In this document: piece by piece, positions 1 through 64,000 of the stretch
Position numbering within the stretch: position 1 is the first letter of the stretch
How the letters are laid out: every line of letters begins with the position of its first letter
Origin: Dudresnaya verticillata
Lineage: Eukaryota
NCBI GenBank assembly: GCA_977862235.1
Contig: OZ374558.1
Span: forward strand, 2,542,001 to 2,606,000
Reading direction: 5' to 3'
Length of the DNA: 64,000 nt
Made by a program: the position numbers and the translations under genes
The notes under the pieces: model-generated
Seen by the model: the letters and a program-made list of their open reading frames with translations, nothing else
Database searches by the model: none
What the model was told of the DNA's origin: nothing

Positions 1-145
1 TGGCACCGAGGCCGTTACGAATCATTCGAGTACGAAGCGTCTCCCGCGTTGAAGCGCATTCGTGCTCACGTAGTACTACTTAGACAGTCGTCTGGCACAA
101 CCTCCGAGGGTTTCCGGTAAGCGACTAGCGCCCGGACCTCGGAGT
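1..145 (+). repeat. Left part of an older family-A LTR in opposite orientation; target of the A1 insertion
   Basis: Reverse complement of LTR positions ~453-598; rejoins 10345 onward (..GACCTCGGAGT|CTTCGGTAAACG..). Confidence 0.93.
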
Positions 146-998
146 TGTGGTATAACGAAAACGAAGTCCACGGAGACGCGGGGAAGTCTCGCACTGTAAG
201 CGAATGGCCTCGGAGCCAGCGAATGGCCTCGTAGCCTAACGAAGAAACGAAAACGGGGTGGTAGCGTGGTAGAGCGGAGCGGCTAACACGAAGGACCACG
301 GTGTCAACGTATTCGTGTGCGGAAGGGAGAACTCGAGCGATCGATCACCGGGGATAACTCCGGGTGCGCGAGGCTATCGAAAGTGAGGCTCGACCGTATC
401 CGCAGTCACGAAGACGAAGACACCGAACTCGAAGAAACAGCGTTTACCGAAGACTCCGAGGTCCGGGCGCTAGTCGCTTATCGGGAACCCTCGGAGGTTG
501 TGCCAGACGACTGGCTACTAAGTAGTACTACGGGAGCACGAATGCGCGTCAACGCGGGAGACGTTTTCGTACTCGAATGATTCGTAACGGCCTCGGTGCC
601 AACGAACGGTCGCCTCACGTATGGTGGCGGTTGCGAAGTGAGCCAGCGATGCATACGGAGGTGCGCGTGTCTCGTGGGCCGCGGTGCCGTTACGCGCGGG
701 AAACAACGGGAAAGTCACGAAGGTGTCAGCGATTTCGTATCGGGTGCGCACTGTAATGCGAATGCCATCGTGGCGCGCGCGATCACGAAGTCGGATCGGG
801 ATTCATCCGGAGGTGTCAGCGATTTCGTATCACGTGCGTGCTGTAATGCGTATGCCATCGTGGCGCGCGCGCGGTATGCGCTCTGTAATACGTGTGCCAT
901 CGTCGCGTGCGCATTCACGAAGTCACTTTGAAATTCGTATTTCTCGGTTCTTTTCACGTAGATCACGGAGTCATTTCACGGATAGCGTCTATACCACA
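146..998 (-). repeat. 3' LTR of A1
   Basis: Direct repeat of 9487-10339 with 2 differences seen by eye; adjacent to the PPT; internal 90-bp-period repeat at 719-912. Confidence 0.97.
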
Positions 999-1015
999 CG
1001 GTCCCCTCCTCAAGA
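999..1015 (-). promoter_or_regulatory. Polypurine tract of A1
   Basis: Minus strand TCTTGAGGAGGGGACCG abuts the LTR. Confidence 0.85.
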
Positions 1016-1050
1016 GCGAACGTCCCGGTCGCGGGTTACGGATTTACGAA

Positions 1051-1560
1051 TTGGCGTGGCCTGCGTGCAAACGATGCAATACGAAGCGCGGAATTTCGAT
1101 ATGGTCCGACCGCGACAAACCGAGAGTTGCGAATCGCGATTGACTTGGACCTCGGCGTCCGCGAAGACCTCGGAAATCACGGAGACAAAACGGATTCGTA
1201 ATCGCAGCTTCGATTCTCGAATGGCGTGCGTGCGAGTGCAGCGATGCAATACGGTGCACGGAATTTCGATATGGTCCGACCGCGACAAACCGAGAGTTGC
1301 GAATCGCGATTGACTTGGACCTCGGCGTCCGCGAAGACCTCGGGAATCACGGAGACAAAACGGATTCGTAATCGTAGCTTCGGTTCTCGAATGGCGTGCG
1401 TGCGAGTGCAGCGATGCAATACGGTGCACGGAATTTCGATACGGTCCGACCGCGACAAACCGAGAGTTGCGAATCGCGATTGACTTGGACCTCGGAGTCC
1501 GCGAAGACCTCGGGAATCACGGAGACAAAACGGATTCGTAATCGCAGCTTCGGTTCTCGA
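1051..1560. repeat. Tandem repeat, 3 x 170 bp, in the A1 3' non-coding region
   Basis: Units start at 1051, 1221 and 1391 and are near identical. Confidence 0.95.
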
Positions 1561-2428
1561 ATGGCGGGGTCATCGAAACTTCGGAATTTCACGTGCACGG
1601 CCCCCTCCTCAAGACGAAGGCGTCCGCGGCAACGTGCTTGGGGGGGTTGCGGATACGCGCTCCTCGGAGAGCTGTGTGGGTGTTGCGATGATCGCGCAGG
1701 GCAGGTAGCGTGAGCTCCGGGGTTGTTGCGGGCGGGCGAGCTGCTTCGGGGGCGCATCGGTGCGGGCGGAACGTATGCGTAATGGGGCGCCGAGGCCATG
1801 CGAGAGACTCCGTGGTCGTTGCGAAGGTGCGTCGGAACAGGTGAGCTCCGTGTCGCAAGTGAGGCGCGGGTGCGAAGTCGAAGTGCGCGTGGCGGGTGGC
1901 ATCGGCCTCGAAGTATGACGTCAGGCGCGTATGAAAGTTACGTATAGGTCAGCGTGTCCGTCCGCCGCGGTGTCAGCTCCTGTAATGCGAGTGCCGCGGT
2001 GCAACCGGGTGCGCGCGGTGCGCCTTTGTCGAATATCACGAAGCGCGTGGGACGCAGTGTGTGTCCACCGCCGCAGCGGTGGGCGCACCCGTCGCGAAAC
2101 GGAACGCTTCCGACTACGTGAGAAGCGACTTCGTGTGGGCATCGGCGCTTGCGGACACGGTGATGCGGAGTGGGCTTCGTGATGCCACCGAGGGCTGCGT
2201 TGTCATGTGCGGGGTGGCGGCCATCTGCTCCGAGGCATCCGTGTGTGTCGGGGCTGTGGTCGTGCGCGACGAAGGTGCGTCGTGAAATACGGAGTCGAGT
2301 CACGAAGGTGGGCCGCGATGTCGAGTAGCACGAAGTTGGGCCGCGATGTGCGCCGAGCGGCACTGGGCGATCGGATGCTCCGAGGCAATCGGAATGAGCA
2401 GCTTCGTAGTCAGCACGTGGTGGGAGCG

Positions 2429-4332
2429 TTAATCGTGCGACGAATTGCGGGGCACGAAGTCGGGGCCACGGAACCACTCGGGGTCCCAGTCGGAGAGCCA
2501 TTCGTGGGCGAGTAGCACGGGATCACGCGGGTCCGCTTGGCTTCGAAGCCTTGCGAAGTAGCGCGAAACGAGTTCTTCGGGCACGTGCGTACGAGGTTCC
2601 CACGTAGGCGTCGCGTAGCCGTCCCACTTGATACGAAACACGAATTTCCCGTCTTCGTCGGTCGAGTGATCGAGGATGCGATCGACAACGTATTCGGGGC
2701 CTTCGTTGACCTTTTCCGCAATGTCTTCGGGTCGCGTAATCGACGGTCGCGTATTCGTAGGGGGTGGCGCGTAGATGCAGCGGTCCGTGGAGACGCGTTC
2801 AACGAGGCCCTTGCGATCGATCACGAGTGTACGCGTATCGTTGAAGAGCACTTTGTACGTCCCCTCCGCGGGGGATTTCAACTTCGGAAGTTTCGTTTTC
2901 CCATCGTGGGTATCGAGGAACACGTAGTCTCCGGGTTTGACGCGGCTCTTCGTGTGGCGGATGCGCTTATCGAAGTCGCGTTTGTAACGATTCTGAACTC
3001 GCTGTTTGGCCGATGCTTTCGGGAGCGATGTTTCACGGTGAACTCGGGCGGCGGTCGCGATAAAACGAGATTGAACGGAGTTGTCTTCGTAGACCGATGA
3101 ACGTGGCATTTGTACGAATACGTTAACGCGGAAACGTAGCGGTCCCAATCGTTTTGGTGGTCGTTCACGTAGTTACGAAGCATCGCGAGGATAGTGCGGT
3201 TATAGCGTTCGGTTTGTCCATTCGTTTGCGGATGATACACGGAAGTGAATACGTTCGATAACCCGAGTAAGCGACAGACGCCCTGAAAGAACTTCGAAGT
3301 AAACTGTTTCCCGTTATCCGAGAGCACCGAGGCTGGCGGTCCGTACTTGAATATCCAAACTTCGCAAAAGGCAACGGCCACGTGATACGCGGTTATGACT
3401 CGTAGTGTGGCCACCTGGGTCAACTTCGTAAAGCGATCCGTAATCACGAGAATGAACTTGCGTCCGGATTTCGTTCGTGGCAACGGGCCTAAGATGTCAA
3501 TCGCGACCGATTCGAGTGGGCGCGTAGCGGGGAAGAGCTTCAAGCGATGAAGATTCCTTCGGAGACGGATTCGATTCCTTGCGCAATGTTTGCAGTTACG
3601 AACCGTGGATGCGATATCGGCTGCCATGTAAGGCCAGTAATACGTTTCACGAAGTGAGTAGAACATACGATTTTGCCCCGGGTGGCCAGCTAGTAACGAA
3701 TGATGCGCCAGCGTGAGCAAGCGAGGTCGGAGCGTCTCGGGCAATACGATTTGCGTTAGCTTCGGACTCGTTGGGTGCGTTCGTCGCAGGAGACCGTCTC
3801 CATCTTCGTGAAAGAGACTATCCTTCGTTTTCGATTGTCGTGATTGCACCGTTTGGCAGAACGAATCAATACGTTGTCCTTCGAGGATTTCGGTTACCAT
3901 AATCGGCGCAGGGAGGTCCACGGGTCTCACGTCGGTGAGGTCACTCGGTTCTTCGTTGGGGTCAATTCGATAAAGGTCAAACGGATCATCGTCATCGATA
4001 TCGTCCCATAAGTCGCAGTCATCGTAGACATCCGTTTGGCCTGCGTATTCATCACGTAGTTCTGCGTCGTGTTCATGGTCGCAGCCTTCGTAGCACGTAT
4101 GATTTGGGGTTCGGAACCCGTGGTGACCTCCGTGGGTCGTGGCGTAGTGCCTGCTCGATGTACGCGTGTCGCGGGTGTAGTCTTTCGCGTAGAGTCGTGG
4201 CGAATCGCGGTGGGCTTCGATTGACGTTTGCGGGATCGCGTAGTAATGAGAACCGGGTCTCTTTCGTTTTCGATGGTTTTCGTAATGTCGTTGCGGAAAC
4301 GTTCTTCGTTCTGCGCTGCGATTTGATCCGAG
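2429..4332 (-). pseudogene. Integrase plus chromodomain of A1, frameshifted by a 73-bp deletion near 3005
   Basis: HHCC zinc motif, IDILGP and SDNG core, EYVVDRILDH..WDGY..TWEP chromodomain. Offset to A2 changes from 31315 to 31242 across the deletion. Confidence 0.92.
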
Positions 4333-6947
4333 TCAAACGTAGGAACTTCGTCGTCGATTGCGGGTTGTTCGCGAAGCGGAAGTAGCAATCGCGAGAGGGC
4401 ATCGGGAATCTGGTGGACGCGACCGGGGCGATACACGATTTCGAAGTCGAATTCGGCTAAGCGAAGCCTCCATCGCTTGAGTCGCCCGGACGAATCGGTA
4501 AGGGAAAGAAGCCATCGGAGAGCATCGTCGTCCGTACGCACGGTGAGCCGGGTCCCTTCGATATACGGACGCAACGAAGTAACCGCCCATACGACTGCGT
4601 AGCATTCGCGCTCGGTTGCGGAGTAGTTCTTCTCGGCATCGTTTAACGAATACGACCAGTAGCCCACGGGTTGGAATTCTTCGTTATCTTGCTCCTGTAG
4701 CAACGCGCATCCGAGTTGATACGCAGACGTGTCCGTATCGATAATGTAACGTTTCCCGAGTTGCGGTAACCGGAGTATCGGCGGTGACACGAGCTTCCGT
4801 TTGAGCGTTTCGAATGCGGTAACCTGATCCTCCGTGGGATTCTCGTAGTCGGGATCCGCGTCCTTTCGCGTCAGGTTCGTCAATGGTCGCGCAATTTTCG
4901 CGAAGTCTTTCACGAATCTTCGGTATACGTTACACGCGCCAAGGAACGAACGGACTTGCGTGAGTGTCTTCGGGAACTTCGCGTATCGGAATGCTTCGGA
5001 GCTCTTCTCGGCCATATTCAGCTTCCCCGGGGAAATTACGTGTCCGAGATAGTCGACTCGCTTTCGGAAAAGGAAGCACTTCTTCATCTTGAGCGAAACT
5101 CCGGAGTTACGAAGTAGCGTGAGAACTTGATCGAGATGCGCGATGTGTTCACGAAGATTCGCGGAGAAAACGATCACGTCATCGAGGTAAACGAGACAGC
5201 ACTGCCAACGGACTCCGGATAGAATAATGTCGAGTGCGCGTTGAAACGTAGCGGGCGCGTTTTTCAATCCGAAGGGCATACGAAGATAACGATACGTTCC
5301 GAGAAACGAAGTAGACGTAGTCTTATCGCGGTCTTCCGGGGCAACCGGAATCTGCCAGTACCCGCTGTTACAATCGAGTGTCGAGAAAATCGAAGCGTCT
5401 CCGAGTGAATCGATACAATCTTCCATCCGGGGAAGTGGGTACGCGTCGGATAGCGTCTTCGTATTGAGTCTTCGGTAATCTACGCAAAAACGAAGTGTTC
5501 CGTCTTTCTTCGGTGCGAGGACTACGGGGGACGCCCACTCCGAGGTGGCTGGTTCGATTACTCCGGCTTCGAGCATACTGTCGATTTCGTTACGCACGAT
5601 TTCACGTATTGCGTGCCCTTGACGATAGGGCATCGAACGGATAGGTCGAGTACCGGGTTGTAGATCGATCCGATGCTCCGTGGCTGCGATCGTTCCGAGG
5701 TCTCCGTTCCACATCGATTCGTGCTTACGTAGCATCTCGAGGACCTCGTTTCGCATAGTTTCATCGGGTATGTTCGAAAGGTCTACGCGTTCTTCCCAAT
5801 CGCGGGAACTCGAATTGGCTTCTGCTGCTGCAGTCGCGGCACCCTTCGTGAGCGGTTTTTCCTTCGTGGATACGGATTCTTCGGGTGACTTCGAGTCGTC
5901 GTGCTCACGTAGCGTAGAGATGTTGAGCACCTTGGCAAACGAATCCGCGACTTCGCGATCGGGTGTCAGAATCGCGAGAGGGTTTCGAGCTGCGTATCCG
6001 ATGACGGTTCCCTTCGGTAGAGCTCGAGGCTTATCCGTGAAGTTCGCCATCAACACCGAAAACTCGCGATTCGGACTGACTTCGTGTATCCCGTTCGTTA
6101 ACCGTACTCCGTGTCGGTGTTGTAACGAAGGCTTCGGTTCGATATGAATTAGTCCGAGTGCTTCCGAGGTCACGGTGACTAGCTTCTGCGAATAACTCGG
6201 TATGGTGACGCGGCGGTTCAAACGAATGGTACGGGTATCACGGTCCCAATCGTGGAGCTCGCGTTGGTGTCGCTTCGATAGCGTTTTCTCGAATTTCTGC
6301 TTCGGATTTTTCGAATTAGTGACGGGTGGAGCCGATCCAGCAATGCGGTTGATAATCGGAATCTTGCTTCCACTCTTCGTGATGAGCCTCCGTGGGCTGA
6401 GCTCGATGCTTCGTAAATGCGCGTCCATCCACGAAGTTCCAAGGAGAACGTCGACCGCGAGTTTCTCCGCAACCACGAAGGGTACGCGGTATCGAACGTT
6501 CCCGAGGCGGACTGTCAGGTAAACGATACCATCGAGTCGCAACGGGGTGCGATCAGCGGACGCGAGCCTCGGAGCTGATTCCATCGTGGACGCGTTCGCT
6601 TCCCAACCGGTGGGTAACGCAGCCCGGGCTATTAAGTTGTAACCGGAACACGTATCGACTGCAATCGTATGCGGCGTCATTACGGAGGCATCGAGGCCAA
6701 TGGATCCGGTCACGAGGAAGATCTCCGAAGTCATTAAGCAAACGTATCCCTCGGTGGTAACTTCGGGTTCGGTCTTCGAGATCGGTTTCGTCTTCGAATT
6801 GTTTTCGCACGAAGCGTCTTTCGCGAGGACTCGACATCGCTTTCGGTCTCGTCGTCGTGCAGCGCGCTTCCTTCGCATCGTAGTGGCTCTCGGAATCGGA
6901 ATACGCGGTGTGTCTCGGGGAACGGATTTAGACGAAGTACGTGACAC
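3927..6947 (-). CDS. pol: A1 pol: protease, reverse transcriptase, RNase H
   Basis: VDTCSG protease, LRFCVDYRRLN, YLDD, RNase H DTS..ERE..RTD, IPDALSR. Confidence 0.93.
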   Translation of the reverse strand: MSRTSSKSVPRDTPRIPIPRATTMRRKRAARRRDRKRCRVLAKDASCENNSKTKPISKTEPEVTTEGYVCLMTSEIFLVTGSIGLDASVMTPHTIAVDTCSGYNLIARAALPTGWEANASTMESAPRLASADRTPLRLDGIVYLTVRLGNVRYRVPFVVAEKLAVDVLLGTSWMDAHLRSIELSPRRLITKSGSKIPIINRIAGSAPPVTNSKNPKQKFEKTLSKRHQRELHDWDRDTRTIRLNRRVTIPSYSQKLVTVTSEALGLIHIEPKPSLQHRHGVRLTNGIHEVSPNREFSVLMANFTDKPRALPKGTVIGYAARNPLAILTPDREVADSFAKVLNISTLREHDDSKSPEESVSTKEKPLTKGAATAAAEANSSSRDWEERVDLSNIPDETMRNEVLEMLRKHESMWNGDLGTIAATEHRIDLQPGTRPIRSMPYRQGHAIREIVRNEIDSMLEAGVIEPATSEWASPVVLAPKKDGTLRFCVDYRRLNTKTLSDAYPLPRMEDCIDSLGDASIFSTLDCNSGYWQIPVAPEDRDKTTSTSFLGTYRYLRMPFGLKNAPATFQRALDIILSGVRWQCCLVYLDDVIVFSANLREHIAHLDQVLTLLRNSGVSLKMKKCFLFRKRVDYLGHVISPGKLNMAEKSSEAFRYAKFPKTLTQVRSFLGACNVYRRFVKDFAKIARPLTNLTRKDADPDYENPTEDQVTAFETLKRKLVSPPILRLPQLGKRYIIDTDTSAYQLGCALLQEQDNEEFQPVGYWSYSLNDAEKNYSATERECYAVVWAVTSLRPYIEGTRLTVRTDDDALRWLLSLTDSSGRLKRWRLRLAEFDFEIVYRPGRVHQIPDALSRLLLPLREQPAIDDEVPTFDSDQIAAQNEERFRNDITKTIENERDPVLITTRSRKRQSKPTAIRHDSTRKTTPATRVHRAGTTPRPTEVTTGSEPQIIRATKAATMNTTQNYVMNTQAKRMSTMTATYGTISMTMIRLTFIELTPTKNRVTSPT

Positions 6948-6964
6948 AACGGGCGTCTTCGCCT

Positions 6965-9415
6965 TTACCCGTTTTCCGAACTCGAACTAGAATCCGAATT
7001 GCGAGCGTCCGCGTCCAATGGGGAGGTTGATCGATCACCTCTTCCGTTGTTCGCGGAGTCTTCGTAAGCCTCCGAGGGCAGGTTCGGGTGACTCGGCTCA
7101 ATCGCGTCAACGTTTTCACGGACTGCGAGAATCGGTTGACGGCCCGGGGCCTGCGCGTGTCTCGGATTGCGGAGGACGGTCGGTGGTCCTCGACGCTCGA
7201 AGCTGACTTGACGCTTGGCTCGGTCCCTCGGGTAGCGCGTATCGCCTTGACGAAGATCTCGGTTTACGCGATTGTCACGTGATCCTCGGGAGTCTTGTCC
7301 ACGGTGACCTCGATTGTCAACGGACGCGAACGAATTCCCTCTTGATGCGCCGCGATTCACGAAGTTATTACGCGTATACGGTCTCGTCTCGAGTTGGTAC
7401 AAGTAGTTCTGGTACGCGCAATAGAGTTGTTGCTCCTTCGTGAGATACGGACACGAATACATGAGGTGAACAATTTCGCGACAGAACCAACACGGCCACG
7501 CATCTTGATTCTTCGGTATCATCGAACGCGCCATCTCGATTTGCTCCGGGGTCATCGGGGGGACACGCGCGGGTACGAAACGCTCGATGCGACTCGTGAG
7601 ATCTAACGTATCGTCCACGGAGACCGTTGTCGAAGTAGTCGGTGTAGCGGATGTGGACCCGGTTCCTGAACAAATCATCATCACGGCCATTTGCGGGTCT
7701 TCGTTCATCGGGTACTCGTATTCACTCCCGGGAGTGTCGCAAGCTTCGATAAGCATCGTGCGTCCGGGCGCTTGGCGATTCTTCGGGTACGTAGGAGACA
7801 CTCGGTTCTTCGAATCACGCGACTGTTGGGCCGCGGTGTCACGTAGTTCGCGAGCTCGGAATGTCGTGCCTTCGGCTTGCGCGATTCGTTGCACGCTCAT
7901 AAAATTCTTCTGCTCGGACAGCGGTAAACGGCGAACCTGGTCGGCCACGATAGGATACGTAGTAGGTAGTAATCCACGAATAAACTGGTGCGTTAACGAA
8001 GAGTCATCGTAGACACCGGAGCAGACATCCGCGTAGCCTTGCAAACGAGTCGCAAACTCCATCTCGGTTTCATCGGACTTCTGCTTCGCGGTTATCACGC
8101 GATCGTGTGCGTCTGCGATTACGTCTTCCGTGAGAAATCGCTGTAGTAACACGTTCACGATCGCGGACCAGCAAACCGGGTTGCCCGTACGAACGCCTCC
8201 GAAGGCATAGTTTTGATACACCTTGAGCGCGGTCTCATCGAGAAACCACGAAATCGTACGAACTGCTGCTCCTTCGGTGAGCCGACTCCGTTCAGCGCTT
8301 GTCGAATATCACGAAGAAATGCGAGAACCTTAATCGGGTCGCGTCCCGTGAACTTCTCGAGTCTCGGCATCATCGAACGCATGCGTGAAACGGTTTTCGA
8401 CGTGTTACCTCGGAATACTTCGTGTTGATTATCCCGAGGTGACGAATTCGTGAGTCGATACGATCGATAGCTTACGGCCCGCGCGAATTCGGGGATGAGC
8501 GTCGGTATCGGTTCGACGCCCGGCTCGAGCGGTCCCCAGTGCCAGAACGATGACACGGGTCCCGCGAGCGCTAACGGATTTTCTGTTACGGGTCCTCCGG
8601 GGGACATCGGTGGTTGCAGCGAATCTCGGAATACTGCGGGGTTGATACGGGGGTTGTCGGAGGCATCGGTTGCCTGATTCGATAAAGCGTGCGGGGACGG
8701 ATTCGGATACGTGTTTTTCGGTAACGTAGATTGGGCACCCGGGCCTTGCACGGGTTGAACTAGCGGCGAATTGCGGGGGTCAGGACGGGCTTCGGAATGA
8801 TCTTCGCGACTTCGAGACTTCGGTAACGCTGCGGACACGATGTCACGAATTGCGTTCAACTGTTCCTCGGAGAATGCGTGCGAGCTGCGAACGGGAAGCG
8901 AGTGACTCGCCTTGCCCACGGGGGCGGATACGTTGCGCTCGAGCACGAGAAACCGATTGCTGACTCCCGAGACGAGATCCCGTAGACTGTCGAGTGAGTC
9001 TTCGATCCTACGGACCTTGCCAGCGCGGAGATTGTTGAACTCTTCGTGAACTCGATTGTGCGTATTACGAATCGAAAGCTGCGTGATACGGTACGCAGTA
9101 GAAAGCGCATCGATGACCTCTTCGTAGAGTAAACGTAATTCGGAACCGGAGACGTGCTTCATCGAGAAGAGTCGATCGACGGTATCCGAGGGAACGATTT
9201 CCAACGGAGTGTACGTATACGAGAGGTCGGACTGGCTACCGTGAGCCTGCGAACGCGAGTCTGTGCGAAGATCGGGTACCGTTATTCGTGAAGCGCGAGT
9301 GCGAGAAAAACGGTTCTCGGTCACTCGCGTTCGAGTCGAACAACGGGAGCTCCGGAATCGGTACGTCATCGGGTTTCGGTACCGGCGAATCGGGACGACT
9401 CGGAGCGTGAGACAT
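6965..9415 (-). pseudogene. gag: A1 gag, frameshifted near 8283 and near 9305
   Basis: Colinear with the intact 814-aa gag of A2; CCHC knuckle CWFCREIVHLMYSC. Confidence 0.9.
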
Positions 9416-9467
9416 CGTGTCTCGGATAGAAACGAATTACGAATAAATGCGAAACTTCGGGACCACG

Positions 9468-9485
9468 TTCTAGGTCGGGAGACCA
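9468..9485 (-). promoter_or_regulatory. Primer binding site, tRNA-Tyr-like
   Basis: TGGTCTCCCGACCTAGAA 1 nt after the LTR. Its complement ends G72-A73-CCA, matching the eukaryotic tRNA-Tyr identity C1:G72/A73. Confidence 0.8.
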
Positions 9486-9486
9486 G

Positions 9487-10339
9487 TGTGGTATAACGAA
9501 AACGAAGTCCACGGAGACGCGGGGAAGTCTCGCACTGTAAGCGAATGGCCTCGGAGCCAGCGAATGGCCTCGTAGCCTAACGAAGAAACGAAAACGGGGT
9601 GGTAGCGTGGTAGAGCGGAGCGGCTAACACGAAGGACCACGGTGTCAACGTATTCGTGTGCGGAAGGGAGAACTCGAGCGATCGATCACCGGGGATAACT
9701 CCGGGTGCGCGAGGCTATCGAAAGTGAGGCTCGACCGTATCCGCAGTCACGAAGACAAAGACACCGAACTCGAAGAAACAGCGTTTACCGAAGACTCCGA
9801 GGTCCGGGCGCTAGTCGCTTATCGGGAACCCTCGGAGGTTGTGCCAGACGACTGGCTACTAAGTAGTACTACGGGAGCACGAATGCGCGTCAACGCGGGA
9901 GACGTTTTCGTACTCGAATGATTCGTAACGGCCTCGGTGCCAACGAACGGTCGCCTCACGTATGGTGGCGGTTGCGAAGTGCGCCAGCGATGCATACGGA
10001 GGTGCGCGTGTCTCGTGGGCCGCGGTGCCGTTACGCGCGGGAAACAACGGGAAAGTCACGAAGGTGTCAGCGATTTCGTATCGGGTGCGCACTGTAATGC
10101 GAATGCCATCGTGGCGCGCGCGATCACGAAGTCGGATCGGGATTCATCCGGAGGTGTCAGCGATTTCGTATCACGTGCGTGCTGTAATGCGTATGCCATC
10201 GTGGCGCGCGCGCGGTATGCGCTCTGTAATACGTGTGCCATCGTCGCGTGCGCATTCACGAAGTCACTTTGAAATTCGTATTTCTCGGTTCTTTTCACGT
10301 AGATCACGGAGTCATTTCACGGATAGCGTCTATACCACA
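9487..10339 (-). repeat. 5' LTR of A1
   Basis: Repeat of 146-998, adjacent to the PBS. Confidence 0.97.
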
Positions 10340-10647
10340 GGAGTCTTCGGTAAACGCCTGTTTCTTCGAGTTCGGTGTCTTCGTCTTCGTGACCGCGGAT
10401 AGGGTCGAGCCTCGCTTTCGATAGCCCCGCGCACCCGGAGTCATCCCCGGTGATCGATTGCTCGAGTTCTCCCTTCCGCACATGAATACGTTGACACCGT
10501 GGTCCTTCGTTTTTGTCGCTCTGCTCTACCACGCTACCACACCTTTTCGTTTCTCCGTTAGGCTACGAGGCCATTCGTTAGGCTCCGAGGCCATTTCTTA
10601 CAGTGCGAGACTTCCCCGCGTCACCGTGGACTTCGTTATACTACACA
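10340..10647 (+). repeat. Right part of the older inverted family-A LTR
   Basis: Diverged reverse complement of LTR 146-457; ends ..CGTTATACTACACA; no PBS follows. Confidence 0.9.
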
Positions 10648-10743
10648 ATAATTCCCGAGACGGTCCCCGTTGACGTAACCTTGTTTCATCGTATATGTTC
10701 TCTATGCGACCCTCAGTCAGTTGCAAATAGAATTGAGGCGGTT

Positions 10744-11284
10744 TTATCGCCTATCTGTTCCTTTACAACCCTTGTAAAGCTTCCATGAGTCGACAACACA
10801 AATGCCAAAAAGTGTTGTGTTGACGCGTGTTGCCCAACCCTTCACCTCAATTTTGTTCTCAAGAGCAACGTCATCCTTTCGGCACCTGTTGCTTATTTCA
10901 AGCTGAGCACAGATGTGTAGTAGTAGGACTGACATACAGTTGGAATCTTGACTGTGCCACAATGACTTCCAATTGCGTCAAACCAGTCGCTCCATTTCTA
11001 GTACGCCAGCGCTCACGGTAGACTGGCGTAGTGTTGACTGATTTTGATTCTGTACTGATAAAGTAGCGTCGATTTCTGTCAACCCACATTAGTGCCATCA
11101 TTTCAAGGTTTCCAGAAGATGAGACAAGAGAAACATGATCACCCATTTTCGACACCTCAATCTTGGAGAGATAATCCATGGGATACCTTTTGGTAGATGT
11201 TTTGAAAACTCCCGTAAATCGTAGCCCTCTCTGATGGAGTGCTTCAGCTCCCTCCACAGAAGCAAAGAAAGAATCTGCACAAAC
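10744..11284 (-). pseudogene. piggyBac-like DDD transposase fragment
   Basis: VCADSFFAS..GLRFTGVFK, MWVDRNRRYFIST and NRCRKDDVALENK..FGICVVDSW across two frames; cut by LTR B1. Confidence 0.75.
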
Positions 11285-12120
11285 TGTGGCATAGCTGTAA
11301 GACCAGGTGTACCACGCACACGCAGCTGTAAGACCAGCTGCGCCACGTGTGCACCGCTGTGCGCATGCTGTCAGCCGGTGGCGCCGAAGCCCCGCTGAAC
11401 TGTAAGGAAGTGCGCTGTGGCGCCCGCGCGTGCACGTGTACGCGTGTGACACTGAAACTCCCATGTAATTTCTACGTTTATTTTTGTGTAGTGTACAGTA
11501 CTGTCAAGTGTAAGCGGCGGTCGAATGCCCGGCTGTCCCGCGCGTCGTGTGCACGCACTCCGGCGTAGAGCCGTTGAGTGCGTGACACGCGCGCGCGTAC
11601 TCCGGCGTCGAGCCGTTGAGTACGTGTGGACCGTTCTGCCCACGCGCGCCCCGGGTAACCGTTACCCGTACGCGTCGACGCGTGTCGGGGCGCGCCGGCG
11701 CACCTCCCGGGTTGGTGCCGTGGCAGGCCCTGTAGTCGATTTAGTAGTCGCCCCTCTGAGCTTGAGAAAACAAGGCAGGCCAGCCTACGCCAGGCTTGCC
11801 CCTTTCTGCTTTGGGTTTCTTTCCCAGTCCTTCACCCTACGGCTTCCCTCTTTCCCTAGCCGCCTAGGCTTTCCTTTTCCTTTCCCTACCGTCGGCTTCG
11901 TTCCGCCCCACGACGGGGACGCAGGGATCCGGCCGCTGCCGCCTGCGTACGGTACGCCCCGTGTGCGCTCAGGCTTCGACGCCGTTGATCCGCGACCGTG
12001 GATGGCGCGCGCGGCCGACACCACTACTCTACCCCCACCGCTACCACCCTTCGACGGGTCTGGATGCGACTACGAGACCAGCCGCGCTAGACGTCAGTTC
12101 GACCAGACGTCTATGCCACA
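11285..12120 (+). repeat. 5' LTR of gypsy element B (B1)
   Basis: TGTGGCATAG..CTATGCCACA, 836 bp, followed by the PBS and gag. Confidence 0.93.
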
Positions 12121-12121
12121 C

Positions 12122-12139
12122 TGGTCTCCCGACCTAGAA
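12122..12139 (+). promoter_or_regulatory. PBS of element B
   Basis: TGGTCTCCCGACCTAGAA, identical to the family-A PBS. Confidence 0.85.
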
Positions 12140-12266
12140 GTCGCAGAAGACCCTATCACCTCTCGCGTCGGCGCGATCGAGGCCAACAATGCCGCCGCTA
12201 CCTACTTCGGCCGGTGCTGGTTCGGCAGACGCCGCGGTAGGTGAAGCCGGCGGTCGACGCACTTCC

Positions 12267-12517
12267 ATGCTGAGTAACGTCGGCGTCTCAGGAGCTCCCT
12301 TAGAGGAACCGCGCATCGAGCGCAGGGCGGCTATAGCCAAGGCCCTAGGAGGGACAACGGTCTCTGCGACCGACCTCGAGTTAGTCCACGAGGAGACGAT
12401 GGACTCACTCTCGGAAGTGTATACCACCTTCATGGCCTCAGTCGCAGAAGCGCGGGCACAAGTTCAGCGTGACCTGGAGTCGCTTCGACGCCGAACCCTC
12501 GCCTCCGTCGAGGAAGG
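12267..12517 (+). pseudogene. gag: Element B gag, N-terminal fragment
   Basis: VSATDLELVHEETMDSLSEVY resembles A gag VSGSELRLLYEEVIDALSTAY. Confidence 0.75.
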
Positions 12518-13292
12518 TGTAGTATAGCTGGCAGCACACTATCAGCAGCGGCTGTAAGGTATGCTGGCAGCCCCGTACTGTAATGGTGCGCACGATGACG
12601 CCCGCTGGCGAGTCGTGGTTGGGCAGCGTGCCCTTAGTTTTGTCGTTGAATTAGTAGCGGTCGACCGCATTGCTGCCGGCAGCGGCCGCGCGCCGTGCCG
12701 CACACGGCGCGCCCCTGTGACGCTCTCCGGCATCGAGCCGTTGAGAGGGCCGCTGCCCGTTACGCCCCGCGCGCGCCCACGGATAACCGTTACCCGGACG
12801 TGTCGACACGTGTATGGGCGCGCGCTCGCACACCTCCCGCGTTGGTGTTGTGGGGCGCACCTACTGTAGAAGTAGTCATAGTGCACATAGTGTAGGGTAT
12901 TTAAGACCGTCGGCCATCGACGGCTCAGTAAACCGGGCAAGCAACAGCTCGCGCTGAAGCTTGCCCCCAGCCTTTTCGGGTTCGATCCCTTTGCCTTACG
13001 CCAGCGGGCGGTTTCCCTTTTTCCCCTTGCCTCGCTAGGCTTTCCCCTTTTGCTTTTGCTTTTCGTCGGCTTCGTGCCGCCCTTCGACAGGGACGCTGGG
13101 ATCCGGCCGCTGCCTACCCGCGTACGGTACGCCCCGTGCGCGCTCCGGCATCGACGCCGTCGATCCGCACCTGCGGGGCGCACGCGGCCGACACCGCTCT
13201 ACCAACCCCAACAGCTACCCATCGACGGGTCTGTGTGGCGGCTTCGGACAAGCAAGTATCAGACGTCGGATCGACCCGACGTCTATACCACA
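12518..13292 (+). repeat. LTR C (B-related), no TSD
   Basis: TGTAGTATAG..CTATACCACA; 3' half homologous to LTR B; flanks GAAGG and CGCAG do not match. Confidence 0.85.
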
Positions 13293-13357
13293 CGCAGGGG
13301 AGCCGAAGGGCAACACAATACACACCCTCGCATCCGCTATCCATTCCTGAAACGACA

Positions 13358-16300
13358 TCAAGACTGTTTCGTCGCAGAAGAATCGGCTGGCACATCCTCA
13401 GCAGCGCCCTCGGCGGACTCACGCAACGCCTCTTCGTAGAGGTCGTCCTCCGCCGTCGACGGTACACTCACGGCAGGAGCAGGGGCGGACCGCAAGGGCC
13501 GTGCCACTGCAACTGCCGGAGTGACCGCAACAGGCGCCGCAGGCGAAAGGGGCGACTTATCAGCCGCCTTTGGCGTCGTTGCGACAATATCCGCCACAGG
13601 CGATGAAGCAACAATACCCGCCATAGGCGCAGAGCTCAAGCTATCATTCGCCTTAGGCGCAACCCCAGTCCCATCCGCTTTAGGGCGCAGTCAACGACTC
13701 ATCAACCGCCTTTGGCGTAAGTTCAGAAACCGCCTCGATCGACGTCGCACCTTCACTCGCCTTCGGCGTTGTTAACTCTACACTCGTCACTGACGAAGGA
13801 GCACCTGGCCCCTTTTGAGCCGTCGATGACGCCATAGCAGCATTTGCTTCGCTCACTGAAGGCGGTACAGTCATATTTACGTCTTTAGACGCTGGACCAT
13901 TCGCCTTAGGCGACGACGGCTTTCCTGCCACACCGTCATTCGACGCAGAGCCTACGACAATAGCCGATTTCGGCACGGACGCACCCTGAGGCGGAACCGC
14001 AGCAGACAAAGATTGGCTCACCCACTCTGTGGGCAAGCCGCTCAAACCGCTAGTAGCGATGCCGGCAGCCTGTAACAACGTGAAGACCGTACGGCGCTGT
14101 TCTTCGGTCCATACCGACACGCTGGGAGCCTTCCCTGAACCGTCTATGACGTTCGATGCTCTACCTGCTGCCATTGCGGACAGGGGTGGCTCTGACACTG
14201 GCACCGCCAAAATGACGTCACCCTCGTCGTCCGCAACGGGCGCCGAAAGGTCCAAGACCGCAACCGTGGCTACGCCGGTTGGCATCGCACTCGCCGCAAG
14301 AGGCTCCGTGGGCAACGTCGTAGACGGAACAGCCGCTTCAGCGGAAGACTCCATCGCCATAGGCGTAGCCATAGCCGTTCCCGACGAGTTAACCGGTCCG
14401 TCGTTGGCGTGCAGAGCATCCTCTTCCGCCATTAAGGCGCTCAAGTGAGGAGGAAAGTCACCGAAAAAGTCGCAGGTCTTACGCAAACCGCACGGGTGAT
14501 TACCCGGCGTGAAGCGATCGGTCTTGCGATGGCGTTCCGCAATGTTCTTCGTCGTACGACGCGTTGTCCAAGGGTTGAACCAAATACAATCGCCACAGGC
14601 GGAATGAGTACGACTCATCGCGTAACGCGGACGATTCGCCTCAAGGCGGTTGTTCGCTAACGGCACGGCAACCAGGTCGTTCCAATCGATCTCATCCGCA
14701 ATCGCGCGCAGGTCCCAGAACTCCTCGGAGTTCCTGGAACCACCAAATATTTCGACCAAGTCGAGGCTACCGAGATGGGCGACCACACGCGGTGGTAGAT
14801 GATACATACGGAAGGTATCATACACCTCCCATAACCAAGCATACGCCACGTTGGCGACCCACTCGGTGTAGAACACGATCCAATACCTGGAATACGGGTC
14901 TGTCATCAGCTTGGAGCCAAGATACGTGACACACAGGGGGGGCTCTGCTGCGAGACCTTCGCATATCTCGAATTCACGCCATACAGGCGGCACCTTCACA
15001 AAACAGTAAGGTAACTTACTACGCTCAATGCGGTCGACCTGTATGTCCTGGTACGGCACAAACACGCCTGCGGCATCGACGTCAGGTCGAACTGACGTCT
15101 AGCGCGGCTGGTCTCGTAGTCGCACCCAGACCCGTCGAAGGGTGGTAGCGGTGGTGGTAGAGCGGTGGTGTCAGCCGCGCGCGCCATCCACGGTCGCGGA
15201 TCAACGGCGTCGAAGCCTGAGCGCGCACGGGGCGTACCGTACGCGGGCGGCAGCGGCCGGATTCCTGCGTTCCCGTCGTGGGGCGGCACGAAGCCGACGG
15301 TATGGAAAGGAAAAGGAAAGCCTAGGCGGCTAGGGAAAGAGGGGAAGCCGTAGGGCAAAGGACTGGGAAAGAAACCCAAAGCAGAAAGGGGCAAGCCTGG
15401 CGTAGGCTGGCTTTCCTGGTTTACTCAAGCCCAGATGGGCGACTACTAAATATACTACAGGGTCTGCGGCGGCACCAACCCGAGAGGTGCGCCGGCGCGC
15501 CCCAACACGCGTCGACGCGTACGGATAACGGTAACCCGGGGGCGCGCGTGGGCGAAACGGTCCACACGTACTCAACGGCTCGACGCCCGAATGCGCGCGC
15601 GCGTGTCACGCACTCAACGGCTCTGCGCCGGAGTGCGTGCGCACGGGGCGCAGGACAGCAGGGCGTTCGACCGCCGCTTACACTAGACGGTGCTGTAAAC
15701 TACACGACAATAAACGTAGAAATTACATGGGAGTTTCAGTGTCACACGCGTACACGTGCACGCGCGGGCACCACCGCGCAACTCCTTACAGTTCAGCGGG
15801 GCTTCGGCGCCACCGGCTGACAGCGTGCGCACAGCAGTGCACACGTGGCGCAGCTGGTCTTACAGCTGCGCGTGCGTGGCACAGCTGGTCTTACAGCTAT
15901 GCCACAACGCCCTTTTGGCGACGCGTTTCACATTCCCAACGGATACAATGCTCCCAGAAGAACGTAACCGTCCGATGCAGATAACGAAAATCCGCTTTTA
16001 AGCGTACACCTAGGAGGTAAGCCTCTTGAAAAATGCGAGGCTCGATTGACACGCTCACGTGCTTCAGCGACAACGTCCCGAGACGAGCACCATATTCGGC
16101 CTCGCCGACTGTACGGTATTGCCCTGCATCGAAATTGAAGAGGGGCGGCGTTAACGTCGACCCAGGGTAACGCGTGAAGCGTCGATATACGTCTGAGACG
16201 AACTGCGCGTGGACGTCCGCACGCGACTGTCCCGCTCACACCCAAAGCAACCCCGCAGGAACCGCACAGCGCAACTTCCACTCTAACGTCCAGAAGACGC

Positions 16301-16553
16301 CAAGGGGCAGGCCCCCTGGCAAGAAACCGCTAGTAGCGTAATGAGCGACCAATTCTTCCTCTCGCAAAGCCTCCTGGTCAAACCAGGGGGCCCGCGCGAA
16401 GAAATGCGCGTGATCGCGAGGATTCTTACCGACAAAGTCGACGGTGACGCGTACACCGGCGCGGCCGAGGGCGCCGCCACCTGCTTGAATGTCGCCATAA
16501 CGTCGAAGACGAAAATATGTTCGCGCCGCTGGCGATGAGTACACAAACGTCAA
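13358..16553 (-). pseudogene. Long accessory ORF of unknown function, antisense to element D and split by solo LTR B2
   Basis: Removing B2 plus one TSD copy fuses ..WECETRRQK|GVFVPYQD.. in frame; one stop at 16236-16238 and a frameshift near 13685. Confidence 0.8.
15069..15906 (-). mobile_element. Solo LTR B2
   Basis: Inverted copy of 11285-12120; TSD ACGCC. Confidence 0.95.
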
Positions 16554-16871
16554 AGACGACTCGTATCCGGCGCCACTGGTAAAAGGTTCTCGAAGCGTGC
16601 GTCAAAGACGATTACTGTCCAACGCCACTGGCGAAAACCTTACAACTGCACGTCAGCGAAGATTCAGTTGCTACGCCCCAGGCGATGCACAAAGCAGAAC
16701 GCCAGCAGGCGAGGGAATCTGAACGACGTCAACGAAGGGGATCGAGAGGCGCCACAGGCGATGATGTCGGCGTAGTGCAAGGGCACGCGGTGCACAACAC
16801 GAGCGAGGTTTCGCACGGCATAGCCAAAGTCGCAAGACGCGCGCGCAGACACGCCAAGACGAAGCGCAGGA

Positions 16872-17487
16872 TGTGGTGCAAATCCACTGCTGAAAACAAC
16901 AACGGAGGACACACCTCGGGCGTTCGGGACCCGCGGGTAGCGGTAGTAGGGGGTAGTGTGGTAGAGCGTGGGGAGTAGCCCCGTAGCGCGACTGTAAAAC
17001 GCCACGAGACGAAAGAAAAAGGGAGGAACCCTAAAATAGCGGAAAAGCAAAGGAAAAAGGGGGAAACAGGGTTCTGTATGGTGAAGAAGGGGTACGCACG
17101 CACTGGAGTCCCTCCTGAGAACGAAGGTGTCGGTCAAGGGTAGGGAGGTGTGTGTCGTAGAGCCCGAGCTTGGCTTGTTTACTGAATGAGGGCGCGCCCC
17201 TAGCTCTAATATACTATGTACACACGGGTGCGCCGCAAATGAAGTGGGGAAGGGAGCGTGCCATTTGGAGATTCGTGACACGCGAAAAGGGATTAACTAA
17301 AATTAACTAAAATTAAGGGTGACTGACAGTGCGTACAGTAGCGAAGATCCGCCACCATAATCTGCCACCCGTTGCCGCCGGCGCGCAGGACTTACAGGCC
17401 GGGCGCCTGACAGGGGCAGTCCCCAAGTGCATTGCTGGCGGGGAGTCAGCGATTTGAGGCAAATGAGCACCGGTGAATTGCACCACA
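16872..17487 (-). mobile_element. Solo LTR G
   Basis: TGTGGTGCAA..TTGCACCACA; TSD CAGGA; shares short motifs with LTRs D and E. Confidence 0.92.
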
Positions 17488-17564
17488 CAGGAACGGTCAA
17501 AGACGAAGGCAAGCGCGCAGCACCAGGTTGAGGGTCGGACGTGTTTGCGTTTTGGAGGGGGTCG

Positions 17565-18476
17565 CGTGGTGCAAGGGGGGGTGAGCCCCTTTTTCGCTGA
17601 AAGCGGAGCAAAAAATACGTCGACCGACGGAGAAACCGCCACCGGCGCTCACCACCGCCGTTGGCGCACGAACACGTCATCGACGGCTCACTGGGTCGCA
17701 CGCACACGCTGCGCGCCGCGCGTCATGCGGGCACTGTACGGTGATGGGCCGACATGGCGCCCCGGGGTACTGTAACACGGATCTAGATGGGATCCAGATC
17801 CGGTATCCAGATTGGCTATCTGGATCGCCTACGCTGTAATGTACGCGCCTGTAAGGCTGCGAGTGTTCGCATTGCTGGCCGGGATCCGGATGGGGATCAG
17901 GATCGGACAAGTACTGGATTAGATCAAGGGCGCACACTCTACAGTTCGCGCGCGCGCACGGCTGTAAGGCCCACGCGTCCACGTGTGTGTGTAAGCGGCC
18001 ACGCAGGGGGTCGCGCGGCAACCTTTCAGGCGGGTGGCTGCATACGATGGGTGATCTGTCAGACGCACCTCGGGACGACACGTGTCCCGAGTTCTCGCGC
18101 TACGCACCCGCACCGCCGCCGCCGCACCGTCGTGCTATACTTAGGTAAGCCGTCCCAGACGTAGCAGTAAACGCCCGGGCAAGCCGGCCTTGGTCCAGAC
18201 TTCCCCGTTCCGCACGCGCGTACCCTCCGCTACCGATGCCTACGGCCTAAGCGTCTACCTCCCGTGCTCTTCCACGATCAACCACCGTCGTTGACGTGTT
18301 TCCTTTTTGTTCTCTTTTGTTCTTGGTTTCCGCCTCGGGCGTTTACAGTCCGCCCAAAGCGATTCAACCGCTCTACCACAAGCCGCCCTAGGCGAGGTTA
18401 CTCACCGCTACTGGTGTCGGTACCCATCGAGCCCCGAACTGCTCGGCGGTGTTTCGTCCAGGACGTTTGCACCACA
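17565..18476 (+). repeat. 3' LTR D1
   Basis: CGTGGTGCAA..TTGCACCACA, homologous to 19330-20241. Confidence 0.88.
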
Positions 18477-19329
18477 GTCTAGACGACATAGGACAGCGGG
18501 AAAATCAGCAGCAAGTCTGCAATGGCAACACCGCCAAGATTGTAAGCAGGATGAATTCTTTCATGCCGCGGCTAGATCGCTACGACGGCAAGGAGCCCAT
18601 CTGCGTGCTTGGCGTGCTTAGACAGCTACGCCAAGCCATCAACGGCGTCGGCCTGTAGGAAGGCGCAGCGACGGGAGTGGTGTCCTGGTTCCTAGACGGA
18701 ACGGCATCCCAGGTGTATTGGAGTCACCTTTTCTCAGGGGTCCGGAAGACTAGTCGCGGCACCCCCCGTGCTGGGCCTCGGTGGTCAAAACCCTCGTCGA
18801 GAGGTTCTCCACCGATGACGTGATCGCCAACGCGCACGACCGACTGACCACCGCCCGGCAGCGGGACGCCGGGTCAGAACTCGACTTCGCCTCTCGTCTA
18901 CAGGGCTACGCAGATGACTGTGCCGGCGTCTACTCCGACGAGAACCTGACGCACCAGTTCCTGCGTGGTCTGCTTCCGAGCACCCGACCCGCAGTGGTGG
19001 AGAAGGTAAGGCAGATGCCGATGGTCGAGCAGACCAACTTCAGTACCGTTCGTCGGATCGCCCACAGTGAGGGCACAACCTACCGTGCCCGCATGGAAAA
19101 GGCATCGAAAACGGCTATCGCTTCGGGGCCCGGTAGGGGGAGCAGTTCGGAAAGCGGCCGCACGCGGCTTATCGAGGCGCCATACACCGCCGATACGGAA
19201 TCGGCCTTCGACGGCCCGATATTGGTGGCGCCCGATGACGATGGTTTCGAACCCGGCATGGTCGTGCCCGCGCTTTCGACAGTCGGGGCGGCGCAAGCCG
19301 AGGAGACGCTCGACATATCAGGTTGCATC

Positions 19330-20241
19330 TGTAGTGCCAGGGGGGGTCCCCCGTTTTCGCTTTCAAGCGGGTTGATATGCAGCGTCTACCGACGGACGAC
19401 CGCCAACGGCGCGCTCAACCCGCCCGCGGCGCAAACACGTCACCGACGCATGCCGCTGGCCACTTGGGCCAGAACGGCTCGCTGGGCGTGCAGACCGCAC
19501 GCCTGAACCCGGCCACTGTACGGCGCCACGCGTACGCGCATGGCGCAGTGGCGGGAACGTTCGCTGTAAGCGTGGCCCGAATCCGGATCCAATCGGGATC
19601 CCACATCGGGATCCCACATCGGGATCAAGGGGTGTAAGGCACGCGCCTGTAAGCCTGGCGCATCCGCATCGCTGGCCCGAATCCGGACTGGATCGGGATT
19701 GGTGCGGATCGAGATCGCTCGCGCCATGGGGCGCATGCGGCTGTAAGGAAGTAATCCACGTGTAGGTGTAAGGACTCGAACGGGGAAGCTACGCGTGATC
19801 TGTCAGGGGCGCGGCTGCATGACGGACGGATCTGTCAGACGCGCCTCGGGACAACACGTGTCCCGAGTTCCCGCGTGACGCGTACACCCGCGTCGCCGCC
19901 GCTAGGTAATTCTATACTTAGTTGATCCGTCTCAGAGGTCACAGTAAACACCGGCAAGCCGGCCTTGGTCCAGACTTCCCCGTTCAGCACACGCGTACCC
20001 TACCGCTGCCTACGGCTAAGCGTCTACCTCCCGTGCTTCCACGTCTCTACCCGTCTTCGACGTGTTTCCTTTTTGTTTCTTCTGTTCTTCCTTTCCGCCT
20101 CGGGCGTTTACAGTCCGCCCAAGGCGAGTCAATTGCTCTACCACAAGTCGCCCAAGGCGAGGCTACTCACCACCAAGGGCGTCGCTACCCATCGAGCCCC
20201 GAAATGCTCGGCGGTGTTCCGTCAACGACGTTTGCACTACA
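19330..20241 (+). mobile_element. Solo LTR D2
   Basis: TGTAGTGCCA..TTGCACTACA; TSD GCATC. Confidence 0.95.
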
Positions 20242-20278
20242 GCATCTACGCAGTCCTGCCGAAGACGAGCCCTCCGCT

Positions 20279-20946
20279 TGTGGTGCAGTGCCCGGAACCT
20301 GTTTTTGCGCAGACGCCCGCTCACATACACGCGCACACGGATGCGCACTCATCCACGTTTACACGCGCGACACGCGCGCCGAACATATCCGAGGGAGCCC
20401 TCGATCGGTTGCGCGCCAGCAAGGCGCACCCTTCGTTTACACTGATTTACAGTGCGATAGTAGTATTTCTACGCTAGATATTTTTGCGCGATATTTTAGT
20501 GAGCTCGCGGTGCGCGCGCATGCCAAGTGTCAGGCGCACTGCGCCAGACACGCGCGTGCACCTCCCGCGGGGGATACGTAGTATCGGGGTGAACCCCTCT
20601 CACAGTAAAGCGCCAAGTTGGTCTCTGAACCTGAGGATACCCCCGAATTTGCTTCCGGTGTCACCACCACACGGAGCGTGGGCTACGTACCCTGTTTTGA
20701 GTCCCTCTTCAGCGCCATCCTACCGGCGTGTATCGCCGTCGCTACATTTACGTGCACTACGGCACTTCAGGTGGATCGGGGGTTTACAGTCGACCCCGGT
20801 CACACTATACCCGGGGCACACCCCGTGTCTCGGCTGCTCTACAACCCCACAGGCGTCCGTCTCACCGCGTGGGGCCTGCTACCTAACCGCGCGAGACCGC
20901 GTCGAACACGGTTGGGGCAATTCCCGTTTTTGGGTGTTGCACTACA
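20279..20946 (+). mobile_element. Solo LTR E
   Basis: TGTGGTGCAG..TTGCACTACA; TSD CCGCT. Confidence 0.93.
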
Positions 20947-21699
20947 CCGCTCACACCGGTGCAAGAGGCAATAGCCCGCACTGTAACCCCTGATCGACAA
21001 GGGTGGTACATATGCTGGTTCTGCCGAGAACGCGGGCACATAATGTACTCGTGCCCGTTCCTGACAAAGGAACAGCAGTTGTACTGCGCGTATACGAACT
21101 GAAACCATAGACTGGAGACGCAGCCGCACGCGCGCAACAACTTGCAGCAGCTCATCGACGAGCGCATGGCGGCAGGCGCCAAGGCAAGTTACCCCGCAAG
21201 ACGTTTCGACGCGCAGCGGGGTGGGGACCGATGCTTCGACGCGAGAGGTCTCCTGCAGCGCTTCGACGCGCAAAGGTATCGCGGGGAGCCGCGACGGTAC
21301 CACGGGGATCGTCGAGATCCGCGCCGCGAATACCGAAGGGCAGACGTCCCGCGGTTCCTCACTCGCGACAAGCGGGTCGGGTTTGACGACCGAGCCGGTC
21401 GTCAACCTCGGGCGTCGACGCCCTCGAGGCCCAACCCGCAGCGCGAACTGCTCCGAGCAGTGATGACCGTGCAGGAGCACACCGGGCTAGCAGCCGACGA
21501 GGCTCTTGCAGGCGCTCGACGCGCATAGAAAGGGCGAGTCCGCCCGGGGAGCAGGGCGGACAGCTCCAGCTCTTTTTTGACACGCCGCCGTGCATAGGCT
21601 CTGTTCATCGGGTGTGTGTGTGTGGCTTGACGCCATGGTTATGCAACAAGGTCAAAGCGAGTTTTTGCGGACGCATGCACTCAGCATCAAGGAGACGGC

Positions 21700-23225
21700 G
21701 TACAGAACGATGCTACAAGGTGAGACGACGAGCCGTGATGTTGGGGATGCACAGGCGGAGTGGTGCAAGAGGCATTGCTGGTGGTAGATAATAGGCGGAC
21801 TGAAGCTGAAATGGGATTCTGGGCGTCTCCTGAATTGGGGAGAAGGATGGGTTCGATTGGCTACCGTATTTCAGGATTGCAGAGCCAATCAACGCCGGCC
21901 AACACCGTACCGGCTGTTGTGCGAGCGCTTTTTGGACGGATTTCGGGCAGATAGAATTGACCCGCCGGCGGATTCTGGGAACTGCGCTGAGGGTGATGCC
22001 ACCCCGAAGAGCATGTGTCCGCGCATGCATTACGCTCGCTGAGACCCCAGCAGCCGCTCCGCGCCGCCGCCCTGCCGGGTACGCAACGTGGATCACAAAA
22101 CCAGTGGCCGCGCGCTAGTGCACGCCATGACGCAGCAGTTGGTCTAAGCGCTGCGCCGTCGATACTTCACCGGGATTGCGAGCAGGCCGTTGGGACTGGT
22201 GAGGGGAGCTCCATGGGGAGCTCCATGGCCGAGGTAAAACGTGCAGTTCCATAAAACATGTGCCGTTCGTCGGCTCTACGGCTTGGCGCCATTGTGACGG
22301 GGCGCGGCAAGATCCTGGATCCGGTGGTGAGCTGGAGGGGAAGCGGCGGCCTGGCGCAGAGACTGAGAGAGATGGGCCTTTATCGGATGTGGTCAAAATA
22401 CTGTCGAGACAGATCCCGAGAACTTGCAAGCGCCCTGACGGTGGTCTGGGCGGTCCAAGCGAACGCCCTGCGAAGACTAGATTTTGAGTGCGATGAGTTG
22501 CGGAGATGTAGGACTGATTCCCTAAATCTTTCGTGAAGAATGAACGGTACTGAGAATACGGGACGGGACTGCGGCAGCAGGGCTTTGCTTGTTCAGTGCT
22601 AGAAGACATGTTCTACTTGTGTATTGGAGAGAACGAATTTCGGTGGTGGGTGTTGTTGCGGGAGGGGAATTTCGATGAGATCATGAGGTGATGCTGCCTG
22701 CTCTGTTCGGGTCTGGAGCTCAGAAGAATGGATGAAGATCTGGGAAAGGCTGACTAGGTGCGCATGGGTTTGCGGGTTTGGTGCGATGATCTGTTGGATT
22801 CGGCAGCATTCAGGCGTGGGGCTTGTTTAAAAGGGACGCGGAAGGGCTATCGCAAGAAACAAAAAAAAGAACCCTGTGCACGGGCATGTCTACGGATTGG
22901 AAGGGTTCTCTATTTGGACGAGGCGATGGGAAGGCGCAATTATGAAAGTGTGCGAAGCTCTTCATGTCCATACCTGTTGATATTGAGTCGGCATGGAAGA
23001 GCGCACGAGCTGGGGCATCTGAAGGACCGAGTTGTAGCAGACGGCTGTTCGGGAGACGCAGAATAAAAAAGGACATTTGGCCTAGACGATGTGGATGTGC
23101 CAGTCTACCTCGGGTTTCACATGTCCTAAGTGTTGGGCAGGCGTATGTTGTAAAGATTGGATTGTAGATATGCCAGTTGAACATGAACGAGTACTGGGTA
23201 GGTTCGAGTGTCAATCCAGGTGAGC
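21700..23225 (+). repeat. Degenerate dispersed repeat, copy 1 (unclassified; ends approximate)
   Basis: Shares blocks such as AACGCCCTGCGAAGACTAGATTTTGAGTGCGATG with ~44780-46230 (inverted) and ~48190-49225. Confidence 0.8.
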
Positions 23226-23241
23226 CTGTTGCATTTGGGAG

Positions 23242-24075
23242 TGATTATATAATTTTACTCAACCTGATTTAGAGTGCGTCTGCTTTGGCAGCAGTGGCCT
23301 ATGAGCTAACACACTACGTGGAGTGCTACAAAGAGGGGGGTGGCGGGTTGGAATCGGGGGCGCTGTAACCGATGCGGCGGATGGCGTCGATGGTGTCGCC
23401 CAAGGTTGTGAACGAAGCGGGGGGCAAGTCAGGGCGGGAAAGGAGCTGAAGTGTAAGGCGTAATTCGCTGGCGCGTGAGGCCGTGGTTGGGGAGCGTGGA
23501 GGAATGGGGAAGGTCCCAAGATGCCAACGGACGGCAAGGAGGCGGTGCGTGGCGGATTCGAACTGCAGTGCAGGTGCGAAGCGGGAAGTGCTGTACACTG
23601 GGGCTGGTCGGCGACCATGCTGCAGAATGGATCGCCAGTGTTGCAATAGTTCCAGTTGTAGGTGTGAAGGACGGCGTGGATGTAGTGTAGCGCAGCGCAT
23701 GGCCGAATCATCAGATTGTCCGAGGGCGTCAAGGGCCAGTCGAGCAGCCCAGCGTGTCTTGGGGTTCTCATTACGCGCAGTTGTCTGTAGAGTGCGGACA
23801 AGGGAGTGTTGGAGGTGGCAGCGACGACGGATCATGTCCGGTAACCGATAAAGAGCCCGCAGTTTTGGCAGCCGGGAGGGAGGCATGTGGGGCGTGCGTT
23901 GGGCAATGACGGCACGGAAAAATGCGGCGTCAACGGCATCGAGTTGCTCCAGAATGGGATGGGTGAGTGCAGTGATCGTGAGGGCATACTCGATGACTGG
24001 GGCCACAAACAATCTGTACGCTATTTGGACGGCGCGCGGTGGCTTGAGGGAAGACAGATGCCGCAAACTTGGGAG
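23242..24075 (-). mobile_element. 5'-truncated non-LTR retrotransposon (LINE-like ORF2 C-terminus and 3' UTR)
   Basis: YRLFVAPVIEYA resembles the post-RT LY..FIRP.LEY motif; homologous to 25590-26750 including the 3' UTR. Confidence 0.7.
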
Positions 24076-25589
24076 GGGTGGGGGGGTGTTGATGGTATAG
24101 TGTATGTGCGGTGGTCGCGCATAGGAATTCATGGTACGTGTCAGGAGTGGCACAGCTACAACAGGAGTTGTCAGGAATTGATCTGGATGACAGGAGAAAT
24201 TCAAGAGATGTAATGTTTGCATCTGGATTTTGATGAAGACATAATGACAGCTTCCAGGAAGGAGCAGGAAGTGATTCCTGAATTCACGTTGGCAGCACCT
24301 GAGGAATGAATTGTCTGTCAGGAGATCTCGTAAAGGTCTCCTGGACTAGTGAAATCAAGCAGTTCTATACATAGTACTTTACGCTGAGTAGCATAGAGTG
24401 GCTATGGAACGCTTATGATGTTCCTGGCGCGCCTCCTGCCACTTTCGTGGCGCGCAGGACAGGGGGAGTTCAGTTTAGGCAGGTTTCCCTGAACTCAAAA
24501 GTGCATATAAGCCCCTTCAAGACTGGCACAAGTAAACAAAAAAGACAACACAGAACATAACCAGCTCCTGGACATCGCCAACCAGTTTTACCGCTATCTC
24601 CTTCACGCCCATCAGGGTTCCTCCTGGGGTCTCGCTAATCTCAAAGGGGGGGTGACGTGAAAGGATTGTAGCCCCTTCAATCCCGGTGGGGGATATATCA
24701 ATATATATCAGATATCACCTAGATATCTCGTTGCGGATTGATGCCGGAGTGTTTGCCCTGCCAGTCGAAAAACTGTGGAACTTGCGCGGCCGCGGTGGCG
24801 ACTTGGTAAGATCACAGCAAATTTACGGATAGAACAGGTCATTCCGTTGCGTTGAGCCCAGTCTTGGCAAACTTGGAGGGCAGTACGGAGAGCATGGGCC
24901 GAGTTGACGTGTCAGATGCATTCATCAGCGAATAGTCGCCCGGGTGTGGGGGAAGGCGGGGGCCAGCAGGCCTCATTCTCATCGCCGATTGGCCATGCGC
25001 AATTTGATCCCAGATATTTCGTACAGAGCGCGGAGCGACGCTGAGCGGCAATCGCACCTGCCACCTCCATCCTGGCCGTGATCCCTCCTCAGCCCACAAG
25101 TCCCTCTACCACCTTCGTCGACCTCATGTTCTCGTCCGAGTCGCGCCAGCGCCCACCACGGCCGTGATCTACACGGTAGCCTCGTGGCCTCTCTTCGCCG
25201 CGCGCAGCCTTCCCAATTTCCGGACCGCGTGATTCCCTGCCCGTGCTCCGGTGAAAACTTTCTTAACGTCTCCTCGCTGTCTACACCACTGGCTCAACCG
25301 CCTTCTCGCTGCGTGGACCTCTATCTCCCGATCTACATCCTTACTTCCTCAATCCTTCGAGCTTTTCAGACGGCGACAAAAAGAGCGCGTGCTCTTGAAT
25401 CGTGCGATAAGCACTAGTAGTAGTACACTTTATTCAAAGAAGAAAGCTGGAGTCCCTTTGGGGGCTTAATTTCTGGCATAACGTGCACTACAGTCAACGA
25501 GCCTGCGGAGATTGACCGCGACCGCTACGTATTGTAGAACAACAGGGGTGAACAGAGCGTGTTCATCTCCTTTATGCAACGTAAACGCA

Positions 25590-26750
25590 AACTAACTCGC
25601 AATGGAATTGGACCCCAGTCCATGCTCAACCGGATTCAGACCGCAAAAAGAACTGTTGGTATCCTGGCCAGCGCAGGACACATCACTCCTCGCATGTCGC
25701 CCAGTGCGCCTCGCTTCATTTACCGCACGTTTGTCGGTCCCATTATCGAGTACGCCCTGGCTCTGACCCCACTCACCCCCGAACTCGAATCAAACATGGA
25801 CAGCTCCAGGCTCTTTTCCTCCGGGTCTCAATTCGTCAGCGGACACACTACATGCCCTCACACAGGTTCAGAAAGCTGCAAGCACTCTTTAGAAGCCCAG
25901 ATTCCCCCCATCGCGGTCGACAGCTACAACATTCTCTAGTACGCCAGATCCGACAACTCTGCTGTTCCACTACCCCGAAAGTGTCCTGGGCTGCATCATC
26001 AGTGCTCCACGCCGTCAAGGTCTCGGGAATTGATGGCATGCGGAATACGATCCTCTCCCCACACCCCCCCCCAACTTCACCGTGCTCAAATTTCAGCCTG
26101 GACCCGCATACTTGGCCGGCCCTGTGTACAATTCAACAAGTCATGGCTCGGTAATGGGAAGATTTTATAGAGTAGTATCATTATCCAGGTATGTGATGGT
26201 AAACTTTTACTGGTTGTTTAAGGTGGTCTCACGGTATGTGCCCGTGTCGTTCAGCAAAGTCTTGTGTTTCGACGCAGGACGCCCGAATGCTTCCTCGCCG
26301 GTTTATGTCTTGCGATTATGGCAAACGTGTCTGGAGATGCAACGAGCTTGTATTTCCTTACTGCAGAGAAGCAGTTATCTTTGGTTTCAACACGCTTTTG
26401 CGCCGGCCCTGCAATTGCAATGCACCGCACATCGAATTCTCTCCATACAATGGCACTTAGGAACGTTCCCGATCCCTCCCCCAACCCGACAGCCGCCCAC
26501 CGCGTCCGCCGCCTACGACCCTTATTGAACCTGCTGGCTCACCCAAACCCAACTCCCACGGCCCTCGCCCGCGTAGGCCAAGCAATTGAACAAATCCGTC
26601 GCACAGGCCTCCAACACACTACACCCTCCGACGACCCCACCACAGCTCGATAGGGCCAGCTCTAGATGCGTAGCGTGTTTGCCAATAGGCCTTTGACGCC
26701 GAGGCAAGCAAGTACACTATAAACTTTGTTGAGTAAACTTTATCATCACC
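25590..26750 (+). mobile_element. Second, diverged LINE-like 3' fragment
   Basis: YRTFVGPIIEYAL and FAPALQ..WHLGTFPIPP; shared end GTTGAGTAAA..ATCAC. Confidence 0.7.
26139..26385. mobile_element. 247-bp insertion with 7-bp TSD
   Basis: TTCAACA at 26132-26138 and 26386-26392; removing it restores colinearity with the other LINE copy. Confidence 0.75.
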
Positions 26751-27154
26751 TTCTCATGATTATCACACTGCAACATTCGCTTTTTTCTGCAATATCTTCA
26801 CTCGCTTCCGCCCCCAGCCGTCTCCAACCCCTTCTTCCTCAAACGCCATCTCATCCGAATCCGACTGCATGACGCTGAGAATATGCAATGACGAGATGCA
26901 TGTAGTCATACAACTTGTCTTCGCAACGCCAAAATTACCGAGAGATAGCGGAAGAGAACAGCGGGTTCTCCGCATACTCTGGCAGCGAATCAGATTATGC
27001 GTTGAGATAGACTTGGGAAGGAAAGTAAACAGGGCGTAACCTGCGCCCAACGCACGGTCTAGGTTTACAATGCCCCTCAGGCCCCGACGGATAACACCAT
27101 TACAACCAGCGACGCCATCCGGACCAATTCGGCTTCGTGAATAATAAGCATTTG

Positions 27155-27206
27155 TCAGTTGCGTTGCCAGCGTGAATCACGTGCTTCACGCTGGCAACGC
27201 AACTGA
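27155..27206. repeat. Perfect 22-bp inverted repeat with 8-nt spacer
   Basis: TCAGTTGCGTTGCCAGCGTGAA-tcacgtgc-TTCACGCTGGCAACGCAACTGA. Confidence 0.95.
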
Positions 27207-27388
27207 AAAATAGCTTTTGGTACGACTTTTGTGCCATTGCCGCCGTTAAAAGTCACCCACGATCACAGCGATCTTCGCAAGCGAGCCTGACGAAATTCAC
27301 CAGGCAAATAGGACGTCCTCTACGTGGTATGGTTCAACAAAAGCAACAACAACGGCTGCAACAATTTCTTCCTTTTCTTAGTGATATA

Positions 27389-27982
27389 CTATTCCTTATC
27401 ACTGATAGTTCCATCATACGGTCCAATGAGCACACTTACGATAGGGAATAAATGCATTAGTCTGGTTTGTGATAGAAAAGAATCTGACCAGCTCCCGCAA
27501 TGCTGATCCGGGCATGTATAGTAAGAAAGAGAATTATCTTGCATCGAAATGCCGGAGAAGAACTCGCAACTGTGAGGGCATAGGACCCTTGCAAGATAGA
27601 ACTTCTTTCCGAAGCTCTTCTCAGTGTATGTCGCAGCCGGGTTCTCCGGTAGACTATCCTCTGCCGGGGAAATCCAATCCAGTTCGGCCCCACTCTCGTT
27701 TATCACGACCTCGTATTCCGTAGTTTTCATAGCTCCAAGCAAAGGCATAACAAAAGCATAGTCCGTGCCTTATTCCTTGTATCCAAAGCAGTAGGTCCCA
27801 CGGATAAACGCACGAGCAACATCACGATACAAGACAGTCTTTTCCATCCACACTGTCTTGTATCGTAATATTGCTCGCGGGTACCGAATACCATCGCATC
27901 TGAACGGGGGACTATTTGAGAAAATAATTGGGAGGATGGGCTGGCGGGCTACGTGAGGGGGACAGGTATTCATGGAGAGCAA
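27389..27982 (-). pseudogene. Possible degraded gene of unknown function
   Basis: ORFs 27770-27982 and 27389-27748 share a frame and are separated by one stop; no motif recognised. Confidence 0.3.
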
Positions 27983-28367
27983 TGCACCCTGATTGCCTTG
28001 ATGGCACTGGAGCCAGGAATTTGATTAGTAAGACCTCACTCGTTGCTTGTCAGAGAATCTGGTGACAGAGAAGTTGGTTGTCGCTGGGAGCGCAGTTCAG
28101 ACCAAATATTCCATGCGGATTTGACGTCCATCCGCAGTCACACATTACAGTAGCAGTAGGTGTGTACCTGGATTGTGTCTCAACGAGTAGCCATCTCAGT
28201 ACTCGTAGTGTCGGGGATCTGGGCCCCTGGCGGTCCTGAAGTTGATAGCTCACACTCGTACCATTCATTTGACTGTAGGATTTGCCGAACGTTTGGAACC
28301 TTTTCCTTCTCGTGTCTCCCCGAACCCTTCGTGTGCACTTTGCGAGAACGTCTCGTCTGTACCGCGC

Positions 28368-28645
28368 TGTGACAGGCTTAAGATTTTGTAGCCTGGGGAA
28401 ACTTTGTTTTTTGGGGTTGTGTTGTTCTGATGTTTCGGCGCCTTTCTAAAGAGGGCTTCTCTAGAGAAACCACTTGGTTATATACTAACTCATGGAGCAA
28501 AACTACTAGTGCATAGTACAGCAACCAAGAGGTATGTAAGATAAAGTATGTAAGTCCTACGCATAGGAACATACATGGTAGAATCACAAGAGCCACCAGC
28601 AGAACCGTGCCGGTACAAACCTACCAGGTATTCCATCCTGGTACA
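28368..28645 (-). repeat. 3' LTR of F (278 bp)
   Basis: Direct repeat of 42480-42715; adjacent to the PPT. Confidence 0.95.
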
Positions 28646-28655
28646 CTCCCCTCTT

Positions 28656-31600
28656 TTAGAGCGCAAGAAGGCTACGCGCCTTCTCAACTAACTCTTGCGG
28701 AGTGTTCTTGCGTTGAAGTAATCGAAGTAACATCTGCGGTACATCTTCGTAGACTTGACCTAATGGTTCTAAAGTGTCTTCCGAATTTGGGAGATATTTC
28801 CAGCGAACGAGAACCATGAGACCATCATCGGTATCCACAAGCTTCATAAGTCGAGCCACGGGCATACCTCTTTCGGATGACAGTACATGTGACATGATTA
28901 TCGTTTGGTTCAGGGATGAATCTCTATAAAACTTGAGACGACTCCCATGAATCTCATCGAGTTGACCATTGCGGAGATCCTCGACTTGGTAAACGTAATC
29001 GTTTAGTGCTTTGATAACCCGACGTGGTCCACGCCAACGAAGGGCAAGTTTTTCGCCAGCAAAGAACTCTTCTCGGGCCACTAATACATAGTCACCTTCA
29101 GTGAAGTTTGCGAGCTGTCCTTTGGAGGTAGCCTCGCGTTGCCGTTCACGCATTGCCTTGACAGTATCTTGAACCATAGGGTGAATTTGTGCCATATGTT
29201 CTTGTAGCGCGTCAATGTTTAGCAAGCGCTCTTGTTGTAACTCATCGAGTGATACCGGCTTGGTTGTTTCCGTACGCATGAAGGTACTGATTGGTGCGGT
29301 TGGTTCGCGACCAAGGAAAGCTTTGACTGGAGATAGGTTTCCTCGTTGAGGGCTTGGTGCATTGTTGAGCACACTTTGTACCATCGGAAGAAGATCGGGC
29401 CACTCCGTCAGATTCATCTGAAGTTCAGATAGTACCGATCGGAAAACTCTTAGAAGTTCCTTTCCCAGTCGTTCCACAGCTCCATTGCTCCATGGACTGT
29501 AGGGAAGAGTGAAGTGGTGAGGAACTTTAAGTCCCTTGCACACCAGCCGAACGGTTCCATTTTTGAAATGTGTTGGTCCGTCCGAAAGTAAACCATTTGG
29601 TACACCGAAAGCGGCTGACCAGTCGTTTATGGCGACGGCTTCGTTTTCCGCGGAGGTGTCCGAAAAGGCAAAGAACCACTTGTAATCCGAATGGTCGTCT
29701 CTCATCATGAGTACATATTTTTCGCCAGTCCTACTAGGTCCCAACTCAATGTAGTCGAACTGTAGTAATTCATTTGGCGCGGCACCCTGGATGGCAGGAC
29801 CGAATGCACGAGGTATCTTCCCCCCTCCAAGAGTTGACAAACAATGGATACATGCACGGACGAAGGTGCGGACGTCCGTGGTAAGTGTAGACCAAAAATA
29901 ATGGTGACGAAGAATCGTAATCGTAGAATCCCGGCCGCGGTGTCCACTAGGTCCGGTGTGCACAACCGTAGTTGGAGATCCGTAGCGGAGTCGGGGATCC
30001 ACATTGCTCCGTGAGGATTACGCCAGGCGTTGTTGACCAGGTGTAGGTTCGTAGGGCGCTCATCCTCAAAGGTTTTTTGGACGTTAACCACTTCGGTAAG
30101 TGTAGGCCACTCGAATTCCGGGGCGACCGAAGAAGGTAGTTCAGGGATGTGTACCAATCGGCGAATGGTAGCAGGCGCGGACCAGCGACCGAGGAGGTCA
30201 GCCCAAACATTGTCCGGCCCCTTGATATGGAAACAAGTATAATTGTAAACGCTGAGGCGGACAGCCCAACGGAGAACCTTACGAATGGTAGTCTGAGAGA
30301 GATCAGGAACTACCGAGAGTGGGTCGAAGAGGAAGATCAAATTGTTATGATCCGTATACAAGTCGAAACCCTCGGGGGTAGCAGTAAGCCAGTGGGTGCG
30401 CGTTAAGGAGGCGACAACCGCATAGGCTTCCTTTTCCAAAGTGGACCAACCCATTTGGGTCTTGTTAAATCGACCTGAGAGGAATACCAAAGGTTCGTGG
30501 TTTTGTTCCGAAGGCGGTAGCGGAAGGTCCTTGTGGGGAACCTGAGTGAGGATACCAGACCATATGGTATCGGATGCGTCTGTGTAGATGCAGAGGCGTT
30601 TTTTGTAGTCGCGATGCGCGAGCGTAACCTGAAGGGCGAGAGCTTTCTTGCATTCTTCAAAGGTTTCCGTAAGATGGTGATTCCAGCCAAAGGTGTCTAG
30701 CTGCAAGCGCGCGACGGCACGCTTAGTGCGTTTACCAACATGGTCATATATCAGCTCCATGAAGTCATGCAGGGGCTGTACCAATTTGGTGAAGTTGGGA
30801 ATACCGCATCTTACCCACTGTAGAGCACAGATAAATTGTTGAAGGTGTGCCCCGGTGGTAGGAAGAGCCATTTGAAGGAGACCATTAAGGTGAGCTGGGT
30901 CATAGCGAATACCTGTTGGTGAAATCAGTCTCCCACACCAGCAAATGGTTTTTGCGAAGAGAGTGCACTTCACCGGATGTAATTTCAGGTTGTACTGTAC
31001 GAAGAGACTAAACAGTGAACGAATAGACTCTAGTAAACCTGATATGGTGGAATCGTGGACAAGAACGTCGTCCAACCAGCGTAGAGTCTTGCGACGCAGT
31101 TTGTCGGGTAGTATTGTCGCGAGAGAGGACTGTAAATGTGTCACCGCGTTGGTAGTACCGTGCAGGACACGCGTAGGCGAATAAATGCCATCGGGGGTTA
31201 TAAAGGACTGCAGGGCTTGCGATTCTCGAGCGAGCTCGAGCTGCCAATAACCATGTGAGAAATCAAAGGTAGCATATACCTTTGAGGTAGATAGCTCAGT
31301 GAGTTCATGTTCCAAGTTTGGCATCGGGTACTGATGCTTCATGGTGAACTTATTGACTGGGCGTAAGTCAACAGTAAAACGATATCTCGCAGGACCAGGT
31401 TTGGGAACCAACAAAGGTGCACATGCCCATGCGGATGTAGGGTTCGGATAGGCCAATCCATGCCGGACGAGCTCCGCCACAAATTTTGCAAGGAACGAAC
31501 GCTGCTCCTGAGAGTAATTTCTTAAGCGAACCTTGACAGGTCGCGCGTCAGGCGTAAGTTCAACCTTGAGTGGAGGAAGCCGTGCAGGTTCACCTGAAGA

Positions 31601-32719
31601 GAAACCAGTGCGGAAGATATTTTTGTGTTCGTCCACAATCTTGCACAGTGTCTCCTTTGGGGTTGTAGGAAGTCCTGGGTCAAAGGCGGCTTTTTTCATG
31701 GCCTGGATGGCATCTTCGATATTACCATGCTGGTCACTGTCCACTGGGTCTAACAACGAGGGGTCAGGAAAAGGATCCTCCTCGTTCCTTGCCTGGAAGT
31801 AACTCACGCGAGGGCGTTCCACGAGTGGGTCATCCTGAGTACCTGTGGTGGTCGATGTACCTTTTTCAGTCACTCGGTTAAGTCTCGAGATCATCATCCT
31901 GCTCAGAGCACCTTTTTGATTTTCCCTTGTGGGGTTACCAATGCTGGAGCAGTCTGCACCATCCAATTCAGAACGGTTGTATTCCAATAAGGTTCTGGTG
32001 TCGACCTGCAAATGCTGCAGTACCGGTAAAACAATGAGGAGGTCCTCACACGTAAGCTCCTCATCAGCAACTAAGTAAGTTACGTTCACGAGAGCAAGTT
32101 GTCCCGAAGACAAATGAAGTACTGTCCTCGGAGGTGTCCATGGTCGGGAGAAGGAGAACTGCTGAGATTCGTCTCCAGCTTTGAGAGCAACTCTCAACTT
32201 AATAGGTTTGATGGCTGTCATCCTACCAATTCCTTGGAGAACTGCTTTTTCAGCAACCTTTCGGGATACGAGACTGTCGTCACTACCATCGTCGGTACGA
32301 CCAGTAGCGGTAAGCGCTACGGTACCATCCGATAAGGTAATCTTGCAGGAAGGATGCTCCAAAGAGTGTTCGACTGCAGGGAGATACGTTTTAGTACCAA
32401 CTCGCCCCGAAGTCCTCGGTTTAGAACCAATAGGTGAGGAAGTAGACTTTGAACTTGTTGAAGTAGAACCAGTTCGGCTACGGGTAGACCGAGATGGACC
32501 GTCGCGAAGTTTAGCGGCTTTAAGGTCTTCGTACATCTTCGGTTTTTCCTCGTAGGTTGCTTCTGGATAATGCTTGATAAAGTGCTTCAACCCTTTTGCA
32601 CGACAGGGACCAAATGGGCAAGGTGGTAACTCGCGTTGAGGTTTGGTACCTGTTGAGGTTGACGTTATTTCCGTAAAGGTATGCGTGCTAGAGTTGTTTC
32701 CTGAACGGTATGACTTGTT
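28656..32719 (-). pseudogene. pol: F gag C-terminus plus PR-RT-RH-IN-chromodomain; frameshift near 29960
   Basis: DDGSD protease, RFTVDLRPVN, WLDD, YTDAS and YTDH, HHCC, LSDGPTHF, VRWK..EDTLEP. Confidence 0.93.
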
Positions 32720-33570
32720 TGTGGTATAACGAAAACGAAGTCCACGGAGACGCGGGGAAGTCTCGCACTGTAAGCGAATGGCCTCGGAGCCTAGCGAATG
32801 GCCTCGTAGCCTAACGAAGAAACGAAAACGGGGTGGTAGCGTGGTAGAGCAGAGCGGCTAACACGAAGGACCACGGTGTCAACGTATTCGTGTGCGGAAG
32901 GGAGAACTCGAGCAATCGATCACCGGGGATGACTCCGGGTGCGCGGGGCTATCGAAAGCGAGGCTCGACCGTATCCGCAGTCACGAAGACGAAGACACCG
33001 AACTCGAAGAAACAGCGTTTACCGAAGACTCCGAGGTCCGGGCGCTAGTCGCTTATCGGAAACCCTCGGAGGTTGTGCCAGACGACTGGCTAAGTACTTC
33101 TACGTGAGCACGAATGCGCGTCAACTCGGGAGACGGTTGGTACTCGAATGATTCGTAACAGCCTCGGTGCCAGCGAACGGTCGCCTCACGTATGGTGGCG
33201 GTTGCGGAGTGCGCCAGCGATGCATACGGAGGTGCGCGTGTCTCGTGGGCCCCGGTGCCGTTACGCGCGGGAAACAACGGGAAAGTCACGAAGGTGTCAG
33301 CGATTTCGTATCGGGTGCGCACTGTAATGCGAATGCCATCGTGGCGTGCGCGATCGCGAAGTCGGATCGGGATTCATCCGGAGGTGTCAGCGATTTCGTA
33401 TCACGTGCGTGCTGTAATGCGTATGCCATCGTGGCGCGCGCACCGTATGCATCGCTGTAATACGTTTGCCATCGTGGCGTGCGCATTCACGGAGTCATTT
33501 CGAAATTCGTATTTCTCGATTACTTTCACGTAGGCCACGGAGTCATTACACGAATAGCGTCTATACCACA
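32720..33570 (-). repeat. 3' LTR of A2
   Basis: Repeat of 40796-41646 with about 7 differences seen by eye. Confidence 0.97.
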
Positions 33571-33670
33571 CGGCCCCCCCCCTCAAGAGCGAACGTCCCG
33601 GGCGCGGGTTACGAATTACGAAATGGCGTGGCCCGGTTTCCCTCGGTGGAGCGCCGGATGAGCGGGAGCG

Positions 33671-35245
33671 TTAATCGTGCGACGAATTGCGGAGCACGAA
33701 ATCGGGGCCACGGAACCATGCGGGGTCCCAGTCGGAGAGCCATTCGTGGGCGAGTAGCACGGGGTCACGCGGGTCCGCTTGGCTGCGAAGCCTTGCGAAG
33801 TAGCGCGAAACGAGTTCTTCGGGCACGTGCGTGCGAGGTTCCCACGTATGCGTCGCGTAGCCGTCCCACTTGATACGAAACACGAATTTGCCGGCGTCGT
33901 CGGTCGAGTGATCGAGGATGCGATCGACAACGTATTCGGGGCCTTCGGTGACCTTTTCCGCAATGTCTTCGGGTCGCGTAATCGACGGTCGCGAATTCGT
34001 AGGTGGTGGCGCGTAGATGCAGTGGTCCGCGGAGACGCGTTCAACGAGGCCCTTGCGATCGATTACGAGTGTACGCGTATCGTTGAAGAGCACTTTGTAC
34101 GGCCCCTCCGGGGGGGATTTCAACTTCGGAAGTTTCGTTTTCCCATCGTGGGTATCGAGGTACACGTAGTCTCCGGGTTTGAGGCGGCTCTTCGTGTGGC
34201 GGATGCGCTTATCGAAGTCGCGTTTGTAACGATTTTGAACTCGCTGTAACGAAGTGCGTGCGGAATCGATAGCGAAATCGAGTCGCTTAACGAAATCGTT
34301 GCGAAGGTCCTCCGTGGGTTTGGGTCGATGCTTCCGGGAGCGATGTTTCACGGTGAACTCGGGCGGCGGTCGCGATAAAACGAGATTGAACGGAGTTGTC
34401 TTCGTGGACCGATGAACGTGGCAATTGTACGAATACGTTAACGCGGAAACGTAGCGGTCCCAATCGTTTTGGTGGTCGTTCACGTAGTTACGAAGCATCG
34501 CGAGGATAGTGCGGTTATAGCGTTCGGTTTGTCCATTCGTTTGCGGATGATACGCGGAAGTGAATACGTTCGATAACCCGAGTAAGCGACAGACGCCCTG
34601 AAAGAACTTCGAAGTAAACTGTTTCCCGTTATCCGAGAGCACCGAGGCTGGCGGTCCGTACTTGAATATCCAAACTTCGCAAAAGGCAACGGCCACGTGA
34701 TACGCGGTTATGACTCGTAGTGTGGCCACCTGGGTCAACTTCGTAAAGCGATCCGTAATCACGAGAATGAACTTGCGTCCGGATTTCGTTCGTGGCAACG
34801 GGCCTAAGATGTCAATCGCGACCGATTCGAGTGGGCGCGTAGCGGGGAAGAGCTTCAAGCGATGAAGATTCCTTCGGAGACGGATTCGATTCCTTGCGCA
34901 ATGTTTGCAGTTACGAACCGTGGATGCGATATCGGCTGCCATGTAAGGCCAGTAATACGTTTCACGAAGTGAGTAGAACATACGATTTTGCCCCGGGTGG
35001 CCAGCGAGTAACGAATGATGCGCCAGCGTGAGCAAGCGAGGTCGGAGCGTCTCGGGCAATACGATTTGCGTTAGCTTCGGACTCGTTGGGTGCGTTCGTC
35101 GCAGGAGACCGTCTCCATCTTCGTGAAAGAGACTATCCTTCGTTTTCGATTGTCGTGATTGCACCGTTTGGCAGAACGAATCAATACGTTGTCCTTCGAG
35201 GATTTCGGTTACCATAATCGGCGCAGGGAGGTCCACGGGTTTCAC
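33671..35245 (-). CDS. A2 integrase plus chromodomain (frame open upstream to 35647)
   Basis: HHCC, DDE core, GPY motif, chromodomain. Confidence 0.92.
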   Translation of the reverse strand: MKPVDLPAPIMVTEILEGQRIDSFCQTVQSRQSKTKDSLFHEDGDGLLRRTHPTSPKLTQIVLPETLRPRLLTLAHHSLLAGHPGQNRMFYSLRETYYWPYMAADIASTVRNCKHCARNRIRLRRNLHRLKLFPATRPLESVAIDILGPLPRTKSGRKFILVITDRFTKLTQVATLRVITAYHVAVAFCEVWIFKYGPPASVLSDNGKQFTSKFFQGVCRLLGLSNVFTSAYHPQTNGQTERYNRTILAMLRNYVNDHQNDWDRYVSALTYSYNCHVHRSTKTTPFNLVLSRPPPEFTVKHRSRKHRPKPTEDLRNDFVKRLDFAIDSARTSLQRVQNRYKRDFDKRIRHTKSRLKPGDYVYLDTHDGKTKLPKLKSPPEGPYKVLFNDTRTLVIDRKGLVERVSADHCIYAPPPTNSRPSITRPEDIAEKVTEGPEYVVDRILDHSTDDAGKFVFRIKWDGYATHTWEPRTHVPEELVSRYFARLRSQADPRDPVLLAHEWLSDWDPAWFRGPDFVLRNSSHD

Positions 35246-38200
35246 GTCGGTGAGGTCACTCGGTTCTTCGTTGGGGTCAATTCGATAAAGGTCAAACGGA
35301 TCATCGTCATCGATATCGTCCCATAAGTCGCAGTCATCGTAGACATCCGTTTGGCCTGCGTATTCATCACGTAGTTCTGCGTCGTGTTCATGGTCGCAGC
35401 CTTCGTAGCACGTATGATTTGGGGTTCGGAACCCGTGGTGACCTCCGTGGGTCGTGGCGTAGTGCCTGCTCGATGTACGCGTGTCGCGGGTGTAGTCTTT
35501 CGCGTAGAGTCGTGGCGAATCGCGGTGGGCTTCGATTGACGTTTGCGGGATCGCGTAGTAATGAGAACCGGGTCTCTTTCGTTTTCGATGGTTTTCGTAA
35601 TGTCGTTGCGGAAACGTTCTTCGTTCTGCGCTGCGATTTGATCCGAGTCAAACGTAGGAACTTCGTCGTCGATTGCGGGTTGTTCGCGAAGCGGAAGTAG
35701 CAATCGCGAGAGGGCATCGGGAATCTGGTGGACGCGACCGGGGCGATACACGATTTCGAAGTCGAATTCGGCTAAGCGAAGCCTCCATCGCGTGAGTCGC
35801 TCGGACGAATCGGTAAGGGAAAGAAGCCACCGGAGAGCATCGTCGTCCGTACGCACGGTGAGCCGGGTCCCTTTGATATACGGACGCAACGAAGTAACCG
35901 CCCATACGACTGCGTAGCATTCGCGCTCGGTTGCGGAGTAGTTCTTCTCGGCATCGTTTAACGAATACGACCAGTAGCCCACGGGTTGGAATTCTTCGTT
36001 ATCTTGCTCCTGTAGCAACGCGCATCCGAGTTGATACGCAGACGCGTCCGTATCGATAATGTAACGTTTCCCGAGTTGCGGTAACCGGAGTATCGGCGGT
36101 GACACGAGCTTCCGTTTGAGCGTTTCGAATGCGGTAACCTGATCCTCCGTGGGATTCTCGTAGTCGGGATCCGCGTCCTTTCGCGTCAGGTTCGTCAATG
36201 GTCGCGCAATTTTCGCGAAGTCTTTCACGAATCTTCGGTATACGTTACACGCGCCAAGGAACGAACGGACTTGCGTGAGTGTCTTCGGGAACTTCGCGTA
36301 TCGGAATGCTTCGGAGCTCTTCTCGGCCATATTCAGCTTCCCCGGGGAAATTACGTGTCCGAGATAGTCGACTCGCTTTCGGAAAAGGAAGCACTTCTTC
36401 ATCTTGAGCGAAACTCCGGAGTTACGAAGTAGCGTGAGAACTTGATCGAGATGCGCGATGTGTTCACGAAGATTCGCGGAGAAAACGATCACGTCATCGA
36501 GGTAAACGAGACAGCACTGCCAACGGACTCCGGATAGAATAATGTCGAGTGCGCGTTGAAACGTAGCGGGCGCGTTTTTCAATCCGAAGGGCATACGAAG
36601 ATAACGATACGTTCCGAGAAACGAAGTAGACGTAGTCTTATCGCGGTCTTCCGGGGCAACCGGAGTCTGCCAGTACCCGCTGTTACAATCGAGTGTCGAG
36701 AAAATCGAAGCGTCTCCGAGTGAATCGATACAATCTTCCATCCGGGGAAGTGGGTACGCGTCGGATAGCGTCTTCGTATTGAGTCTTCGGTAATCTACGC
36801 AAAAACGAAGTGTTCCGTCTTTCTTCGGTGCGAGGACTACGGGGGACGCCCACTCCGAGGTGGCTGGTTCGATTACTCCGGCTTCGAGCATACTGTCGAT
36901 TTCGTTACGCACGATTTCACGTATTGCGTGCCCTTGACGATAGGGCATCGAACGGATAGGTCGAGTACCGGGTTGTAGATCGATCCGATGCTCCGTGGCT
37001 GCGATCGTTCCGAGGTCTCCGTTCCACATCGATTCGTGCTTACGTAGCATCTCGAGGACCTCGTTTCGCATAGTTTCATCGGGTATGTTCGAAAGGTCTA
37101 CGCGTTCTTCCCAATCGCGGGAACTCGAATTGGCTTCTGCTGCTGCAGTCGCGGCACCCTTCGTGAGCGGTTTTTCCTTCGTGGATACGGATTCTTCGGG
37201 TGACTTCGAGTCGTCGTGCTCACGTAGCGTAGAGATGTTGAGCACCTTGGCAAACGAATCCGCGACTTCGCGATCGGGTGTCAGAATCGCGAGAGGGTTT
37301 CGAGCTGCGTATCCGATGACGGTTCCCTTCGGTAGAGCTCGAGGCTTATCCGTGAAGTTCGCCATCAACACCGAAAACTCGCGATTCGGACTGACTTCGT
37401 GTATCCCGTTCGTTAACCGTACTCCGTGTCGGTGTTGTAACGAAGGCTTCGGTTCGATATGAATTAGTCCGAGTGCTTCCGAGGTCACGGTGACTAGCTT
37501 CTGCGAATAACTCGGTATGGTGACGCGGCGGTTCAAACGAATGGTACGGGTATCACGGTCCCAATCGTGGAGCTCGCGTTGGTGTCGCTTCGATAGCGTT
37601 TTCTCGAATTTCTGCTTCGGATTTTTCGAATTAGTGACGGGTGGAGCCGATCCAGCAATGCGGTTGATAATCGGAATCTTGCTTCCACTCTTCGTGATGA
37701 GCCTCCGTGGGCTGAGCTCGATGCTTCGTAAATGCGCGTCCATCCACGAAGTTCCAAGGAGAACGTCGACCGCGAGTTTCTCCGCAACCACGAAGGGTAC
37801 GCGGTATCGAACGTTCCCGAGGCGGACTGTCAGGTAAACGATACCATCGAGTCGCAACGGGGTGCGATCAGCGGACGCGAGCCTCGGAGCTGATTCCATC
37901 GTGGACGCGTTCGCTTCCCAACCGGTGGGTAACGCAGCCCGGGCTATTAAGTTGTAACCGGAACACGTATCGACTGCAATCGTATGCGGCGTCATTACGG
38001 AGGCATCGAGGCCAATGGATCCGGTCACGAGGAAGATCTCCGAAGTCATTAAGCAAACGTATCCCTCGGTGGTAACTTCGGGTTCGGTCTTCGAGATCGG
38101 TTTCGTCTTCGAATTGTTTTCGCACGAAGCGTCTTTCGCGAGGACTCGACATCGCTTTCGGTCTCGTCGTCGTGCAGCGCGCTTCCTTCGCATCGTAGTG

Positions 38201-38262
38201 GCTCTCGGAATCGGAATACGCGGTGTGTCTCGGGGAACGGATTTAGACGAAGTACGTGACAC
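35242..38262 (-). CDS. pol: A2 pol: protease, reverse transcriptase, RNase H
   Basis: YLDD and DTDAS; nearly identical to A1 pol. Confidence 0.94.
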   Translation of the reverse strand: MSRTSSKSVPRDTPRIPIPRATTMRRKRAARRRDRKRCRVLAKDASCENNSKTKPISKTEPEVTTEGYVCLMTSEIFLVTGSIGLDASVMTPHTIAVDTCSGYNLIARAALPTGWEANASTMESAPRLASADRTPLRLDGIVYLTVRLGNVRYRVPFVVAEKLAVDVLLGTSWMDAHLRSIELSPRRLITKSGSKIPIINRIAGSAPPVTNSKNPKQKFEKTLSKRHQRELHDWDRDTRTIRLNRRVTIPSYSQKLVTVTSEALGLIHIEPKPSLQHRHGVRLTNGIHEVSPNREFSVLMANFTDKPRALPKGTVIGYAARNPLAILTPDREVADSFAKVLNISTLREHDDSKSPEESVSTKEKPLTKGAATAAAEANSSSRDWEERVDLSNIPDETMRNEVLEMLRKHESMWNGDLGTIAATEHRIDLQPGTRPIRSMPYRQGHAIREIVRNEIDSMLEAGVIEPATSEWASPVVLAPKKDGTLRFCVDYRRLNTKTLSDAYPLPRMEDCIDSLGDASIFSTLDCNSGYWQTPVAPEDRDKTTSTSFLGTYRYLRMPFGLKNAPATFQRALDIILSGVRWQCCLVYLDDVIVFSANLREHIAHLDQVLTLLRNSGVSLKMKKCFLFRKRVDYLGHVISPGKLNMAEKSSEAFRYAKFPKTLTQVRSFLGACNVYRRFVKDFAKIARPLTNLTRKDADPDYENPTEDQVTAFETLKRKLVSPPILRLPQLGKRYIIDTDASAYQLGCALLQEQDNEEFQPVGYWSYSLNDAEKNYSATERECYAVVWAVTSLRPYIKGTRLTVRTDDDALRWLLSLTDSSERLTRWRLRLAEFDFEIVYRPGRVHQIPDALSRLLLPLREQPAIDDEVPTFDSDQIAAQNEERFRNDITKTIENERDPVLITTRSRKRQSKPTAIRHDSTRKTTPATRVHRAGTTPRPTEVTTGSEPQIIRATKAATMNTTQNYVMNTQAKRMSTMTATYGTISMTMIRLTFIELTPTKNRVTSPT

Positions 38263-38279
38263 AACGGGCGTCTTCGCCT

Positions 38280-40724
38280 TTACCCGTTTTCCGAACTCGA
38301 ACTAGAATCCGAATTGCGAGCGTCCGCGTCCAATGGGGAGGTTGATCGATCACCTCTTCCGTTGTTCGCGGAGTCTTCGTAAGCCTCCGAGGGCAGGTTC
38401 GGGTGACTCGGCTCAATCGCGTCAACGTTTTCACGGACTGCGAGAACCGGTTGACGGCCCGGGGCCTGCGCGTGTCTCGGATTGCGGAGGACTGTCGGCG
38501 GTCCTCGACACTCGAAGCTGACTTGACGCTGGGCTCGGTCCCTCGGGTAGCGCGTATCGCCTTGACGAAGATCTCGGTTTACGCGATTGTCACGTGATCC
38601 TCGGGAGTCTTGTCCACGGTGACCTCGATTGTCAACGGACGCGAACGAATTCCCTCTTGATGCGCCGCGATTCACGAAGTTATTACGCGTATACGGTCTC
38701 GTCTCGAGTTGGTACAAGTAGTTCTGGTACGCGCAATAGAGTTTTTGCTCCTTCGTGAGATACGGACACGAATACATGAGGTGACCGATTTCGCGACAGA
38801 ACCAACACGGCCACGCATCTTGATTCTTCGGTATCATCGAACGCGCCATCTCGATTTGCTCCGGGGTCATCGGGGGGACACGCGCGGGTACGAAACGCTC
38901 GATGCGACTCGTGAGATCTAACGTATCGTCCACGGAGACCGTTGTCGAAGTAGTCGGTGTAGCGGATGTGGACCCGGTTCCTGAACGAATCATCATCACG
39001 GCCATTTGCGGGTCTTCGTTCATCGGGTACTCGTATTCACTCCCGGGAGTGTCGCAAGCTTCGATAAGCATCGTGCGTCCGGGCGCTTGGCGATTCTTCG
39101 GGTACGTAGGAGACACTCGGTTCTTCGAATCACGCGACTGTTGGGCCGCGGTGTCACGTAGTTCGCGAGCTCGGAATGTCGTGCCTTCGGCTTGCGCGAT
39201 TCGTTGCACGCTCATAAAATTCTTCTGCTCGGACAGCGGTAAACGGCGAACCTGGTCGGCCACGATAGGATACGTAGTAGGTAGTAATCCACGAATAAAC
39301 TGGTGCGTTAACGAAGAGTCATCGTAGACACCGGAGCAGACATCCGCGTAGCCTTGCAAACGAGTCGCAAACTCCATCTTGGTTTCATCGGACTTCTGCT
39401 TCGCGGTTATCACGCGATCGTGTGCGTCTGCGATTACGTCTTCCGTGAGAAATCGCTGTAGTAACACGTTCACGATCGCGGACCAGCAAACCGGGTTGCC
39501 CGTACGAACGCCTCCGAAGGCATAGTGTTGATACACCTTGAGCGCGGTCTCATCGAGAAACCACGAAATCGTACGAACTGCTGCTCCTTCGGTGAGCCCG
39601 ACTCCGTTCAGCGCTTGTCGAATATCACGAAGAAATGCGAGAACCTTAATCGGGTCGCGTCCCGTGAACTTCTCGAGTCTCGGCATCATCGAACGCATGC
39701 GTGAAACGGTTTTCGACGTGTTACCTCGGAATACTTCGTGTTGATTATCCCGAGGTGACGAATTCGTGAGTCGATACGATCGATAGCTTACGGCCCGCGC
39801 GAATTCGGGAATGAGCGTCGGTATCGGTTCGACGCCCGGCTCGAGCGGTCCCCAGTGCCAGAACGATGACACGGGTCCCGCGAGCGCTAACGGATTTTCT
39901 GTTACGGGTCCTCCGGGGGACATCGGTGGTTGCAGCGAATCTCGGAATACTGCGGGGTTGATACGGGGGTTGTCGGAGGCATCGGTTGCCTGATTCGATA
40001 AAGCGTGCGGGGACGGATTCGGATATTTCGGTAACGTAGATTGGGCACCCGGGCCTTGCACGGGTTGAACTAGCGGCGAATTGCGGGGGTCAGGACGGGC
40101 TTCGGAATGATCTTCGCGACTTCGAGACTTCGGTAACGCTGCGGACACGATGTCACGAATAGCGTTCAACTGTTCCTCGGAGAATGCGTGCGAGCTGCGA
40201 ACGGGAAGCGAGTGACTCGCCTTGCCCACGGGGGCGGATACGTTGCGCTCGAGCACGAGAAACCGATTGCTGACTCCCGAGACGAGATCCCGGAGACTCT
40301 CGAGTGAGTCTTCGATCCTACGGACCTTGCCAGCGCGGAGATTGTTGAACTCTTCGTGAACTCGATTGTGCGTATTACGAATTGACAACTGCGTGATACG
40401 GTACGCGGTAGAAAGCGCATCGATGACTTCTTCGTATAGTAAACGTAATTCGGAACCGGAGACGTGCTTCATCGAGAAGAGTCGATCGACGGTATCCGAG
40501 GGAACGATTTCCAACGGAGTGTACGTATACGAAAGGTCGGACTGGCTACCGTGAGCCTGCGAACGCGAGTCTGTGCGAAGATCGGGTACCGTTATTCGTG
40601 AAGCGCGAGTGCGAGAAAACGGTTCTCGGTCACTCGCGTTCGAGTCGAACAACGAGAGCTCCGGAATCGGTACGTCATCGGATTTCGGTACCCGCGAATC
40701 GGAACGACTCGGAGCGTGAGACAT
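38280..40724 (-). CDS. gag: A2 gag, 814 aa
   Basis: Intact ATG-initiated ORF downstream of the PBS; CWFCREIGHLMYSC knuckle. Confidence 0.93.
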   Translation of the reverse strand: MSHAPSRSDSRVPKSDDVPIPELSLFDSNASDREPFSRTRASRITVPDLRTDSRSQAHGSQSDLSYTYTPLEIVPSDTVDRLFSMKHVSGSELRLLYEEVIDALSTAYRITQLSIRNTHNRVHEEFNNLRAGKVRRIEDSLESLRDLVSGVSNRFLVLERNVSAPVGKASHSLPVRSSHAFSEEQLNAIRDIVSAALPKSRSREDHSEARPDPRNSPLVQPVQGPGAQSTLPKYPNPSPHALSNQATDASDNPRINPAVFRDSLQPPMSPGGPVTENPLALAGPVSSFWHWGPLEPGVEPIPTLIPEFARAVSYRSYRLTNSSPRDNQHEVFRGNTSKTVSRMRSMMPRLEKFTGRDPIKVLAFLRDIRQALNGVGLTEGAAVRTISWFLDETALKVYQHYAFGGVRTGNPVCWSAIVNVLLQRFLTEDVIADAHDRVITAKQKSDETKMEFATRLQGYADVCSGVYDDSSLTHQFIRGLLPTTYPIVADQVRRLPLSEQKNFMSVQRIAQAEGTTFRARELRDTAAQQSRDSKNRVSPTYPKNRQAPGRTMLIEACDTPGSEYEYPMNEDPQMAVMMIRSGTGSTSATPTTSTTVSVDDTLDLTSRIERFVPARVPPMTPEQIEMARSMIPKNQDAWPCWFCREIGHLMYSCPYLTKEQKLYCAYQNYLYQLETRPYTRNNFVNRGASRGNSFASVDNRGHRGQDSRGSRDNRVNRDLRQGDTRYPRDRAQRQVSFECRGPPTVLRNPRHAQAPGRQPVLAVRENVDAIEPSHPNLPSEAYEDSANNGRGDRSTSPLDADARNSDSSSSSENG

Positions 40725-40795
40725 CGTGTCTCGGATAGAAACGAATTACGAATAAATGCGAAACTTCGGGACCACGTTCTAGGTCGGGAGACCAG

Positions 40796-41646
40796 TGCGG
40801 TATAAGGAAAACGAAGTCCACGGAGACGCGGGGAAGTCTCGCACTGTAAGCGAATGGCCTCGGAGCCTAGCGAATGGCCTCGTAGCCTAACGAAGAAACG
40901 AAAACGGGGTGGTAGCGTGGTAGAGCGGAGCGGCTAACACGAAGGACCACGGTGTCAACGTATTCGTGTGCGGAAGGGAGAACTCGAGCAATCGATCACC
41001 GGGGATGACTCCGGGTGCGCGGGGCTATCGAAAGCGAGGCTCGACCGTATCCGCAGTCACGAAGACGAAGACACCGGACTCGAAGAAACAGCGTTTACCG
41101 AAGACTCCGAGGTCCGGGCGCTAGTCGCTTATCGGAAACCCTCGGAGGTTGTGCCAGACGACTGGCTAAGTACTTCTACGTGAGCACGAATGCGCGTCAA
41201 CTCGGGAGACGGTTGGTACTCGAATGATTCGTAACGGCCTCGGTGCCAGCGAACGGTCGCCTCACGTATGGTGGCGGTTGCGGAGTGCGCCAGCGATGCA
41301 TACGGAGGTGCGCGTGTCTCGTGGGCCGCGGTGCCGTTACGCGCGGGAAACAACGGGAAAGTCACGAAGGTGTCAGCGATTTCGTATCGGGTGCGCACTG
41401 TAATGCGAATGCCATCGTGGCGTGCGCGATCGCGAAGTCGGATCGGGATTCATCCGGAGGTGTCAGCGATTTCGTATCACGTGCGTGCTGTAATGCGTAT
41501 GCCATCGTGGCGCGCGCACCGTATGCATCGCTGTAATACGTTTGCCATCGTGGCGTGCGCATTCACGGAGTCATTTCGAAATTCGTATTTCTCGATTACT
41601 TTCACGGAGGCCACGGAGTCATTACACGAATAGCGTCTATACCACA
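40796..41646 (-). repeat. 5' LTR of A2
   Basis: Adjacent to the PBS; the terminus reads TGCGG instead of TGTGG. Confidence 0.97.
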
Positions 41647-42300
41647 TTGTTAAGTTTCTGGTCCTTTGACTTAGCCTTTGGACCTTGGTCAACCAACTGG
41701 AAGGCATCTAAAACCTTAAGGGTAGTCTTCGTGAAGCCTTTGAAATCCTTTTTGAGGCCATGCTGGGCGAAGTTCAGGTCAGATTGTAACCGATTCCGGA
41801 GACTTACCGGACGGATAGCCGATAGAACGTGTGCCACAGCTACCTTTTGGTAATCTTTGAAGTAGCCAAGTAAGACCATTGCGTCTTAGGATAGCATGGT
41901 AGGCGACAAAGAGTGACTCCATGCGAGAACGAGAGTTTTTGTCACTCATGTCCATGCGGAGTTCGCGTTCCACAGTAGAGTCGATTGCCTCAAGGGTGAC
42001 AGCTTCTGGTGCTTCTTTAGCCTTCTCATCGAGATGATTTCGAAGTACCGTGTCGGTTAATGCCTCGTAGGTATCAACCCCTTCAATGAACCAAAGGGCG
42101 ATTGCGGACTCAAGATATTCCGGGTCAACACAAAACTTTAAGTTGACCGGTCGGACAGCTTCTGAAGAGGTAGACCCAGCAGTGGTAAGTTGCAATGCAC
42201 GGGCCTGAACCTCATGGGTGTACTGATCGTACAGTTTGAGAAACACCCTGATGGACTCCGCATCGGTTTTGTGAAGCCTAGGGTTGTCAAAGGATGTTGC
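41647..42300 (-). pseudogene. gag: F gag N-terminal part, frameshifted near 41860
   Basis: ..KSKDQKLN joins KSYRSG.. at 32719 in frame once A2 and one TSD copy are removed. Confidence 0.8.
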
Positions 42301-42479
42301 GACGAACGCGCCTTGCGTCGTGATAGCCGGCTCGGAATGACCTGACTTGGTTCTTTTCCTTGACCTTCGATGGTAGCCGGTTGTTTTTTAGCAACGGTTG
42401 AGGGTGACCGAAACTCCTCGGTTACAAAGTAGAACACAGCTTGTGTGTAGCTGTAGCCGCAAGTCCCGTCAGTGATCAC

Positions 42480-42715
42480 TGTGACAGGCTTAAGATTTTG
42501 TAGCCGGGGGAAACTTTGGTTTTTGGGGTTGTGTTGTTCTGATGTTTCGGCGCCTCTCTAAAGAGGGCTTCTCTAGAGAAACCACTTGGTTAGATACTAA
42601 CTCATGGAGCAAAACTACTAGTGCATAGTACAGTAACCAAGAGGTATGTAAGATAAAGTATGTAAGTCCTACGCATGTGCCGGTAGAAACCTACCAGGTA
42701 TTCCATCCTGGTACA
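42480..42715 (-). repeat. 5' LTR of F (236 bp; lacks 42 bp present in the 3' LTR)
   Basis: Direct comparison with 28368-28645. Confidence 0.95.
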
Positions 42716-42781
42716 CGCGCGAGTCTCTATGTGCCATTCCAATCAGGGTTTGGGGAACTTCAATCCCAACCAGAGGAACAT

Positions 42782-43561
42782 ATGTTTGCAGCGAGCAAGC
42801 GCTCCCGGTTTTCTGTTTCTTCAGATTACAAAAAAGACGGTGTTGGTTACGGTAAGAGACATCTTACGACTCGTAGAGCCCATGATGACAAACCTTCCAA
42901 GGAGGAATCTCTTCAAGCTCCCGAAGGGCATCATGGACCCTATCGCTATGTTACGACTGCTAATGACTTAGTAAGTGCTGTTAAGAGGACAGAAGTGTCA
43001 CAAGACGTTTCGAGCCGCCGATATGAAAACTTGTTCGCGCTAAGAAATGTTCGCGGAAGAGAAGATTTTCCGTACTTCCGTCCTTGCTTTTTGGCGTCAC
43101 TATCTGCTGAAGAAGTGGAAAAGCTTTCACTTATAACCCGAAAATCCCTTTCGGGAAAGTTCGCTGACGCTAGAGAAACCGGCAACGAATGGAGCGTTGT
43201 TAGCCACATAAGTTTCGCAGATTTAGAGCCTCTTCTGTCAATATATATCTCAGACATTGCCAAGTTCGTGGGCACCAGAGCTATTCATCTCAACCGTGTC
43301 GTCCGAATGAGCACTAGAATTCAAACTTGGCCAGCGAAAGAGCTAAAGAATTTCAAATCCATGATGAAGACTGACTTGAATTCTTGGAAACTGAAAGGAA
43401 TGATTAGGAAGAAGCGTATTGGCGTTGCTGGAGACCCTTTTATGCGAATCCAACAAGTCTTTGAGAGAGTCAGGAATGAGGTACAGGAGCACAATCTCTC
43501 TGGAATACATGACAAAATTGAGAACGGACTCCGCAACGAGCTTACCCTTAAATATCCGTAA
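42782..43561 (+). CDS. Hypothetical 259-aa protein with a divergent RWP-RK-like domain
   Basis: Open frame from the first ATG; ISFADLEPLLSIYISDIAKFVGTRAIHLNRVVRMSTRIQTWPAKELK follows the RWP-RK spacing pattern. Confidence 0.55.
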   Translation: MFAASKRSRFSVSSDYKKDGVGYGKRHLTTRRAHDDKPSKEESLQAPEGHHGPYRYVTTANDLVSAVKRTEVSQDVSSRRYENLFALRNVRGREDFPYFRPCFLASLSAEEVEKLSLITRKSLSGKFADARETGNEWSVVSHISFADLEPLLSIYISDIAKFVGTRAIHLNRVVRMSTRIQTWPAKELKNFKSMMKTDLNSWKLKGMIRKKRIGVAGDPFMRIQQVFERVRNEVQEHNLSGIHDKIENGLRNELTLKYP

Positions 43562-44779
43562 GGGTGGAAAATCCCCTTTGCAATATCAGCACCGCATGTC
43601 CTATTGAGGACCCACTACACGATGATATTTTCATTACCTTGATGTACTAGCCTTTTCACATGCGACGTGCATGGGGAATTATTGAGATCCCACTACTGTA
43701 TGGGGTTCCCACAACAGCAGCATCATAAGGTCTGGGCTGAGTTGAGTCAACTTATGAACAGACGCACGCCCATGGAACCCACGCACCTCAGTTATAGATT
43801 ATGCTAGGTTGGAGTCCGAAAACAGCACTAGAATGTTCAGATTGCTTGGATGTTAGCGACAGATTACTATTGTACTAAAGAAGCGATAAAGTATCGCTAA
43901 TGAGACATAATGACTGACCTAGCTGTACAGTCCTGGAAAGGAAGGTTATGTTCTCCCGAGGTACTTAAAGAGATCTCATCGCTGGGGCAAAGGCATAGGT
44001 AAGAAAGAAAGAGCTCAATGGCCTACTGAAAACAGTTAGCTCGTCACACCCCTTTTTTATTGACATTGATTCCTTATCGGGAAGAACGACTTAACGATGA
44101 ATCGGGTGCGGTTAGTGATCGTAAACTTTTAATGGTTGTTCTAGGTGGTCCCGCTCGGGAGACTTAAGGCCCATGTGCAGGCACACCAGGGTCAGTTGCA
44201 GTGAAAGAGGGCTGTCACTGCAGTGTACCCCGGGAAGGGGAAAAGGACAGCGGTGGTATGTCTATGGCTGGGAGGATGGAGGCGTGTTCAGAGAGGGAAA
44301 CTATGCAGAGCGCAGGGTGCGGATGGCGGCGATCGTACTGGAAATGGTGTGATCCCAGCACAACATTGTGTGACTAGCTGAAGGTAACATTAAGAAGGCA
44401 AGCAAACACATATCGCAACAGGTAACTGTTAGATTTGTGTGTTGATGTACCCTCCAGTCTGGGCTACTCCCAGTTTCCGGCTGGTCTTTATACGGTAAGG
44501 AAAGTCCTACGACTACATTTTCGAACGTTTGCTTGTACTACAGGAGAGTCATCTCGGGGTAATAATTCCGGGGGAGTCTCCTGAAGAGCAGGGCCGGAGA
44601 GTTTCTTCACTTCTGTAATTGTCAGTTAAACTGCATTGCTGTGGTGAATGTTGACCATGATGGGTTCGTGACACATTGAACATCATTGTGCCAACTGTAA
44701 CACCACTTCATAACTATGAATTGTTCCGCGTTCAGCCAACTACGAACCGTTAGAGTAACTCGAAAAACGAAATGCGTCT

Positions 44780-46230
44780 GACTCAGCCTGATCCACCCTC
44801 GAAACGACCCAGTGCATGCCAGTTGAACCCTTAAACTGGTATGTCTACAACACAACCCACATCTTCTGTGCCTCGCAAATATCCGTGCTACAACTCGTGA
44901 CTTCAGATGTTCTATGTCTCGCGCTCTTCCGCATAGACACAACATCAACAGTTATGGACAGAAAGAGCTTCGCACTGTAGCACATTGTCACAATTGCGCC
45001 TTCCAATAGCCTCGTCCAAATAGACCATTCCTCCAATCCGGTCCAATCCGCATACATGCCCGTCCACCGAGCGCACGTGTTACGCTAGCCCCTCCGCTGC
45101 GTCCCTTTCCACGATCCCCGCATCCGAATGGCGCCGTGTCCAAAACATCACCGCACCCAACCCGCAAGTCCATGCGCTCCTAGTCGGGCTTTCTCAGAGC
45201 CGCGGCCCCAATTTCCTCTATAGATCTCGGTTGATGAGCTCGCTACCCTACCCTCCTGGCTCAAATTCGTTCTCTGCAATTCCCAAGTAGAACATTTCTT
45301 CTAAAACTGAACACGCAAAGCTCAGCTTCCGTAGTCCCATATTCTCGATACCGTTCATGCTTCATGATCGTCGCACGAAAGATGTAAGAAATCAGTCCCA
45401 CTTATCCAGAGCGCATCGCACTCAAAATCTAGTCTTCGCAGGGCGTTAGCTTGGACCGCCCAGATCAGCCGCCAGGCGCTTCCAAGATCTCGAGATCTGT
45501 CTCGAGAGTGTTTGATGATCAGTGTTTTCACTGCATTCGAAAAAGGTCCCTCTCTCTCTGCCTCATAGCCAGAAAGCCTGCTCATCAAACCAGGCGCCAG
45601 CTTCAGAATCTTTCCACGCCGCGGTACAACGGCGTCAAGCCCTACGCGGCCGATGAAAAGCCCCCGTTTATGGCACTGCACGTTTTGTCTCGGTCATGGA
45701 GCTCCCCTCAACAGCCCGCGGCCTGCTCGCCATCCGGGTGAAGTCTCGACGGCGCAGCGCTTGGACGGACTGCTGCGCAGCGTAGCAGTCGTATGGGTAG
45801 GGGGTAACGCGCAGCGACCGGTTGCGTGGCCGACTCTGCGTGCCTGGCAGGCTGGCGGCGCGGCGCCACTGCTGGGGTCTCATCGAGCGCAATGCACCCA
45901 CAGACACGTGCAATTCGGGGTTCGGCCTCAGCGCAGTTCCCAAAATCCGTGAGCGGATCAATGCTCTCCACCCGAAATCCGTCCAATCAACACTCGCACA
46001 AGAACCGGTACGACGCTGGGCGGCGCTGATTGGCTGTGAAACCCTCAATTACGACAACCAATCGAATCCACCGTTTTCTCCAATTCAGCCGGCGGCCAGA
46101 GTCTCTTTTCAGCTTCGTCCGCCTATTGACTACCACCCGCATCGCCTCTTAGCACACCCTGCCTGTGCGCTGCCCTTCCTCCAGCGCCAGAGCCGCTTGA
46201 GAGCATCACCGCCGTTCTCCGCAAGTCCCT
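44780..46230 (-). repeat. Degenerate dispersed repeat, copy 2 (inverted)
   Basis: Colinear reverse-complement blocks of ~21700-23225. Confidence 0.8.
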
Positions 46231-48189
46231 CTCGAATCATTAGGGCAGCCCCCATCAACAGTTGCGCCCCGGAACAATCTGCTCTGCCATGAAGCCTGAC
46301 CCGGCACCGTCGAGCCGCCCGCCGATCCGTGCTACTCCTCCGCAGCAGCTCGAGGAGCCGTTGGTGGAGAAATCTGTGCAAGCACCCACGTTGACTCCCG
46401 TTCAGCAGATCCCCGCAGAACTTCCGATACCACTGCAGGGAGCAATTGGGGCAAGCCCCGCAGGTCCGCTCGTGAGTGCAATGGAGTCGTCGACGTCAGA
46501 AATGCCAAAGAATTCGCAGAATAATCTCGTTGGCGATGCTGAAGAAGCCTTGCCGTGCCCTACATGCTGTGAAACCACCAATTCTGGATGTCTGCAGAAC
46601 TGTGGGTTATGCAACCAAATGGAATGCAATCGATGCCGCAGGAAATGCCTCTCCGTCTGTTTAGATCTCGGAGGTTCTCTGAGTTTGTCGTATTAAGATG
46701 TTGTCGGATTGGTGACGTGCGCACCTCCAAACGAAGCTCCAGGCTCACCCAAGTGACTTTTGTCTTGGTGTCAAAGCCTATTCCGCGATAGCCCACTTGC
46801 TTGCAAACTGGAGTATTGCATTGCTGCTGGTTCCTGGAACAAGAAGGTCATCAAGTAGTATAGCGGGACTTCACGAATAACTGTAAGCCTTTTGTGCTCC
46901 TAGGAGATGAGTGTGCCGACGGTTGATGGCCTTCGCTTCTGCAGTTTCCGCTTGGGATTCTGTTGCAAGTACGGTAACCATCGAATAAAGTCCCCCCATC
47001 TCTTGCATCAATGTGTCTGTCTTGTCCGTCTGTTAGCAGCAAACTCAATAAAACGGCGACAAGTTCAAGTGGGAGTGATATTCCGGAGAGGCCAAGGGGA
47101 GCTAAATAGCAAACTCGAAAGGCCCAACCACTAATCCAGCACTAGCCAAGGTGTACGAAAGCACAGAAACTAAATGTTGCGATTCCCACAAATCCCGTGA
47201 AAACAACCCCGCCTATTTCGACTCACCTCATGCTAAGGGCATGTACTGAAGGGAATCAATTCCCCCGCTTATCTCTGAACTTCTGTAGCAATCGAGGAGA
47301 CCAGTCTCGAGGCGGCGGGGCATGGTGCGGTGGAGCATCGAAAGAGGAAAATGGTGGGGACAGAAGGATGCAGTGTTCACCTGTTCACGTAAAGGATCCG
47401 TTGCACTCACGCACTGAAACAAAACCCTTGTTTGATTCGAGGACAAGTAAGGGGGTCTGAACTTTGGCCAGACATACAATACAAACCCTGTAAGAGTCCA
47501 AACTCAATGCCGAATTCTTCGCAGGCTCCCCACAGTTCTGCGTTGTGTCTCGGACGATCTTGCTGAACAGGTCTCCAGCATAGTGCTGGGAGAGACCAAT
47601 ACCGCACGCGACTCCGCAGCTGCCTGAAATAGCAAAATTGTACGCAGCACTCTAGCCATGAAAGGTCCCCATCTTCATCTTCTTCTAGCCAGGAAAAATA
47701 AGGAAAAGGCAGCTGGACAGTTTTGTCTCTCGCGGGTGGCGAAGGCCGGAAATACGGGGGGCTTGCAGAGCTTGGCTCCCACGCGGAGTGCACACGCTCT
47801 CCATGCCTCCTGGCGCCTTACGCAACTCCCGTATTCCATGACGACTCGTCATTGCCGAGGGGCGCCCCCCATCCGCCTCGAACTGGGCCCGTTCCTGTCT
47901 CGGAGCACCTGGGCTCACAAGGAGGCTTGTCGTGTTAGAACCCTGGGGTAGCTGCTGCATGGTGACGGATGGCATGCGGCCTGGTCGCAGAGCGTCACCC
48001 TCAAGAGTACCGTCGAGCGGCGTCACATGGGGTTGTTTCAGGTTGCTCATTCGGCGCCAGGGCGAGCATGTATGCTCGCCCTGGCGCATGCTCGCATACG
48101 GCTACACATTACGATCAGCGCGAGTTGCGACCTGTTTTGGAGTTGGCGTATCACTTTTTGAGTGCGATTTGTTTCGGTGGTGTCGTGGA

Positions 48190-49225
48190 AGGTCAGGCAC
48201 AGCATCAAGAGCGAGCAGAGAAATTTTGAAATTGGCTACCGGGTCCCCCGTTTTCTTATGTTGGGTGGGAGGCCAACGCTGTTCGAAGTCTAGATTTTGA
48301 TTGCAATGCGTTCTAGGGAAGTAGGACTGATTCCCTAGATCTTCTTCTATTGCGACACATATACGGTATTGAGAATAAGGGACCACGGCAGGGGGACTTA
48401 GCGTGTTCAATGCTAGAAGACATCTTCTACATGGATATAGCCGAGAGCAAATTTCGAGAAAAAGGATAGGGTAGCGACCTCATCAATCAAGGGGATGAGA
48501 GTGGGGCTTGGGAGAACGTTGTATTTACGTTGAGATGTCAATTGGGTAAAACGCATACCGCGACGCTAGCAAAACTCTTTCAGAAGATGCGTTAGTCTAA
48601 AGCGAGAGCATGCCACAACGACGGTGTTGGGAAAACGCATGAACCGCAAATCAAACCGAGGGAATGCTCCGTAGTATGCTGCGGTTTCGAAGGCAGAAGG
48701 AACATGACTAAAGATTAGGAGAGCTGGAGATTACTTACTGCCAGTTGGTGCATAACGCACACACACGCACAATCCGAAGAGTGTCAGCTATGACAACTTG
48801 AAGGTGGCTGAGGCTGGGTCTAACAAGACGCAATTGGCGGCGACGGGTGTCACGGAGGGGAGGTTCGCTGGGATGATGGGATGATGCTGTGTTAGGAATG
48901 CGGGCCTCGGAAGAACGGCAGCCGGAGTTCTGGGAGGGGCTGACTGGGCAAGCACGGGCTTGCGGGTTGGATGTGCTTTTCCGTTGACGCGACTCGAGCG
49001 TGAGATTGGTGGAAGCGGTGGAAACTGGTGATGGATTGCTGGTGGGGCAGAGTAAAAGGTAGGTTAAGCCTGGTCGACACGGATGTGGCTGGCGCAACAG
49101 CGTTCACGCGAAGAGGCACGCGCGCGCATGTCGCAGAGTATGGGATGTCGAGGACGTTGGAGGAGTGGCTCAAGTGATGGTAAACACTGGGTCGTTTCGA
49201 GGGTCAATCGGGCTGGGCTGAGATG
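48190..49225 (+). repeat. Degenerate dispersed repeat, copy 3 (more diverged)
   Basis: GTAGGACTGATTCCCTA, TGCTAGAAGACAT and CTGGGTCGTTTCGAGGGT blocks. Confidence 0.6.
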
Positions 49226-51486
49226 GTGGCGTTTACAGGTTACTTACTCTGAGGGTTGGCGGGTTGTGGTGTGAAGGTTTGGCAAGGATGAGCAACGTGT
49301 GTTGAACAAGCTTTGCTCGGGATCACTTGCGAGGCTCAATCGTGTGGTAAGTCGCTCTCCTCGATAAGGCATCAAAGCCTAAAAGGCGTTCACACTCAAC
49401 TGTGGCACGGCCGCTCTGAGCGCGATACTGTACATAATGTGCCGCTGCATATATTGCACAAACACGACTGTGGAGTGGTTTTCTTCTAGAGCAACAACAT
49501 TTCCCGGTATGCACCGAAAAGTAAATTGAAAAAACGCATTGAATTGTGTTGCAGCACCGGCGGAGTGTTACGAGATTCTGGAGTTTCTGGAGAGCCCTCT
49601 GGATGGCTCTAGATGCCACGTGTAGCCGTCTCTTAGGTCACCTCCAGAAGGCCCACGTCGCGAGTGGCCATGCAATAAGTCTTCCTTCTGCTCCCCACAC
49701 CAATGACCCCGGGCTGTAATTCTTATCTTACAGTATCACTGTAAGAAAGACATTACAGCATTAATAGTAACAGTAATTCTGGCGCCCCACGCGAACAATT
49801 ACATTGCCCACCGCAATTCACCCTCCCCGAATGTAATTGCACGGATTCACCCTGAGCTCCGCCGCTCTCAAACCACAAGCACAACCCGACGCCTCCCAAC
49901 CTCCACGCGCAGCTCGCGTGCACACCGTACCCGGCTCCCCGCCCACCGCCCGGCTCCCGCACCCCTCCCCCGCCCCGCGCCCACAATGAAGAATCGCCGC
50001 GTGCGGCGCAAGTCCACCGCGGACTGCCAAGCCCACAGCTCGCCGCGCGGCCGTGGAGCGCTTGCGCTGCGAGCAACCTGCCGCCTTCTCGCCACTTGAA
50101 CTAACCGCATTCGGGTCAAGCCCCACCTTCTCCCGCCCGCTCACTCGACGCGACAACATTCCCTACTGCCTGCGTCGCGCTCCGCAGCCCGCGCTCCACG
50201 CAAACTGCCTGCTTTGTCGACCGCACGCGCTGCCTGGTCCCGACCCCGAACGCCTGCCAAGCGTGGGCCCGGGCGCCTGGGCATGCGCTGCATTCCGACA
50301 AGCGCCGCCGTCCGCCCCCTCGCCTCGCTGCGTCAGCGTCAAGCGCTGCCGCTCCGCTTCCCCACTGCAACTGCAATGTACTGCAGCAATTCGCCCGCCT
50401 GGTACCGAAGGCGCGCCGGGCATCTCTGGCGTAGGCATGCGACCATTGCATTACCGTCACGTATCCCCTCTTTTACTCACACGGCAACGGATGTCAATTC
50501 AAGTCTGTTCCAAGTATGCTTTGCGCCTTGTGCAGCACTGCGGCTGGCTCGGCCTACGTGCGCATCGTGCGCATCACCATCTCGCCACCCGGCGCGCCTC
50601 CGACGGTCAACACAACCAGGAGAATGCACATCCCCTTCTGCTGCCCGCATGCGTCACGCAAGTGGAGAAGCTACTGGCAGTCCAGGTTGCTACAATCACT
50701 TCAGTTCTGCGGAGTAACGGGGTGCATGTATCGCCCCGTCGCGGCGTAGCGATCAAGAATCACCACGTTGGCTTTGGCGGGAGCGAACAGCCAAGTCTTT
50801 GCATCGGGTGATTTGCACTCTGCGGTGCGCTGAAGCTCAACTGCCCACGTACTGGTCGGCATGCCGATACCGCGCGTACGTCCGTGAATCAACTCACCGT
50901 GGAAGATGCATCAATGCCCGCTGGTTGCACTAGGGACGCGAATGGAGAAGCTACTGACATGCCCAAGTTGCAGCAGAAGTCAGATTTACCGAGGGCGAAT
51001 TGTGCCGGCAGTTGTTCATTTCCCGTCAGGCATCATCTACGTACCTCGGACGAGCACGGCAGGTGAAGTCTTTGTTCCGTCCATGCTGACACGTCAAGTT
51101 ACCACAATCAGGGCATTTCCGCCGAGAGCGACAATGTACAGACAGTCAGGGTTATCAGGCGTCACACCATCACGACGACAAGTGAAGTCTAATGACTTCA
51201 GCTATCCTCGCAACGCATGCACGGGGGCTCATGTGTCGCATGCGCCTCAACCTTCCGACACAGAGTGCTCCGCCTTGAATCGATACAACCGATAATGCAC
51301 ATCATCATCTCCTGCGTGCATCAATGACGCAGAGGGAGAAGCTGCTGACACGCTGTGTCGCTATAGTCAATGCAATTCAGGGTTCTGAGACGGCTCGGCA
51401 CGCGGAACCGACACAACGAGGAATGCACCTACCGAGACCGCAGTCGCCCTCGTCTTGCGATCGAATCGACGCCTCCACGACAATAG

Positions 51487-51493
51487 TATAAAT
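51487..51493 (+). promoter_or_regulatory. TATA box of array copy 1; equivalents at 54556, 57658, 60754 and 63850
   Basis: TATAAAT or TATAAAG about 140 nt before the ATG, conserved between diverged promoters. Confidence 0.7.
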
Positions 51494-51626
51494 ACCCTCC
51501 TCGCCGGCGCTGACAACAACATCTTCCTACATCCTTGAGCAACACGAAGTGACATCATCATCCATACAAGAATCCCGGCAACGCTAATCGCCGTCTCTCT
51601 TACTGCGTTACCCCAGCTAACACGCT

Positions 51627-53483
51627 ATGAGTCGGCGCTTTGCCTGGGCGGTTCTGCCGTTCACACTGGTGCTGCTACTGCAGTTCTTGCAACTAGCCAA
51701 CGCCGGTGATGCGGTCGCCAATGTTGAAGCTGTGCGTGCTGGTGTTCAAGTAGATGTCGGTGCCGGTGGTGGTAAGCCGAACACAAACAAGGAGGCTTCC
51801 GAAAACCCAAATGTGGCTTCCGTCCATCTCCACAACGAGGGAGGCGATGAAGAGCCTGTCGTCGACGAGGGCGATGAGGAAGAAGATGAGCTGGAAGAGA
51901 AGATGATCGGCGACGTGGAACACCTTGAAGAGGATGAGGATGAAGACGTCGAGGACGATGAGGAAGATGAGATCGAGGGTGTGTTGCAAGATGGAGAAGG
52001 CAGTTTAGAAGAAGTTGCCGACCGTGAGGATGACGACGACGAATTGTCTGAAGATTCTGTGGACGAGGAGGACGTTGATGATCTCCTTGATGATGAGAGT
52101 GTGCATAATGACGAGGATACGCTGGCCGAAGAGATCGACACTGGCCTCATGGAAGAGGATAGCGAGGAAGGCGGAGAAGAGAAGCCGGATATTGTGGACG
52201 AATCTTCGAAAGGATGGAGGGGATGGCGCCGAGAGTGCCGGAGGTGCCATTTCTCGTCACAATGCAGGCGCGGTCTGAAGTGCTGGCGTAGGAAATGTGT
52301 GATCAACAATGCGAGGTTAAGGTTGCGTTGCTTCCGAAACCACTGCCAGCGGTGTTCCAGGACGCATCACTGCCGACCCGGGCTCACGTGCCGGTGGGGA
52401 AAGTGTATTGTCAACAAGCCCGGCCATTCGCATCGCTGCTTCCGCCCTCCCCCGCGTCCAAGGAGCTACTATAAGGCTGACTGCGTACGGTGTTCGGCGA
52501 GTAACGAGTGCAGGAGCCGACGTTGTTTCCGGGCCGGAACGAGGTGGGCGCGTTGTGCGAGAGACGTCTGGTGGTACAGAAAGTGCTTTCTGAAGAAGGA
52601 GTGCGCACCGTGCAAGTTGAGCAAGGAGTGTAAGAGTGGAAAGTGCTGGAAAAAGCGTTGTGTGAATGTGAGGAAGGTGCGCGGTAGGAAGATTACGGAT
52701 CCTACTTCACTGCGCAAGTGCTTTGGGCAGGTGGGCAAGTGTGGATTCTGCAAGTCCACGCGGGACTGCAAGGGGAAGCTGGTGTGCAAAGCAGGGACGG
52801 GGCGTTCGAAGCGGGCAAGGTGCGCAGAGCCGATGGGTGAAGGTAAGCGTTGTCATGATCCGTGCTGGGCATGCAAGAGGGGCCTTAGGTGTAATGGGAA
52901 GACATGCGAGCGCCCGCGAGTGCCGTTTTGTGGAAAGTGCCGACGTACTAAGGACTGCTCGTCTGGGATGGTGTGCAAATTCGCGAGGAGGGGTGACCCG
53001 TGGGGACGTTGCGCGAAGCGTATGGATGTCGGTAAGAGCTGTCGTGACCTGTGCTGGGCGTGCAAGGGCGGGCTGTTTTGTAAGAATGGCAAGGTCTGCA
53101 GCAAGCGTGGAGAGAAATGTGCGTGGTGCTCGAAGCACTGGCATTGCAAGCAGGGTCTTCGTTGCAAGAAGAAGCCCGGAGCTAAGGAAGGGAAGTGTGC
53201 GCAGCCGCGGGGCGAGGGGTCTCCTTGCCATGATGACTGCTGGACGTGTAAACACAGGCTGGAGTGCAGGAACGGCAAGGTATGCAAGCCACCGCGCAAG
53301 GGCCAGTGCGGACATTGCAAGGTTGATGACGACTGCAAGGGGAAGCTTGTTTGCAAGGTGAAGGGTAAATTTGGGAAGTGTGCGAAGCCGAACGGTGTTG
53401 GTAAGCCGTGTCGTGATCCGTGCTGGGCGTGTGAGAAACACCTTGTGTGCAACAAGTGGGGCAAGTGTGCGTACCCGTATTAG
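51627..53483 (+). CDS. Secreted acidic/cysteine-rich cationic repeat protein, copy 1
   Basis: Hydrophobic signal peptide (..ANA/GD), D/E tract, 64 Cys in 8 modules; intronless. Confidence 0.92.
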   Translation: MSRRFAWAVLPFTLVLLLQFLQLANAGDAVANVEAVRAGVQVDVGAGGGKPNTNKEASENPNVASVHLHNEGGDEEPVVDEGDEEEDELEEKMIGDVEHLEEDEDEDVEDDEEDEIEGVLQDGEGSLEEVADREDDDDELSEDSVDEEDVDDLLDDESVHNDEDTLAEEIDTGLMEEDSEEGGEEKPDIVDESSKGWRGWRRECRRCHFSSQCRRGLKCWRRKCVINNARLRLRCFRNHCQRCSRTHHCRPGLTCRWGKCIVNKPGHSHRCFRPPPRPRSYYKADCVRCSASNECRSRRCFRAGTRWARCARDVWWYRKCFLKKECAPCKLSKECKSGKCWKKRCVNVRKVRGRKITDPTSLRKCFGQVGKCGFCKSTRDCKGKLVCKAGTGRSKRARCAEPMGEGKRCHDPCWACKRGLRCNGKTCERPRVPFCGKCRRTKDCSSGMVCKFARRGDPWGRCAKRMDVGKSCRDLCWACKGGLFCKNGKVCSKRGEKCAWCSKHWHCKQGLRCKKKPGAKEGKCAQPRGEGSPCHDDCWTCKHRLECRNGKVCKPPRKGQCGHCKVDDDCKGKLVCKVKGKFGKCAKPNGVGKPCRDPCWACEKHLVCNKWGKCAYPY

Positions 53484-53706
53484 GTAATGAATCGGGTTGC
53501 GAGAGATAGGGGAAGGTAATTTGTTTACGAGATGCTTCACTGCTAGGAACCTTGTGTGAGCATGGAGTGAGCGAATCTGATATACCTTGCGCACTATTAG
53601 AAATGAGGGCTACCTGGTCTGTTAGAAGACGGGTTTGAGCAGACATTGCAGCGTTTGCAAACGCCTAGTCTTGATAAAGAAACTTCAGTACGCAGCGTGT
53701 ACGCAG

Positions 53707-53710
<4 letters not shown>

Positions 53711-53740
<30 letters not shown>
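53711..53740. repeat. (GA)15 microsatellite
   Basis: Read directly. Confidence 0.95.
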
Positions 53741-53744
<4 letters not shown>

Positions 53745-54698
53745 AGAGAAAGCGGATCTCGTGTTTTGTCAACGGAGCTCAATTTGTTAAACGGGCAATA
53801 GGCGTTTATGCAGAGGAAAGACTACATTACATACGTGTTAAGCGGAAAGACCGGAGGGTCAACGCGTCGGCACGAATCGGAGCTTCGGGCTGCTCAGTCA
53901 GACTTTGGCCAAATCATTCAATGCAACGTACTGCAACGAAGCACTATGGTGCGCCTGTTCATTTTCGTAAAGTCTCTCGCAAGCTTGTTTTGAGATGAGC
54001 AGTTCCGCTCACCGTAGCTCGCCTCAAAAGTCGATAACGAGCGATCTCGCCCGGAGTCAAGAAGACCAGGGCCAGGAATGAGCATCATCACCCCTGGCGC
54101 ACATGAGCGATGCGAGGAGAGAAGCTGCTGACACGCCAAGTTCCTACAATCAATTTATTTTCGTAAGGGTGCGGTTGTGCGGACAGTCGTTGCATTGCTA
54201 TCAAACATCACCTCTTTACCTCGGCCCACAGCCATAAAGACAAAGGCCGTGCCACCAGTCGTTGTCTCCCAATAGTGCAATGGAGCTGAATTGCACTGCG
54301 TACGCCTCAAGCTCGCTGACACGGATCGCTTCTTAGTGAATCGATGCGACCAGGAATGGCCTTTGCCGCGCCAGCACCGGTCAAAGATGGCACAAATGAG
54401 GACGCTATCGATTCGTCATGTCATGTACAGTCAATGCAATTCAGGGCTGGCTCCGAGGAGGCATCTGGACGCGGAATCGACACGACTTGGAATGCAACTG
54501 CCGGCGCCGCAGTCGCCCTCATCTTGATATCGAAGTGACGCCTCCGCGAGAAGGGTATAAAGACTGGTCCTCTCCGAGCCGTAACCACAACGTCTTCCCC
54601 GCAAGCGCGCAAAGCAACGCGAAGCAATCGCCGCGAAACAAATTCGCAGCAGCTCACCGGCATATTGCTTCTACCTCATCTCGCTGATCTCAAACACG

Positions 54699-56555
54699 AT
54701 GAGTCGGCGCTTTGCCTGGGCGGTTCTGCCGTTCACACTGGTGCTGCTACTGCAGTTCTTGCAACTAGCCAACGCCGGTGATGCGGTCGCCAATGTTGAA
54801 GCTGTGCGTGCTGGTGTTCAAGTAGATGTCGGTGCCGGTGGTGGTAAGCCGAACACAAACAAGGAGGCTTCCGAAAACCCAAATGTGGCTTCCGTCCATC
54901 TCCACAACGAGGGAGGCGATGAAGAGCCTGTCGTCGACGAGGGCGATGAGGAAGAAGATGAGCTGGAAGAGAAGATGATCGGCGACGTGGAACACCTTGA
55001 AGAGGATGAGGATGAAGACGTCGAGGACGATGAGGAAGATGAGATCGAGGGTGTGTTGCAAGATGGAGAAGGCAGTTTAGAAGAAGTTGCCGACCGTGAG
55101 GATGACGACGACGAATTGTCTGAAGATTCTGTGGACGAGGAGGACGTTGATGATCTCCTTGATGATGAGAGTGTGCATAATGACGAGGATACGCTGGCCG
55201 AAGAGATCGACACTGGCCTCATGGAAGAGGATAGCGAGGAAGGCGGAGAAGAGAAGCCGGATATTGTGGACGAATCTTCGAAAGGATGGAGGGGATGGCG
55301 CCGAGAGTGCCGGAGGTGCCATTTCTCGTCACAATGCAGGCGCGGTCTGAAGTGCTGGCGTAGGAAATGTGTGATCAACAATGCGAGGTTAAGGTTGCGT
55401 TGCTTCCGAAACCACTGCCAGCGGTGTTCCAGGACGCATCACTGCCGACCCGGGCTCACGTGCCGGTGGGGAAAGTGTATTGTCAACAAGCCCGGCCATT
55501 CGCATCGCTGCTTCCGCCCTCCCCCGCGTCCAAGGAGCTACTATAAGGCTGACTGCGTACGGTGTTCGGCGAGTAACGAGTGCAGGAGCCGACGTTGTTT
55601 CCGGGCCGGAACGAGGTGGGCGCGTTGTGCGAGAGACGTCTGGTGGTACAGAAAGTGCTTTCTGAAGAAGGAGTGCGCACCGTGCAAGTTGAGCAAGGAG
55701 TGTAAGAGTGGAAAGTGCTGGAAAAAGCGTTGTGTGAATGTGAGGAAGGTGCGCGGTAGGAAGATTACGGATCCTACTTCACTGCGCAAGTGCTTTGGGC
55801 AGGTGGGCAAGTGTGGATTCTGCAAGTCCACGCGGGACTGCAAGGGGAAGCTGGTGTGCAAAGCAGGGACGGGGCGTTCGAAGCGGGCAAGGTGCGCAGA
55901 GCCGATGGGTGAAGGTAAGCGTTGTCATGATCCGTGCTGGGCATGCAAGAGGGGTCTTAGGTGTAATGGGAAGACATGCGAGCGCCCGCGAGTGCCGTTT
56001 TGTGGAAAGTGCCGACGTACTAAGGACTGCTCGTCTGGGATGGTGTGCAAATTCGCGAGGAGGGGTGACCCGTGGGGACGTTGCGCGAAGCGTATGGATG
56101 TCGGTAAGAGCTGTCGTGACCTGTGCTGGGCGTGCAAGGGCGGGCTGTTTTGTAAGAATGGCAAGGTCTGCAGCAAGCGTGGAGAGAAATGTGCGTGGTG
56201 CTCGAAGCACTGGCATTGCAAGCAGGGTCTTCGTTGCAAGAAGAAGCCCGGAGCTAAGGAAGGGAAGTGTGCGCAGCCGCGGGGCGAGGGGTCTCCTTGC
56301 CATGATGACTGCTGGACGTGTAAACACAGGCTGGAGTGCAGGAACGGCAAGGTATGCAAGCCACCGCGCAAGGGCCAGTGCGGACATTGCAAGGTTGATG
56401 ACGACTGCAAGGGGAAGCTTGTTTGCAAGGTGAAGGGTAAATTTGGGAAGTGTGCGAAGCCGAACGGTGTTGGTAAGCCGTGTCGTGATCCGTGCTGGGC
56501 GTGTGAGAAACACCTTGTGTGCAACAAGTGGGGCAAGTGTGCGTACCCGTATTAG
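54699..56555 (+). CDS. Cys-rich secreted protein, copy 2
   Basis: Identical 618-aa translation. Confidence 0.92.
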   Translation: MSRRFAWAVLPFTLVLLLQFLQLANAGDAVANVEAVRAGVQVDVGAGGGKPNTNKEASENPNVASVHLHNEGGDEEPVVDEGDEEEDELEEKMIGDVEHLEEDEDEDVEDDEEDEIEGVLQDGEGSLEEVADREDDDDELSEDSVDEEDVDDLLDDESVHNDEDTLAEEIDTGLMEEDSEEGGEEKPDIVDESSKGWRGWRRECRRCHFSSQCRRGLKCWRRKCVINNARLRLRCFRNHCQRCSRTHHCRPGLTCRWGKCIVNKPGHSHRCFRPPPRPRSYYKADCVRCSASNECRSRRCFRAGTRWARCARDVWWYRKCFLKKECAPCKLSKECKSGKCWKKRCVNVRKVRGRKITDPTSLRKCFGQVGKCGFCKSTRDCKGKLVCKAGTGRSKRARCAEPMGEGKRCHDPCWACKRGLRCNGKTCERPRVPFCGKCRRTKDCSSGMVCKFARRGDPWGRCAKRMDVGKSCRDLCWACKGGLFCKNGKVCSKRGEKCAWCSKHWHCKQGLRCKKKPGAKEGKCAQPRGEGSPCHDDCWTCKHRLECRNGKVCKPPRKGQCGHCKVDDDCKGKLVCKVKGKFGKCAKPNGVGKPCRDPCWACEKHLVCNKWGKCAYPY

Positions 56556-56778
56556 GTAATGAATCGGGTTGCGAGAGATAGGGGAAGGTAATTTGTTTAC
56601 GAGATGCTTCACTGCTAGGAACCTTGTGTGAGCATGGAGTGAGCGAATCTGATATACCTTGCGCACTATTAGAAATGAGGGCTACCTGGTCTGTTAGAAG
56701 ACGGGTTTGAGCAGACATTGCAGCGTTTGCAAACGCCTAGTCTTGATAAAGAAACTTCAGTACGCAGCGTGTACGCAG

Positions 56779-56782
<4 letters not shown>

Positions 56783-56842
<60 letters not shown>
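56783..56842. repeat. (GA)30 microsatellite
   Basis: Read directly; explains the unit period. Confidence 0.95.
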
Positions 56843-56846
<4 letters not shown>

Positions 56847-57800
56847 AGAGAAAGCGGATCTCGTGTTTTGTCAACGGAGCTCAATTTGTTAAACGGGCAA
56901 TAGGCGTTTATGCAGAGGAAAGACTACATTACATACGTGTTAAGCGGAAAGACCGGAGGGTCAACGCGTCGGCACGAATCGGAGCTTCGGGCTGCTCAGT
57001 CAGACTTTGGCCAAATCATTCAATGCAACGTACTGCAACGAAGCACTATGGTGCGCCTGTTCATTTTCGTAAAGTCTCTCGCAAGCTTGTTTTGAGATGA
57101 GCAGTTCCGCTCACCGTAGCTCGCCTCAAAAGTCGATAACGAGCGATCTCGCCCGGAGTCAAGAAGACCAGGGCCAGGAATGAGCATCATCACCCCTGGC
57201 GCACATGAGCGATGCGAGGAGAGAAGCTGCTGACACGCCAAGTTCCTACAATCAATTTATTTTCGTAAGGGTGCGGTTGTGCGGACAGTCGTTGCATTGC
57301 TATCAAACATCACCTCTTTACCTCGGCCCACAGCCATAAAGACAAAGGCCGTGCCACCAGTCGTTGTCTCCCAATAGTGCAATGGAGCTGAATTGCACTG
57401 CGTACGCCTCAAGCTCGCTGACACGGATCGCTTCTTAGTGAATCGATGCGACCAGGAATGGCCTTTGCCGCGCCAGCACCGGTCAAAGATGGCACAAATG
57501 AGGACGCTATCGATTCGTCATGTCATGTACAGTCAATGCAATTCAGGGCTGGCTCCGAGGAGGCATCTGGACGCGGAATCGACACGACTTGGAATGCAAC
57601 TGCCGGCGCCGCAGTCGCCCTCATCTTGATATCGAAGTGACGCCTCCGCGAGAAGGGTATAAAGACTGGTCCTCTCCGAGCCGTAACCACAACGTCTTCC
57701 CCGCAAGCGCGCAAAGCAACGCGAAGCAATCGCCGCGAAACAAATTCGCAGCAGCTCACCGGCATATTGCTTCTACCTCATCTCGCTGATCTCAAACACG

Positions 57801-59657
57801 ATGAGTCGGCGCTTTGCCTGGGCGGTTCTGCCGTTCACACTGGTGCTGCTACTGCAGTTCTTGCAACTAGCCAACGCCGGTGATGCGGTCGCCAATGTTG
57901 AAGCTGTGCGTGCTGGTGTTCAAGTAGATGTCGGTGCCGGTGGTGGTAAGCCGAACACAAACAAGGAGGCTTCCGAAAACCCAAATGTGGCTTCCGTCCA
58001 TCTCCACAACGAGGGAGGCGATGAAGAGCCTGTCGTCGACGAGGGCGATGAGGAAGAAGATGAGCTGGAAGAGAAGATGATCGGCGACGTGGAACACCTT
58101 GAAGAGGATGAGGATGAAGACGTCGAGGACGATGAGGAAGATGAGATCGAGGGTGTGTTGCAAGATGGAGAAGGCAGTTTAGAAGAAGTTGCCGACCGTG
58201 AGGATGACGACGACGAATTGTCTGAAGATTCTGTGGACGAGGAGGACGTTGATGATCTCCTTGATGATGAGAGTGTGCATAATGACGAGGATACGCTGGC
58301 CGAAGAGATCGACACTGGCCTCATGGAAGAGGATAGCGAGGAAGGCGGAGAAGAGAAGCCGGATATTGTGGACGAATCTTCGAAAGGATGGAGGGGATGG
58401 CGCCGAGAGTGCCGGAGGTGCCATTTCTCGTCACAATGCAGGCGCGGTCTGAAGTGCTGGCGTAGGAAATGTGTGATCAACAATGCGAGGTTAAGGTTGC
58501 GTTGCTTCCGAAACCACTGCCAGCGGTGTTCCAGGACGCATCACTGCCGACCCGGGCTCACGTGCCGGTGGGGAAAGTGTATTGTCAACAAGCCCGGCCA
58601 TTCGCATCGCTGCTTCCGCCCTCCCCCGCGTCCAAGGAGCTACTATAAGGCTGACTGCGTACGGTGTTCGGCGAGTAACGAGTGCAGGAGCCGACGTTGT
58701 TTCCGGGCCGGAACGAGGTGGGCGCGTTGTGCGAGAGACGTCTGGTGGTACAGAAAGTGCTTTCTGAAGAAGGAGTGCGCACCGTGCAAGTTGAGCAAGG
58801 AGTGTAAGAGTGGAAAGTGCTGGAAAAAGCGTTGTGTGAATGTGAGGAAGGTGCGCGGTAGGAAGATTACGGATCCTACTTCACTGCGCAAGTGCTTTGG
58901 GCAGGTGGGCAAGTGTGGATTCTGCAAGTCCACGCGGGACTGCAAGGGGAAGCTGGTGTGCAAAGCAGGGACGGGGCGTTCGAAGCGGGCAAGGTGCGCA
59001 GAGCCGATGGGTGAAGGTAAGCGTTGTCATGATCCGTGCTGGGCATGCAAGAGGGGTCTTAGGTGTAATGGGAAGACATGCGAGCGCCCGCGAGTGCCGT
59101 TTTGTGGAAAGTGCCGACGTACTAAGGACTGCTCGTCTGGGATGGTGTGCAAATTCGCGAGGAGGGGTGACCCGTGGGGACGTTGCGCGAAGCGTATGGA
59201 TGTCGGTAAGAGCTGTCGTGACCTGTGCTGGGCGTGCAAGGGCGGGCTGTTTTGTAAGAATGGCAAGGTCTGCAGCAAGCGTGGAGAGAAATGTGCGTGG
59301 TGCTCGAAGCACTGGCATTGCAAGCAGGGTCTTCGTTGCAAGAAGAAGCCCGGAGCTAAGGAAGGGAAGTGTGCGCAGCCGCGGGGCGAGGGGTCTCCTT
59401 GCCATGATGACTGCTGGACGTGTAAACACAGGCTGGAGTGCAGGAACGGCAAGGTATGCAAGCCACCGCGCAAGGGCCAGTGCGGACATTGCAAGGTTGA
59501 TGACGACTGCAAGGGGAAGCTTGTTTGCAAGGTGAAGGGTAAATTTGGGAAGTGTGCGAAGCCGAACGGTGTTGGTAAGCCGTGTCGTGATCCGTGCTGG
59601 GCGTGTGAGAAACACCTTGTGTGCAACAAGTGGGGCAAGTGTGCGTACCCGTATTAG
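57801..59657 (+). CDS. Cys-rich secreted protein, copy 3
   Basis: Identical 618-aa translation. Confidence 0.92.
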   Translation: MSRRFAWAVLPFTLVLLLQFLQLANAGDAVANVEAVRAGVQVDVGAGGGKPNTNKEASENPNVASVHLHNEGGDEEPVVDEGDEEEDELEEKMIGDVEHLEEDEDEDVEDDEEDEIEGVLQDGEGSLEEVADREDDDDELSEDSVDEEDVDDLLDDESVHNDEDTLAEEIDTGLMEEDSEEGGEEKPDIVDESSKGWRGWRRECRRCHFSSQCRRGLKCWRRKCVINNARLRLRCFRNHCQRCSRTHHCRPGLTCRWGKCIVNKPGHSHRCFRPPPRPRSYYKADCVRCSASNECRSRRCFRAGTRWARCARDVWWYRKCFLKKECAPCKLSKECKSGKCWKKRCVNVRKVRGRKITDPTSLRKCFGQVGKCGFCKSTRDCKGKLVCKAGTGRSKRARCAEPMGEGKRCHDPCWACKRGLRCNGKTCERPRVPFCGKCRRTKDCSSGMVCKFARRGDPWGRCAKRMDVGKSCRDLCWACKGGLFCKNGKVCSKRGEKCAWCSKHWHCKQGLRCKKKPGAKEGKCAQPRGEGSPCHDDCWTCKHRLECRNGKVCKPPRKGQCGHCKVDDDCKGKLVCKVKGKFGKCAKPNGVGKPCRDPCWACEKHLVCNKWGKCAYPY

Positions 59658-59880
59658 GTAATGAATCGGGTTGCGAGAGATAGGGGAAGGTAATTTGTTT
59701 ACGAGATGCTTCACTGCTAGGAACCTTGTGTGAGCATGGAGTGAGCGAATCTGATATACCTTGCGCACTATTAGAAATGAGGGCTACCTGGTCTGTTAGA
59801 AGACGGGTTTGAGCAGACATTGCAGCGTTTGCAAACGCCTAGTCTTGATAAAGAAACTTCAGTACGCAGCGTGTACGCAG

Positions 59881-59884
<4 letters not shown>

Positions 59885-59938
<54 letters not shown>
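59885..59938. repeat. (GA)27 microsatellite
   Basis: Read directly. Confidence 0.95.
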
Positions 59939-59942
<4 letters not shown>

Positions 59943-60896
59943 AGAGAAAGCGGATCTCGTGTTTTGTCAACGGAGCTCAATTTGTTAAACGGGCAATAGG
60001 CGTTTATGCAGAGGAAAGACTACATTACATACGTGTTAAGCGGAAAGACCGGAGGGTCAACGCGTCGGCACGAATCGGAGCTTCGGGCTGCTCAGTCAGA
60101 CTTTGGCCAAATCATTCAATGCAACGTACTGCAACGAAGCACTATGGTGCGCCTGTTCATTTTCGTAAAGTCTCTCGCAAGCTTGTTTTGAGATGAGCAG
60201 TTCCGCTCACCGTAGCTCGCCTCAAAAGTCGATAACGAGCGATCTCGCCCGGAGTCAAGAAGACCAGGGCCAGGAATGAGCATCATCACCCCTGGCGCAC
60301 ATGAGCGATGCGAGGAGAGAAGCTGCTGACACGCCAAGTTCCTACAATCAATTTATTTTCGTAAGGGTGCGGTTGTGCGGACAGTCGTTGCATTGCTATC
60401 AAACATCACCTCTTTACCTCGGCCCACAGCCATAAAGACAAAGGCCGTGCCACCAGTCGTTGTCTCCCAATAGTGCAATGGAGCTGAATTGCACTGCGTA
60501 CGCCTCAAGCTCGCTGACACGGATCGCTTCTTAGTGAATCGATGCGACCAGGAATGGCCTTTGCCGCGCCAGCACCGGTCAAAGATGGCACAAATGAGGA
60601 CGCTATCGATTCGTCATGTCATGTACAGTCAATGCAATTCAGGGCTGGCTCCGAGGAGGCATCTGGACGCGGAATCGACACGACTTGGAATGCAACTGCC
60701 GGCGCCGCAGTCGCCCTCATCTTGATATCGAAGTGACGCCTCCGCGAGAAGGGTATAAAGACTGGTCCTCTCCGAGCCGTAACCACAACGTCTTCCCCGC
60801 AAGCGCGCAAAGCAACGCGAAGCAATCGCCGCGAAACAAATTCGCAGCAGCTCACCGGCATATTGCTTCTACCTCATCTCGCTGATCTCAAACACG

Positions 60897-62753
60897 ATGA
60901 GTCGGCGCTTTGCCTGGGCGGTTCTGCCGTTCACACTGGTGCTGCTACTGCAGTTCTTGCAACTAGCCAACGCCGGTGATGCGGTCGCCAATGTTGAAGC
61001 TGTGCGTGCTGGTGTTCAAGTAGATGTCGGTGCCGGTGGTGGTAAGCCGAACACAAACAAGGAGGCTTCCGAAAACCCAAATGTGGCTTCCGTCCATCTC
61101 CACAACGAGGGAGGCGATGAAGAGCCTGTCGTCGACGAGGGCGATGAGGAAGAAGATGAGCTGGAAGAGAAGATGATCGGCGACGTGGAACACCTTGAAG
61201 AGGATGAGGATGAAGACGTCGAGGACGATGAGGAAGATGAGATCGAGGGTGTGTTGCAAGATGGAGAAGGCAGTTTAGAAGAAGTTGCCGACCGTGAGGA
61301 TGACGACGACGAATTGTCTGAAGATTCTGTGGACGAGGAGGACGTTGATGATCTCCTTGATGATGAGAGTGTGCATAATGACGAGGATACGCTGGCCGAA
61401 GAGATCGACACTGGCCTCATGGAAGAGGATAGCGAGGAAGGCGGAGAAGAGAAGCCGGATATTGTGGACGAATCTTCGAAAGGATGGAGGGGATGGCGCC
61501 GAGAGTGCCGGAGGTGCCATTTCTCGTCACAATGCAGGCGCGGTCTGAAGTGCTGGCGTAGGAAATGTGTGATCAACAATGCGAGGTTAAGGTTGCGTTG
61601 CTTCCGAAACCACTGCCAGCGGTGTTCCAGGACGCATCACTGCCGACCCGGGCTCACGTGCCGGTGGGGAAAGTGTATTGTCAACAAGCCCGGCCATTCG
61701 CATCGCTGCTTCCGCCCTCCCCCGCGTCCAAGGAGCTACTATAAGGCTGACTGCGTACGGTGTTCGGCGAGTAACGAGTGCAGGAGCCGACGTTGTTTCC
61801 GGGCCGGAACGAGGTGGGCGCGTTGTGCGAGAGACGTCTGGTGGTACAGAAAGTGCTTTCTGAAGAAGGAGTGCGCACCGTGCAAGTTGAGCAAGGAGTG
61901 TAAGAGTGGAAAGTGCTGGAAAAAGCGTTGTGTGAATGTGAGGAAGGTGCGCGGTAGGAAGATTACGGATCCTACTTCACTGCGCAAGTGCTTTGGGCAG
62001 GTGGGCAAGTGTGGATTCTGCAAGTCCACGCGGGACTGCAAGGGGAAGCTGGTGTGCAAAGCAGGGACGGGGCGTTCGAAGCGGGCAAGGTGCGCAGAGC
62101 CGATGGGTGAAGGTAAGCGTTGTCATGATCCGTGCTGGGCATGCAAGAGGGGTCTTAGGTGTAATGGGAAGACATGCGAGCGCCCGCGAGTGCCGTTTTG
62201 TGGAAAGTGCCGACGTACTAAGGACTGCTCGTCTGGGATGGTGTGCAAATTCGCGAGGAGGGGTGACCCGTGGGGACGTTGCGCGAAGCGTATGGATGTC
62301 GGTAAGAGCTGTCGTGACCTGTGCTGGGCGTGCAAGGGCGGGCTGTTTTGTAAGAATGGCAAGGTCTGCAGCAAGCGTGGAGAGAAATGTGCGTGGTGCT
62401 CGAAGCACTGGCATTGCAAGCAGGGTCTTCGTTGCAAGAAGAAGCCCGGAGCTAAGGAAGGGAAGTGTGCGCAGCCGCGGGGCGAGGGGTCTCCTTGCCA
62501 TGATGACTGCTGGACGTGTAAACACAGGCTGGAGTGCAGGAACGGCAAGGTATGCAAGCCACCGCGCAAGGGCCAGTGCGGACATTGCAAGGTTGATGAC
62601 GACTGCAAGGGGAAGCTTGTTTGCAAGGTGAAGGGTAAATTTGGGAAGTGTGCGAAGCCGAACGGTGTTGGTAAGCCGTGTCGTGATCCGTGCTGGGCGT
62701 GTGAGAAACACCTTGTGTGCAACAAGTGGGGCAAGTGTGCGTACCCGTATTAG
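60897..62753 (+). CDS. Cys-rich secreted protein, copy 4
   Basis: Identical 618-aa translation. Confidence 0.92.
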   Translation: MSRRFAWAVLPFTLVLLLQFLQLANAGDAVANVEAVRAGVQVDVGAGGGKPNTNKEASENPNVASVHLHNEGGDEEPVVDEGDEEEDELEEKMIGDVEHLEEDEDEDVEDDEEDEIEGVLQDGEGSLEEVADREDDDDELSEDSVDEEDVDDLLDDESVHNDEDTLAEEIDTGLMEEDSEEGGEEKPDIVDESSKGWRGWRRECRRCHFSSQCRRGLKCWRRKCVINNARLRLRCFRNHCQRCSRTHHCRPGLTCRWGKCIVNKPGHSHRCFRPPPRPRSYYKADCVRCSASNECRSRRCFRAGTRWARCARDVWWYRKCFLKKECAPCKLSKECKSGKCWKKRCVNVRKVRGRKITDPTSLRKCFGQVGKCGFCKSTRDCKGKLVCKAGTGRSKRARCAEPMGEGKRCHDPCWACKRGLRCNGKTCERPRVPFCGKCRRTKDCSSGMVCKFARRGDPWGRCAKRMDVGKSCRDLCWACKGGLFCKNGKVCSKRGEKCAWCSKHWHCKQGLRCKKKPGAKEGKCAQPRGEGSPCHDDCWTCKHRLECRNGKVCKPPRKGQCGHCKVDDDCKGKLVCKVKGKFGKCAKPNGVGKPCRDPCWACEKHLVCNKWGKCAYPY

Positions 62754-62976
62754 GTAATGAATCGGGTTGCGAGAGATAGGGGAAGGTAATTTGTTTACGA
62801 GATGCTTCACTGCTAGGAACCTTGTGTGAGCATGGAGTGAGCGAATCTGATATACCTTGCGCACTATTAGAAATGAGGGCTACCTGGTCTGTTAGAAGAC
62901 GGGTTTGAGCAGACATTGCAGCGTTTGCAAACGCCTAGTCTTGATAAAGAAACTTCAGTACGCAGCGTGTACGCAG

Positions 62977-62980
<4 letters not shown>

Positions 62981-63034
<54 letters not shown>
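62981..63034. repeat. (GA)27 microsatellite
   Basis: Read directly. Confidence 0.95.
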
Positions 63035-63038
<4 letters not shown>

Positions 63039-63985
63039 AGAGAAAGCGGATCTCGTGTTTTGTCAACGGAGCTCAATTTGTTAAACGGGCAATAGGCGTT
63101 TATGCAGAGGAAAGACTACATTACATACGTGTTAAGCGGAAAGACCGGAGGGTCAACGCGTCGGCACGAATCGGAGCTTCGGGCTGCTCAGTCAGACTTT
63201 GGCCAAATCATTCAATGCAACGTACTGCAACGAAGCACTATGGTGCGCCTGTTCATTTTCGTAAAGTCTCTCGCAAGCTTGTTTTGAGATGAGCAGTTCC
63301 GCTCACCGTAGCTCGCCTCAAAAGTCGATAACGAGCGATCTCGCCCGGAGTCAAGAAGACCAGGGCCAGGAATGAGCATCATCACCCCTGGCGCACATGA
63401 GCGATGCGAGGAGAGAAGCTGCTGACACGCCAAGTTCCTACAATCAATTTATTTTCGTAAGGGTGCGGTTGTGCGGACAGTCGTTGCATTGCTATCAAAC
63501 ATCACCTCTTTACCTCGGCCCACAGCCATAAAGACAAAGGCCGTGCCACCAGTCGTTGTCTCCCAATAGTGCAATGGAGCTGAATTGCACTGCGTACGCC
63601 TCAAGCTCGCTGACACGGATCGCTTCTTAGTGAATCGATGCGACCAGGAATGGCCTTTGCCGCGCCAGCACCGGTCAAAGATGGCACAAATGAGGACGCT
63701 ATCGATTCGTCATGTCATGTACAGTCAATGCAATTCAGGGCTGGCTCCGAGGAGGCATCTGGACGCGGAATCGACACGACTTGGAATGCAACTGCCGGCG
63801 CCGCAGTCGCCCTCATCTTGATATCGAAGTGACGCCTCCGCGAGAAGGGTATAAAGACTGGTCCTCTCCGAGCCGTAACCACAACGTCTTCCCCGCAAGC
63901 GCGCAAAGCAACGCGAAGCAATCGCCGCGAAACAAATTCGCAGCAGCTCACCGGCATATTGCTTCTACCTCATCTCGCTGATCTC

Positions 63986-64000
63986 ATGATGAGTCGGCGC
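63986..64000 (+). CDS. Start of copy 5 (partial)
   Basis: ATG ATG AGT CGG CGC follows the same promoter as copies 2-4. Confidence 0.8.

Follow-up and report, generated by a model that had tools for sequence, protein, structure and literature searches.

The window analysed here, a 64,000-nt stretch of contig OZ374558.1 from Dudresnaya verticillata, whose host is likely a red alga, contains two Ty3/gypsy chromoviruses on the minus strand. Element A (146..10339) has two 853-bp long terminal repeats (LTRs; 998-146 and 10339-9487), and its second copy, A' (32720..41646), has LTRs at 33570-32720 and 41646-40796. Both have TG...CA LTR pairs, 5-bp target duplications, a primer binding site (PBS) after the 5' LTR, and Pfam matches to RVT_1, RT_RNaseH, rve and Chromo, in the reverse transcriptase (RT)-RNase H-integrase order with a C-terminal chromodomain that defines chromoviruses; element A additionally matches Gag and shows a CCHC knuckle pattern. 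Element A splits an older A-type LTR, the 3' part of which lies at 10340-10645 (plus strand). Farther along are the PBS-bearing LTR B1 (11285..12120, plus), LTRs C (12518..13292, plus) and D1 (17565..18476, plus), both without a visible PBS or target duplication, and four solo LTRs with 5-bp target duplications: B2 (15069..15906, minus), G (16872..17487, minus), D2 (19330..20241, plus) and E (20279..20946, plus). Since B can be aligned with C (about 70% over 570 nt) and D1 with D2 (77%), the window holds five unalignable LTR groups (A, B/C, D, E and G) instead of the six largely unalignable types counted in an earlier note on this DNA. Common to these groups is an AGTAAA(C/G) motif, 300-370 nt before the LTR end (in LTR C at 12927..12933, plus strand, where a TATA-like stretch precedes it by about 30 nt), which we infer to be likely the transcription start, the poly(A) signal, or both.

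Among the LTRs of the window, a PBS is visible only after A, A' and B1. That of A (9468..9485, minus) comprises 18 nt complementary to tRNA-Tyr nt 59-76, that of B1 (12122..12139, plus) is identical to it, and that of A' lies at 40777..40794 (minus). All 18 nt match the intron-containing tRNA-Tyr(GTA) gene L087 plus CCA, a gene from another sample rather than from the host, and the match stops at nt 18 (tRNA nt 59). Judged by this complementarity, the primer of A, A' and B1 is tRNA-Tyr, in agreement with the earlier note; for B2, C, D1, D2, E and G the same primer is only inferred, because a PBS is absent there. Elements L084 and L085, from other samples, have LTR ends like those of D, E and G together with a near-intact Tyr PBS. 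Searching the genome contigs with a tRNA-gene pattern gave no matches.

Upstream of the PBS, the LTR ends carry as many as three short stretches that complement tRNA-Tyr: a D block, an anticodon block, and a 5' block, GCTAC(C/T), which complements tRNA nt 6-11, is found in 12/12 LTR copies and had been overlooked in the earlier note. In the 5' LTR of A (minus strand), the 13-nt D block at 9608..9620 complements nt 17-29 of a tRNA-Tyr of the type of L065, a second tRNA-Tyr gene; the 5' block follows at 9601..9606, and the anticodon block, at 9534..9540, falls in a hairpin loop that is predicted to be weak. The 3' LTR of A (minus) has its D, 5' and anticodon blocks at 267-279, 260-265 and 193..199 (TTACAGT), the older A-type LTR (plus) at 10521-10531, 10533-10538 and 10598-10604, and both LTRs of A' have all three. 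LTR B1 (plus) has a degenerate D block (12024-12034) and a 5' block (12040-12045), C (plus) a D block complementary to tRNA nt 15-27 (13194-13206) and a 5' block (13214-13219), and B2 (minus) a D block at 15155-15165 and a 5' block at 15144-15149. In the remaining LTRs the anticodon, D and 5' blocks lie at 16990-16998, 16959-16968 and 16936-16941 (G, minus); 18342-18350, 18368-18378 and 18407-18412 (D1, plus); 20107-20115, 20134-20143 and, in two copies, 20162-20167 and 20184-20189 (D2, plus); and 20783-20791, 20835-20844 and 20878-20883 (E, plus), where the D motif at 20836-20844 reads GCTCTACAA. The anticodon motif TTTACAGTC stands at 18342 in D1, 20107 in D2, 20783 in E and 16990-16998 in G; it is absent from B and C, where a TACGGT variant is predicted to be paired. 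Every motif position that the earlier note gave for A, B2, C, G, D1, D2 and E was confirmed on re-checking, and its placement of the anticodon motif just upstream of the D motif holds for D1, D2, E and G but not for A, where it lies downstream. TTACAG has many further occurrences in the upstream portion of the LTRs, and G and B contain local clusters of CTACC-like repeats.

Neither of the two tRNA-Tyr genes fits all of these sites: L087 fits the PBS and the 5' block, and L065 has the D arm that fits the D block best, but the PBS agrees with its 3' end at just 12/18 positions. L087 carries C20, A26 and U27, with a D loop reading GGCA instead of GGTA, so that the single tRNA-Tyr with PBS end, D motif and anticodon match that had been anticipated is found in L087 for the PBS and anticodon but not for the D arm. 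The PBS fixes U66, which allows either A or G at tRNA nt 7; in L087 this base is G7, and a C faces nt 7 in every GCTAC(C/T) block.

The D and anticodon motifs are real. GCTCTACMA occurs 11 times in the window against 0.85 expected, a count reached by none of 100 shuffles, and is confined to LTR copies, where all 11 matches lie 95-130 nt from the LTR 3' end; TTTACAGTC occurs five times against 0.43 expected, four times in LTRs and once, at 31128, in the RT frame of another element. Eleven unalignable LTR groups drawn from three sources, one representative each, were compared blind over their last 200 nt: the seven 6-mers shared most widely all complement tRNA-Tyr, spanning nt 6-11, 17-26 and 31-36. 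GCTCTAC was present in 7/11 groups (0/200 shuffles reach 7), the tRNA-sense 7-mer GGTAGAG in none of the 11, and the stretch from -400 to -200 shared only AGTAAA-type words. By group, the D block is present in 8/11, the 5' block in 8/11, the anticodon block in 6/11 and at least one block in 10/11. The longest perfect complement to an L065-type arm is 13 nt in A and C, 11 nt in B2 and D1 and 10 nt in G (p <=0.01 for these five, 150 shuffles), versus 6-7 nt in four controls. The D block complements other tRNAs too, for example tRNA-Lys; in the sense strand of element A, neither the D block nor the anticodon block has a complement.

Such motifs might be DNA sites for a host transcription factor, or processing signals, with a merely coincidental match to a tRNA, a reading we consider quite unlikely. 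CTACC resembles the MYB-type sites of plant LTRs, and both the density of CTACC-like repeats in G and B and the spread of TTACAG throughout the LTRs would suit it, as would the confounding of primer with clade described below. Against this, the three motifs match separate parts of one tRNA in the same orientation and mostly in tRNA order, the anticodon motif falls in predicted RNA hairpin loops with unrelated stems, the blocks lie at least 150 nt downstream of the TATA-like and AGTAAA motifs, and a literature search gave no paper for the MYB lead. That the LTRs hold a tRNA-derived RNA polymerase III promoter or an antisense-strand tRNA mimic is largely refuted and extremely improbable: the antisense strand does read tRNA pieces in tRNA order, which presumably overlap the A-box region, but tRNA nt 12-14 are mostly unmatched, so neither A box nor D stem can form. 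A B-box-like word stands on the antisense strand of only 3/12 LTR copies, in positions that do not correspond. ARAGORN predicts no tRNA anywhere in the window, and the Rfam scan of positions 1-51000 gave three weak matches, all under the gathering score.

The blocks recur beyond this locus. Elements from other samples chosen on the PBS alone also carry the motifs, and among elements from MAG records chosen on the PBS and having long upstream DNA, D and 5' blocks are present in 4/4. The MAG-record LTR groups are, like B/C, without an anticodon block; element L096 has the PBS and no block, and the D block of the PBS-bearing B1 is damaged. Four LTRs with other primer sites served as controls, all from other clades and one of them, L062, with a primer site that is uncertain; D and anticodon blocks were found in 0/4 of them and the 5' block in 1/4. 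Of the two outcomes that the earlier note named as refuting, a PBS for a non-Tyr tRNA and motifs equally common with other primers, neither appeared. All RT-bearing Tyr-PBS elements form one clade in a tree built without reference elements, with RT identity down to 51%, and primer and ancestry are consequently confounded. An RT search for further controls matched 2/151, 0/101 and 2/401 genomes, adding G074 and G329; the G074 contigs contained no usable LTR-PBS junction. In viral contigs, 15 of the 15 matches to 15-mers were neither PBS nor tRNA, and no RT relative was seen.

Common descent raises the reading that the blocks are functionless relics of a tRNA-Tyr copy captured antisense into an ancestral U5. 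The single clade, the nearly tRNA-like register of the anticodon and D blocks in L084 and L085, and the decay visible in B1 and L096 speak for it; yet the blocks are kept letter for letter while spacers and flanks have become unalignable, D-to-5'-block spacing varies from 9 to 48 nt, RT identity within the clade falls as low as 51%, and the only exact stretch common to A and L033, which stem from different sources, is 21 nt long and lies over the D and 5' blocks. Capture of a tRNA may account for the origin of the blocks, but hardly neutral survival for their persistence, and we regard the relic reading as a whole as very unlikely. Among the A copies, the base facing G26 is C or T, both of which pair. 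A suspected covariation of tRNA C20 with an element G in L084 was dropped, since U20 would accept that G too, by wobble pairing, and since L085, a member of the same record series, has A instead.

Our preferred reading, which we consider more likely than not, is that the blocks pair with the tRNA-Tyr primer outside the PBS during primer loading and RT initiation. A conserved complement of the primer outside the PBS is present on the RNA strand, and the blocks are likely transcribed next to the PBS because they lie downstream of the TATA-like and AGTAAA motifs. The multipartite tRNA-Tyr binding system proposed earlier is partly supported, by its motifs, primer and recurrence, and weakened by the D-arm fit of the PBS-matching gene; binding itself is a prediction. 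The blocks, about 50-160 nt upstream of the 18-nt PBS, would target tRNA-Tyr nt 6-11, 17-27 and 30-37. The anticodon block, displayed in a predicted hairpin loop, may be the first to engage the tRNA, by docking its anticodon loop. As the PBS anneals with the help of nucleocapsid, the acceptor and T stems would open and tRNA nt 1-7 become free, so that the D and 5' blocks could take hold of the D arm and of the released 5' strand. The captured tRNA might be held open, or RT paused, until RT displaces the blocks after about 60-80 nt of minus-strand DNA. A role of the blocks as nucleocapsid substitute was rejected: 12/12 Gag regions of the Tyr clade (A, A', L050, L051, L053-L058, L109 and L122) have the CCHC pattern.

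Structure prediction bears on the docking step: the anticodon block falls in a predicted loop in D1, D2, E, G, L085 and L109, compared with 1/37 other TACAGT sites, and the surrounding stems differ between families. The D-block helix is predicted at about -12 to -16 kcal/mol with L087 in the window LTRs except B1, and at about -17 to -28 kcal/mol with L065. Set against 60 shuffles, duplex energies beat all shuffles in 6/15 LTRs with L065 and 1/15 with L087, but control L062 also does so with L087, and G with tRNA-Asp. Duplex and co-fold energies do not separate test from control LTRs; in co-folds, a check proposed in the earlier note, controls L060 and L114 bind as well as the best test LTRs.

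The same complementarity would fit equally well if the blocks paired with tRNA-Tyr at another step, either selective tRNA packaging or, were they part of R, minus-strand transfer; we consider this reading, in either form, unlikely. A tRNA-like stretch in HIV-1 U3-R helps strand transfer. The R/U5 border of an LTR can be defined only from transcript ends (PMC3601003), and in Ty3 the D arm of the primer pairs with U3, located at the 3' end of the RNA (PMC5371799). If AGTAAA is the poly(A) signal, however, the blocks would be absent from the RNA 3' end, and the 5' block, whose distance to the LTR end stays within 58-120 nt in the different groups, is placed as a role close to the PBS would require.

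Extended primer-template pairing has been described for Ty1, Ty3 and HIV. Ty3 of Saccharomyces has a bipartite PBS, with the tRNA-iMet D arm pairing with U3 (PMC5371799). The resemblance lies in the Ty3/gypsy type, the RNA complement of the primer D arm outside the PBS and the single Gag CCHC knuckle; but the Ty3 PBS is split between 5' UTR and U3, about 4800 nt apart, whereas here a full 18-nt PBS for tRNA-Tyr has its blocks just upstream in the same LTR end, with anticodon and 5'-strand blocks too (PMC5371799). A Ty3-type bipartite PBS, a short 5' PBS plus a distant segment, was rejected here, the PBS being a contiguous 18 nt. In half-tRNA priming (copia, Ty5) the element likewise complements the anticodon arm, but in that account the match is itself the PBS, directly after the LTR (PMC5371799); here the PBS is an ordinary 3'-end one and the anticodon block sits within the LTR, 53-162 nt from its end, so this too was set aside. 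Among the controls, L114 does have a genuine half-tRNA pattern, with iMet as the tRNA. A-rich loop-anticodon and extended U5-tRNA-Lys3 interactions are described for HIV-1 and HIV-2, and a U5-T-loop interaction for RSV (PMC3185550). HIV shares the full 18-nt PBS with upstream sequences and an apical loop complementary to the primer anticodon loop; its A-stretch lies about 10 nt from the PBS, and its targets are anticodon, variable loop and T stem, unlike the blocks here, which are 50-160 nt away, have a loop match of 8-9 nt and are directed mainly at the D arm and nt 6-11 (PMC3185550). Ty1 likewise has several short boxes beyond the PBS (Box 0, Box 1 and Box 2.1) complementary to its tRNA-iMet primer, but is a copia-type element, and its SHAPE data place extra pairing downstream of the PBS, whereas our blocks are upstream and inside the LTR. 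Box 2.1 was not confirmed in particles (PMC3592414), and complementarity can therefore mislead. The RT-RH-INT-chromodomain order and 5-bp target duplications agree with the plant chromoviruses of REXdb, whose main text lists Met, Arg, Lys, Asp, Asn and self-priming as primer types and contains tRNA-Tyr, Rhodophyta and red alga 0 times each (PMC6317226).

The elements suggest a tRNA-Tyr-primed chromovirus clade in likely red algae, of which a literature search, with most subscription papers and Repbase-type records outside its scope, found no earlier description. As a long shot, the LTR leader might read intact tRNA-Tyr at four points (a looped UAC-A word facing the anticodon, the D loop, the 5' strand and the NCCA end), with tRNA-Tyr supply or charging switching the RNA between translation and reverse transcription, much like a eukaryotic counterpart of the T-box; if so, the blocks would be expected to change in step with the tRNA isodecoders of the host. 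Extended primer pairing has been studied in few laboratory models and is disputed even there (PMC3185550; PMC3592414). The tRNA-facing blocks are the most shared words of otherwise unalignable LTR ends and so offer independent evolutionary support that such pairing matters, singling out tRNA nt 6-11, the D loop and the anticodon loop; they also provide a marker from which the primer of solo LTRs may be deduced.

The window contains LTR retrotransposons nested in one another, among them element A (146-10339, minus strand) and its copy A' (32720-41646). Both encode Gag, reverse transcriptase (RT), RNase H, integrase and a chromodomain, have TG...CA LTRs with 5-bp target duplications, and are Ty3/gypsy chromoviruses. 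The pol region of A consists of overlapping frames with a break between the RT and integrase frames (2878-8308), as does that of A'; relatives of A have a single pol frame of 1300-1700 aa, and the break may be either an old, shared one or a programmed frameshift. The 3' untranslated region of A contains 170-bp tandem repeats (1041-1581 and onward) that A' lacks. A second, distant gypsy element, split by A' (28367-32719 and 41647-42716), has an RT about 25% identical to that of A and nearest to that of element L062; its LTRs are short and free of tRNA-complementary blocks, and a standard TGG primer site is absent downstream of the 5' LTR. Elsewhere in the window, tandem 3.1-kb units (51621-62753, running to the window end) contain a gene in near-identical copies, whose 620-656-aa product begins with a signal-like N-terminus and includes an acidic stretch as well as Cys-rich repeats. 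The protein gave no Pfam hit; of 308 candidates two were homologs, and since the one with a name belongs to Chondrus crispus, the host is likely a red alga. Also present are a 1.3-kb repeat family of about 70% identity without a long ORF (21749-23063, 44864-46168 and 48272-48486) and near-perfect palindromes of 71 bp (27146-27216) and 34 bp (48054-48087).

Three short LTR motifs are complementary to tRNA-Tyr: a D block (GCTCTACMA type; tRNA nucleotides 17-27), a 5' block (GCTAC(C/T); 6-11) and an anticodon block (TACAGT type; 30-37). The earlier note had described D-arm and anticodon-arm complements in six LTR types; all of its motif coordinates are correct, and its types reduce to five unalignable groups, because B can be aligned with C (about 70%) and D1 with D2 (77%). 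GCTCTACMA has 11 matches in the window against 0.85 expected, every one inside an LTR copy, and TTTACAGTC has five against 0.43 expected, four of them in LTRs, while the third motif, GCTAC(C/T), is found in 12 of 12 LTR copies. Scanning for LTR ends and for solo LTRs, we came across no additional LTR of the motif-bearing class without the motifs.

The primer binding site (PBS) is visible in the window only behind A, A' and B1, whose copies share the same 18 nt and diverge beyond; going by PMC13191261, this is the length expected if RT halts at modified A58. Metagenomes were scanned for the complement of the PBS extended by two T-loop letters. Of the 32 hits, nine were intact PBSs, three had altered first bases, 19 were put down to chance and one was a tRNA gene, L087. 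ARAGORN (introns allowed) and Rfam identify it as a tRNA-Tyr(GTA) gene with an intron, and with CCA added it matches the window PBS at 18 of 18 positions. The D arm that the earlier note had given for tRNA-Tyr does exist in a second eukaryotic tRNA-Tyr gene, L065, but that gene matches the PBS at only 12 of 18 positions; both genes come from samples other than the host. The PBS fixes U66, so that tRNA nucleotide 7 is A or G; L087 has G7, and the 5' blocks carry a C opposite this position, mismatched to A7 of L065. The D blocks of the window, in turn, suit U20, G26 and G27 as in L065 and fit L087 less well. This split fit leads us to predict a host tRNA-Tyr isodecoder combining L087-type and L065-type features.

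Among genome contigs, the 18-nt PBS occurs at nine sites, six on eukaryote-like element contigs (MAG records G001 and G002) and three by chance. All four MAG-record elements with long upstream DNA carry D and 5' blocks; L053 (56 nt upstream) and L058 (102 nt) did not offer enough upstream sequence and were left out. Contamination explains why the bacterial MAG record G002 (L065, L125, many contigs) includes contigs of eukaryotic retroelements, a tandem cluster of eukaryotic tRNAs and an AT-rich contig of 28.6 kb bearing mitochondrial-type tRNAs. Adding the metagenome elements, we distinguished 11 unalignable groups: A, B/C, D, E, G, L056/L057/L064/L077, L033, L084/L085, the L088/L094 family (eight copies, one group), L096 and L109; L077, picked by motif rather than PBS, was excluded as a representative. 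The D block occurs in eight groups, the 5' block in eight, with a wobble variant additionally in L109, and the anticodon block in six; L096 has none of the three, and the L088/L094 family keeps the 5' block intact in six of eight copies. L056 (about 395-445, element sense), L057 and L077, otherwise 70% alike in their LTRs, share a conserved, predicted-looking 50-nt hairpin directly after an AT-rich stretch.

When shared words were counted blindly in the 3'-terminal 200 nt of a single representative LTR from each group (n=11), the top seven 6-mers were all tRNA-Tyr complements, at nucleotides 17-26, 6-11 and 31-36. GCTCTAC occurred in 7 of 11 groups, a level reached in none of 200 shuffles (in eight groups if alternative representatives are chosen), GCTACC in seven (1/200 shuffles) and TACAGTC in five (3/200). 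The tRNA-sense counterparts of these words are rare (0, 0 and 1 of 11 groups). Only AGTAAA-type words were shared among groups from -400 to -200. Absence of the motifs from LTRs with other primers, a check proposed earlier, held for the D and anticodon blocks (each 0/4) in controls that are separated from the test set by ancestry and by primer alike, since the six RT-bearing Tyr-PBS elements form one clade (100/99); the 5' block occurred in one of the four. These controls were L059 and L060 (iMet type; their PBS match spans just 8 nt, a short match shared by Ty3), L114 (half-iMet) and L062 (uncertain primer site).

The edges of the blocks also follow tRNA landmarks: the D block covers the D loop and 3' D-stem strand, the 5' block runs from the freed acceptor bases (6-7) through the connector (8-9) to nucleotides 10-11, and the anticodon block corresponds to the anticodon loop. 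The longest perfect complement to the L065 arm is 13 nt in A and C, 11 in B2 and D1, 10 in G and 9 in D2 (150 shuffles); the 7 nt of E and of B1 are not significant on that test. The anticodon block is predicted to be unpaired within a hairpin in D1, D2, E, G, L085 and L109, and weakly in A, compared with a single case among the 37 remaining TACAGT sites of 1-51000; the stems are unrelated from family to family, L084 has the block without such placement, and a longer folded stretch of D1 gives partly another fold. AGTAAA(C/G) lies about 30 nt after a TATA-like stretch in B2, C, D1, D2, G and L084, upstream of all blocks, so the blocks likely lie in the 5' leader beside the PBS; uncertainty of the R/U5 border is a general caveat for LTRs, as raised in PMC3601003.

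Other results run against a pairing role. Whole-region pairing energy beat all 60 shuffles in 6 of 15 test LTRs with L065, one with L087 and none with iMet; these noisy energies also passed for control L062 with L087 and for G with tRNA-Asp, and co-folding gave the controls L060 and L114 binding on a par with the best test LTRs. The D block of B1 is damaged, block order differs in A, and the D block is complementary to tRNA-Lys too. The blocks could alternatively be a DNA-binding site: TTACAG recurs further upstream in motif-bearing LTRs. CTGTAA/TTACAG repeats are numerous, in both orientations, in the upstream LTR part of all groups (e.g. 751, 841, 883; 17770-17967), and are likely an enhancer word. 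A neutral tRNA relic is a further, less likely reading of the blocks, and a Pol III promoter was rejected.

At the level of sequence, the blocks are a real, conserved complementarity directed at tRNA-Tyr, and we infer that they most likely pair with the primer tRNA beyond the PBS; pairing with tRNA-Tyr might alternatively serve packaging or strand transfer. In primer pairing, the anticodon hairpin would dock loop to loop with the tRNA. Annealing at the PBS (Gag carries a CCHC knuckle) would release the 5' strand of the tRNA; the D arm would be captured by the D and 5' blocks, and opening it is predicted to cost about 4 kcal/mol, compared with the 12-28 kcal/mol gained in the isolated D-block helix. 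The geometry crosses the PBS helix, as do HIV upstream contacts, and RT would need to push the tRNA aside once 60-80 nt have been synthesized. The main text of a plant survey (PMC6317226) includes neither tRNA-Tyr nor a red alga, and the literature searched, with most subscription papers beyond reach, gave no earlier description of these motifs. The system would work in the same manner as the known extended primer pairing of the Ty1, Ty3 and HIV type, but with another primer, a full PBS plus three upstream blocks, and nucleotides 6-11 of the tRNA as a target.

Follow-up and report, generated by a model that had tools for sequence, protein, structure and literature searches.

An antisense gene in a nest of LTR retrotransposons

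The window (the whole stretch of DNA analysed, 64,000 nucleotides) is a nest of LTR retrotransposons with 55–60% GC, in which Pfam recognizes gag, RT, RNase H, integrase and chromodomain both in element A (146-10339) and in a second copy of it (32720-41646). Between these two copies lies a region whose order from left to right is LTR B1 with its PBS and a gag-like start, LTR C, 65 bp, a minus-strand gene, solo LTR G, a purine tract, LTR E1 and a foreign gag. The GC content and intron-poor genes may point to a red seaweed as host.

The minus-strand gene survives in pieces. Piece 1 (16239..16598) is an open frame closed by the single internal TGA (16238-16236), a stop that falls inside a conserved domain and through which homologues at two outside loci (L011 and L043) align. 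Piece 2 (15912..16235) is mid-domain and is followed by solo LTR B2 (15069..15906, minus strand), which is 93% identical to B1 and has the target duplication ACGCC. Piece 3 (13680..15068) holds the second half of the domain, an A/S/P-rich tail and a stop at 13682-13680. The conserved domain thus extends from ~16427 to ~14484, running across both the TGA and B2. The earlier note on this DNA had described 677 codons with one stop once B2 is discounted, and that count is exact: minus-strand 16553>15912 supplies 214 codons and 15068>13680 supplies 463 including the stop, with the register kept when 15069-15906 and one copy of ACGCC are discounted. Its A/S/P-rich tail with recurring PKA is likewise present, with five PKA counted in the tail. 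An aromatic-rich motif, YWIVFYTEWVANVAYAWLWEVYD, had been placed in an N-terminal domain; it is present at 14885-14817 and sits in the second half of the conserved domain. The proposed continuation past a frameshift exists as a frame of exactly 107 codons (13678>13358, 106 codons plus stop) and is probably the rest of the low-complexity tail, tied to the gene by composition and PKA motifs, not by homology.

The start of the gene is less regular. The open frame begins at 16598 without an ATG near 16553, and a candidate ATG at 16500 is in a different frame; the frame may therefore be broken a second time near 16440. The gene had been said to start near the polypurine tract; as the sequence stands it starts ~1 kb away because a second solo LTR, G, intervenes, and without G the distance falls to ~440-510 bp. 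Two candidate features here were rejected. An intron from GTAAGA at ~16432 that would skip the stop was ruled out because the stretch it would remove is conserved protein, and an LTR-type promoter motif at ~17200 (minus strand) was discarded as antisense promoter of the resident element, being part of the inserted LTR G. AAGACG occurs six times between 16501 and the purine tract, a weak signal, reached by 7 of 200 shuffles. The gene is conserved, and its copy in the window is dead.

To the right, solo LTR G (TGTGGTGCAA...TTGCACCACA; 16872..17487, minus strand, duplication CAGGA) lies between the gene start and a polypurine tract-like run (17550..17564, plus strand) that resembles the tract preceding the 3' LTR of element A and stands immediately before LTR E1 (17565..18476, plus strand). 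In the columns that align, E1 shares 82% identity with solo LTR E2 (19330-20241, duplication GCATC). A plus-strand gag of another element resumes right after E1 (18477..21141), split by E2 and by solo LTR H (20279-20946, duplication CCGCT). To the left, LTR B1 (11285-12120), its PBS and the gag-like start form a separate plus-strand element (11285..12517) that is truncated by LTR C (12518..13292, plus strand); the gag-like start weakly matches the gag of element A (E 0.001). LTR C is related to B1 and B2, and its flanks, GAAGG and CGCAG, differ.

We infer that 13293-18476 is the 3' end of an element, D, that has E1 as its 3' LTR, that D inserted into the gag at 18477..21141, and that LTR C marks the junction where the 5' LTR, gag and pol of D were lost, probably via recombination between two C-like LTRs. 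As those parts of D are missing from the window, where only the polypurine tract and 3' LTR side of its slot survives, the link of the gene to the 3' LTR rests on position. Whole-LTR likeness between E1 and the LTR of L011 was marginal (score 45, with shuffles reaching up to 38).

Several other features of the window were recorded. Element A has LTRs 99.8% identical and the duplication GGAGT, and lies inserted, head-on, within an LTR belonging to its own family (1-145, 10340-10645); its 3' region (999-2430), which is missing from the second copy (32720-41646), contains three 170-bp tandem repeats and a second polypurine tract-like run at ~1600. B1 inserted into a piggyBac-like transposase remnant (10650-11284; DDE_Tnp_1_7, E 1e-6). 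A distant gypsy element (28367-32857 and 41650-42676), which the second copy of element A interrupts, has an RT ~31% identical to the others and a chromo-shadow-like match after its integrase. An inverted pair of ~1.3 kb, 70% alike, occupies 21749-23063 and 44864-46168. Tandem 3.1-kb units, 99–100% alike, fill 51621-64000, each with a frame of 620–656 codons whose product has a signal-like start, an acidic stretch, Cys-rich repeats and no Pfam match. Near-identical PBSs occur in unrelated-looking LTR families (12122-12139 and 9466-9486 in the window, L011:10457-10476, and L043 near 3880), and a TATA-like box with CAGTAAA after it is common to several LTRs.

A large protein family

We compared the gene with 148 loci (80 metagenome and 68 viral) fetched by pol alignment. 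In local comparison eight of the 148 matched the piece left of B2, solely in the frame of the gene. Against two outside homologues the piece upstream of B2 gave z-scores of 14.8 and 13.8 in that frame and of –1.1 to 2.1 in the others. The alignment of locus L011 with the window copy runs collinearly through the stop and past the B2 junction, 107 of the 343 aligned residues being identical. In a first profile GC-rich subfamilies dominated, and the upstream pieces were missed; a profile built without the window rows matched the three pieces, each in its proper place (E 1e-16 at profile positions 2-63, E 1e-17 at 67-171 and E 2e-62 at 169-360), so that they tile one domain of ~370 residues. Profiles identified 24 of the 80 metagenome loci as carriers, leaving out the borderline L045 (E 0.0016), and gave no match on reversed decoys.

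An exhaustive phmmer scan recovered 273 clusters (at 50% identity) at E ≤ 0.001 and 104 at 1e-10, at least one of the listed matches (P0290) being a repeat artefact; the best match was 38% identical over 363 residues. The 61 full-domain members have a median layout of 60 + 369 + 138 residues. Twenty cluster look-ups returned no named member, and Pfam gave no family for the proteins. Searches with the window piece were blank for words in proteins (0 of 651 candidates) and for patterns in metagenome or viral contigs, as was a subfamily alignment search of prokaryote genomes and viral contigs; ESM Atlas gave no usable match, and PHROGs with NCBIfam gave two weak ones among 11 proteins. The RT relatives are almost all metagenome proteins. 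No title or abstract opening listed by searches of the open literature describes the family, and Repbase entries may already mark ORFs of this kind.

A shared slot in chromodomain Ty3/gypsy elements

In most carriers the gene directly follows integrase on the 3' side, with tandem or nested arrangements at L028, L046 and L055. It lies on the strand opposite pol in 23 of the 24 carriers, in agreement with the antisense orientation first described. At the 24th, L043, it is on the pol strand and probably belongs to an inverted element, since a reverse-oriented PBS follows the broken pol. One locus (L058) is a complete element with two LTRs 97% identical, the target duplication GTGCT and the gene inside; in three others (L034, L036 and L060) the gene lies between LTR pairs of 93–95%, and L017 has identical 127-nt ends that may be an assembly overlap. 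L011 shows gag, pol with chromodomain, a 749-aa antisense ORF, polypurine tract, LTR and PBS in that order, and its LTR ends and PBS resemble those in the window. In L011, L034, L036, L058 and L060 the gene thus stands between pol and the 3' LTR. Both chromodomain matches at the end of pol (L017, E 2e-5; L011, E 0.011) were under the Pfam cut-off.

That is, the homologues lie inside LTR elements, as expected of the uncharacterised accessory gene, antisense in the 3' region of Ty3/gypsy elements, that the earlier note had proposed; ordinary host genes away from such LTRs, which it had named as the contrary outcome, were not seen among these pol-fetched loci. The gene is almost certainly an element-borne antisense accessory gene.

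Its distribution is broad and incomplete. Of the loci, 28 extend at least 2.5 kb beyond integrase: the family is present in 17 of them, a second antisense family (below) in four and neither in seven; element A, near-intact, shows no trace of the gene or of the second family. The gene is therefore dispensable in cis. A quick version of the RT tree required nine changes for the carrier label, coded at a stage when L041, L046 and the second family had yet to be recognized.

Selection and rate of change

For dN/dS we took 19 segments of 18 loci, of which 30 pairs had at least 90 codons and at least 50% identity; the pairs are not independent, and they come from distant subfamilies, none of them D itself. 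A value near 1 had been named beforehand as grounds for abandoning the gene; dN/dS was 0.16–0.77 in all 30 pairs, with bootstrap upper limits below 1 in 25, the other five being close pairs (dS ≤ 0.15). The shadow frame on the other strand also had low values (0.31–0.87), above that of the gene in 27 pairs and not above it in three. Purifying selection on the gene is shown in these relatives. In the six most diverged pairs (dS > 0.7) dN/dS was 0.24–0.30 for the gene vs. 0.03–0.10 for RT, so the gene changes faster than the enzyme. This would fit a host-facing or sequence-specific factor, and change faster than RT is expected of nearly any non-catalytic protein. Gene and RT distances over 16 loci correlated at 0.70, a value reached in none of 5000 permutations, which shows shared descent at the clade level, not co-evolution.

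These data bear on two rival readings. Long spurious frames are common in GC-rich loci, and the frame might be a chance one, or the antisense RNA might be all that matters; against this stand the frame-specific homology, the 273 clusters, the dN/dS values and the confident predicted fold (below), and as regards protein coding the idea is already refuted and hardly credible otherwise. Alternatively, a captured host gene or a second mobile element could ride as a passenger that renders the retrotransposon no service. Fetching loci by way of pol could not reveal copies that lie outside elements, and the 273 clusters are of proteins stripped of their genomic surroundings, both of which leave room for a passenger. 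The slot and orientation are constant over several RT subclades, however, selection is purifying within elements, gene distances follow RT, and the family has neither named members nor a Pfam entry, so that we consider a passenger improbable. This is a new large protein family under selection, in an already known architectural slot.

Predicted structure and protein features

An AlphaFold2 model of one member (P0250, with 121 sequences; pLDDT 92.8, pTM 0.90) consists mainly of helices and long ordered loops, predicting one compact, mostly helical fold for the domain. Foldseek, a check suggested by the earlier note, found no match to it at E 0.001 in PDB or BFVD. A structure comparison placed two of 48,161 chains at Z ≥ 2 (best 2.2), and a second look none of 72; a 411-residue model can score weakly, and a blank fold search of this kind does not prove a new fold. 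The sole PDB sequence match, the UHRF1 tandem-Tudor (mouse/human, E 0.04-0.09), was rejected because that part of the model is helical.

Conservation falls mainly on Trp, Pro, Gly, Arg, Asp and Glu, and a conserved Cys/His set is absent; a W-x3-E-x-P-x-G stretch is kept across subfamilies, and several charged residues are near-invariant (in P0250 numbering R117 99%, D112 96%, E175 95%, E121 91% and E216 90%). These last, in a single large domain conserved over its full length, and the presence of E216 in 11 of 12 sequences checked across subfamilies, are what one would expect if the protein were a new-fold enzyme that erases a silencing mark or puts a host restriction factor out of action. Such an enzyme is nonetheless unlikely: besides the absence of a Cys/His set, none of the known catalytic motifs was found, the GC-rich subfamilies have lost E252, D267, R270 and E299, and many of the Arg, Asp and Glu positions may be structural salt bridges.

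The protein appears from its sequence to be soluble, without a conserved transmembrane segment: in a 19-residue hydropathy window the median best value was 1.39, and one of the 61 full-domain members exceeded 1.9. The domain is rich in Arg and Trp with a median net charge of +2, and the tails are mostly net acidic. Basic NLS-like motifs occurred in 8 of 53 flanks, vs. 4.1 expected. A two-helix tail module (modelled at pLDDT 90) was found in 47 of 76 tails, a partly circular count; in the window copy it is not significant, as 68 of 1000 shuffles score as well. It may resemble the SAP/LEM/HeH motif. One of 30 members matched Ish1 (E 0.044), and the best fold matches (Z up to 4.1) were unrelated helical pairs, with no SAP or LEM chain among the 50 matches listed and no Foldseek match.

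Comparison with known antisense and accessory genes

The slot itself has precedents. PMC7264820 and PMC11963269 describe antisense additional ORFs (aORF-3R) between pol and the 3' LTR, namely maize Grande gene23, rice RIRE2, Silene Retand with TRP28 and bean PvRetro13. Our family resembles these in slot, in orientation, in presence in most copies of a lineage, and in that both origin and function are obscure; PMC7264820 likewise treats as an open question what the antisense ORFs of LTR retrotransposons do and where they come from. The parallel with Retand/Tat elements drawn in the earlier note therefore holds for layout and not for lineage or content. Retand is a non-chromovirus of flowering plants whose ORFs mostly carry TRP28, whereas the relatives of the window gene have a chromodomain integrase and match neither TRP28/Transposase_28 nor the plant mobile domain in Pfam (TRP28/Transposase_28 was absent at E 0.05 in 50 members, at E 1 in 13 locus ORFs and at E 0.01 in the window pieces). 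Grande GENE23 is reported to be nuclear with its own promoter (PMC7264820), and TRP28 is predicted to bind DNA (PMC11963269).

The brtn gene of Botrytis Boty/BcGypsy1, named in PMC7264820 and 10.1101/2021.04.13.439636, is likewise an additional ORF in antisense, carried by a Ty3/gypsy element from outside plants, a likeness drawn here by description only; our family is large and diverse (273 clusters). The env and env-like ORFs of Ty3/gypsy, sense and with transmembrane segments according to PMC7264820, also add a third ORF to the stretch from pol to the 3' LTR, whereas the window gene family is antisense and soluble. It is unlike gag, pol and env, as had been claimed.

For function, the model is VANC, the anti-silencing proteins of VANDAL DNA transposons, with which MAIN/plant mobile domain proteins are related (PMC13547354). 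VANC is likewise a transposon-encoded, non-catalytic-looking accessory protein, of a dicot DNA transposon; its activity has been demonstrated, whereas that of our family would be ascribed by analogy. Single-sequence Pfam scans gave no match between VANC or the plant mobile domain and the family, and VANC21 (9LNK according to PMC13547354) was not among the fold matches listed, from a representative set that may not include it.

Proposed function

Our preferred reading, to which we give a probability of roughly 0.4, is that the window gene is a conserved antisense accessory gene of a chromodomain Ty3/gypsy lineage whose protein is a nuclear self-regulator acting against silencing. The protein would act in the nucleus, keeping element copies transcribed despite host silencing. 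As an antisense gene it would be transcribed on its own from the 3' end, and silencing of the 5' LTR need not then stop production of the protein. With its many Arg and Trp residues the domain would bind the DNA, RNA or chromatin of the element, and the acidic A/S/P-rich tail with its small two-helix module would bring in host factors, like VANC in VANDAL. In D, this would have been ended by the nested LTR insertions, the stop, the frameshift and the loss of the left part. A self-regulator fits best because the protein is soluble, is encoded by a separate antisense gene, has one folded domain with acidic disordered arms and changes faster than RT. Against it, the NLS signal is small, the charge is near neutral and Pfam scans recognized no DNA- or chromatin-binding domain. 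We hold the regulatory or anti-silencing mechanism itself, the latter raised as a possibility in the earlier note, tentatively and as somewhat less likely than not.

A cofactor of the life cycle, which would bind element RNA, Gag or integrase and aid export, particle assembly or nuclear entry in the manner of Rev or Vpr, shares several of these properties: the domain is soluble and rich in Arg and Trp, the NLS signal is weak and gene distances track the RT tree, and such a role is proposed for antisense ORFs in PMC7264820. Element A, with its nearly identical LTRs, lacks the gene, however, and the antisense position would uncouple the gene from gag-pol expression, which makes a cofactor rather unlikely.

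A second family of long antisense ORFs occupies the same slot at 12 loci of the RT clade next to element A (L002:8209-10740, L020:4300-6978, L018:9164-11440, L070, L031, L021, L023, L006, L008, L003, L071 and L079) and has no Pfam match. Profile-profile comparison with the window gene family was collinear and weak (P 0.057 over 106 columns; 21.9 vs. ≤20.7 in 21 decoys), and another profile gave P 0.0044 over 209 columns; judged from these alignments, the second family may be a far-diverged branch of the first. Returning to the self-regulator, a bolder form of it, which we think doubtful, is that a chromodomain Ty3/gypsy lineage, probably of red seaweeds, has had the antisense gene since its origin. 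The gene would then encode a new-fold, element-specific anti-silencing factor whose branches, the second family included, have diverged almost beyond recognition, an independently arisen equivalent of VANC for LTR retrotransposons.

To the known antisense genes the analysis adds a large family that is not part of the Retand lineage of flowering plants, that has intact members in nature and whose confidently modelled domain matched no structure in these searches; it is a ready target for structural and functional work. Without it, transposable element libraries and genome annotations would label its members hypothetical host genes.

Follow-up and report, generated by a model that had tools for sequence, protein, structure and literature searches.

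A young tandem array of near-identical genes

The 64-kb window, the whole stretch of DNA analysed here, contains at least five near letter-identical copies of a likely red-algal gene for a Cys-rich protein, arranged head to tail with ATGs at 51627, 54699, 57801, 60897, and 63989. The repeating units are 3072, 3102, 3096, and 3092 bp long, and each consists of a CDS, a spacer, and the promoter of the next gene (Table 1). A tblastn search of the window with the protein returned four whole copies and nothing else, and the 3' edge of the homogenised tract lies beyond base 64000, where the array runs off the window. No homologue of the unit 1 3' flank was found to the left of the array, and an Rfam scan of 49000-58000 gave no matches.

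Table 1 Features of the array and its upstream regions (positions in the window).
Feature	Position	Strand	Details
Degenerate module copies upstream of copy 1	50347..51290	+	Three clear (50615-50892, 50901-51074, 51084-51284), one weak (50347-50602)
Putative promoter/5' leader type A	51084..51626	+	Copy 1 only; 57-77% identical to type B
Best conserved promoter block	51365..51499	+	77% identity; ends in TATAAA 51487-51492 (-140); probable core promoter
CDS copy 1	51627..53483	+	Intronless, 618 aa; left edge of identical tract
Sole CDS difference	52883..52883	+	C in copy 1, T in copies 2-4; silent, Gly419
Unit 1 3' flank	53484..54055	+	(AG)15 at 53710-53739
Putative promoter/5' leader type B before copy 2	54056..54698	+	TATAAA 54556-54561 (-143)
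Unit 2	54699..57800	+	3102 bp: CDS 54699-56555, spacer with (AG)30 at 56782-56841, promoter B
Unit 3	57801..60896	+	3096 bp: CDS 57801-59657, spacer with (AG)27 at 59884-59937, promoter B
Unit 4	60897..63988	+	3092 bp: CDS 60897-62753, spacer with (AG)27 at 62980-63033, promoter B
Private change in unit 4 promoter B	63987	+	Hexamer removed; two in-frame ATGs result
CDS copy 5	63989..64000	+	First 12 bases, same as other copies

The four ~3.1-kb units, comprising CDS, 3' flank, and next promoter, were identical save for C52883, the length of (AG)n, and a few bases before the ATG of copy 5. Among the CDS copies we found one difference in 1857 nt, at the third position of Gly419, where copy 1 has C and copies 2, 3, and 4 have T, the single silent change that an earlier sequence-only reading had picked out. 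The four 1.2-kb spacers had no substitutions except directly before the copy 5 ATG, and carried (AG)n tracts of 15, 30, 27, and 27 repeats. Units thus differ by at most one substitution in ~3030 bp, less than the LTR pairs of the same window (2/853 and 7/851), which indicates that the array expansion is very young. C52883, the short (AG)15, and promoter type A are private to unit 1, while copy 5 has a private change in which five bases are replaced by one and a hexamer common to copies 1-4 is lost. The array, very young and at least five near-identical units long, begins on its left with copy 1. The proposal that homogenisation was limited to the CDS does not describe the window, since the 3' flank and the following promoter are identical as well, making the whole unit the identical tract.

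Near-perfect identity of 3-kb units could also arise if collapse or polishing had overwritten a diverged first CDS with the array consensus, or the copy number could be wrong, and the odd bases of copy 5 do fall in the last 14 nt of the window, like a noisy contig end. We consider such an assembly artefact very unlikely. Copy 1 retains its private base, its (AG)n is far shorter than the others, and three (AG)n lengths occur among the units. The same assembly resolves LTRs that differ at 2/853 sites and two elements that are 98.8% alike, and promoter A is truly homologous and correctly spaced from its ATG, which a random misjoin would not produce.

The cysteine-rich product

The 618-aa product has a hydrophobic N-terminus with a predicted signal peptide at ~1-26 and is likely secreted. 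It has an acidic stretch at 73-192 (68 D/E of 120) and a Cys-rich basic part at 193-618 with 64 C, 118 K+R, and 12 CxxCx5Cx4-5C modules. Searches returned 86 relatives at E <= 0.001, some of which may match by their cysteines and nothing else; the nearest protein is 48% identical. A name was attached to 1 of the 22 relatives looked up, the uncharacterised Chondrus crispus protein XP_005714889.1 (39% identity, E 4.7e-88), which has the same CxxCx5Cx4-5C repeat module and is Lys/Arg-rich, but is without the acidic stretch; two cluster mates carried no name. Relatives in the Logan/JGI sets share the repeat module and the Lys/Arg richness, and P0001 also bears an acidic N-terminal stretch.

Pfam contained no family matching the window protein at E <= 1. 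Two of nine relatives scanned hit Dickkopf_N (PF04706)/EB module (PF01683) at 19-20 bits, below the cut-offs of 24-25, and we rejected membership in these families as no score rose above its curated cut-off. A model of the module reached pLDDT 94, and the 62-residue double module aligned to Dkk1 (Z 6.3, rmsd 3.8, 60 residues) and colipase (Z 5.5, rmsd 4.5, 65 residues), both below Z 8. Foldseek found no match at E <= 0.001 with the pLDDT 94 model, and a single-sequence fold (pLDDT 61) likewise had none at that threshold; the best ESM Atlas scores, 0.80 and 0.85, are leads only. Likeness to the Dickkopf CRD2/colipase fold and to cystine-knot peptides is best read as resemblance, not membership, and offers no clue to function.

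Through promoter B the array would raise the dosage of a disulfide-rich, secreted polycation, and the acidic stretch likely masks the charge of this protein during export. Judging from composition and the weak fold match, the polycation would most likely bind sulfated wall polysaccharides, a suggestion to which we give about an even chance; action on microbes is possible and less probable.

Two upstream regions and an edge at the start codon

Copy 1 had been described as preceded by a region homologous to that of copies 2-5 yet strongly diverged from it, and our alignments agreed, at 57-77% identity. By zone, types A and B were 57% identical in the distal part (305 columns), 77% in the core from -262 to -128 (141 columns), and 58% from TATA to ATG (136 columns, 16 of them gap columns). 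The core block and the TATA-to-ATG stretch each beat 500/500 shuffles, and homology extends upstream to 51084, further than previously stated. All four motifs named earlier were present upstream of copies 1 and 2, including TATAAA at 51487 and 54556. Between TATA box and start codon both leaders are free of upstream ATGs, and a sigma-70 scan found no promoters, as expected for a eukaryote.

An upstream module of up to ~280 bp occurs once in the spacer, at 54065-54345. Its local alignments to the degenerate copies upstream of copy 1 scored z 14.7-18.7 for the three clear copies and z 3.8 for the weak one (200 shuffles). The promoter A core itself resembles the module (z 7.4-10.1), while the promoter B core scored z -0.2 against its own.

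Promoter distances between A and B were 0.23-0.52 substitutions per site, which supports the old duplication proposed by the sequence-only reading, and on their alignment the two putative promoters are homologous and old. Two alleles placed in tandem were rejected as a source because a 23-43% promoter difference is too large. Strict identity starts at the A of the ATG (51627), just where it had been said to switch on. The last A/B difference falls in -3..-1, as either a 2-nt indel or a pair of substitutions, and the shared hexamer sits just upstream. Residual identity in the leader is flat towards the ATG (50-57% from -100 to -11), and this lack of a gradient indicates that the edge is long-standing.

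Had the CDS aged like the promoter, 78-133 synonymous differences would be expected over 390 synonymous sites, against the one observed. Purifying selection alone therefore cannot explain the CDS identity and was rejected, as synonymous sites have been homogenised too. We think it probable that copy 1 marks the left edge of an array built in two stages. An old tandem gene pair likely had its CDSs kept alike by gene conversion while the promoters drifted apart, and a very recent multiplication followed, likely by unequal crossing-over inside the identical CDSs. A misaligned crossover between CDS-A and CDS-B would duplicate exactly the CDS, 3' flank, and promoter B, so that every added copy would get promoter B and the first alone would keep promoter A. 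Purifying selection would keep the CDS indel-free and alignable, letting conversion tracts pass through, and the gapped, diverged leader would stop them at the ATG; the edge would form there with no need for selection on the edge itself.

Gene conversion is here inferred from one haplotype, and homogenisation may precede or follow the first extra copy. The earlier reading had offered conversion or crossover; both find support, probably as successive steps and not as alternatives, because a single crossover between un-homogenised paralogues must fall in the first 4-20 nt of 1857 (0.2-1%). Its view of one protein under two promoter types holds at the sequence level. Metagenome scans confirmed no related locus among 547 pattern matches (protein query), and none among 87 matches obtained with a two-sequence alignment.

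The two-stage origin gives no account of the pre-ATG change at copy 5, which we count against it. That change would fit a one-step chimera. Here one break or one template switch would have fused CDS-A, at its ATG or a few bases ahead of it, to promoter B from a downstream paralogue that had already diverged, and the new unit would then have multiplied; with its odd pre-ATG bases, copy 5 could be the B gene that donated the promoter. A switch from B to A near -8 predicts the hexamer in copies 1-4 and its absence in copy 5, and a chimera accounts for whole-unit identity without conversion. We nonetheless find this origin quite improbable, as the break would have to lie within ~4-20 nt of 1857-2400 nt of homology (0.2-1%) and be followed by a later 2-nt indel, and the 12 visible bases of copy 5 are the same as A.

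Conversion by reverse-transcribed mRNA overwriting the copies deserves mention in a genome rich in active LTR elements, the window itself containing young Ty3/gypsy-type elements with reverse transcriptase. It is extremely improbable: a copy templated by mRNA would contain the leader but neither promoter nor spacer, both of which are identical among units, and nothing requires it.

We modelled the position of the edge with a neutral toy model of homology-dependent conversion plus CDS constraint, with arbitrary parameters. Of 2000 runs, 393 met the observed conditions, and among these the edge lay on the ATG itself in 21, no more than 1 nt away in 43, no more than 3 nt away in 96, and no more than 10 nt away in 209. 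Hitting the ATG exactly is thus a ~5% outcome, with a median edge 6-11 nt upstream, and no run resembled the observation in 2/8 parameter sets and in 6/12 of another series. Since 96/393 runs came within 3 nt of the start codon, the edge calls for no special mechanism.

The observed edge is still sharper than the toy-model median, as would be expected if selection pins it, with A and B expressed differently (e.g. between tissues, under stress, or by phase of the life cycle) and conversion into the leader purged. This is compatible with the two-stage mechanism and adds a selective cause. The TATA box at -140/-143 and the 77% core are kept in both regions beside flanks of 57-58%, and neither leader has gained an ATG past the TATA, so both look maintained; the number of modules also differs between the two upstream regions. 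We regard edge-pinning selection as unlikely, however, as the neutral model gives the same edge in 5-24% of qualifying runs, and the three distinct promoters of HMA4 are reported to be about equally active (PMC3749932). Somewhat less likely again is the fuller proposal that selection keeps one secreted, polycationic knottin-like protein of red algae under two separately regulated promoters, e.g. for different life-cycle phases, and purges every tract that passes the start codon, the B copies having just been amplified for dosage with (AG)n aiding turnover.

Comparison with known arrays

If this fuller proposal were true, the locus would let selection on the boundary of concerted evolution be tested in nature to the exact base, and would open a way into an unnamed family of red-algal wall or defence proteins. 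Its value otherwise is modest and lies in being an intronless case of unusual clarity whose edge can be placed to the base, and in pointing to an unnamed Cys-rich family seemingly under fresh dosage change. The two leaders let copy-type-specific expression be read from ordinary RNA-seq.

By analogy the genome anatomy is ordinary: yeast, Arabidopsis halleri, mosquitoes, and Leishmania provide described cases of homogenised CDSs behind diverged promoters and of arrays whose first gene alone has a promoter of its own. The edge is as sharp as the sequence-only reading held, and less surprising than it was rated, given the toy model and these published parallels. In the parts of the literature accessible to us we found no case of such an array in the red-algal lineage.

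In yeast, HXT7/6 chimeras carry the HXT7 promoter, and ENA1 alone is known to have a distinct, inducible promoter. In S. cerevisiae, HXT6/HXT7 are 99.8% identical over a 1713 bp CDS and recombine (PMC3161820), and HXT7/6 has been amplified as a chimera by tandem duplication (PMC3150441). Adjacent genes, near-identical CDSs, and amplified chimeric copies make this pair similar to our locus, which differs in having at least five copies in the assembly and a secreted (predicted) Cys-rich product. The ENA1/ENA2/ENA5 (PMR2) array of S. cerevisiae is a parallel tandem array (PMC6262259, PMC7826275, PMC12157680); its copy-number variation has been shown in yeast, whereas the array here is read from one assembly. 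As in arrays of the ENA and HXT7/6 type, attributed to unequal crossover, we found head-to-tail units, a first gene with its own upstream region, and edge variants.

Concerted evolution of the HMA4/HXT6-7 type is matched by CDS identity far above that of the flanks and by homogenised synonymous sites. In the A. halleri HMA4 triplicate, CDSs are 99-99.3% alike by ectopic conversion and promoters are copy-specific (PMC3749932), and a model of conversion-mutation balance under CDS constraint yields homogenised CDSs with diverged flanks (10.1101/2025.10.29.685298). HMA4 has no copy-number variation, three distinct promoters, and introns, while our array has two promoter types, no introns, and identical spacers. 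Mosquito vitellogenin paralogues combine conserved CDSs with unique 5' promoter regions, and in Anopheles they form a head-to-tail array of 3 or 7 copies ascribed to unequal crossover (PMC2875236). Their tracts start 41-325 nt upstream of the ATG, whereas identity here starts at the ATG.

Array units and their promoters

The array contained five start codons and four whole copies of an intronless gene (618 aa each), with copy 5 truncated by the window end and copy 1 as the left edge. The coding sequence (CDS) of copy 1 differed from copies 2–4 at a single silent site (C52883 vs T), and strict identity between copy 1 and the others began with the A of the ATG, both as noted in the sequence-only reading. 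That reading confined the identical tract to the CDS. However, pairwise alignment also found 0 substitutions in the spacers of the four units, the bases directly before the copy 5 ATG excepted, so the identical tract is the whole 3.1-kb unit: CDS, 572-bp 3' flank, and the 643-bp promoter B found upstream of copies 2–5. The 3' edge of homogenisation lies beyond the window, and a CDS-limited nature is therefore not visible within it. The remaining inter-unit differences were (AG)n lengths of 15, 30, 27, and 27. Divergence between units (95% upper bound about 0.12–0.18% per site) was below that of the two youngest LTR pairs of the window (2/853 and 7/851 sites).

We consider it improbable that misassembly or consensus collapse produced this array, given the variants private to copy 1, the three microsatellite lengths among units, and the fact that the same assembly kept apart LTRs with just 2 differing sites. 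A change just before the copy 5 ATG (63987–63991) starts 14 bases before the window ends. It may reflect an error at a contig end and to that extent favors an artefact; alternatively, it could be a sign that copy 5 is the terminal or the original B gene. Here five bases are replaced by one, which results in two in-frame ATGs and the loss from copy 5 of a pre-ATG hexamer common to copies 1–4.

Promoter A, found upstream of copy 1 only, was homologous to the region before copies 2–5 from 51084 up to the ATG, though heavily diverged. Identity was 57% in the distal zone, 77% in the core block, which ends with the TATA box (promoter A, -140; promoter B, -143), and 58% from TATA to ATG, and both tested zones outscored 500/500 shuffles. 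The A–B distance was 0.23–0.52 substitutions per site. Retention of the core in both suggests that each promoter was functional for most of its history. The shared hexamer sits just upstream of a 2-nt indel near the ATG and could be a relic of conversion overshoot or an initiation context that has been conserved. Old, degenerate modules, each at most about 280 bp long, lay further upstream, with three clear and one weak copies before copy 1 (four or five modules in all) and one clear copy plus the core in promoter B. From this difference in number, the old duplication would have reached no further than the proximal portion of a modular upstream region, or else modules would have been lost from B.

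Proposed homogenisation and growth of the array

The tiny unit divergence set against the promoter distance records two very different ages. Purifying selection alone was rejected as the cause of CDS identity, since 78–133 synonymous differences were expected and 1 was observed; we thus infer conversion or repeated exchange between the CDSs, as in the earlier proposal.

The starting state would have been a tandem pair, pA-cdsA-tA-pB-cdsB-tB (p, promoter; t, 3' flank). By logic, a misaligned crossover between cdsA and cdsB would duplicate cds-tA-pB, the unit seen, and pass promoter B to every later copy. Homogenisation of cdsA and cdsB, before or after the crossover, would make copies 1 and 2 match from the first base. 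The one-step alternative, a crossover located between the ATG and the first mismatch downstream of it, would be a 0.2–1% event, as computed for 5–25% CDS divergence.

We simulated two paralogues with neutral flanks and a constrained, indel-free CDS, in which conversion tracts required a matched seed and had a set chance of ending at each mismatch (2000 runs, 8 parameter sets x 250). To qualify, a run had to show ≤1 difference across coding bases 1–1257 and ≥28% divergence in the leader. Of 393 qualifying runs, 21 had their left edge exactly at the ATG; 43 had it no more than 1 nt away, 96 no more than 3 nt, and 209 no more than 10 nt, and the medians lay 6–11 nt upstream of the ATG. Two of the eight sets yielded no qualifying run, and in a pilot 6/12 sets, all with strict mismatch stopping, never homogenised. 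Because the parameters were arbitrary, all that the simulation shows is that an edge on or beside the ATG is a natural result, its exact position being mildly lucky. A published model describes the same qualitative outcome, with the CDS in conversion-mutation balance while flanks diverge (10.1101/2025.10.29.685298).

Protein product and genomic surroundings

A hydrophobic stretch at residues 7–20, with none further on, suggests a signal peptide. Residues 73–192 included 68 acidic residues, and residues 193–618 contained 64 Cys, 118 Lys+Arg, and 12 CxxCx5Cx4-5C modules; an arginine pair preceding the Cys-rich part might be a processing site. A Pfam search of the protein matched no family. The closest relative, P0001, shared 48% identity across the Cys-rich part and likewise had 64 Cys and an acidic N-terminus. 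Another relative, P0002, had a Lys-rich N-terminal stretch before the same Cys modules, unlike the acidic one of P0001 and the window protein. The only relative with a name among the 22 looked up, an uncharacterised protein of Chondrus crispus (39% identity, E 4.7e-88), suggests a red-algal source. The last 252 residues, modelled from a 22-row alignment, gave a locally confident structure (pLDDT 94, pTM 0.58), with weak structural likeness to Dkk1 CRD2 (Z 6.3) and colipase (Z 5.5). Defensin-type precursors carry an acidic pro-piece that masks a cationic disulfide-rich domain, and the window protein may be built likewise. Binding of sulfated wall galactans would be the likeliest role, with an antimicrobial role ranked next.

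The window was transposon-rich and eukaryotic, and its two Ty3/gypsy-type copies were 98.8% identical across 7.3 kb.

Start codons, upstream modules, mobile elements, and other features of the window
Feature	Position	Details
Start codons, copies 1–5	51627, 54699, 57801, 60897, 63989	
Degenerate upstream modules	50347-51560; 54065-54630	copy 1 side; promoter B side
Short motif in upstream modules	50665, 50945, 51336; 54119	last once per spacer
Chromodomain Ty3/gypsy-type element, copy one	146-10339	LTRs 853 bp, 2 sites differ; 5-bp target duplication; young
Inverted LTR of same family	1-145 and 10340-10637	holds copy one
Chromodomain Ty3/gypsy-type element, copy two	32720-41646	LTRs differ at 7/851 sites; 5-bp target duplication
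ORFs of different chromo-integrase element	28656-32536	adjoin copy two
DDE_Tnp_1_7 transposase fragment	10898-11464	E 9e-07
Inverted pair	11285-12120 / 15069-15906	840 bp, 93% identity; overlaps DDE_Tnp_1_7 fragment
Old dispersed repeat	21749-23063, 44864-46168, 48272-48486	three pieces, both orientations, 70-74% identity
ORFs left of array	46289-46696; 42782-43561	135 aa (Cys-rich end); 259 aa; no Pfam match
DNA hairpin	49713-49760	isolated, strong (-16 kcal/mol, z -7.5, 0/200 shuffles); about 1.9 kb before copy 1; may be a transposon remnant

Comparison with known systems

The observation holds, and known processes explain it well. In yeast, HXT7/6 chimeras have the HXT7 promoter, and the ENA1 promoter is distinct from that of ENA2/5. 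The HXT6/HXT7 CDSs are described as 99.8% identical and recombining (PMC3161820), with chimeras amplified (PMC3150441). ENA is reported as an array of near-identical genes whose copy number varies, and one strain is described with a 3,885-bp fusion of ENA1 and ENA2 (PMC6262259, PMC7826275, PMC12157680). For HMA4, ectopic conversion is described as holding the CDS at 99-99.3% with copy-specific promoters (PMC3749932), and Leishmania beta-tubulins are reported to have concerted CDSs and distinct non-coding regions (PMC1533823). Mosquito vitellogenins, in arrays of 3 or 7, are described with unique promoters and tracts starting at -41 to -325 (PMC2875236).

Follow-up and report, generated by a model that had tools for sequence, protein, structure and literature searches.

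The window, a stretch of 64,000 nucleotides, ends in a tandem array of four intronless open reading frames (ORFs) on the plus strand, starting at 51627, 54699, 57801 and 60897. Each encodes 618 amino acids and the translations are identical, as the original prediction had claimed. The protein is referred to here as P0001. The features of the array are listed below.

50623..51371, plus strand: several degenerate copies of a non-coding element of about 78 nt, upstream of copy 1 (repeat families D2, D6 and D8)
51362..51626, plus strand: promoter A, by local alignment an old paralogue of the spacer promoter, with a TATA-like box at 51487
51627..53483, plus strand: gene copy 1, intronless 618-aa ORF behind promoter A (ORF call and translation)
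51627..51704, plus strand: predicted signal peptide, aa 1-26 (sole hydrophobic segment and A-x-A site)
51843..52205, plus strand: acidic low-complexity tract, aa 73-193 (composition)
52236..52724, plus strand: four Arg-rich 6-Cys modules, aa 204-366, the last Cys followed by Phe
52731..53480, plus strand: four 10-Cys modules of 61-63 aa each, aa 369-618, net charge +45
53484..54698, plus strand: spacer 1, with the 3' flank, (AG)15 at 53710 and promoter B with a TATA-like box at 54556
54699..56555, plus strand: gene copy 2, identical protein, behind promoter B (ORF call and translation)
56556..57800, plus strand: spacer 2, (AG)30 at 56782, TATA-like box at 57658
57801..59657, plus strand: gene copy 3, identical protein (ORF call and translation)
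59658..60896, plus strand: spacer 3, (AG)27 at 59884, TATA-like box at 60754
60897..62753, plus strand: gene copy 4, identical protein (ORF call and translation)
62754..63988, plus strand: spacer 4, (AG)27 at 62980, TATA-like box at 63850, final bases altered
63989..64000, plus strand: start of a fifth gene, 12 bases inside the window, first four codons matching (sequence comparison)

The repeat units are 99.9% identical, in agreement with the recent amplification originally proposed. They differ by one synonymous change (CDS position 1257 in copy 1, the sole coding difference among the four copies), the length of the (AG)n run and one junction. Measured from ATG to ATG, the units are 3072, 3102, 3096 and 3092 bp long, and every unit is distinguishable. 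The surroundings of the array are rich in LTRs and transposons, with reverse-transcriptase (RT) motifs and a GC content of about 55%. These features, with RT motifs of a red-algal kind and the lack of introns in the gene and its homologues, point to a red seaweed as the likely host. The search with the retrotransposon RT gave close relatives at up to 80%, and the named proteins among its matches, at 43-45%, are from animals. The near-identity of the units, with most differences located within the error-prone (AG)n run, could indicate that the array is an assembly artefact around a real gene, a question separate from that of function. This is improbable. The four unit lengths differ, copy 1 carries a private SNP as well as an old promoter not shared by the others, and the junction of the fifth gene is distinct. 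In addition, assemblers usually collapse such arrays and seldom inflate them.

The upstream region of copy 1 differs, and has diverged, from that of copies 2-4. Promoter A and the spacer promoter (B) are identical at 189 of 258 aligned bases (73%), with a local score of 138, whereas none of 200 shuffles exceeded 32. The location of copy 1 behind this old paralogous promoter suggests that the four copies likely arose from a recent unequal crossover at the start codon. Two old tandem paralogues would have recombined at their shared start, and the unit of gene A, spacer and promoter B would have been multiplied. The junction of the fifth gene is unlike the junctions of copies 2-4, and this gene may be a diverged paralogue. 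Reading the junctions as chimeric is inexact, with two bases left over and the fifth gene visible for 12 bases.

The array had also been described as dosage-amplified. The amplification stands, whereas a gain in dosage is putative, copies 2-4 being located behind a promoter other than that of copy 1. From its sequence, the array may be a promoter swap, beyond mere extra dosage. It presents a clean young case, with identical coding sequences behind two long-diverged promoters, which makes dosage versus promoter swap directly testable. The element of about 78 nt, one copy of which is found inside a spacer (54077-54154), is a candidate cis-element.

Charge blocks and cysteine modules

The protein has the predicted layout of a signal peptide, an Asp/Glu tract of about 120 residues, four 6-Cys modules and four 10-Cys modules. 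The N-terminal hydrophobic segment reaches a KD15 of 2.13, compared to at most 0.52 beyond residue 45, and an A-x-A site is found after residue 26. No membrane anchor was found in a hydrophobicity scan of the whole protein. After the signal peptide the chain is divided into separate anionic and cationic blocks, with pI values of 4.05 (aa 27-193) and 9.98 (aa 194-618). The acidic tract contains 68 Asp/Glu among its 121 residues and has a net charge of -65. Residues 194-618 contain 118 Lys/Arg, 16 Trp and all 64 Cys, with a net charge of +91. This Cys-bearing region is 49 kDa with a pI of 10, and the Lys/Arg content is 28%. The net charge of the whole chain is +23, the acidic tract neutralizing the basic region in part.

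The 6-Cys groups span residues 204-235, 240-271, 286-320 and 326-365, with Phe after each final Cys. The block containing them (aa 194-368) has a net charge of +46. The 10-Cys groups span residues 372-427, 435-491, 498-553 and 561-614 and have few aromatic residues, 2-4 in each. The linkers are 4-14 residues long (mostly 6-7 between 10-Cys modules), have net charges of 0 to +4 and contain at most one acidic residue. The motif R-x-x-R is found just ahead of the first Cys in P0001 (positions 198 and 202) and in its homologue P0002 (position 118). However, P0001 contains 12 such motifs and P0002 contains 10, and the site near ESSK/GWRGWRR where cleavage had been predicted is not distinctive. In all 6 pairs among the four internal modules pN is lower than pS; together with the same 64-Cys plan in P0002, this argues that the gene plan is not due to chance.

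Fold and homologues of the modules

The model of a single 10-Cys module has a pLDDT of 82 and contains two hairpins and no helix of at least 4 residues. On this basis, we predict that it folds as two disulfide-directed hairpins (DDH) of the colipase/Dickkopf type. Modelling and Foldseek, proposed earlier as a check, placed Dkk1 CRD2 first (prob 0.99, TM 0.51, E 0.022), followed by Draxin, MIT1, colipase and Dkk4 CRD1, although with modest scores. With VIA, Dkk1 CRD2 was the top match of both models (Z 5.2, 57 aligned residues and rmsd 3.5 for one; Z 6.3, 59 and 3.2 for the other), with colipase and Dkk4 CRD1 next. These scores are modest, with Z of 4-6 and every Foldseek E above 0.001, and a VIA Z under 8 may mean merely a common arrangement. 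The two module halves also align separately to knottin/DDH peptides, while the whole module aligns to Dkk1 CRD2, colipase and Dkk4 CRD1. A fungal protease inhibitor, AmFPI-1, is another structural neighbour (Z 3.7, VIA). Neither a thionin nor a defensin (CS-alpha-beta) fold is among the structural matches listed for the 10-Cys models. In viral models Foldseek found weak matches to giant-virus Cys-rich proteins (every E above 0.001), which suggests that the fold is widespread. A shared fold does not establish function.

The ten Cys are invariant in 39 10-Cys modules, none of which has an adjacent Cys pair. Their spacing, 2-5-5-(8-11)-9-3-2-5-(4-5), fits four disulfides and a fifth, the pairs being assigned from this spacing. 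Each 6-Cys module likely corresponds to a 10-Cys module truncated to its first half. Of the two that were scored, 6-Cys module 2 resembles the opening half of the 10-Cys modules in the homologues more than Cys spacing explains (0 of 5000 shuffles), in contrast to module 1 (p 0.15). A larger model represents the 6-Cys region poorly, with model residues 64-124 under pLDDT 50.

Three unnamed homologues, P0002, P0003 and P0004, were found in Logan. A word-seeded search with the single protein (339-1082 aa) gave 2 matches among 521 candidates, and one with a three-sequence profile (1090-3110 aa) gave 1 among 1543. The homologue genes are intronless. P0002 is 49% identical to P0001 and contains all 64 Cys in the same plan of four 6-Cys and four 10-Cys modules, an Arg/aromatic-rich 6-Cys block and an acidic tract, the latter without conservation of sequence. 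The proposed design of acidic tract and cationic region is therefore conserved in this orthologue. P0003 has a basic tract in place of the acidic one, and P0004 has 23 modules behind a signal peptide and no tract. The acidic tract is variable within the family, being present in two of the four known members. Those two have very basic modules (+21 and +24 per 100 aa), and the two members lacking it have mild ones (+7 per 100 aa), a correlation among four proteins of which two are probably N-terminally incomplete.

The first and last modules of P0001 and P0002 are positionally orthologous, with non-Cys identities of 55% and 48%; among the P0001 modules this identity is 26-46%. A C-W-x-C motif is present in all 4 modules of P0001, 3 of 4 in P0002 and 5 of 23 in P0004. 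Few branches of the module tree are resolved (stars on 3 of the 36 inner ones); a regex match that ran across two 6-Cys modules was excluded from it.

The protein was originally called unrecognised, and the searches agree, the homologues being unnamed. No Pfam or NCBIfam family reaches its curated cut-off for the protein, its modules or its homologues, and whole P0001 and P0004 have no Pfam match. The best Pfam score is that of P0003 to Dickkopf_N (PF04706; 20.2 bits, E 7.6e-4, cut-off 25). The curated cut-offs for the Dickkopf_N/DUF7107/EB comparison are 25 and 24.6 bits, and the window modules score at most 14.6 bits, with module 4 matching DUF7107 (PF23416) at E 0.042. NCBIfam gave one compositional match (E 0.34), Rfam gave none, and the best E in PDB sequence searches was 0.04. 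Language-model neighbours in the ESM Atlas are clusters of the Dickkopf_N/DUF7107/EB type, leads with scores of at most 0.85. Pattern scans confirmed no relatives among 170 and 155 stretches of JGI metagenomes, 14 of IMG/VR and 58 of GTDB genomes. Hypnea lectins are candidate Cys-rich relatives in red algae. The passages used from a review (PMC11766507) contain neither a sequence nor a Cys pattern. A description of the family was not found in the open-licence literature searched.

A putative wall-binding chain and its alternatives

We tentatively propose, at a little short of even confidence, that P0001 is a secreted protein, its C-terminal two-thirds forming a strongly basic chain of predicted colipase/Dickkopf-type modules that in one piece binds polyanionic (sulfated) wall or matrix polysaccharide, that its acidic tract masks the charge in the secretory pathway, and that the copies arose by recent unequal crossover. 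All 64 Cys would pair in the ER. Each module would form four bonds as in Dkk and colipase (C2-C4, C3-C5, C6-C9 and C8-C10), plus C1-C7 as a fifth bond supplied by the N-terminal CxxC. According to passages of two reports, the colipase-type fold consists of two head-to-tail DDH motifs (PMC6832493), and the fifth disulfide shifts between family members (PMC6078440). The disordered tract (-65) would wrap the +91 region, foremost the adjacent Arg-rich 6-Cys block, reducing the net charge to +23 and preventing precipitation with anionic glycans or membranes in transit; a masking precedent is described for proMBP in part of PMC2189086. Outside the cell the tract would be removed by cleavage or give way to denser polyanions, leaving the multivalent rod free to cross-link or coat the matrix. 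In the portions of the sources used, Dkk2 CRD2 binds heparin via basic patches (PMC5425732) and the Chondrus cuticle protein LCP, with a pI of 11.7, binds carrageenan (bioRxiv 10.64898/2026.01.12.698930). The short, basic linkers and the 23-module string of P0004, as in structural matrix proteins, favour a one-piece rod. The co-occurrence of very basic modules with acidic tracts and the lack of a membrane anchor are also in line with the proposal.

A polycation of such charge would bind microbial surfaces too, and structural and defence roles are inseparable by sequence alone. A defence precursor of the proMBP or pro-defensin type is a serious, if somewhat unlikely, alternative. Its acidic propiece would be inhibitory, one cut would free the whole 49-kDa cationic region to damage or agglutinate microbes or epiphytes, and the copies would have risen under biotic pressure. 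The order of signal, acidic piece and Arg-rich Cys-bearing piece resembles that of proMBP, R-x-x-R immediately precedes the first Cys in both P0001 and P0002, and P0002 retains the Arg/aromatic-rich 6-Cys block. The young array in a transposon-rich region and the similarity to AmFPI-1 are also consistent with defence. However, R-x-x-R is too frequent for the boundary site to be distinctive, the 10-Cys modules are aromatic-poor, and the two homologues with near-neutral modules and up to 23 repeats fit a structural protein better. The original prediction named defence peptides and wall-polysaccharide binding together; the wall branch is better supported, and separate thionin- or defensin-like peptides are not. 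Such a polyprotein, with each module excised as a peptide of 3-7 kDa, is highly improbable, even though every module has an even number of Cys and could fold alone, as the single-module model indicates, and some linkers contain dibasic pairs. The pairs are found in 3 of the 7 P0001 linkers, one of them position-matched with P0002. The linkers are short and basic, which makes this reading unlikely, and acidic spacers are absent, compared to 16-35 aa in the Ib-AMP precursor (passages of PMC10136942). The predicted fold of the 10-Cys modules is colipase/Dickkopf-like, with neither thionin nor defensin among the matches listed.

The blocky charge of a single chain and the absence of a distinctive cleavage motif would also suit an intact block polyampholyte. 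It would retain the tract and act as a self-coacervating adhesive, or the tract would bind Ca2+ and template mineral, with the basic modules serving as its anchor in the wall. An acidic orthologue tract without sequence conservation is expected if charge alone matters. This is nevertheless unlikely. The tract is basic in P0003 and missing in P0004, so the polyanion is dispensable for the family, and P0001 has no Tyr-rich or Ser-rich blocks of the kind known from adhesives. The nearest solved folds, Dkk, prokineticin, colipase and AmFPI-1, point to a ligand or inhibitor whose modules bind a receptor or enzyme with charge being secondary, as do the C-W-x-C motifs of P0001 and P0002 and the positional orthology of their first and last modules. 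We consider this very unlikely: non-Cys identity among the P0001 modules is low, C-W-x-C is rare in P0004, and long arrays are well matched to avid binding of a repetitive polymer.

If the wall-binding proposal is correct, disulfide-stapled multivalent polycations with an acidic mask would be a new candidate for cross-linking of the sulfated galactan matrix or for defence, and tandem colipase/Dickkopf-type modules would extend to the red-algal lineage. Structural proteins of the red-algal wall and cuticle have been identified just recently, the first major ones being named in the Chondrus cuticle preprint (2026), as far as its consulted portion goes. A broader and rather doubtful extension is that P0001 is the first representative of an undescribed red-algal family of extracellular proteins, composed of colipase/Dickkopf-like modules with charge tuned per gene. 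As a secreted self-masking polyampholyte, it would swap its acidic tract for sulfated galactans and turn into a cross-linker of the wall, a glue or an antimicrobial coat, hardened by disulfides. Through the very recent start-codon crossover, the coding sequence would have come under the promoter of a paralogue and been amplified, so that the site and the level of production changed at once. Should the host prove not to be a red alga, or the protein simply add to the Cys-repeat families, the finding would be of moderate interest.

Comparison with known systems

The 10-Cys module resembles Dickkopf CRD1/CRD2 (PDB 3S2K, 5O57), colipase (1ETH), the MIT1/Bv8 prokineticins (1IMT, 2KRA) and the Draxin C domain (5Z5K), the top structural matches in four PDB searches, with ten Cys per about 60 aa and two small beta-hairpin subdomains. 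Its surface is predicted to be basic, as in the heparin-binding Dkk2 CRD2. Unlike colipase, prokineticin and Dkk, it has no adjacent Cys-Cys, and the N-terminal CxxC contributes the tenth Cys, which likely puts the fifth bond at another position. C3 and C4 are adjacent in colipase, AVIT and Dkk CRD2. The bond pattern of these proteins includes C3-C7 (passages of PMC6832493). P0001 and its homologues further differ in their shorter loops, arrays of 4 to 23 modules, half-modules, lack of an AVIT start or a two-CRD layout, lack of a sequence match at cut-off, and a host that is probably not an animal. Weak profile matches connect them to Dickkopf_N, DUF7107 and EB (PF01683), families of tandem modules that have two disulfides and are found in extracellular proteins. 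However, these are below cut-off, and the second-half Cys spacing, extreme cationic charge and acidic tract are different.

Eosinophil pro-major basic protein likewise has a signal, an acidic N-terminal piece (pI about 4) and an Arg-rich Cys piece (part of PMC2189086), and pro-defensins and spider-toxin precursors have acidic propeptides (passages of PMC6832493). Unlike these, P0001 shows no homology to them, its cationic part has eight modules and 49 kDa, a net +23 remains, cleavage of the tract is putative, and no Glu-containing processing quadruplet precedes the first module. Thionin and Ib-AMP precursors are likewise single secreted chains with both acidic and basic Cys-rich parts (passages of PMC10136942). 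Thionins carry the acidic domain at the C-terminus and have a helical mature fold, whereas here the tract is N-terminal and followed by eight modules. A defensin precursor contains a single small mature peptide, and Ib-AMP modules are separated by acidic spacers that P0001 lacks.

The Chondrus crispus Lamellae Cohesive Protein (LCP) has a single VWA domain and no homology to P0001, with no Cys-module array or acidic tract reported in the portion of the preprint consulted. It is, like the modules of P0001, very basic, and it is secreted and binds carrageenan electrostatically (bioRxiv 10.64898/2026.01.12.698930, in part). If the host is a red alga, LCP may be a functional analogue.

Gene array and its surroundings

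The array consists of four intronless ORFs of 618 codons each and the start of a fifth gene.

51627, + strand: start of gene copy 1
54699, + strand: start of gene copy 2
57801, + strand: start of gene copy 3
60897, + strand: start of gene copy 4
63989, + strand: fifth gene start, at the window edge

The four ORFs encode the same protein, P0001, confirming the original prediction that they translate identically. Within the coding sequence only copy 1 deviates, by a single synonymous change. From ATG to ATG, the units are 3072, 3102, 3096 and 3092 bp long and differ in one SNP, the length of an (AG)n tract (15, 30, 27 and 27 pure repeats) and the last bases ahead of the fifth start. Every unit is distinguishable from the others, which argues against an assembly artefact; we consider such an artefact unlikely.

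GC near 55%, the long intronless gene and its homologues, and RT motifs known from red algae make a red alga the probable source of this eukaryotic DNA. Outside the array, the window consists largely of LTR retrotransposons carrying RT, RNase H, integrase and chromodomains.

146-10339 and 32720-41646: Ty3/Gypsy element with a chromodomain, present twice; the copies agree at 98.8% across 7.3 kb
1072-1566: tandemly repeated 170-bp unit (2.9 copies, 97% matches), a short way into the first LTR element
10898-11464, - strand: piggyBac-type transposase fragment (DDE_Tnp_1_7, E 9e-7)
11285-12120 and 15069-15906: inverted repeat pair, about 840 bp, 92.8%
13680-14906, - strand: 408-aa ORF inside the inverted repeat pair, no Pfam match
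28656-32536, - strand: another LTR-element family, unrelated to the first; it has RT, RNase H and a C-terminus resembling chromo/chromo-shadow domains
42782-43561, + strand: 259-aa ORF in an AT-richer stretch, no Pfam match

The Ty3/Gypsy copies, both young insertions, are complete, with paired LTRs (2/853 and 7/851 differences) and 5-base target-site duplications. Substitutions between array units amount to one per about 3,000 bases. This is below the LTR-LTR divergence of both neighboring elements, so copying or homogenization of the array is likely younger than the two insertions. The copy at 32720-41646 appears to have inserted into the second LTR family; 198-bp repeats (97.5%) lie at 28367 and 42479. 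The inverted repeat pair and its ORF may represent an inverted-LTR (DIRS-like) element or one of another kind.

Identity of copy 1 to the other copies begins at the start codon. Promoter A, located 5' of copy 1, and promoter B, in the spacer before copies 2-4, are identical at 189 of 258 aligned bases, and a TATA-like box is found about 140 bases upstream in both. Their local alignment score is 138, compared to a shuffle maximum of 32. By this alignment, promoter A and the spacer promoter are old paralogues. A degenerate non-coding element of about 78 nt (69-71% identity) occurs in several copies ahead of copy 1 (50623-51371) and once in the spacer (54077-54154), and is a candidate regulatory element common to both old promoters. 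Six junction bases common to copies 1-4 are absent at the fifth start, where two consecutive in-frame ATG codons are found (63983-64000). This start may open a diverged paralogue. The simplest reading of the array is an unequal crossover between old tandem paralogues A and B at their common start, which would have multiplied gene A together with the spacer and promoter B. The model fits the observed junctions apart from two bases. If it is true, the last gene of the array would be the diverged gene B. Of the new points, this contrast between promoters within one array lends itself best to testing.

Protein layout and module family

P0001 has a single hydrophobic segment, at its N-terminus; an A-x-A site is present after residue 26. 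An acidic tract of 121 aa follows (68 D/E, net -65). The 425 residues after it contain 118 K/R, 16 Trp and all 64 Cys, net +91. The cysteines form four 6-Cys groups, each ending in Cys-Phe, and then four 10-Cys groups. The original prediction had described the array and the protein accurately.

Three homologues were found among Logan proteins. P0002 (544 aa) is 49% identical to P0001 over the Cys region and has the same plan with all 64 Cys, plus an N-terminal acidic tract unrelated in sequence. In P0002, the first 10-Cys module and the last each pair with the P0001 counterpart (55% and 48% non-Cys identity; branch support 97/88 for the first pair). P0003 has a basic Lys/Asn/Ser-rich tract followed by eight 10-Cys modules. 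No signal peptide is present in P0002 or P0003, whose sequences are probably incomplete. P0004 (1515 aa, 241 Cys) has a signal peptide, no tract and 23 regex-matched 10-Cys modules, whose charge changes along the chain from +17 close to the N-terminus to -6 midway. Four adjacent modules in it are a recent internal expansion (support 100/99). Among the four proteins, Cys-region charge per 100 aa is +21 and +24 in the two with acidic tracts and +7 in the two without. R-x-x-R, a candidate cleavage site, is present at the tract/Cys-region boundary in P0001 and P0002, but it is frequent throughout both orthologues (12 and 10 in total).

The homologues keep the module plan and pN is below pS in six of six module pairs, which argues that the gene is genuinely coding and conserved. 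On these sequences, the 10-Cys module defines the family, within which the charge-split layout represents one old branch. Pfam and NCBIfam profile searches gave no family at cut-off; the best Pfam match was Dickkopf_N on P0003, at 20.2 bits versus a cut-off of 25. Weak neighbors with two-disulfide tandem modules, which are common among secreted proteins, were found in myxobacterial clusters and giant-virus proteins. Our search of the open-licence literature found no description of the module family, which appears undescribed at the family level.

Predicted fold of the modules

In the AlphaFold2 model, blocks of ten in the four 10-Cys modules mostly have pLDDT 79-89, whereas part of the 6-Cys region falls under 50. 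The modules take up no fixed arrangement relative to one another (pTM 0.27). A single 10-Cys module modeled alone reached 82. Foldseek ranked Dickkopf (Dkk) 1 cysteine-rich domain (CRD) 2, Draxin, MIT1, colipase and Dkk4 CRD1 at the top (best match E 0.022, prob 0.99, TM 0.51). The VIA top three in both models were Dkk1 CRD2 (Z 5.2, 6.3), colipase (4.1, 4.8) and Dkk4 CRD1 (4.1, 4.2); these Foldseek and VIA scores are modest, and fold likeness says nothing on function. The AlphaFold and Foldseek check proposed in the original prediction returned a consistent ranking in agreement with the Cys spacing, and a colipase/Dkk-like fold is predicted at these scores.

The colipase fold is described as two disulfide-directed hairpins arranged head-to-tail (PMC6832493). 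Dkk CRD1 and CRD2 are reported to have four of five disulfides in common, with the fifth moved (PMC6078440). The 10-Cys modules have no adjacent Cys pair and their tenth Cys comes from an N-terminal CxxC, so the fifth bond would take yet another position, C1-C7. The 6-Cys modules, scored for the first and second, are likely half-modules of the 10-Cys module, because the second resembles the first half of 10-Cys modules from the homologues more than Cys spacing alone explains (0/5000 shuffles). The first shows no such match (p 0.15; P0002 counterpart 0.04).

Proposed role and known systems

We tentatively favor, at somewhat below even chances, a role for P0001 as a polycation that is secreted and then binds anionic polysaccharide of the wall. 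The Cys region would stay intact as a multivalent rod, as suggested by its short (4-14 aa), basic linkers without acidic spacers and by the 23-module homologue. Its basic modules would bind the polysaccharide, and the acidic tract would mask them until secretion. This proposal draws on three precedents: heparin binding by Dkk2 CRD2 via basic patches (PMC5425732), a cuticle protein from a red alga (pI 11.7) described as binding carrageenan (bioRxiv 10.64898/2026.01.12.698930), and proMBP, for which an acidic N-terminal piece has been suggested to shield the cationic protein during transit (PMC2189086).

A proMBP-like defense protein is a weaker candidate, and structural and defense roles are not mutually exclusive. 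An intact polyampholyte, acting as a glue or Ca-binding protein, is less probable still. A protein ligand or inhibitor is quite improbable. A peptide polyprotein is the least expected: P0001 linkers contain no acidic spacers, unlike the Ib-AMP multipeptide precursor as described in PMC10136942.

By the features tested, P0001 does not belong to the colipase, prokineticin, Dkk, thionin or multipeptide-precursor families. Unlike colipase and the Dkk CRDs, its 10-Cys module lacks the adjacent Cys pair and has the N-terminal CxxC. The proposed masked wall-binding polycation would act as an array of polyanion-binding modules of colipase fold under a proMBP-like mask, both fold and binding being predicted. 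The fold and the charge-masking design are already known, the family itself is real and conserved, and its function is what we infer.
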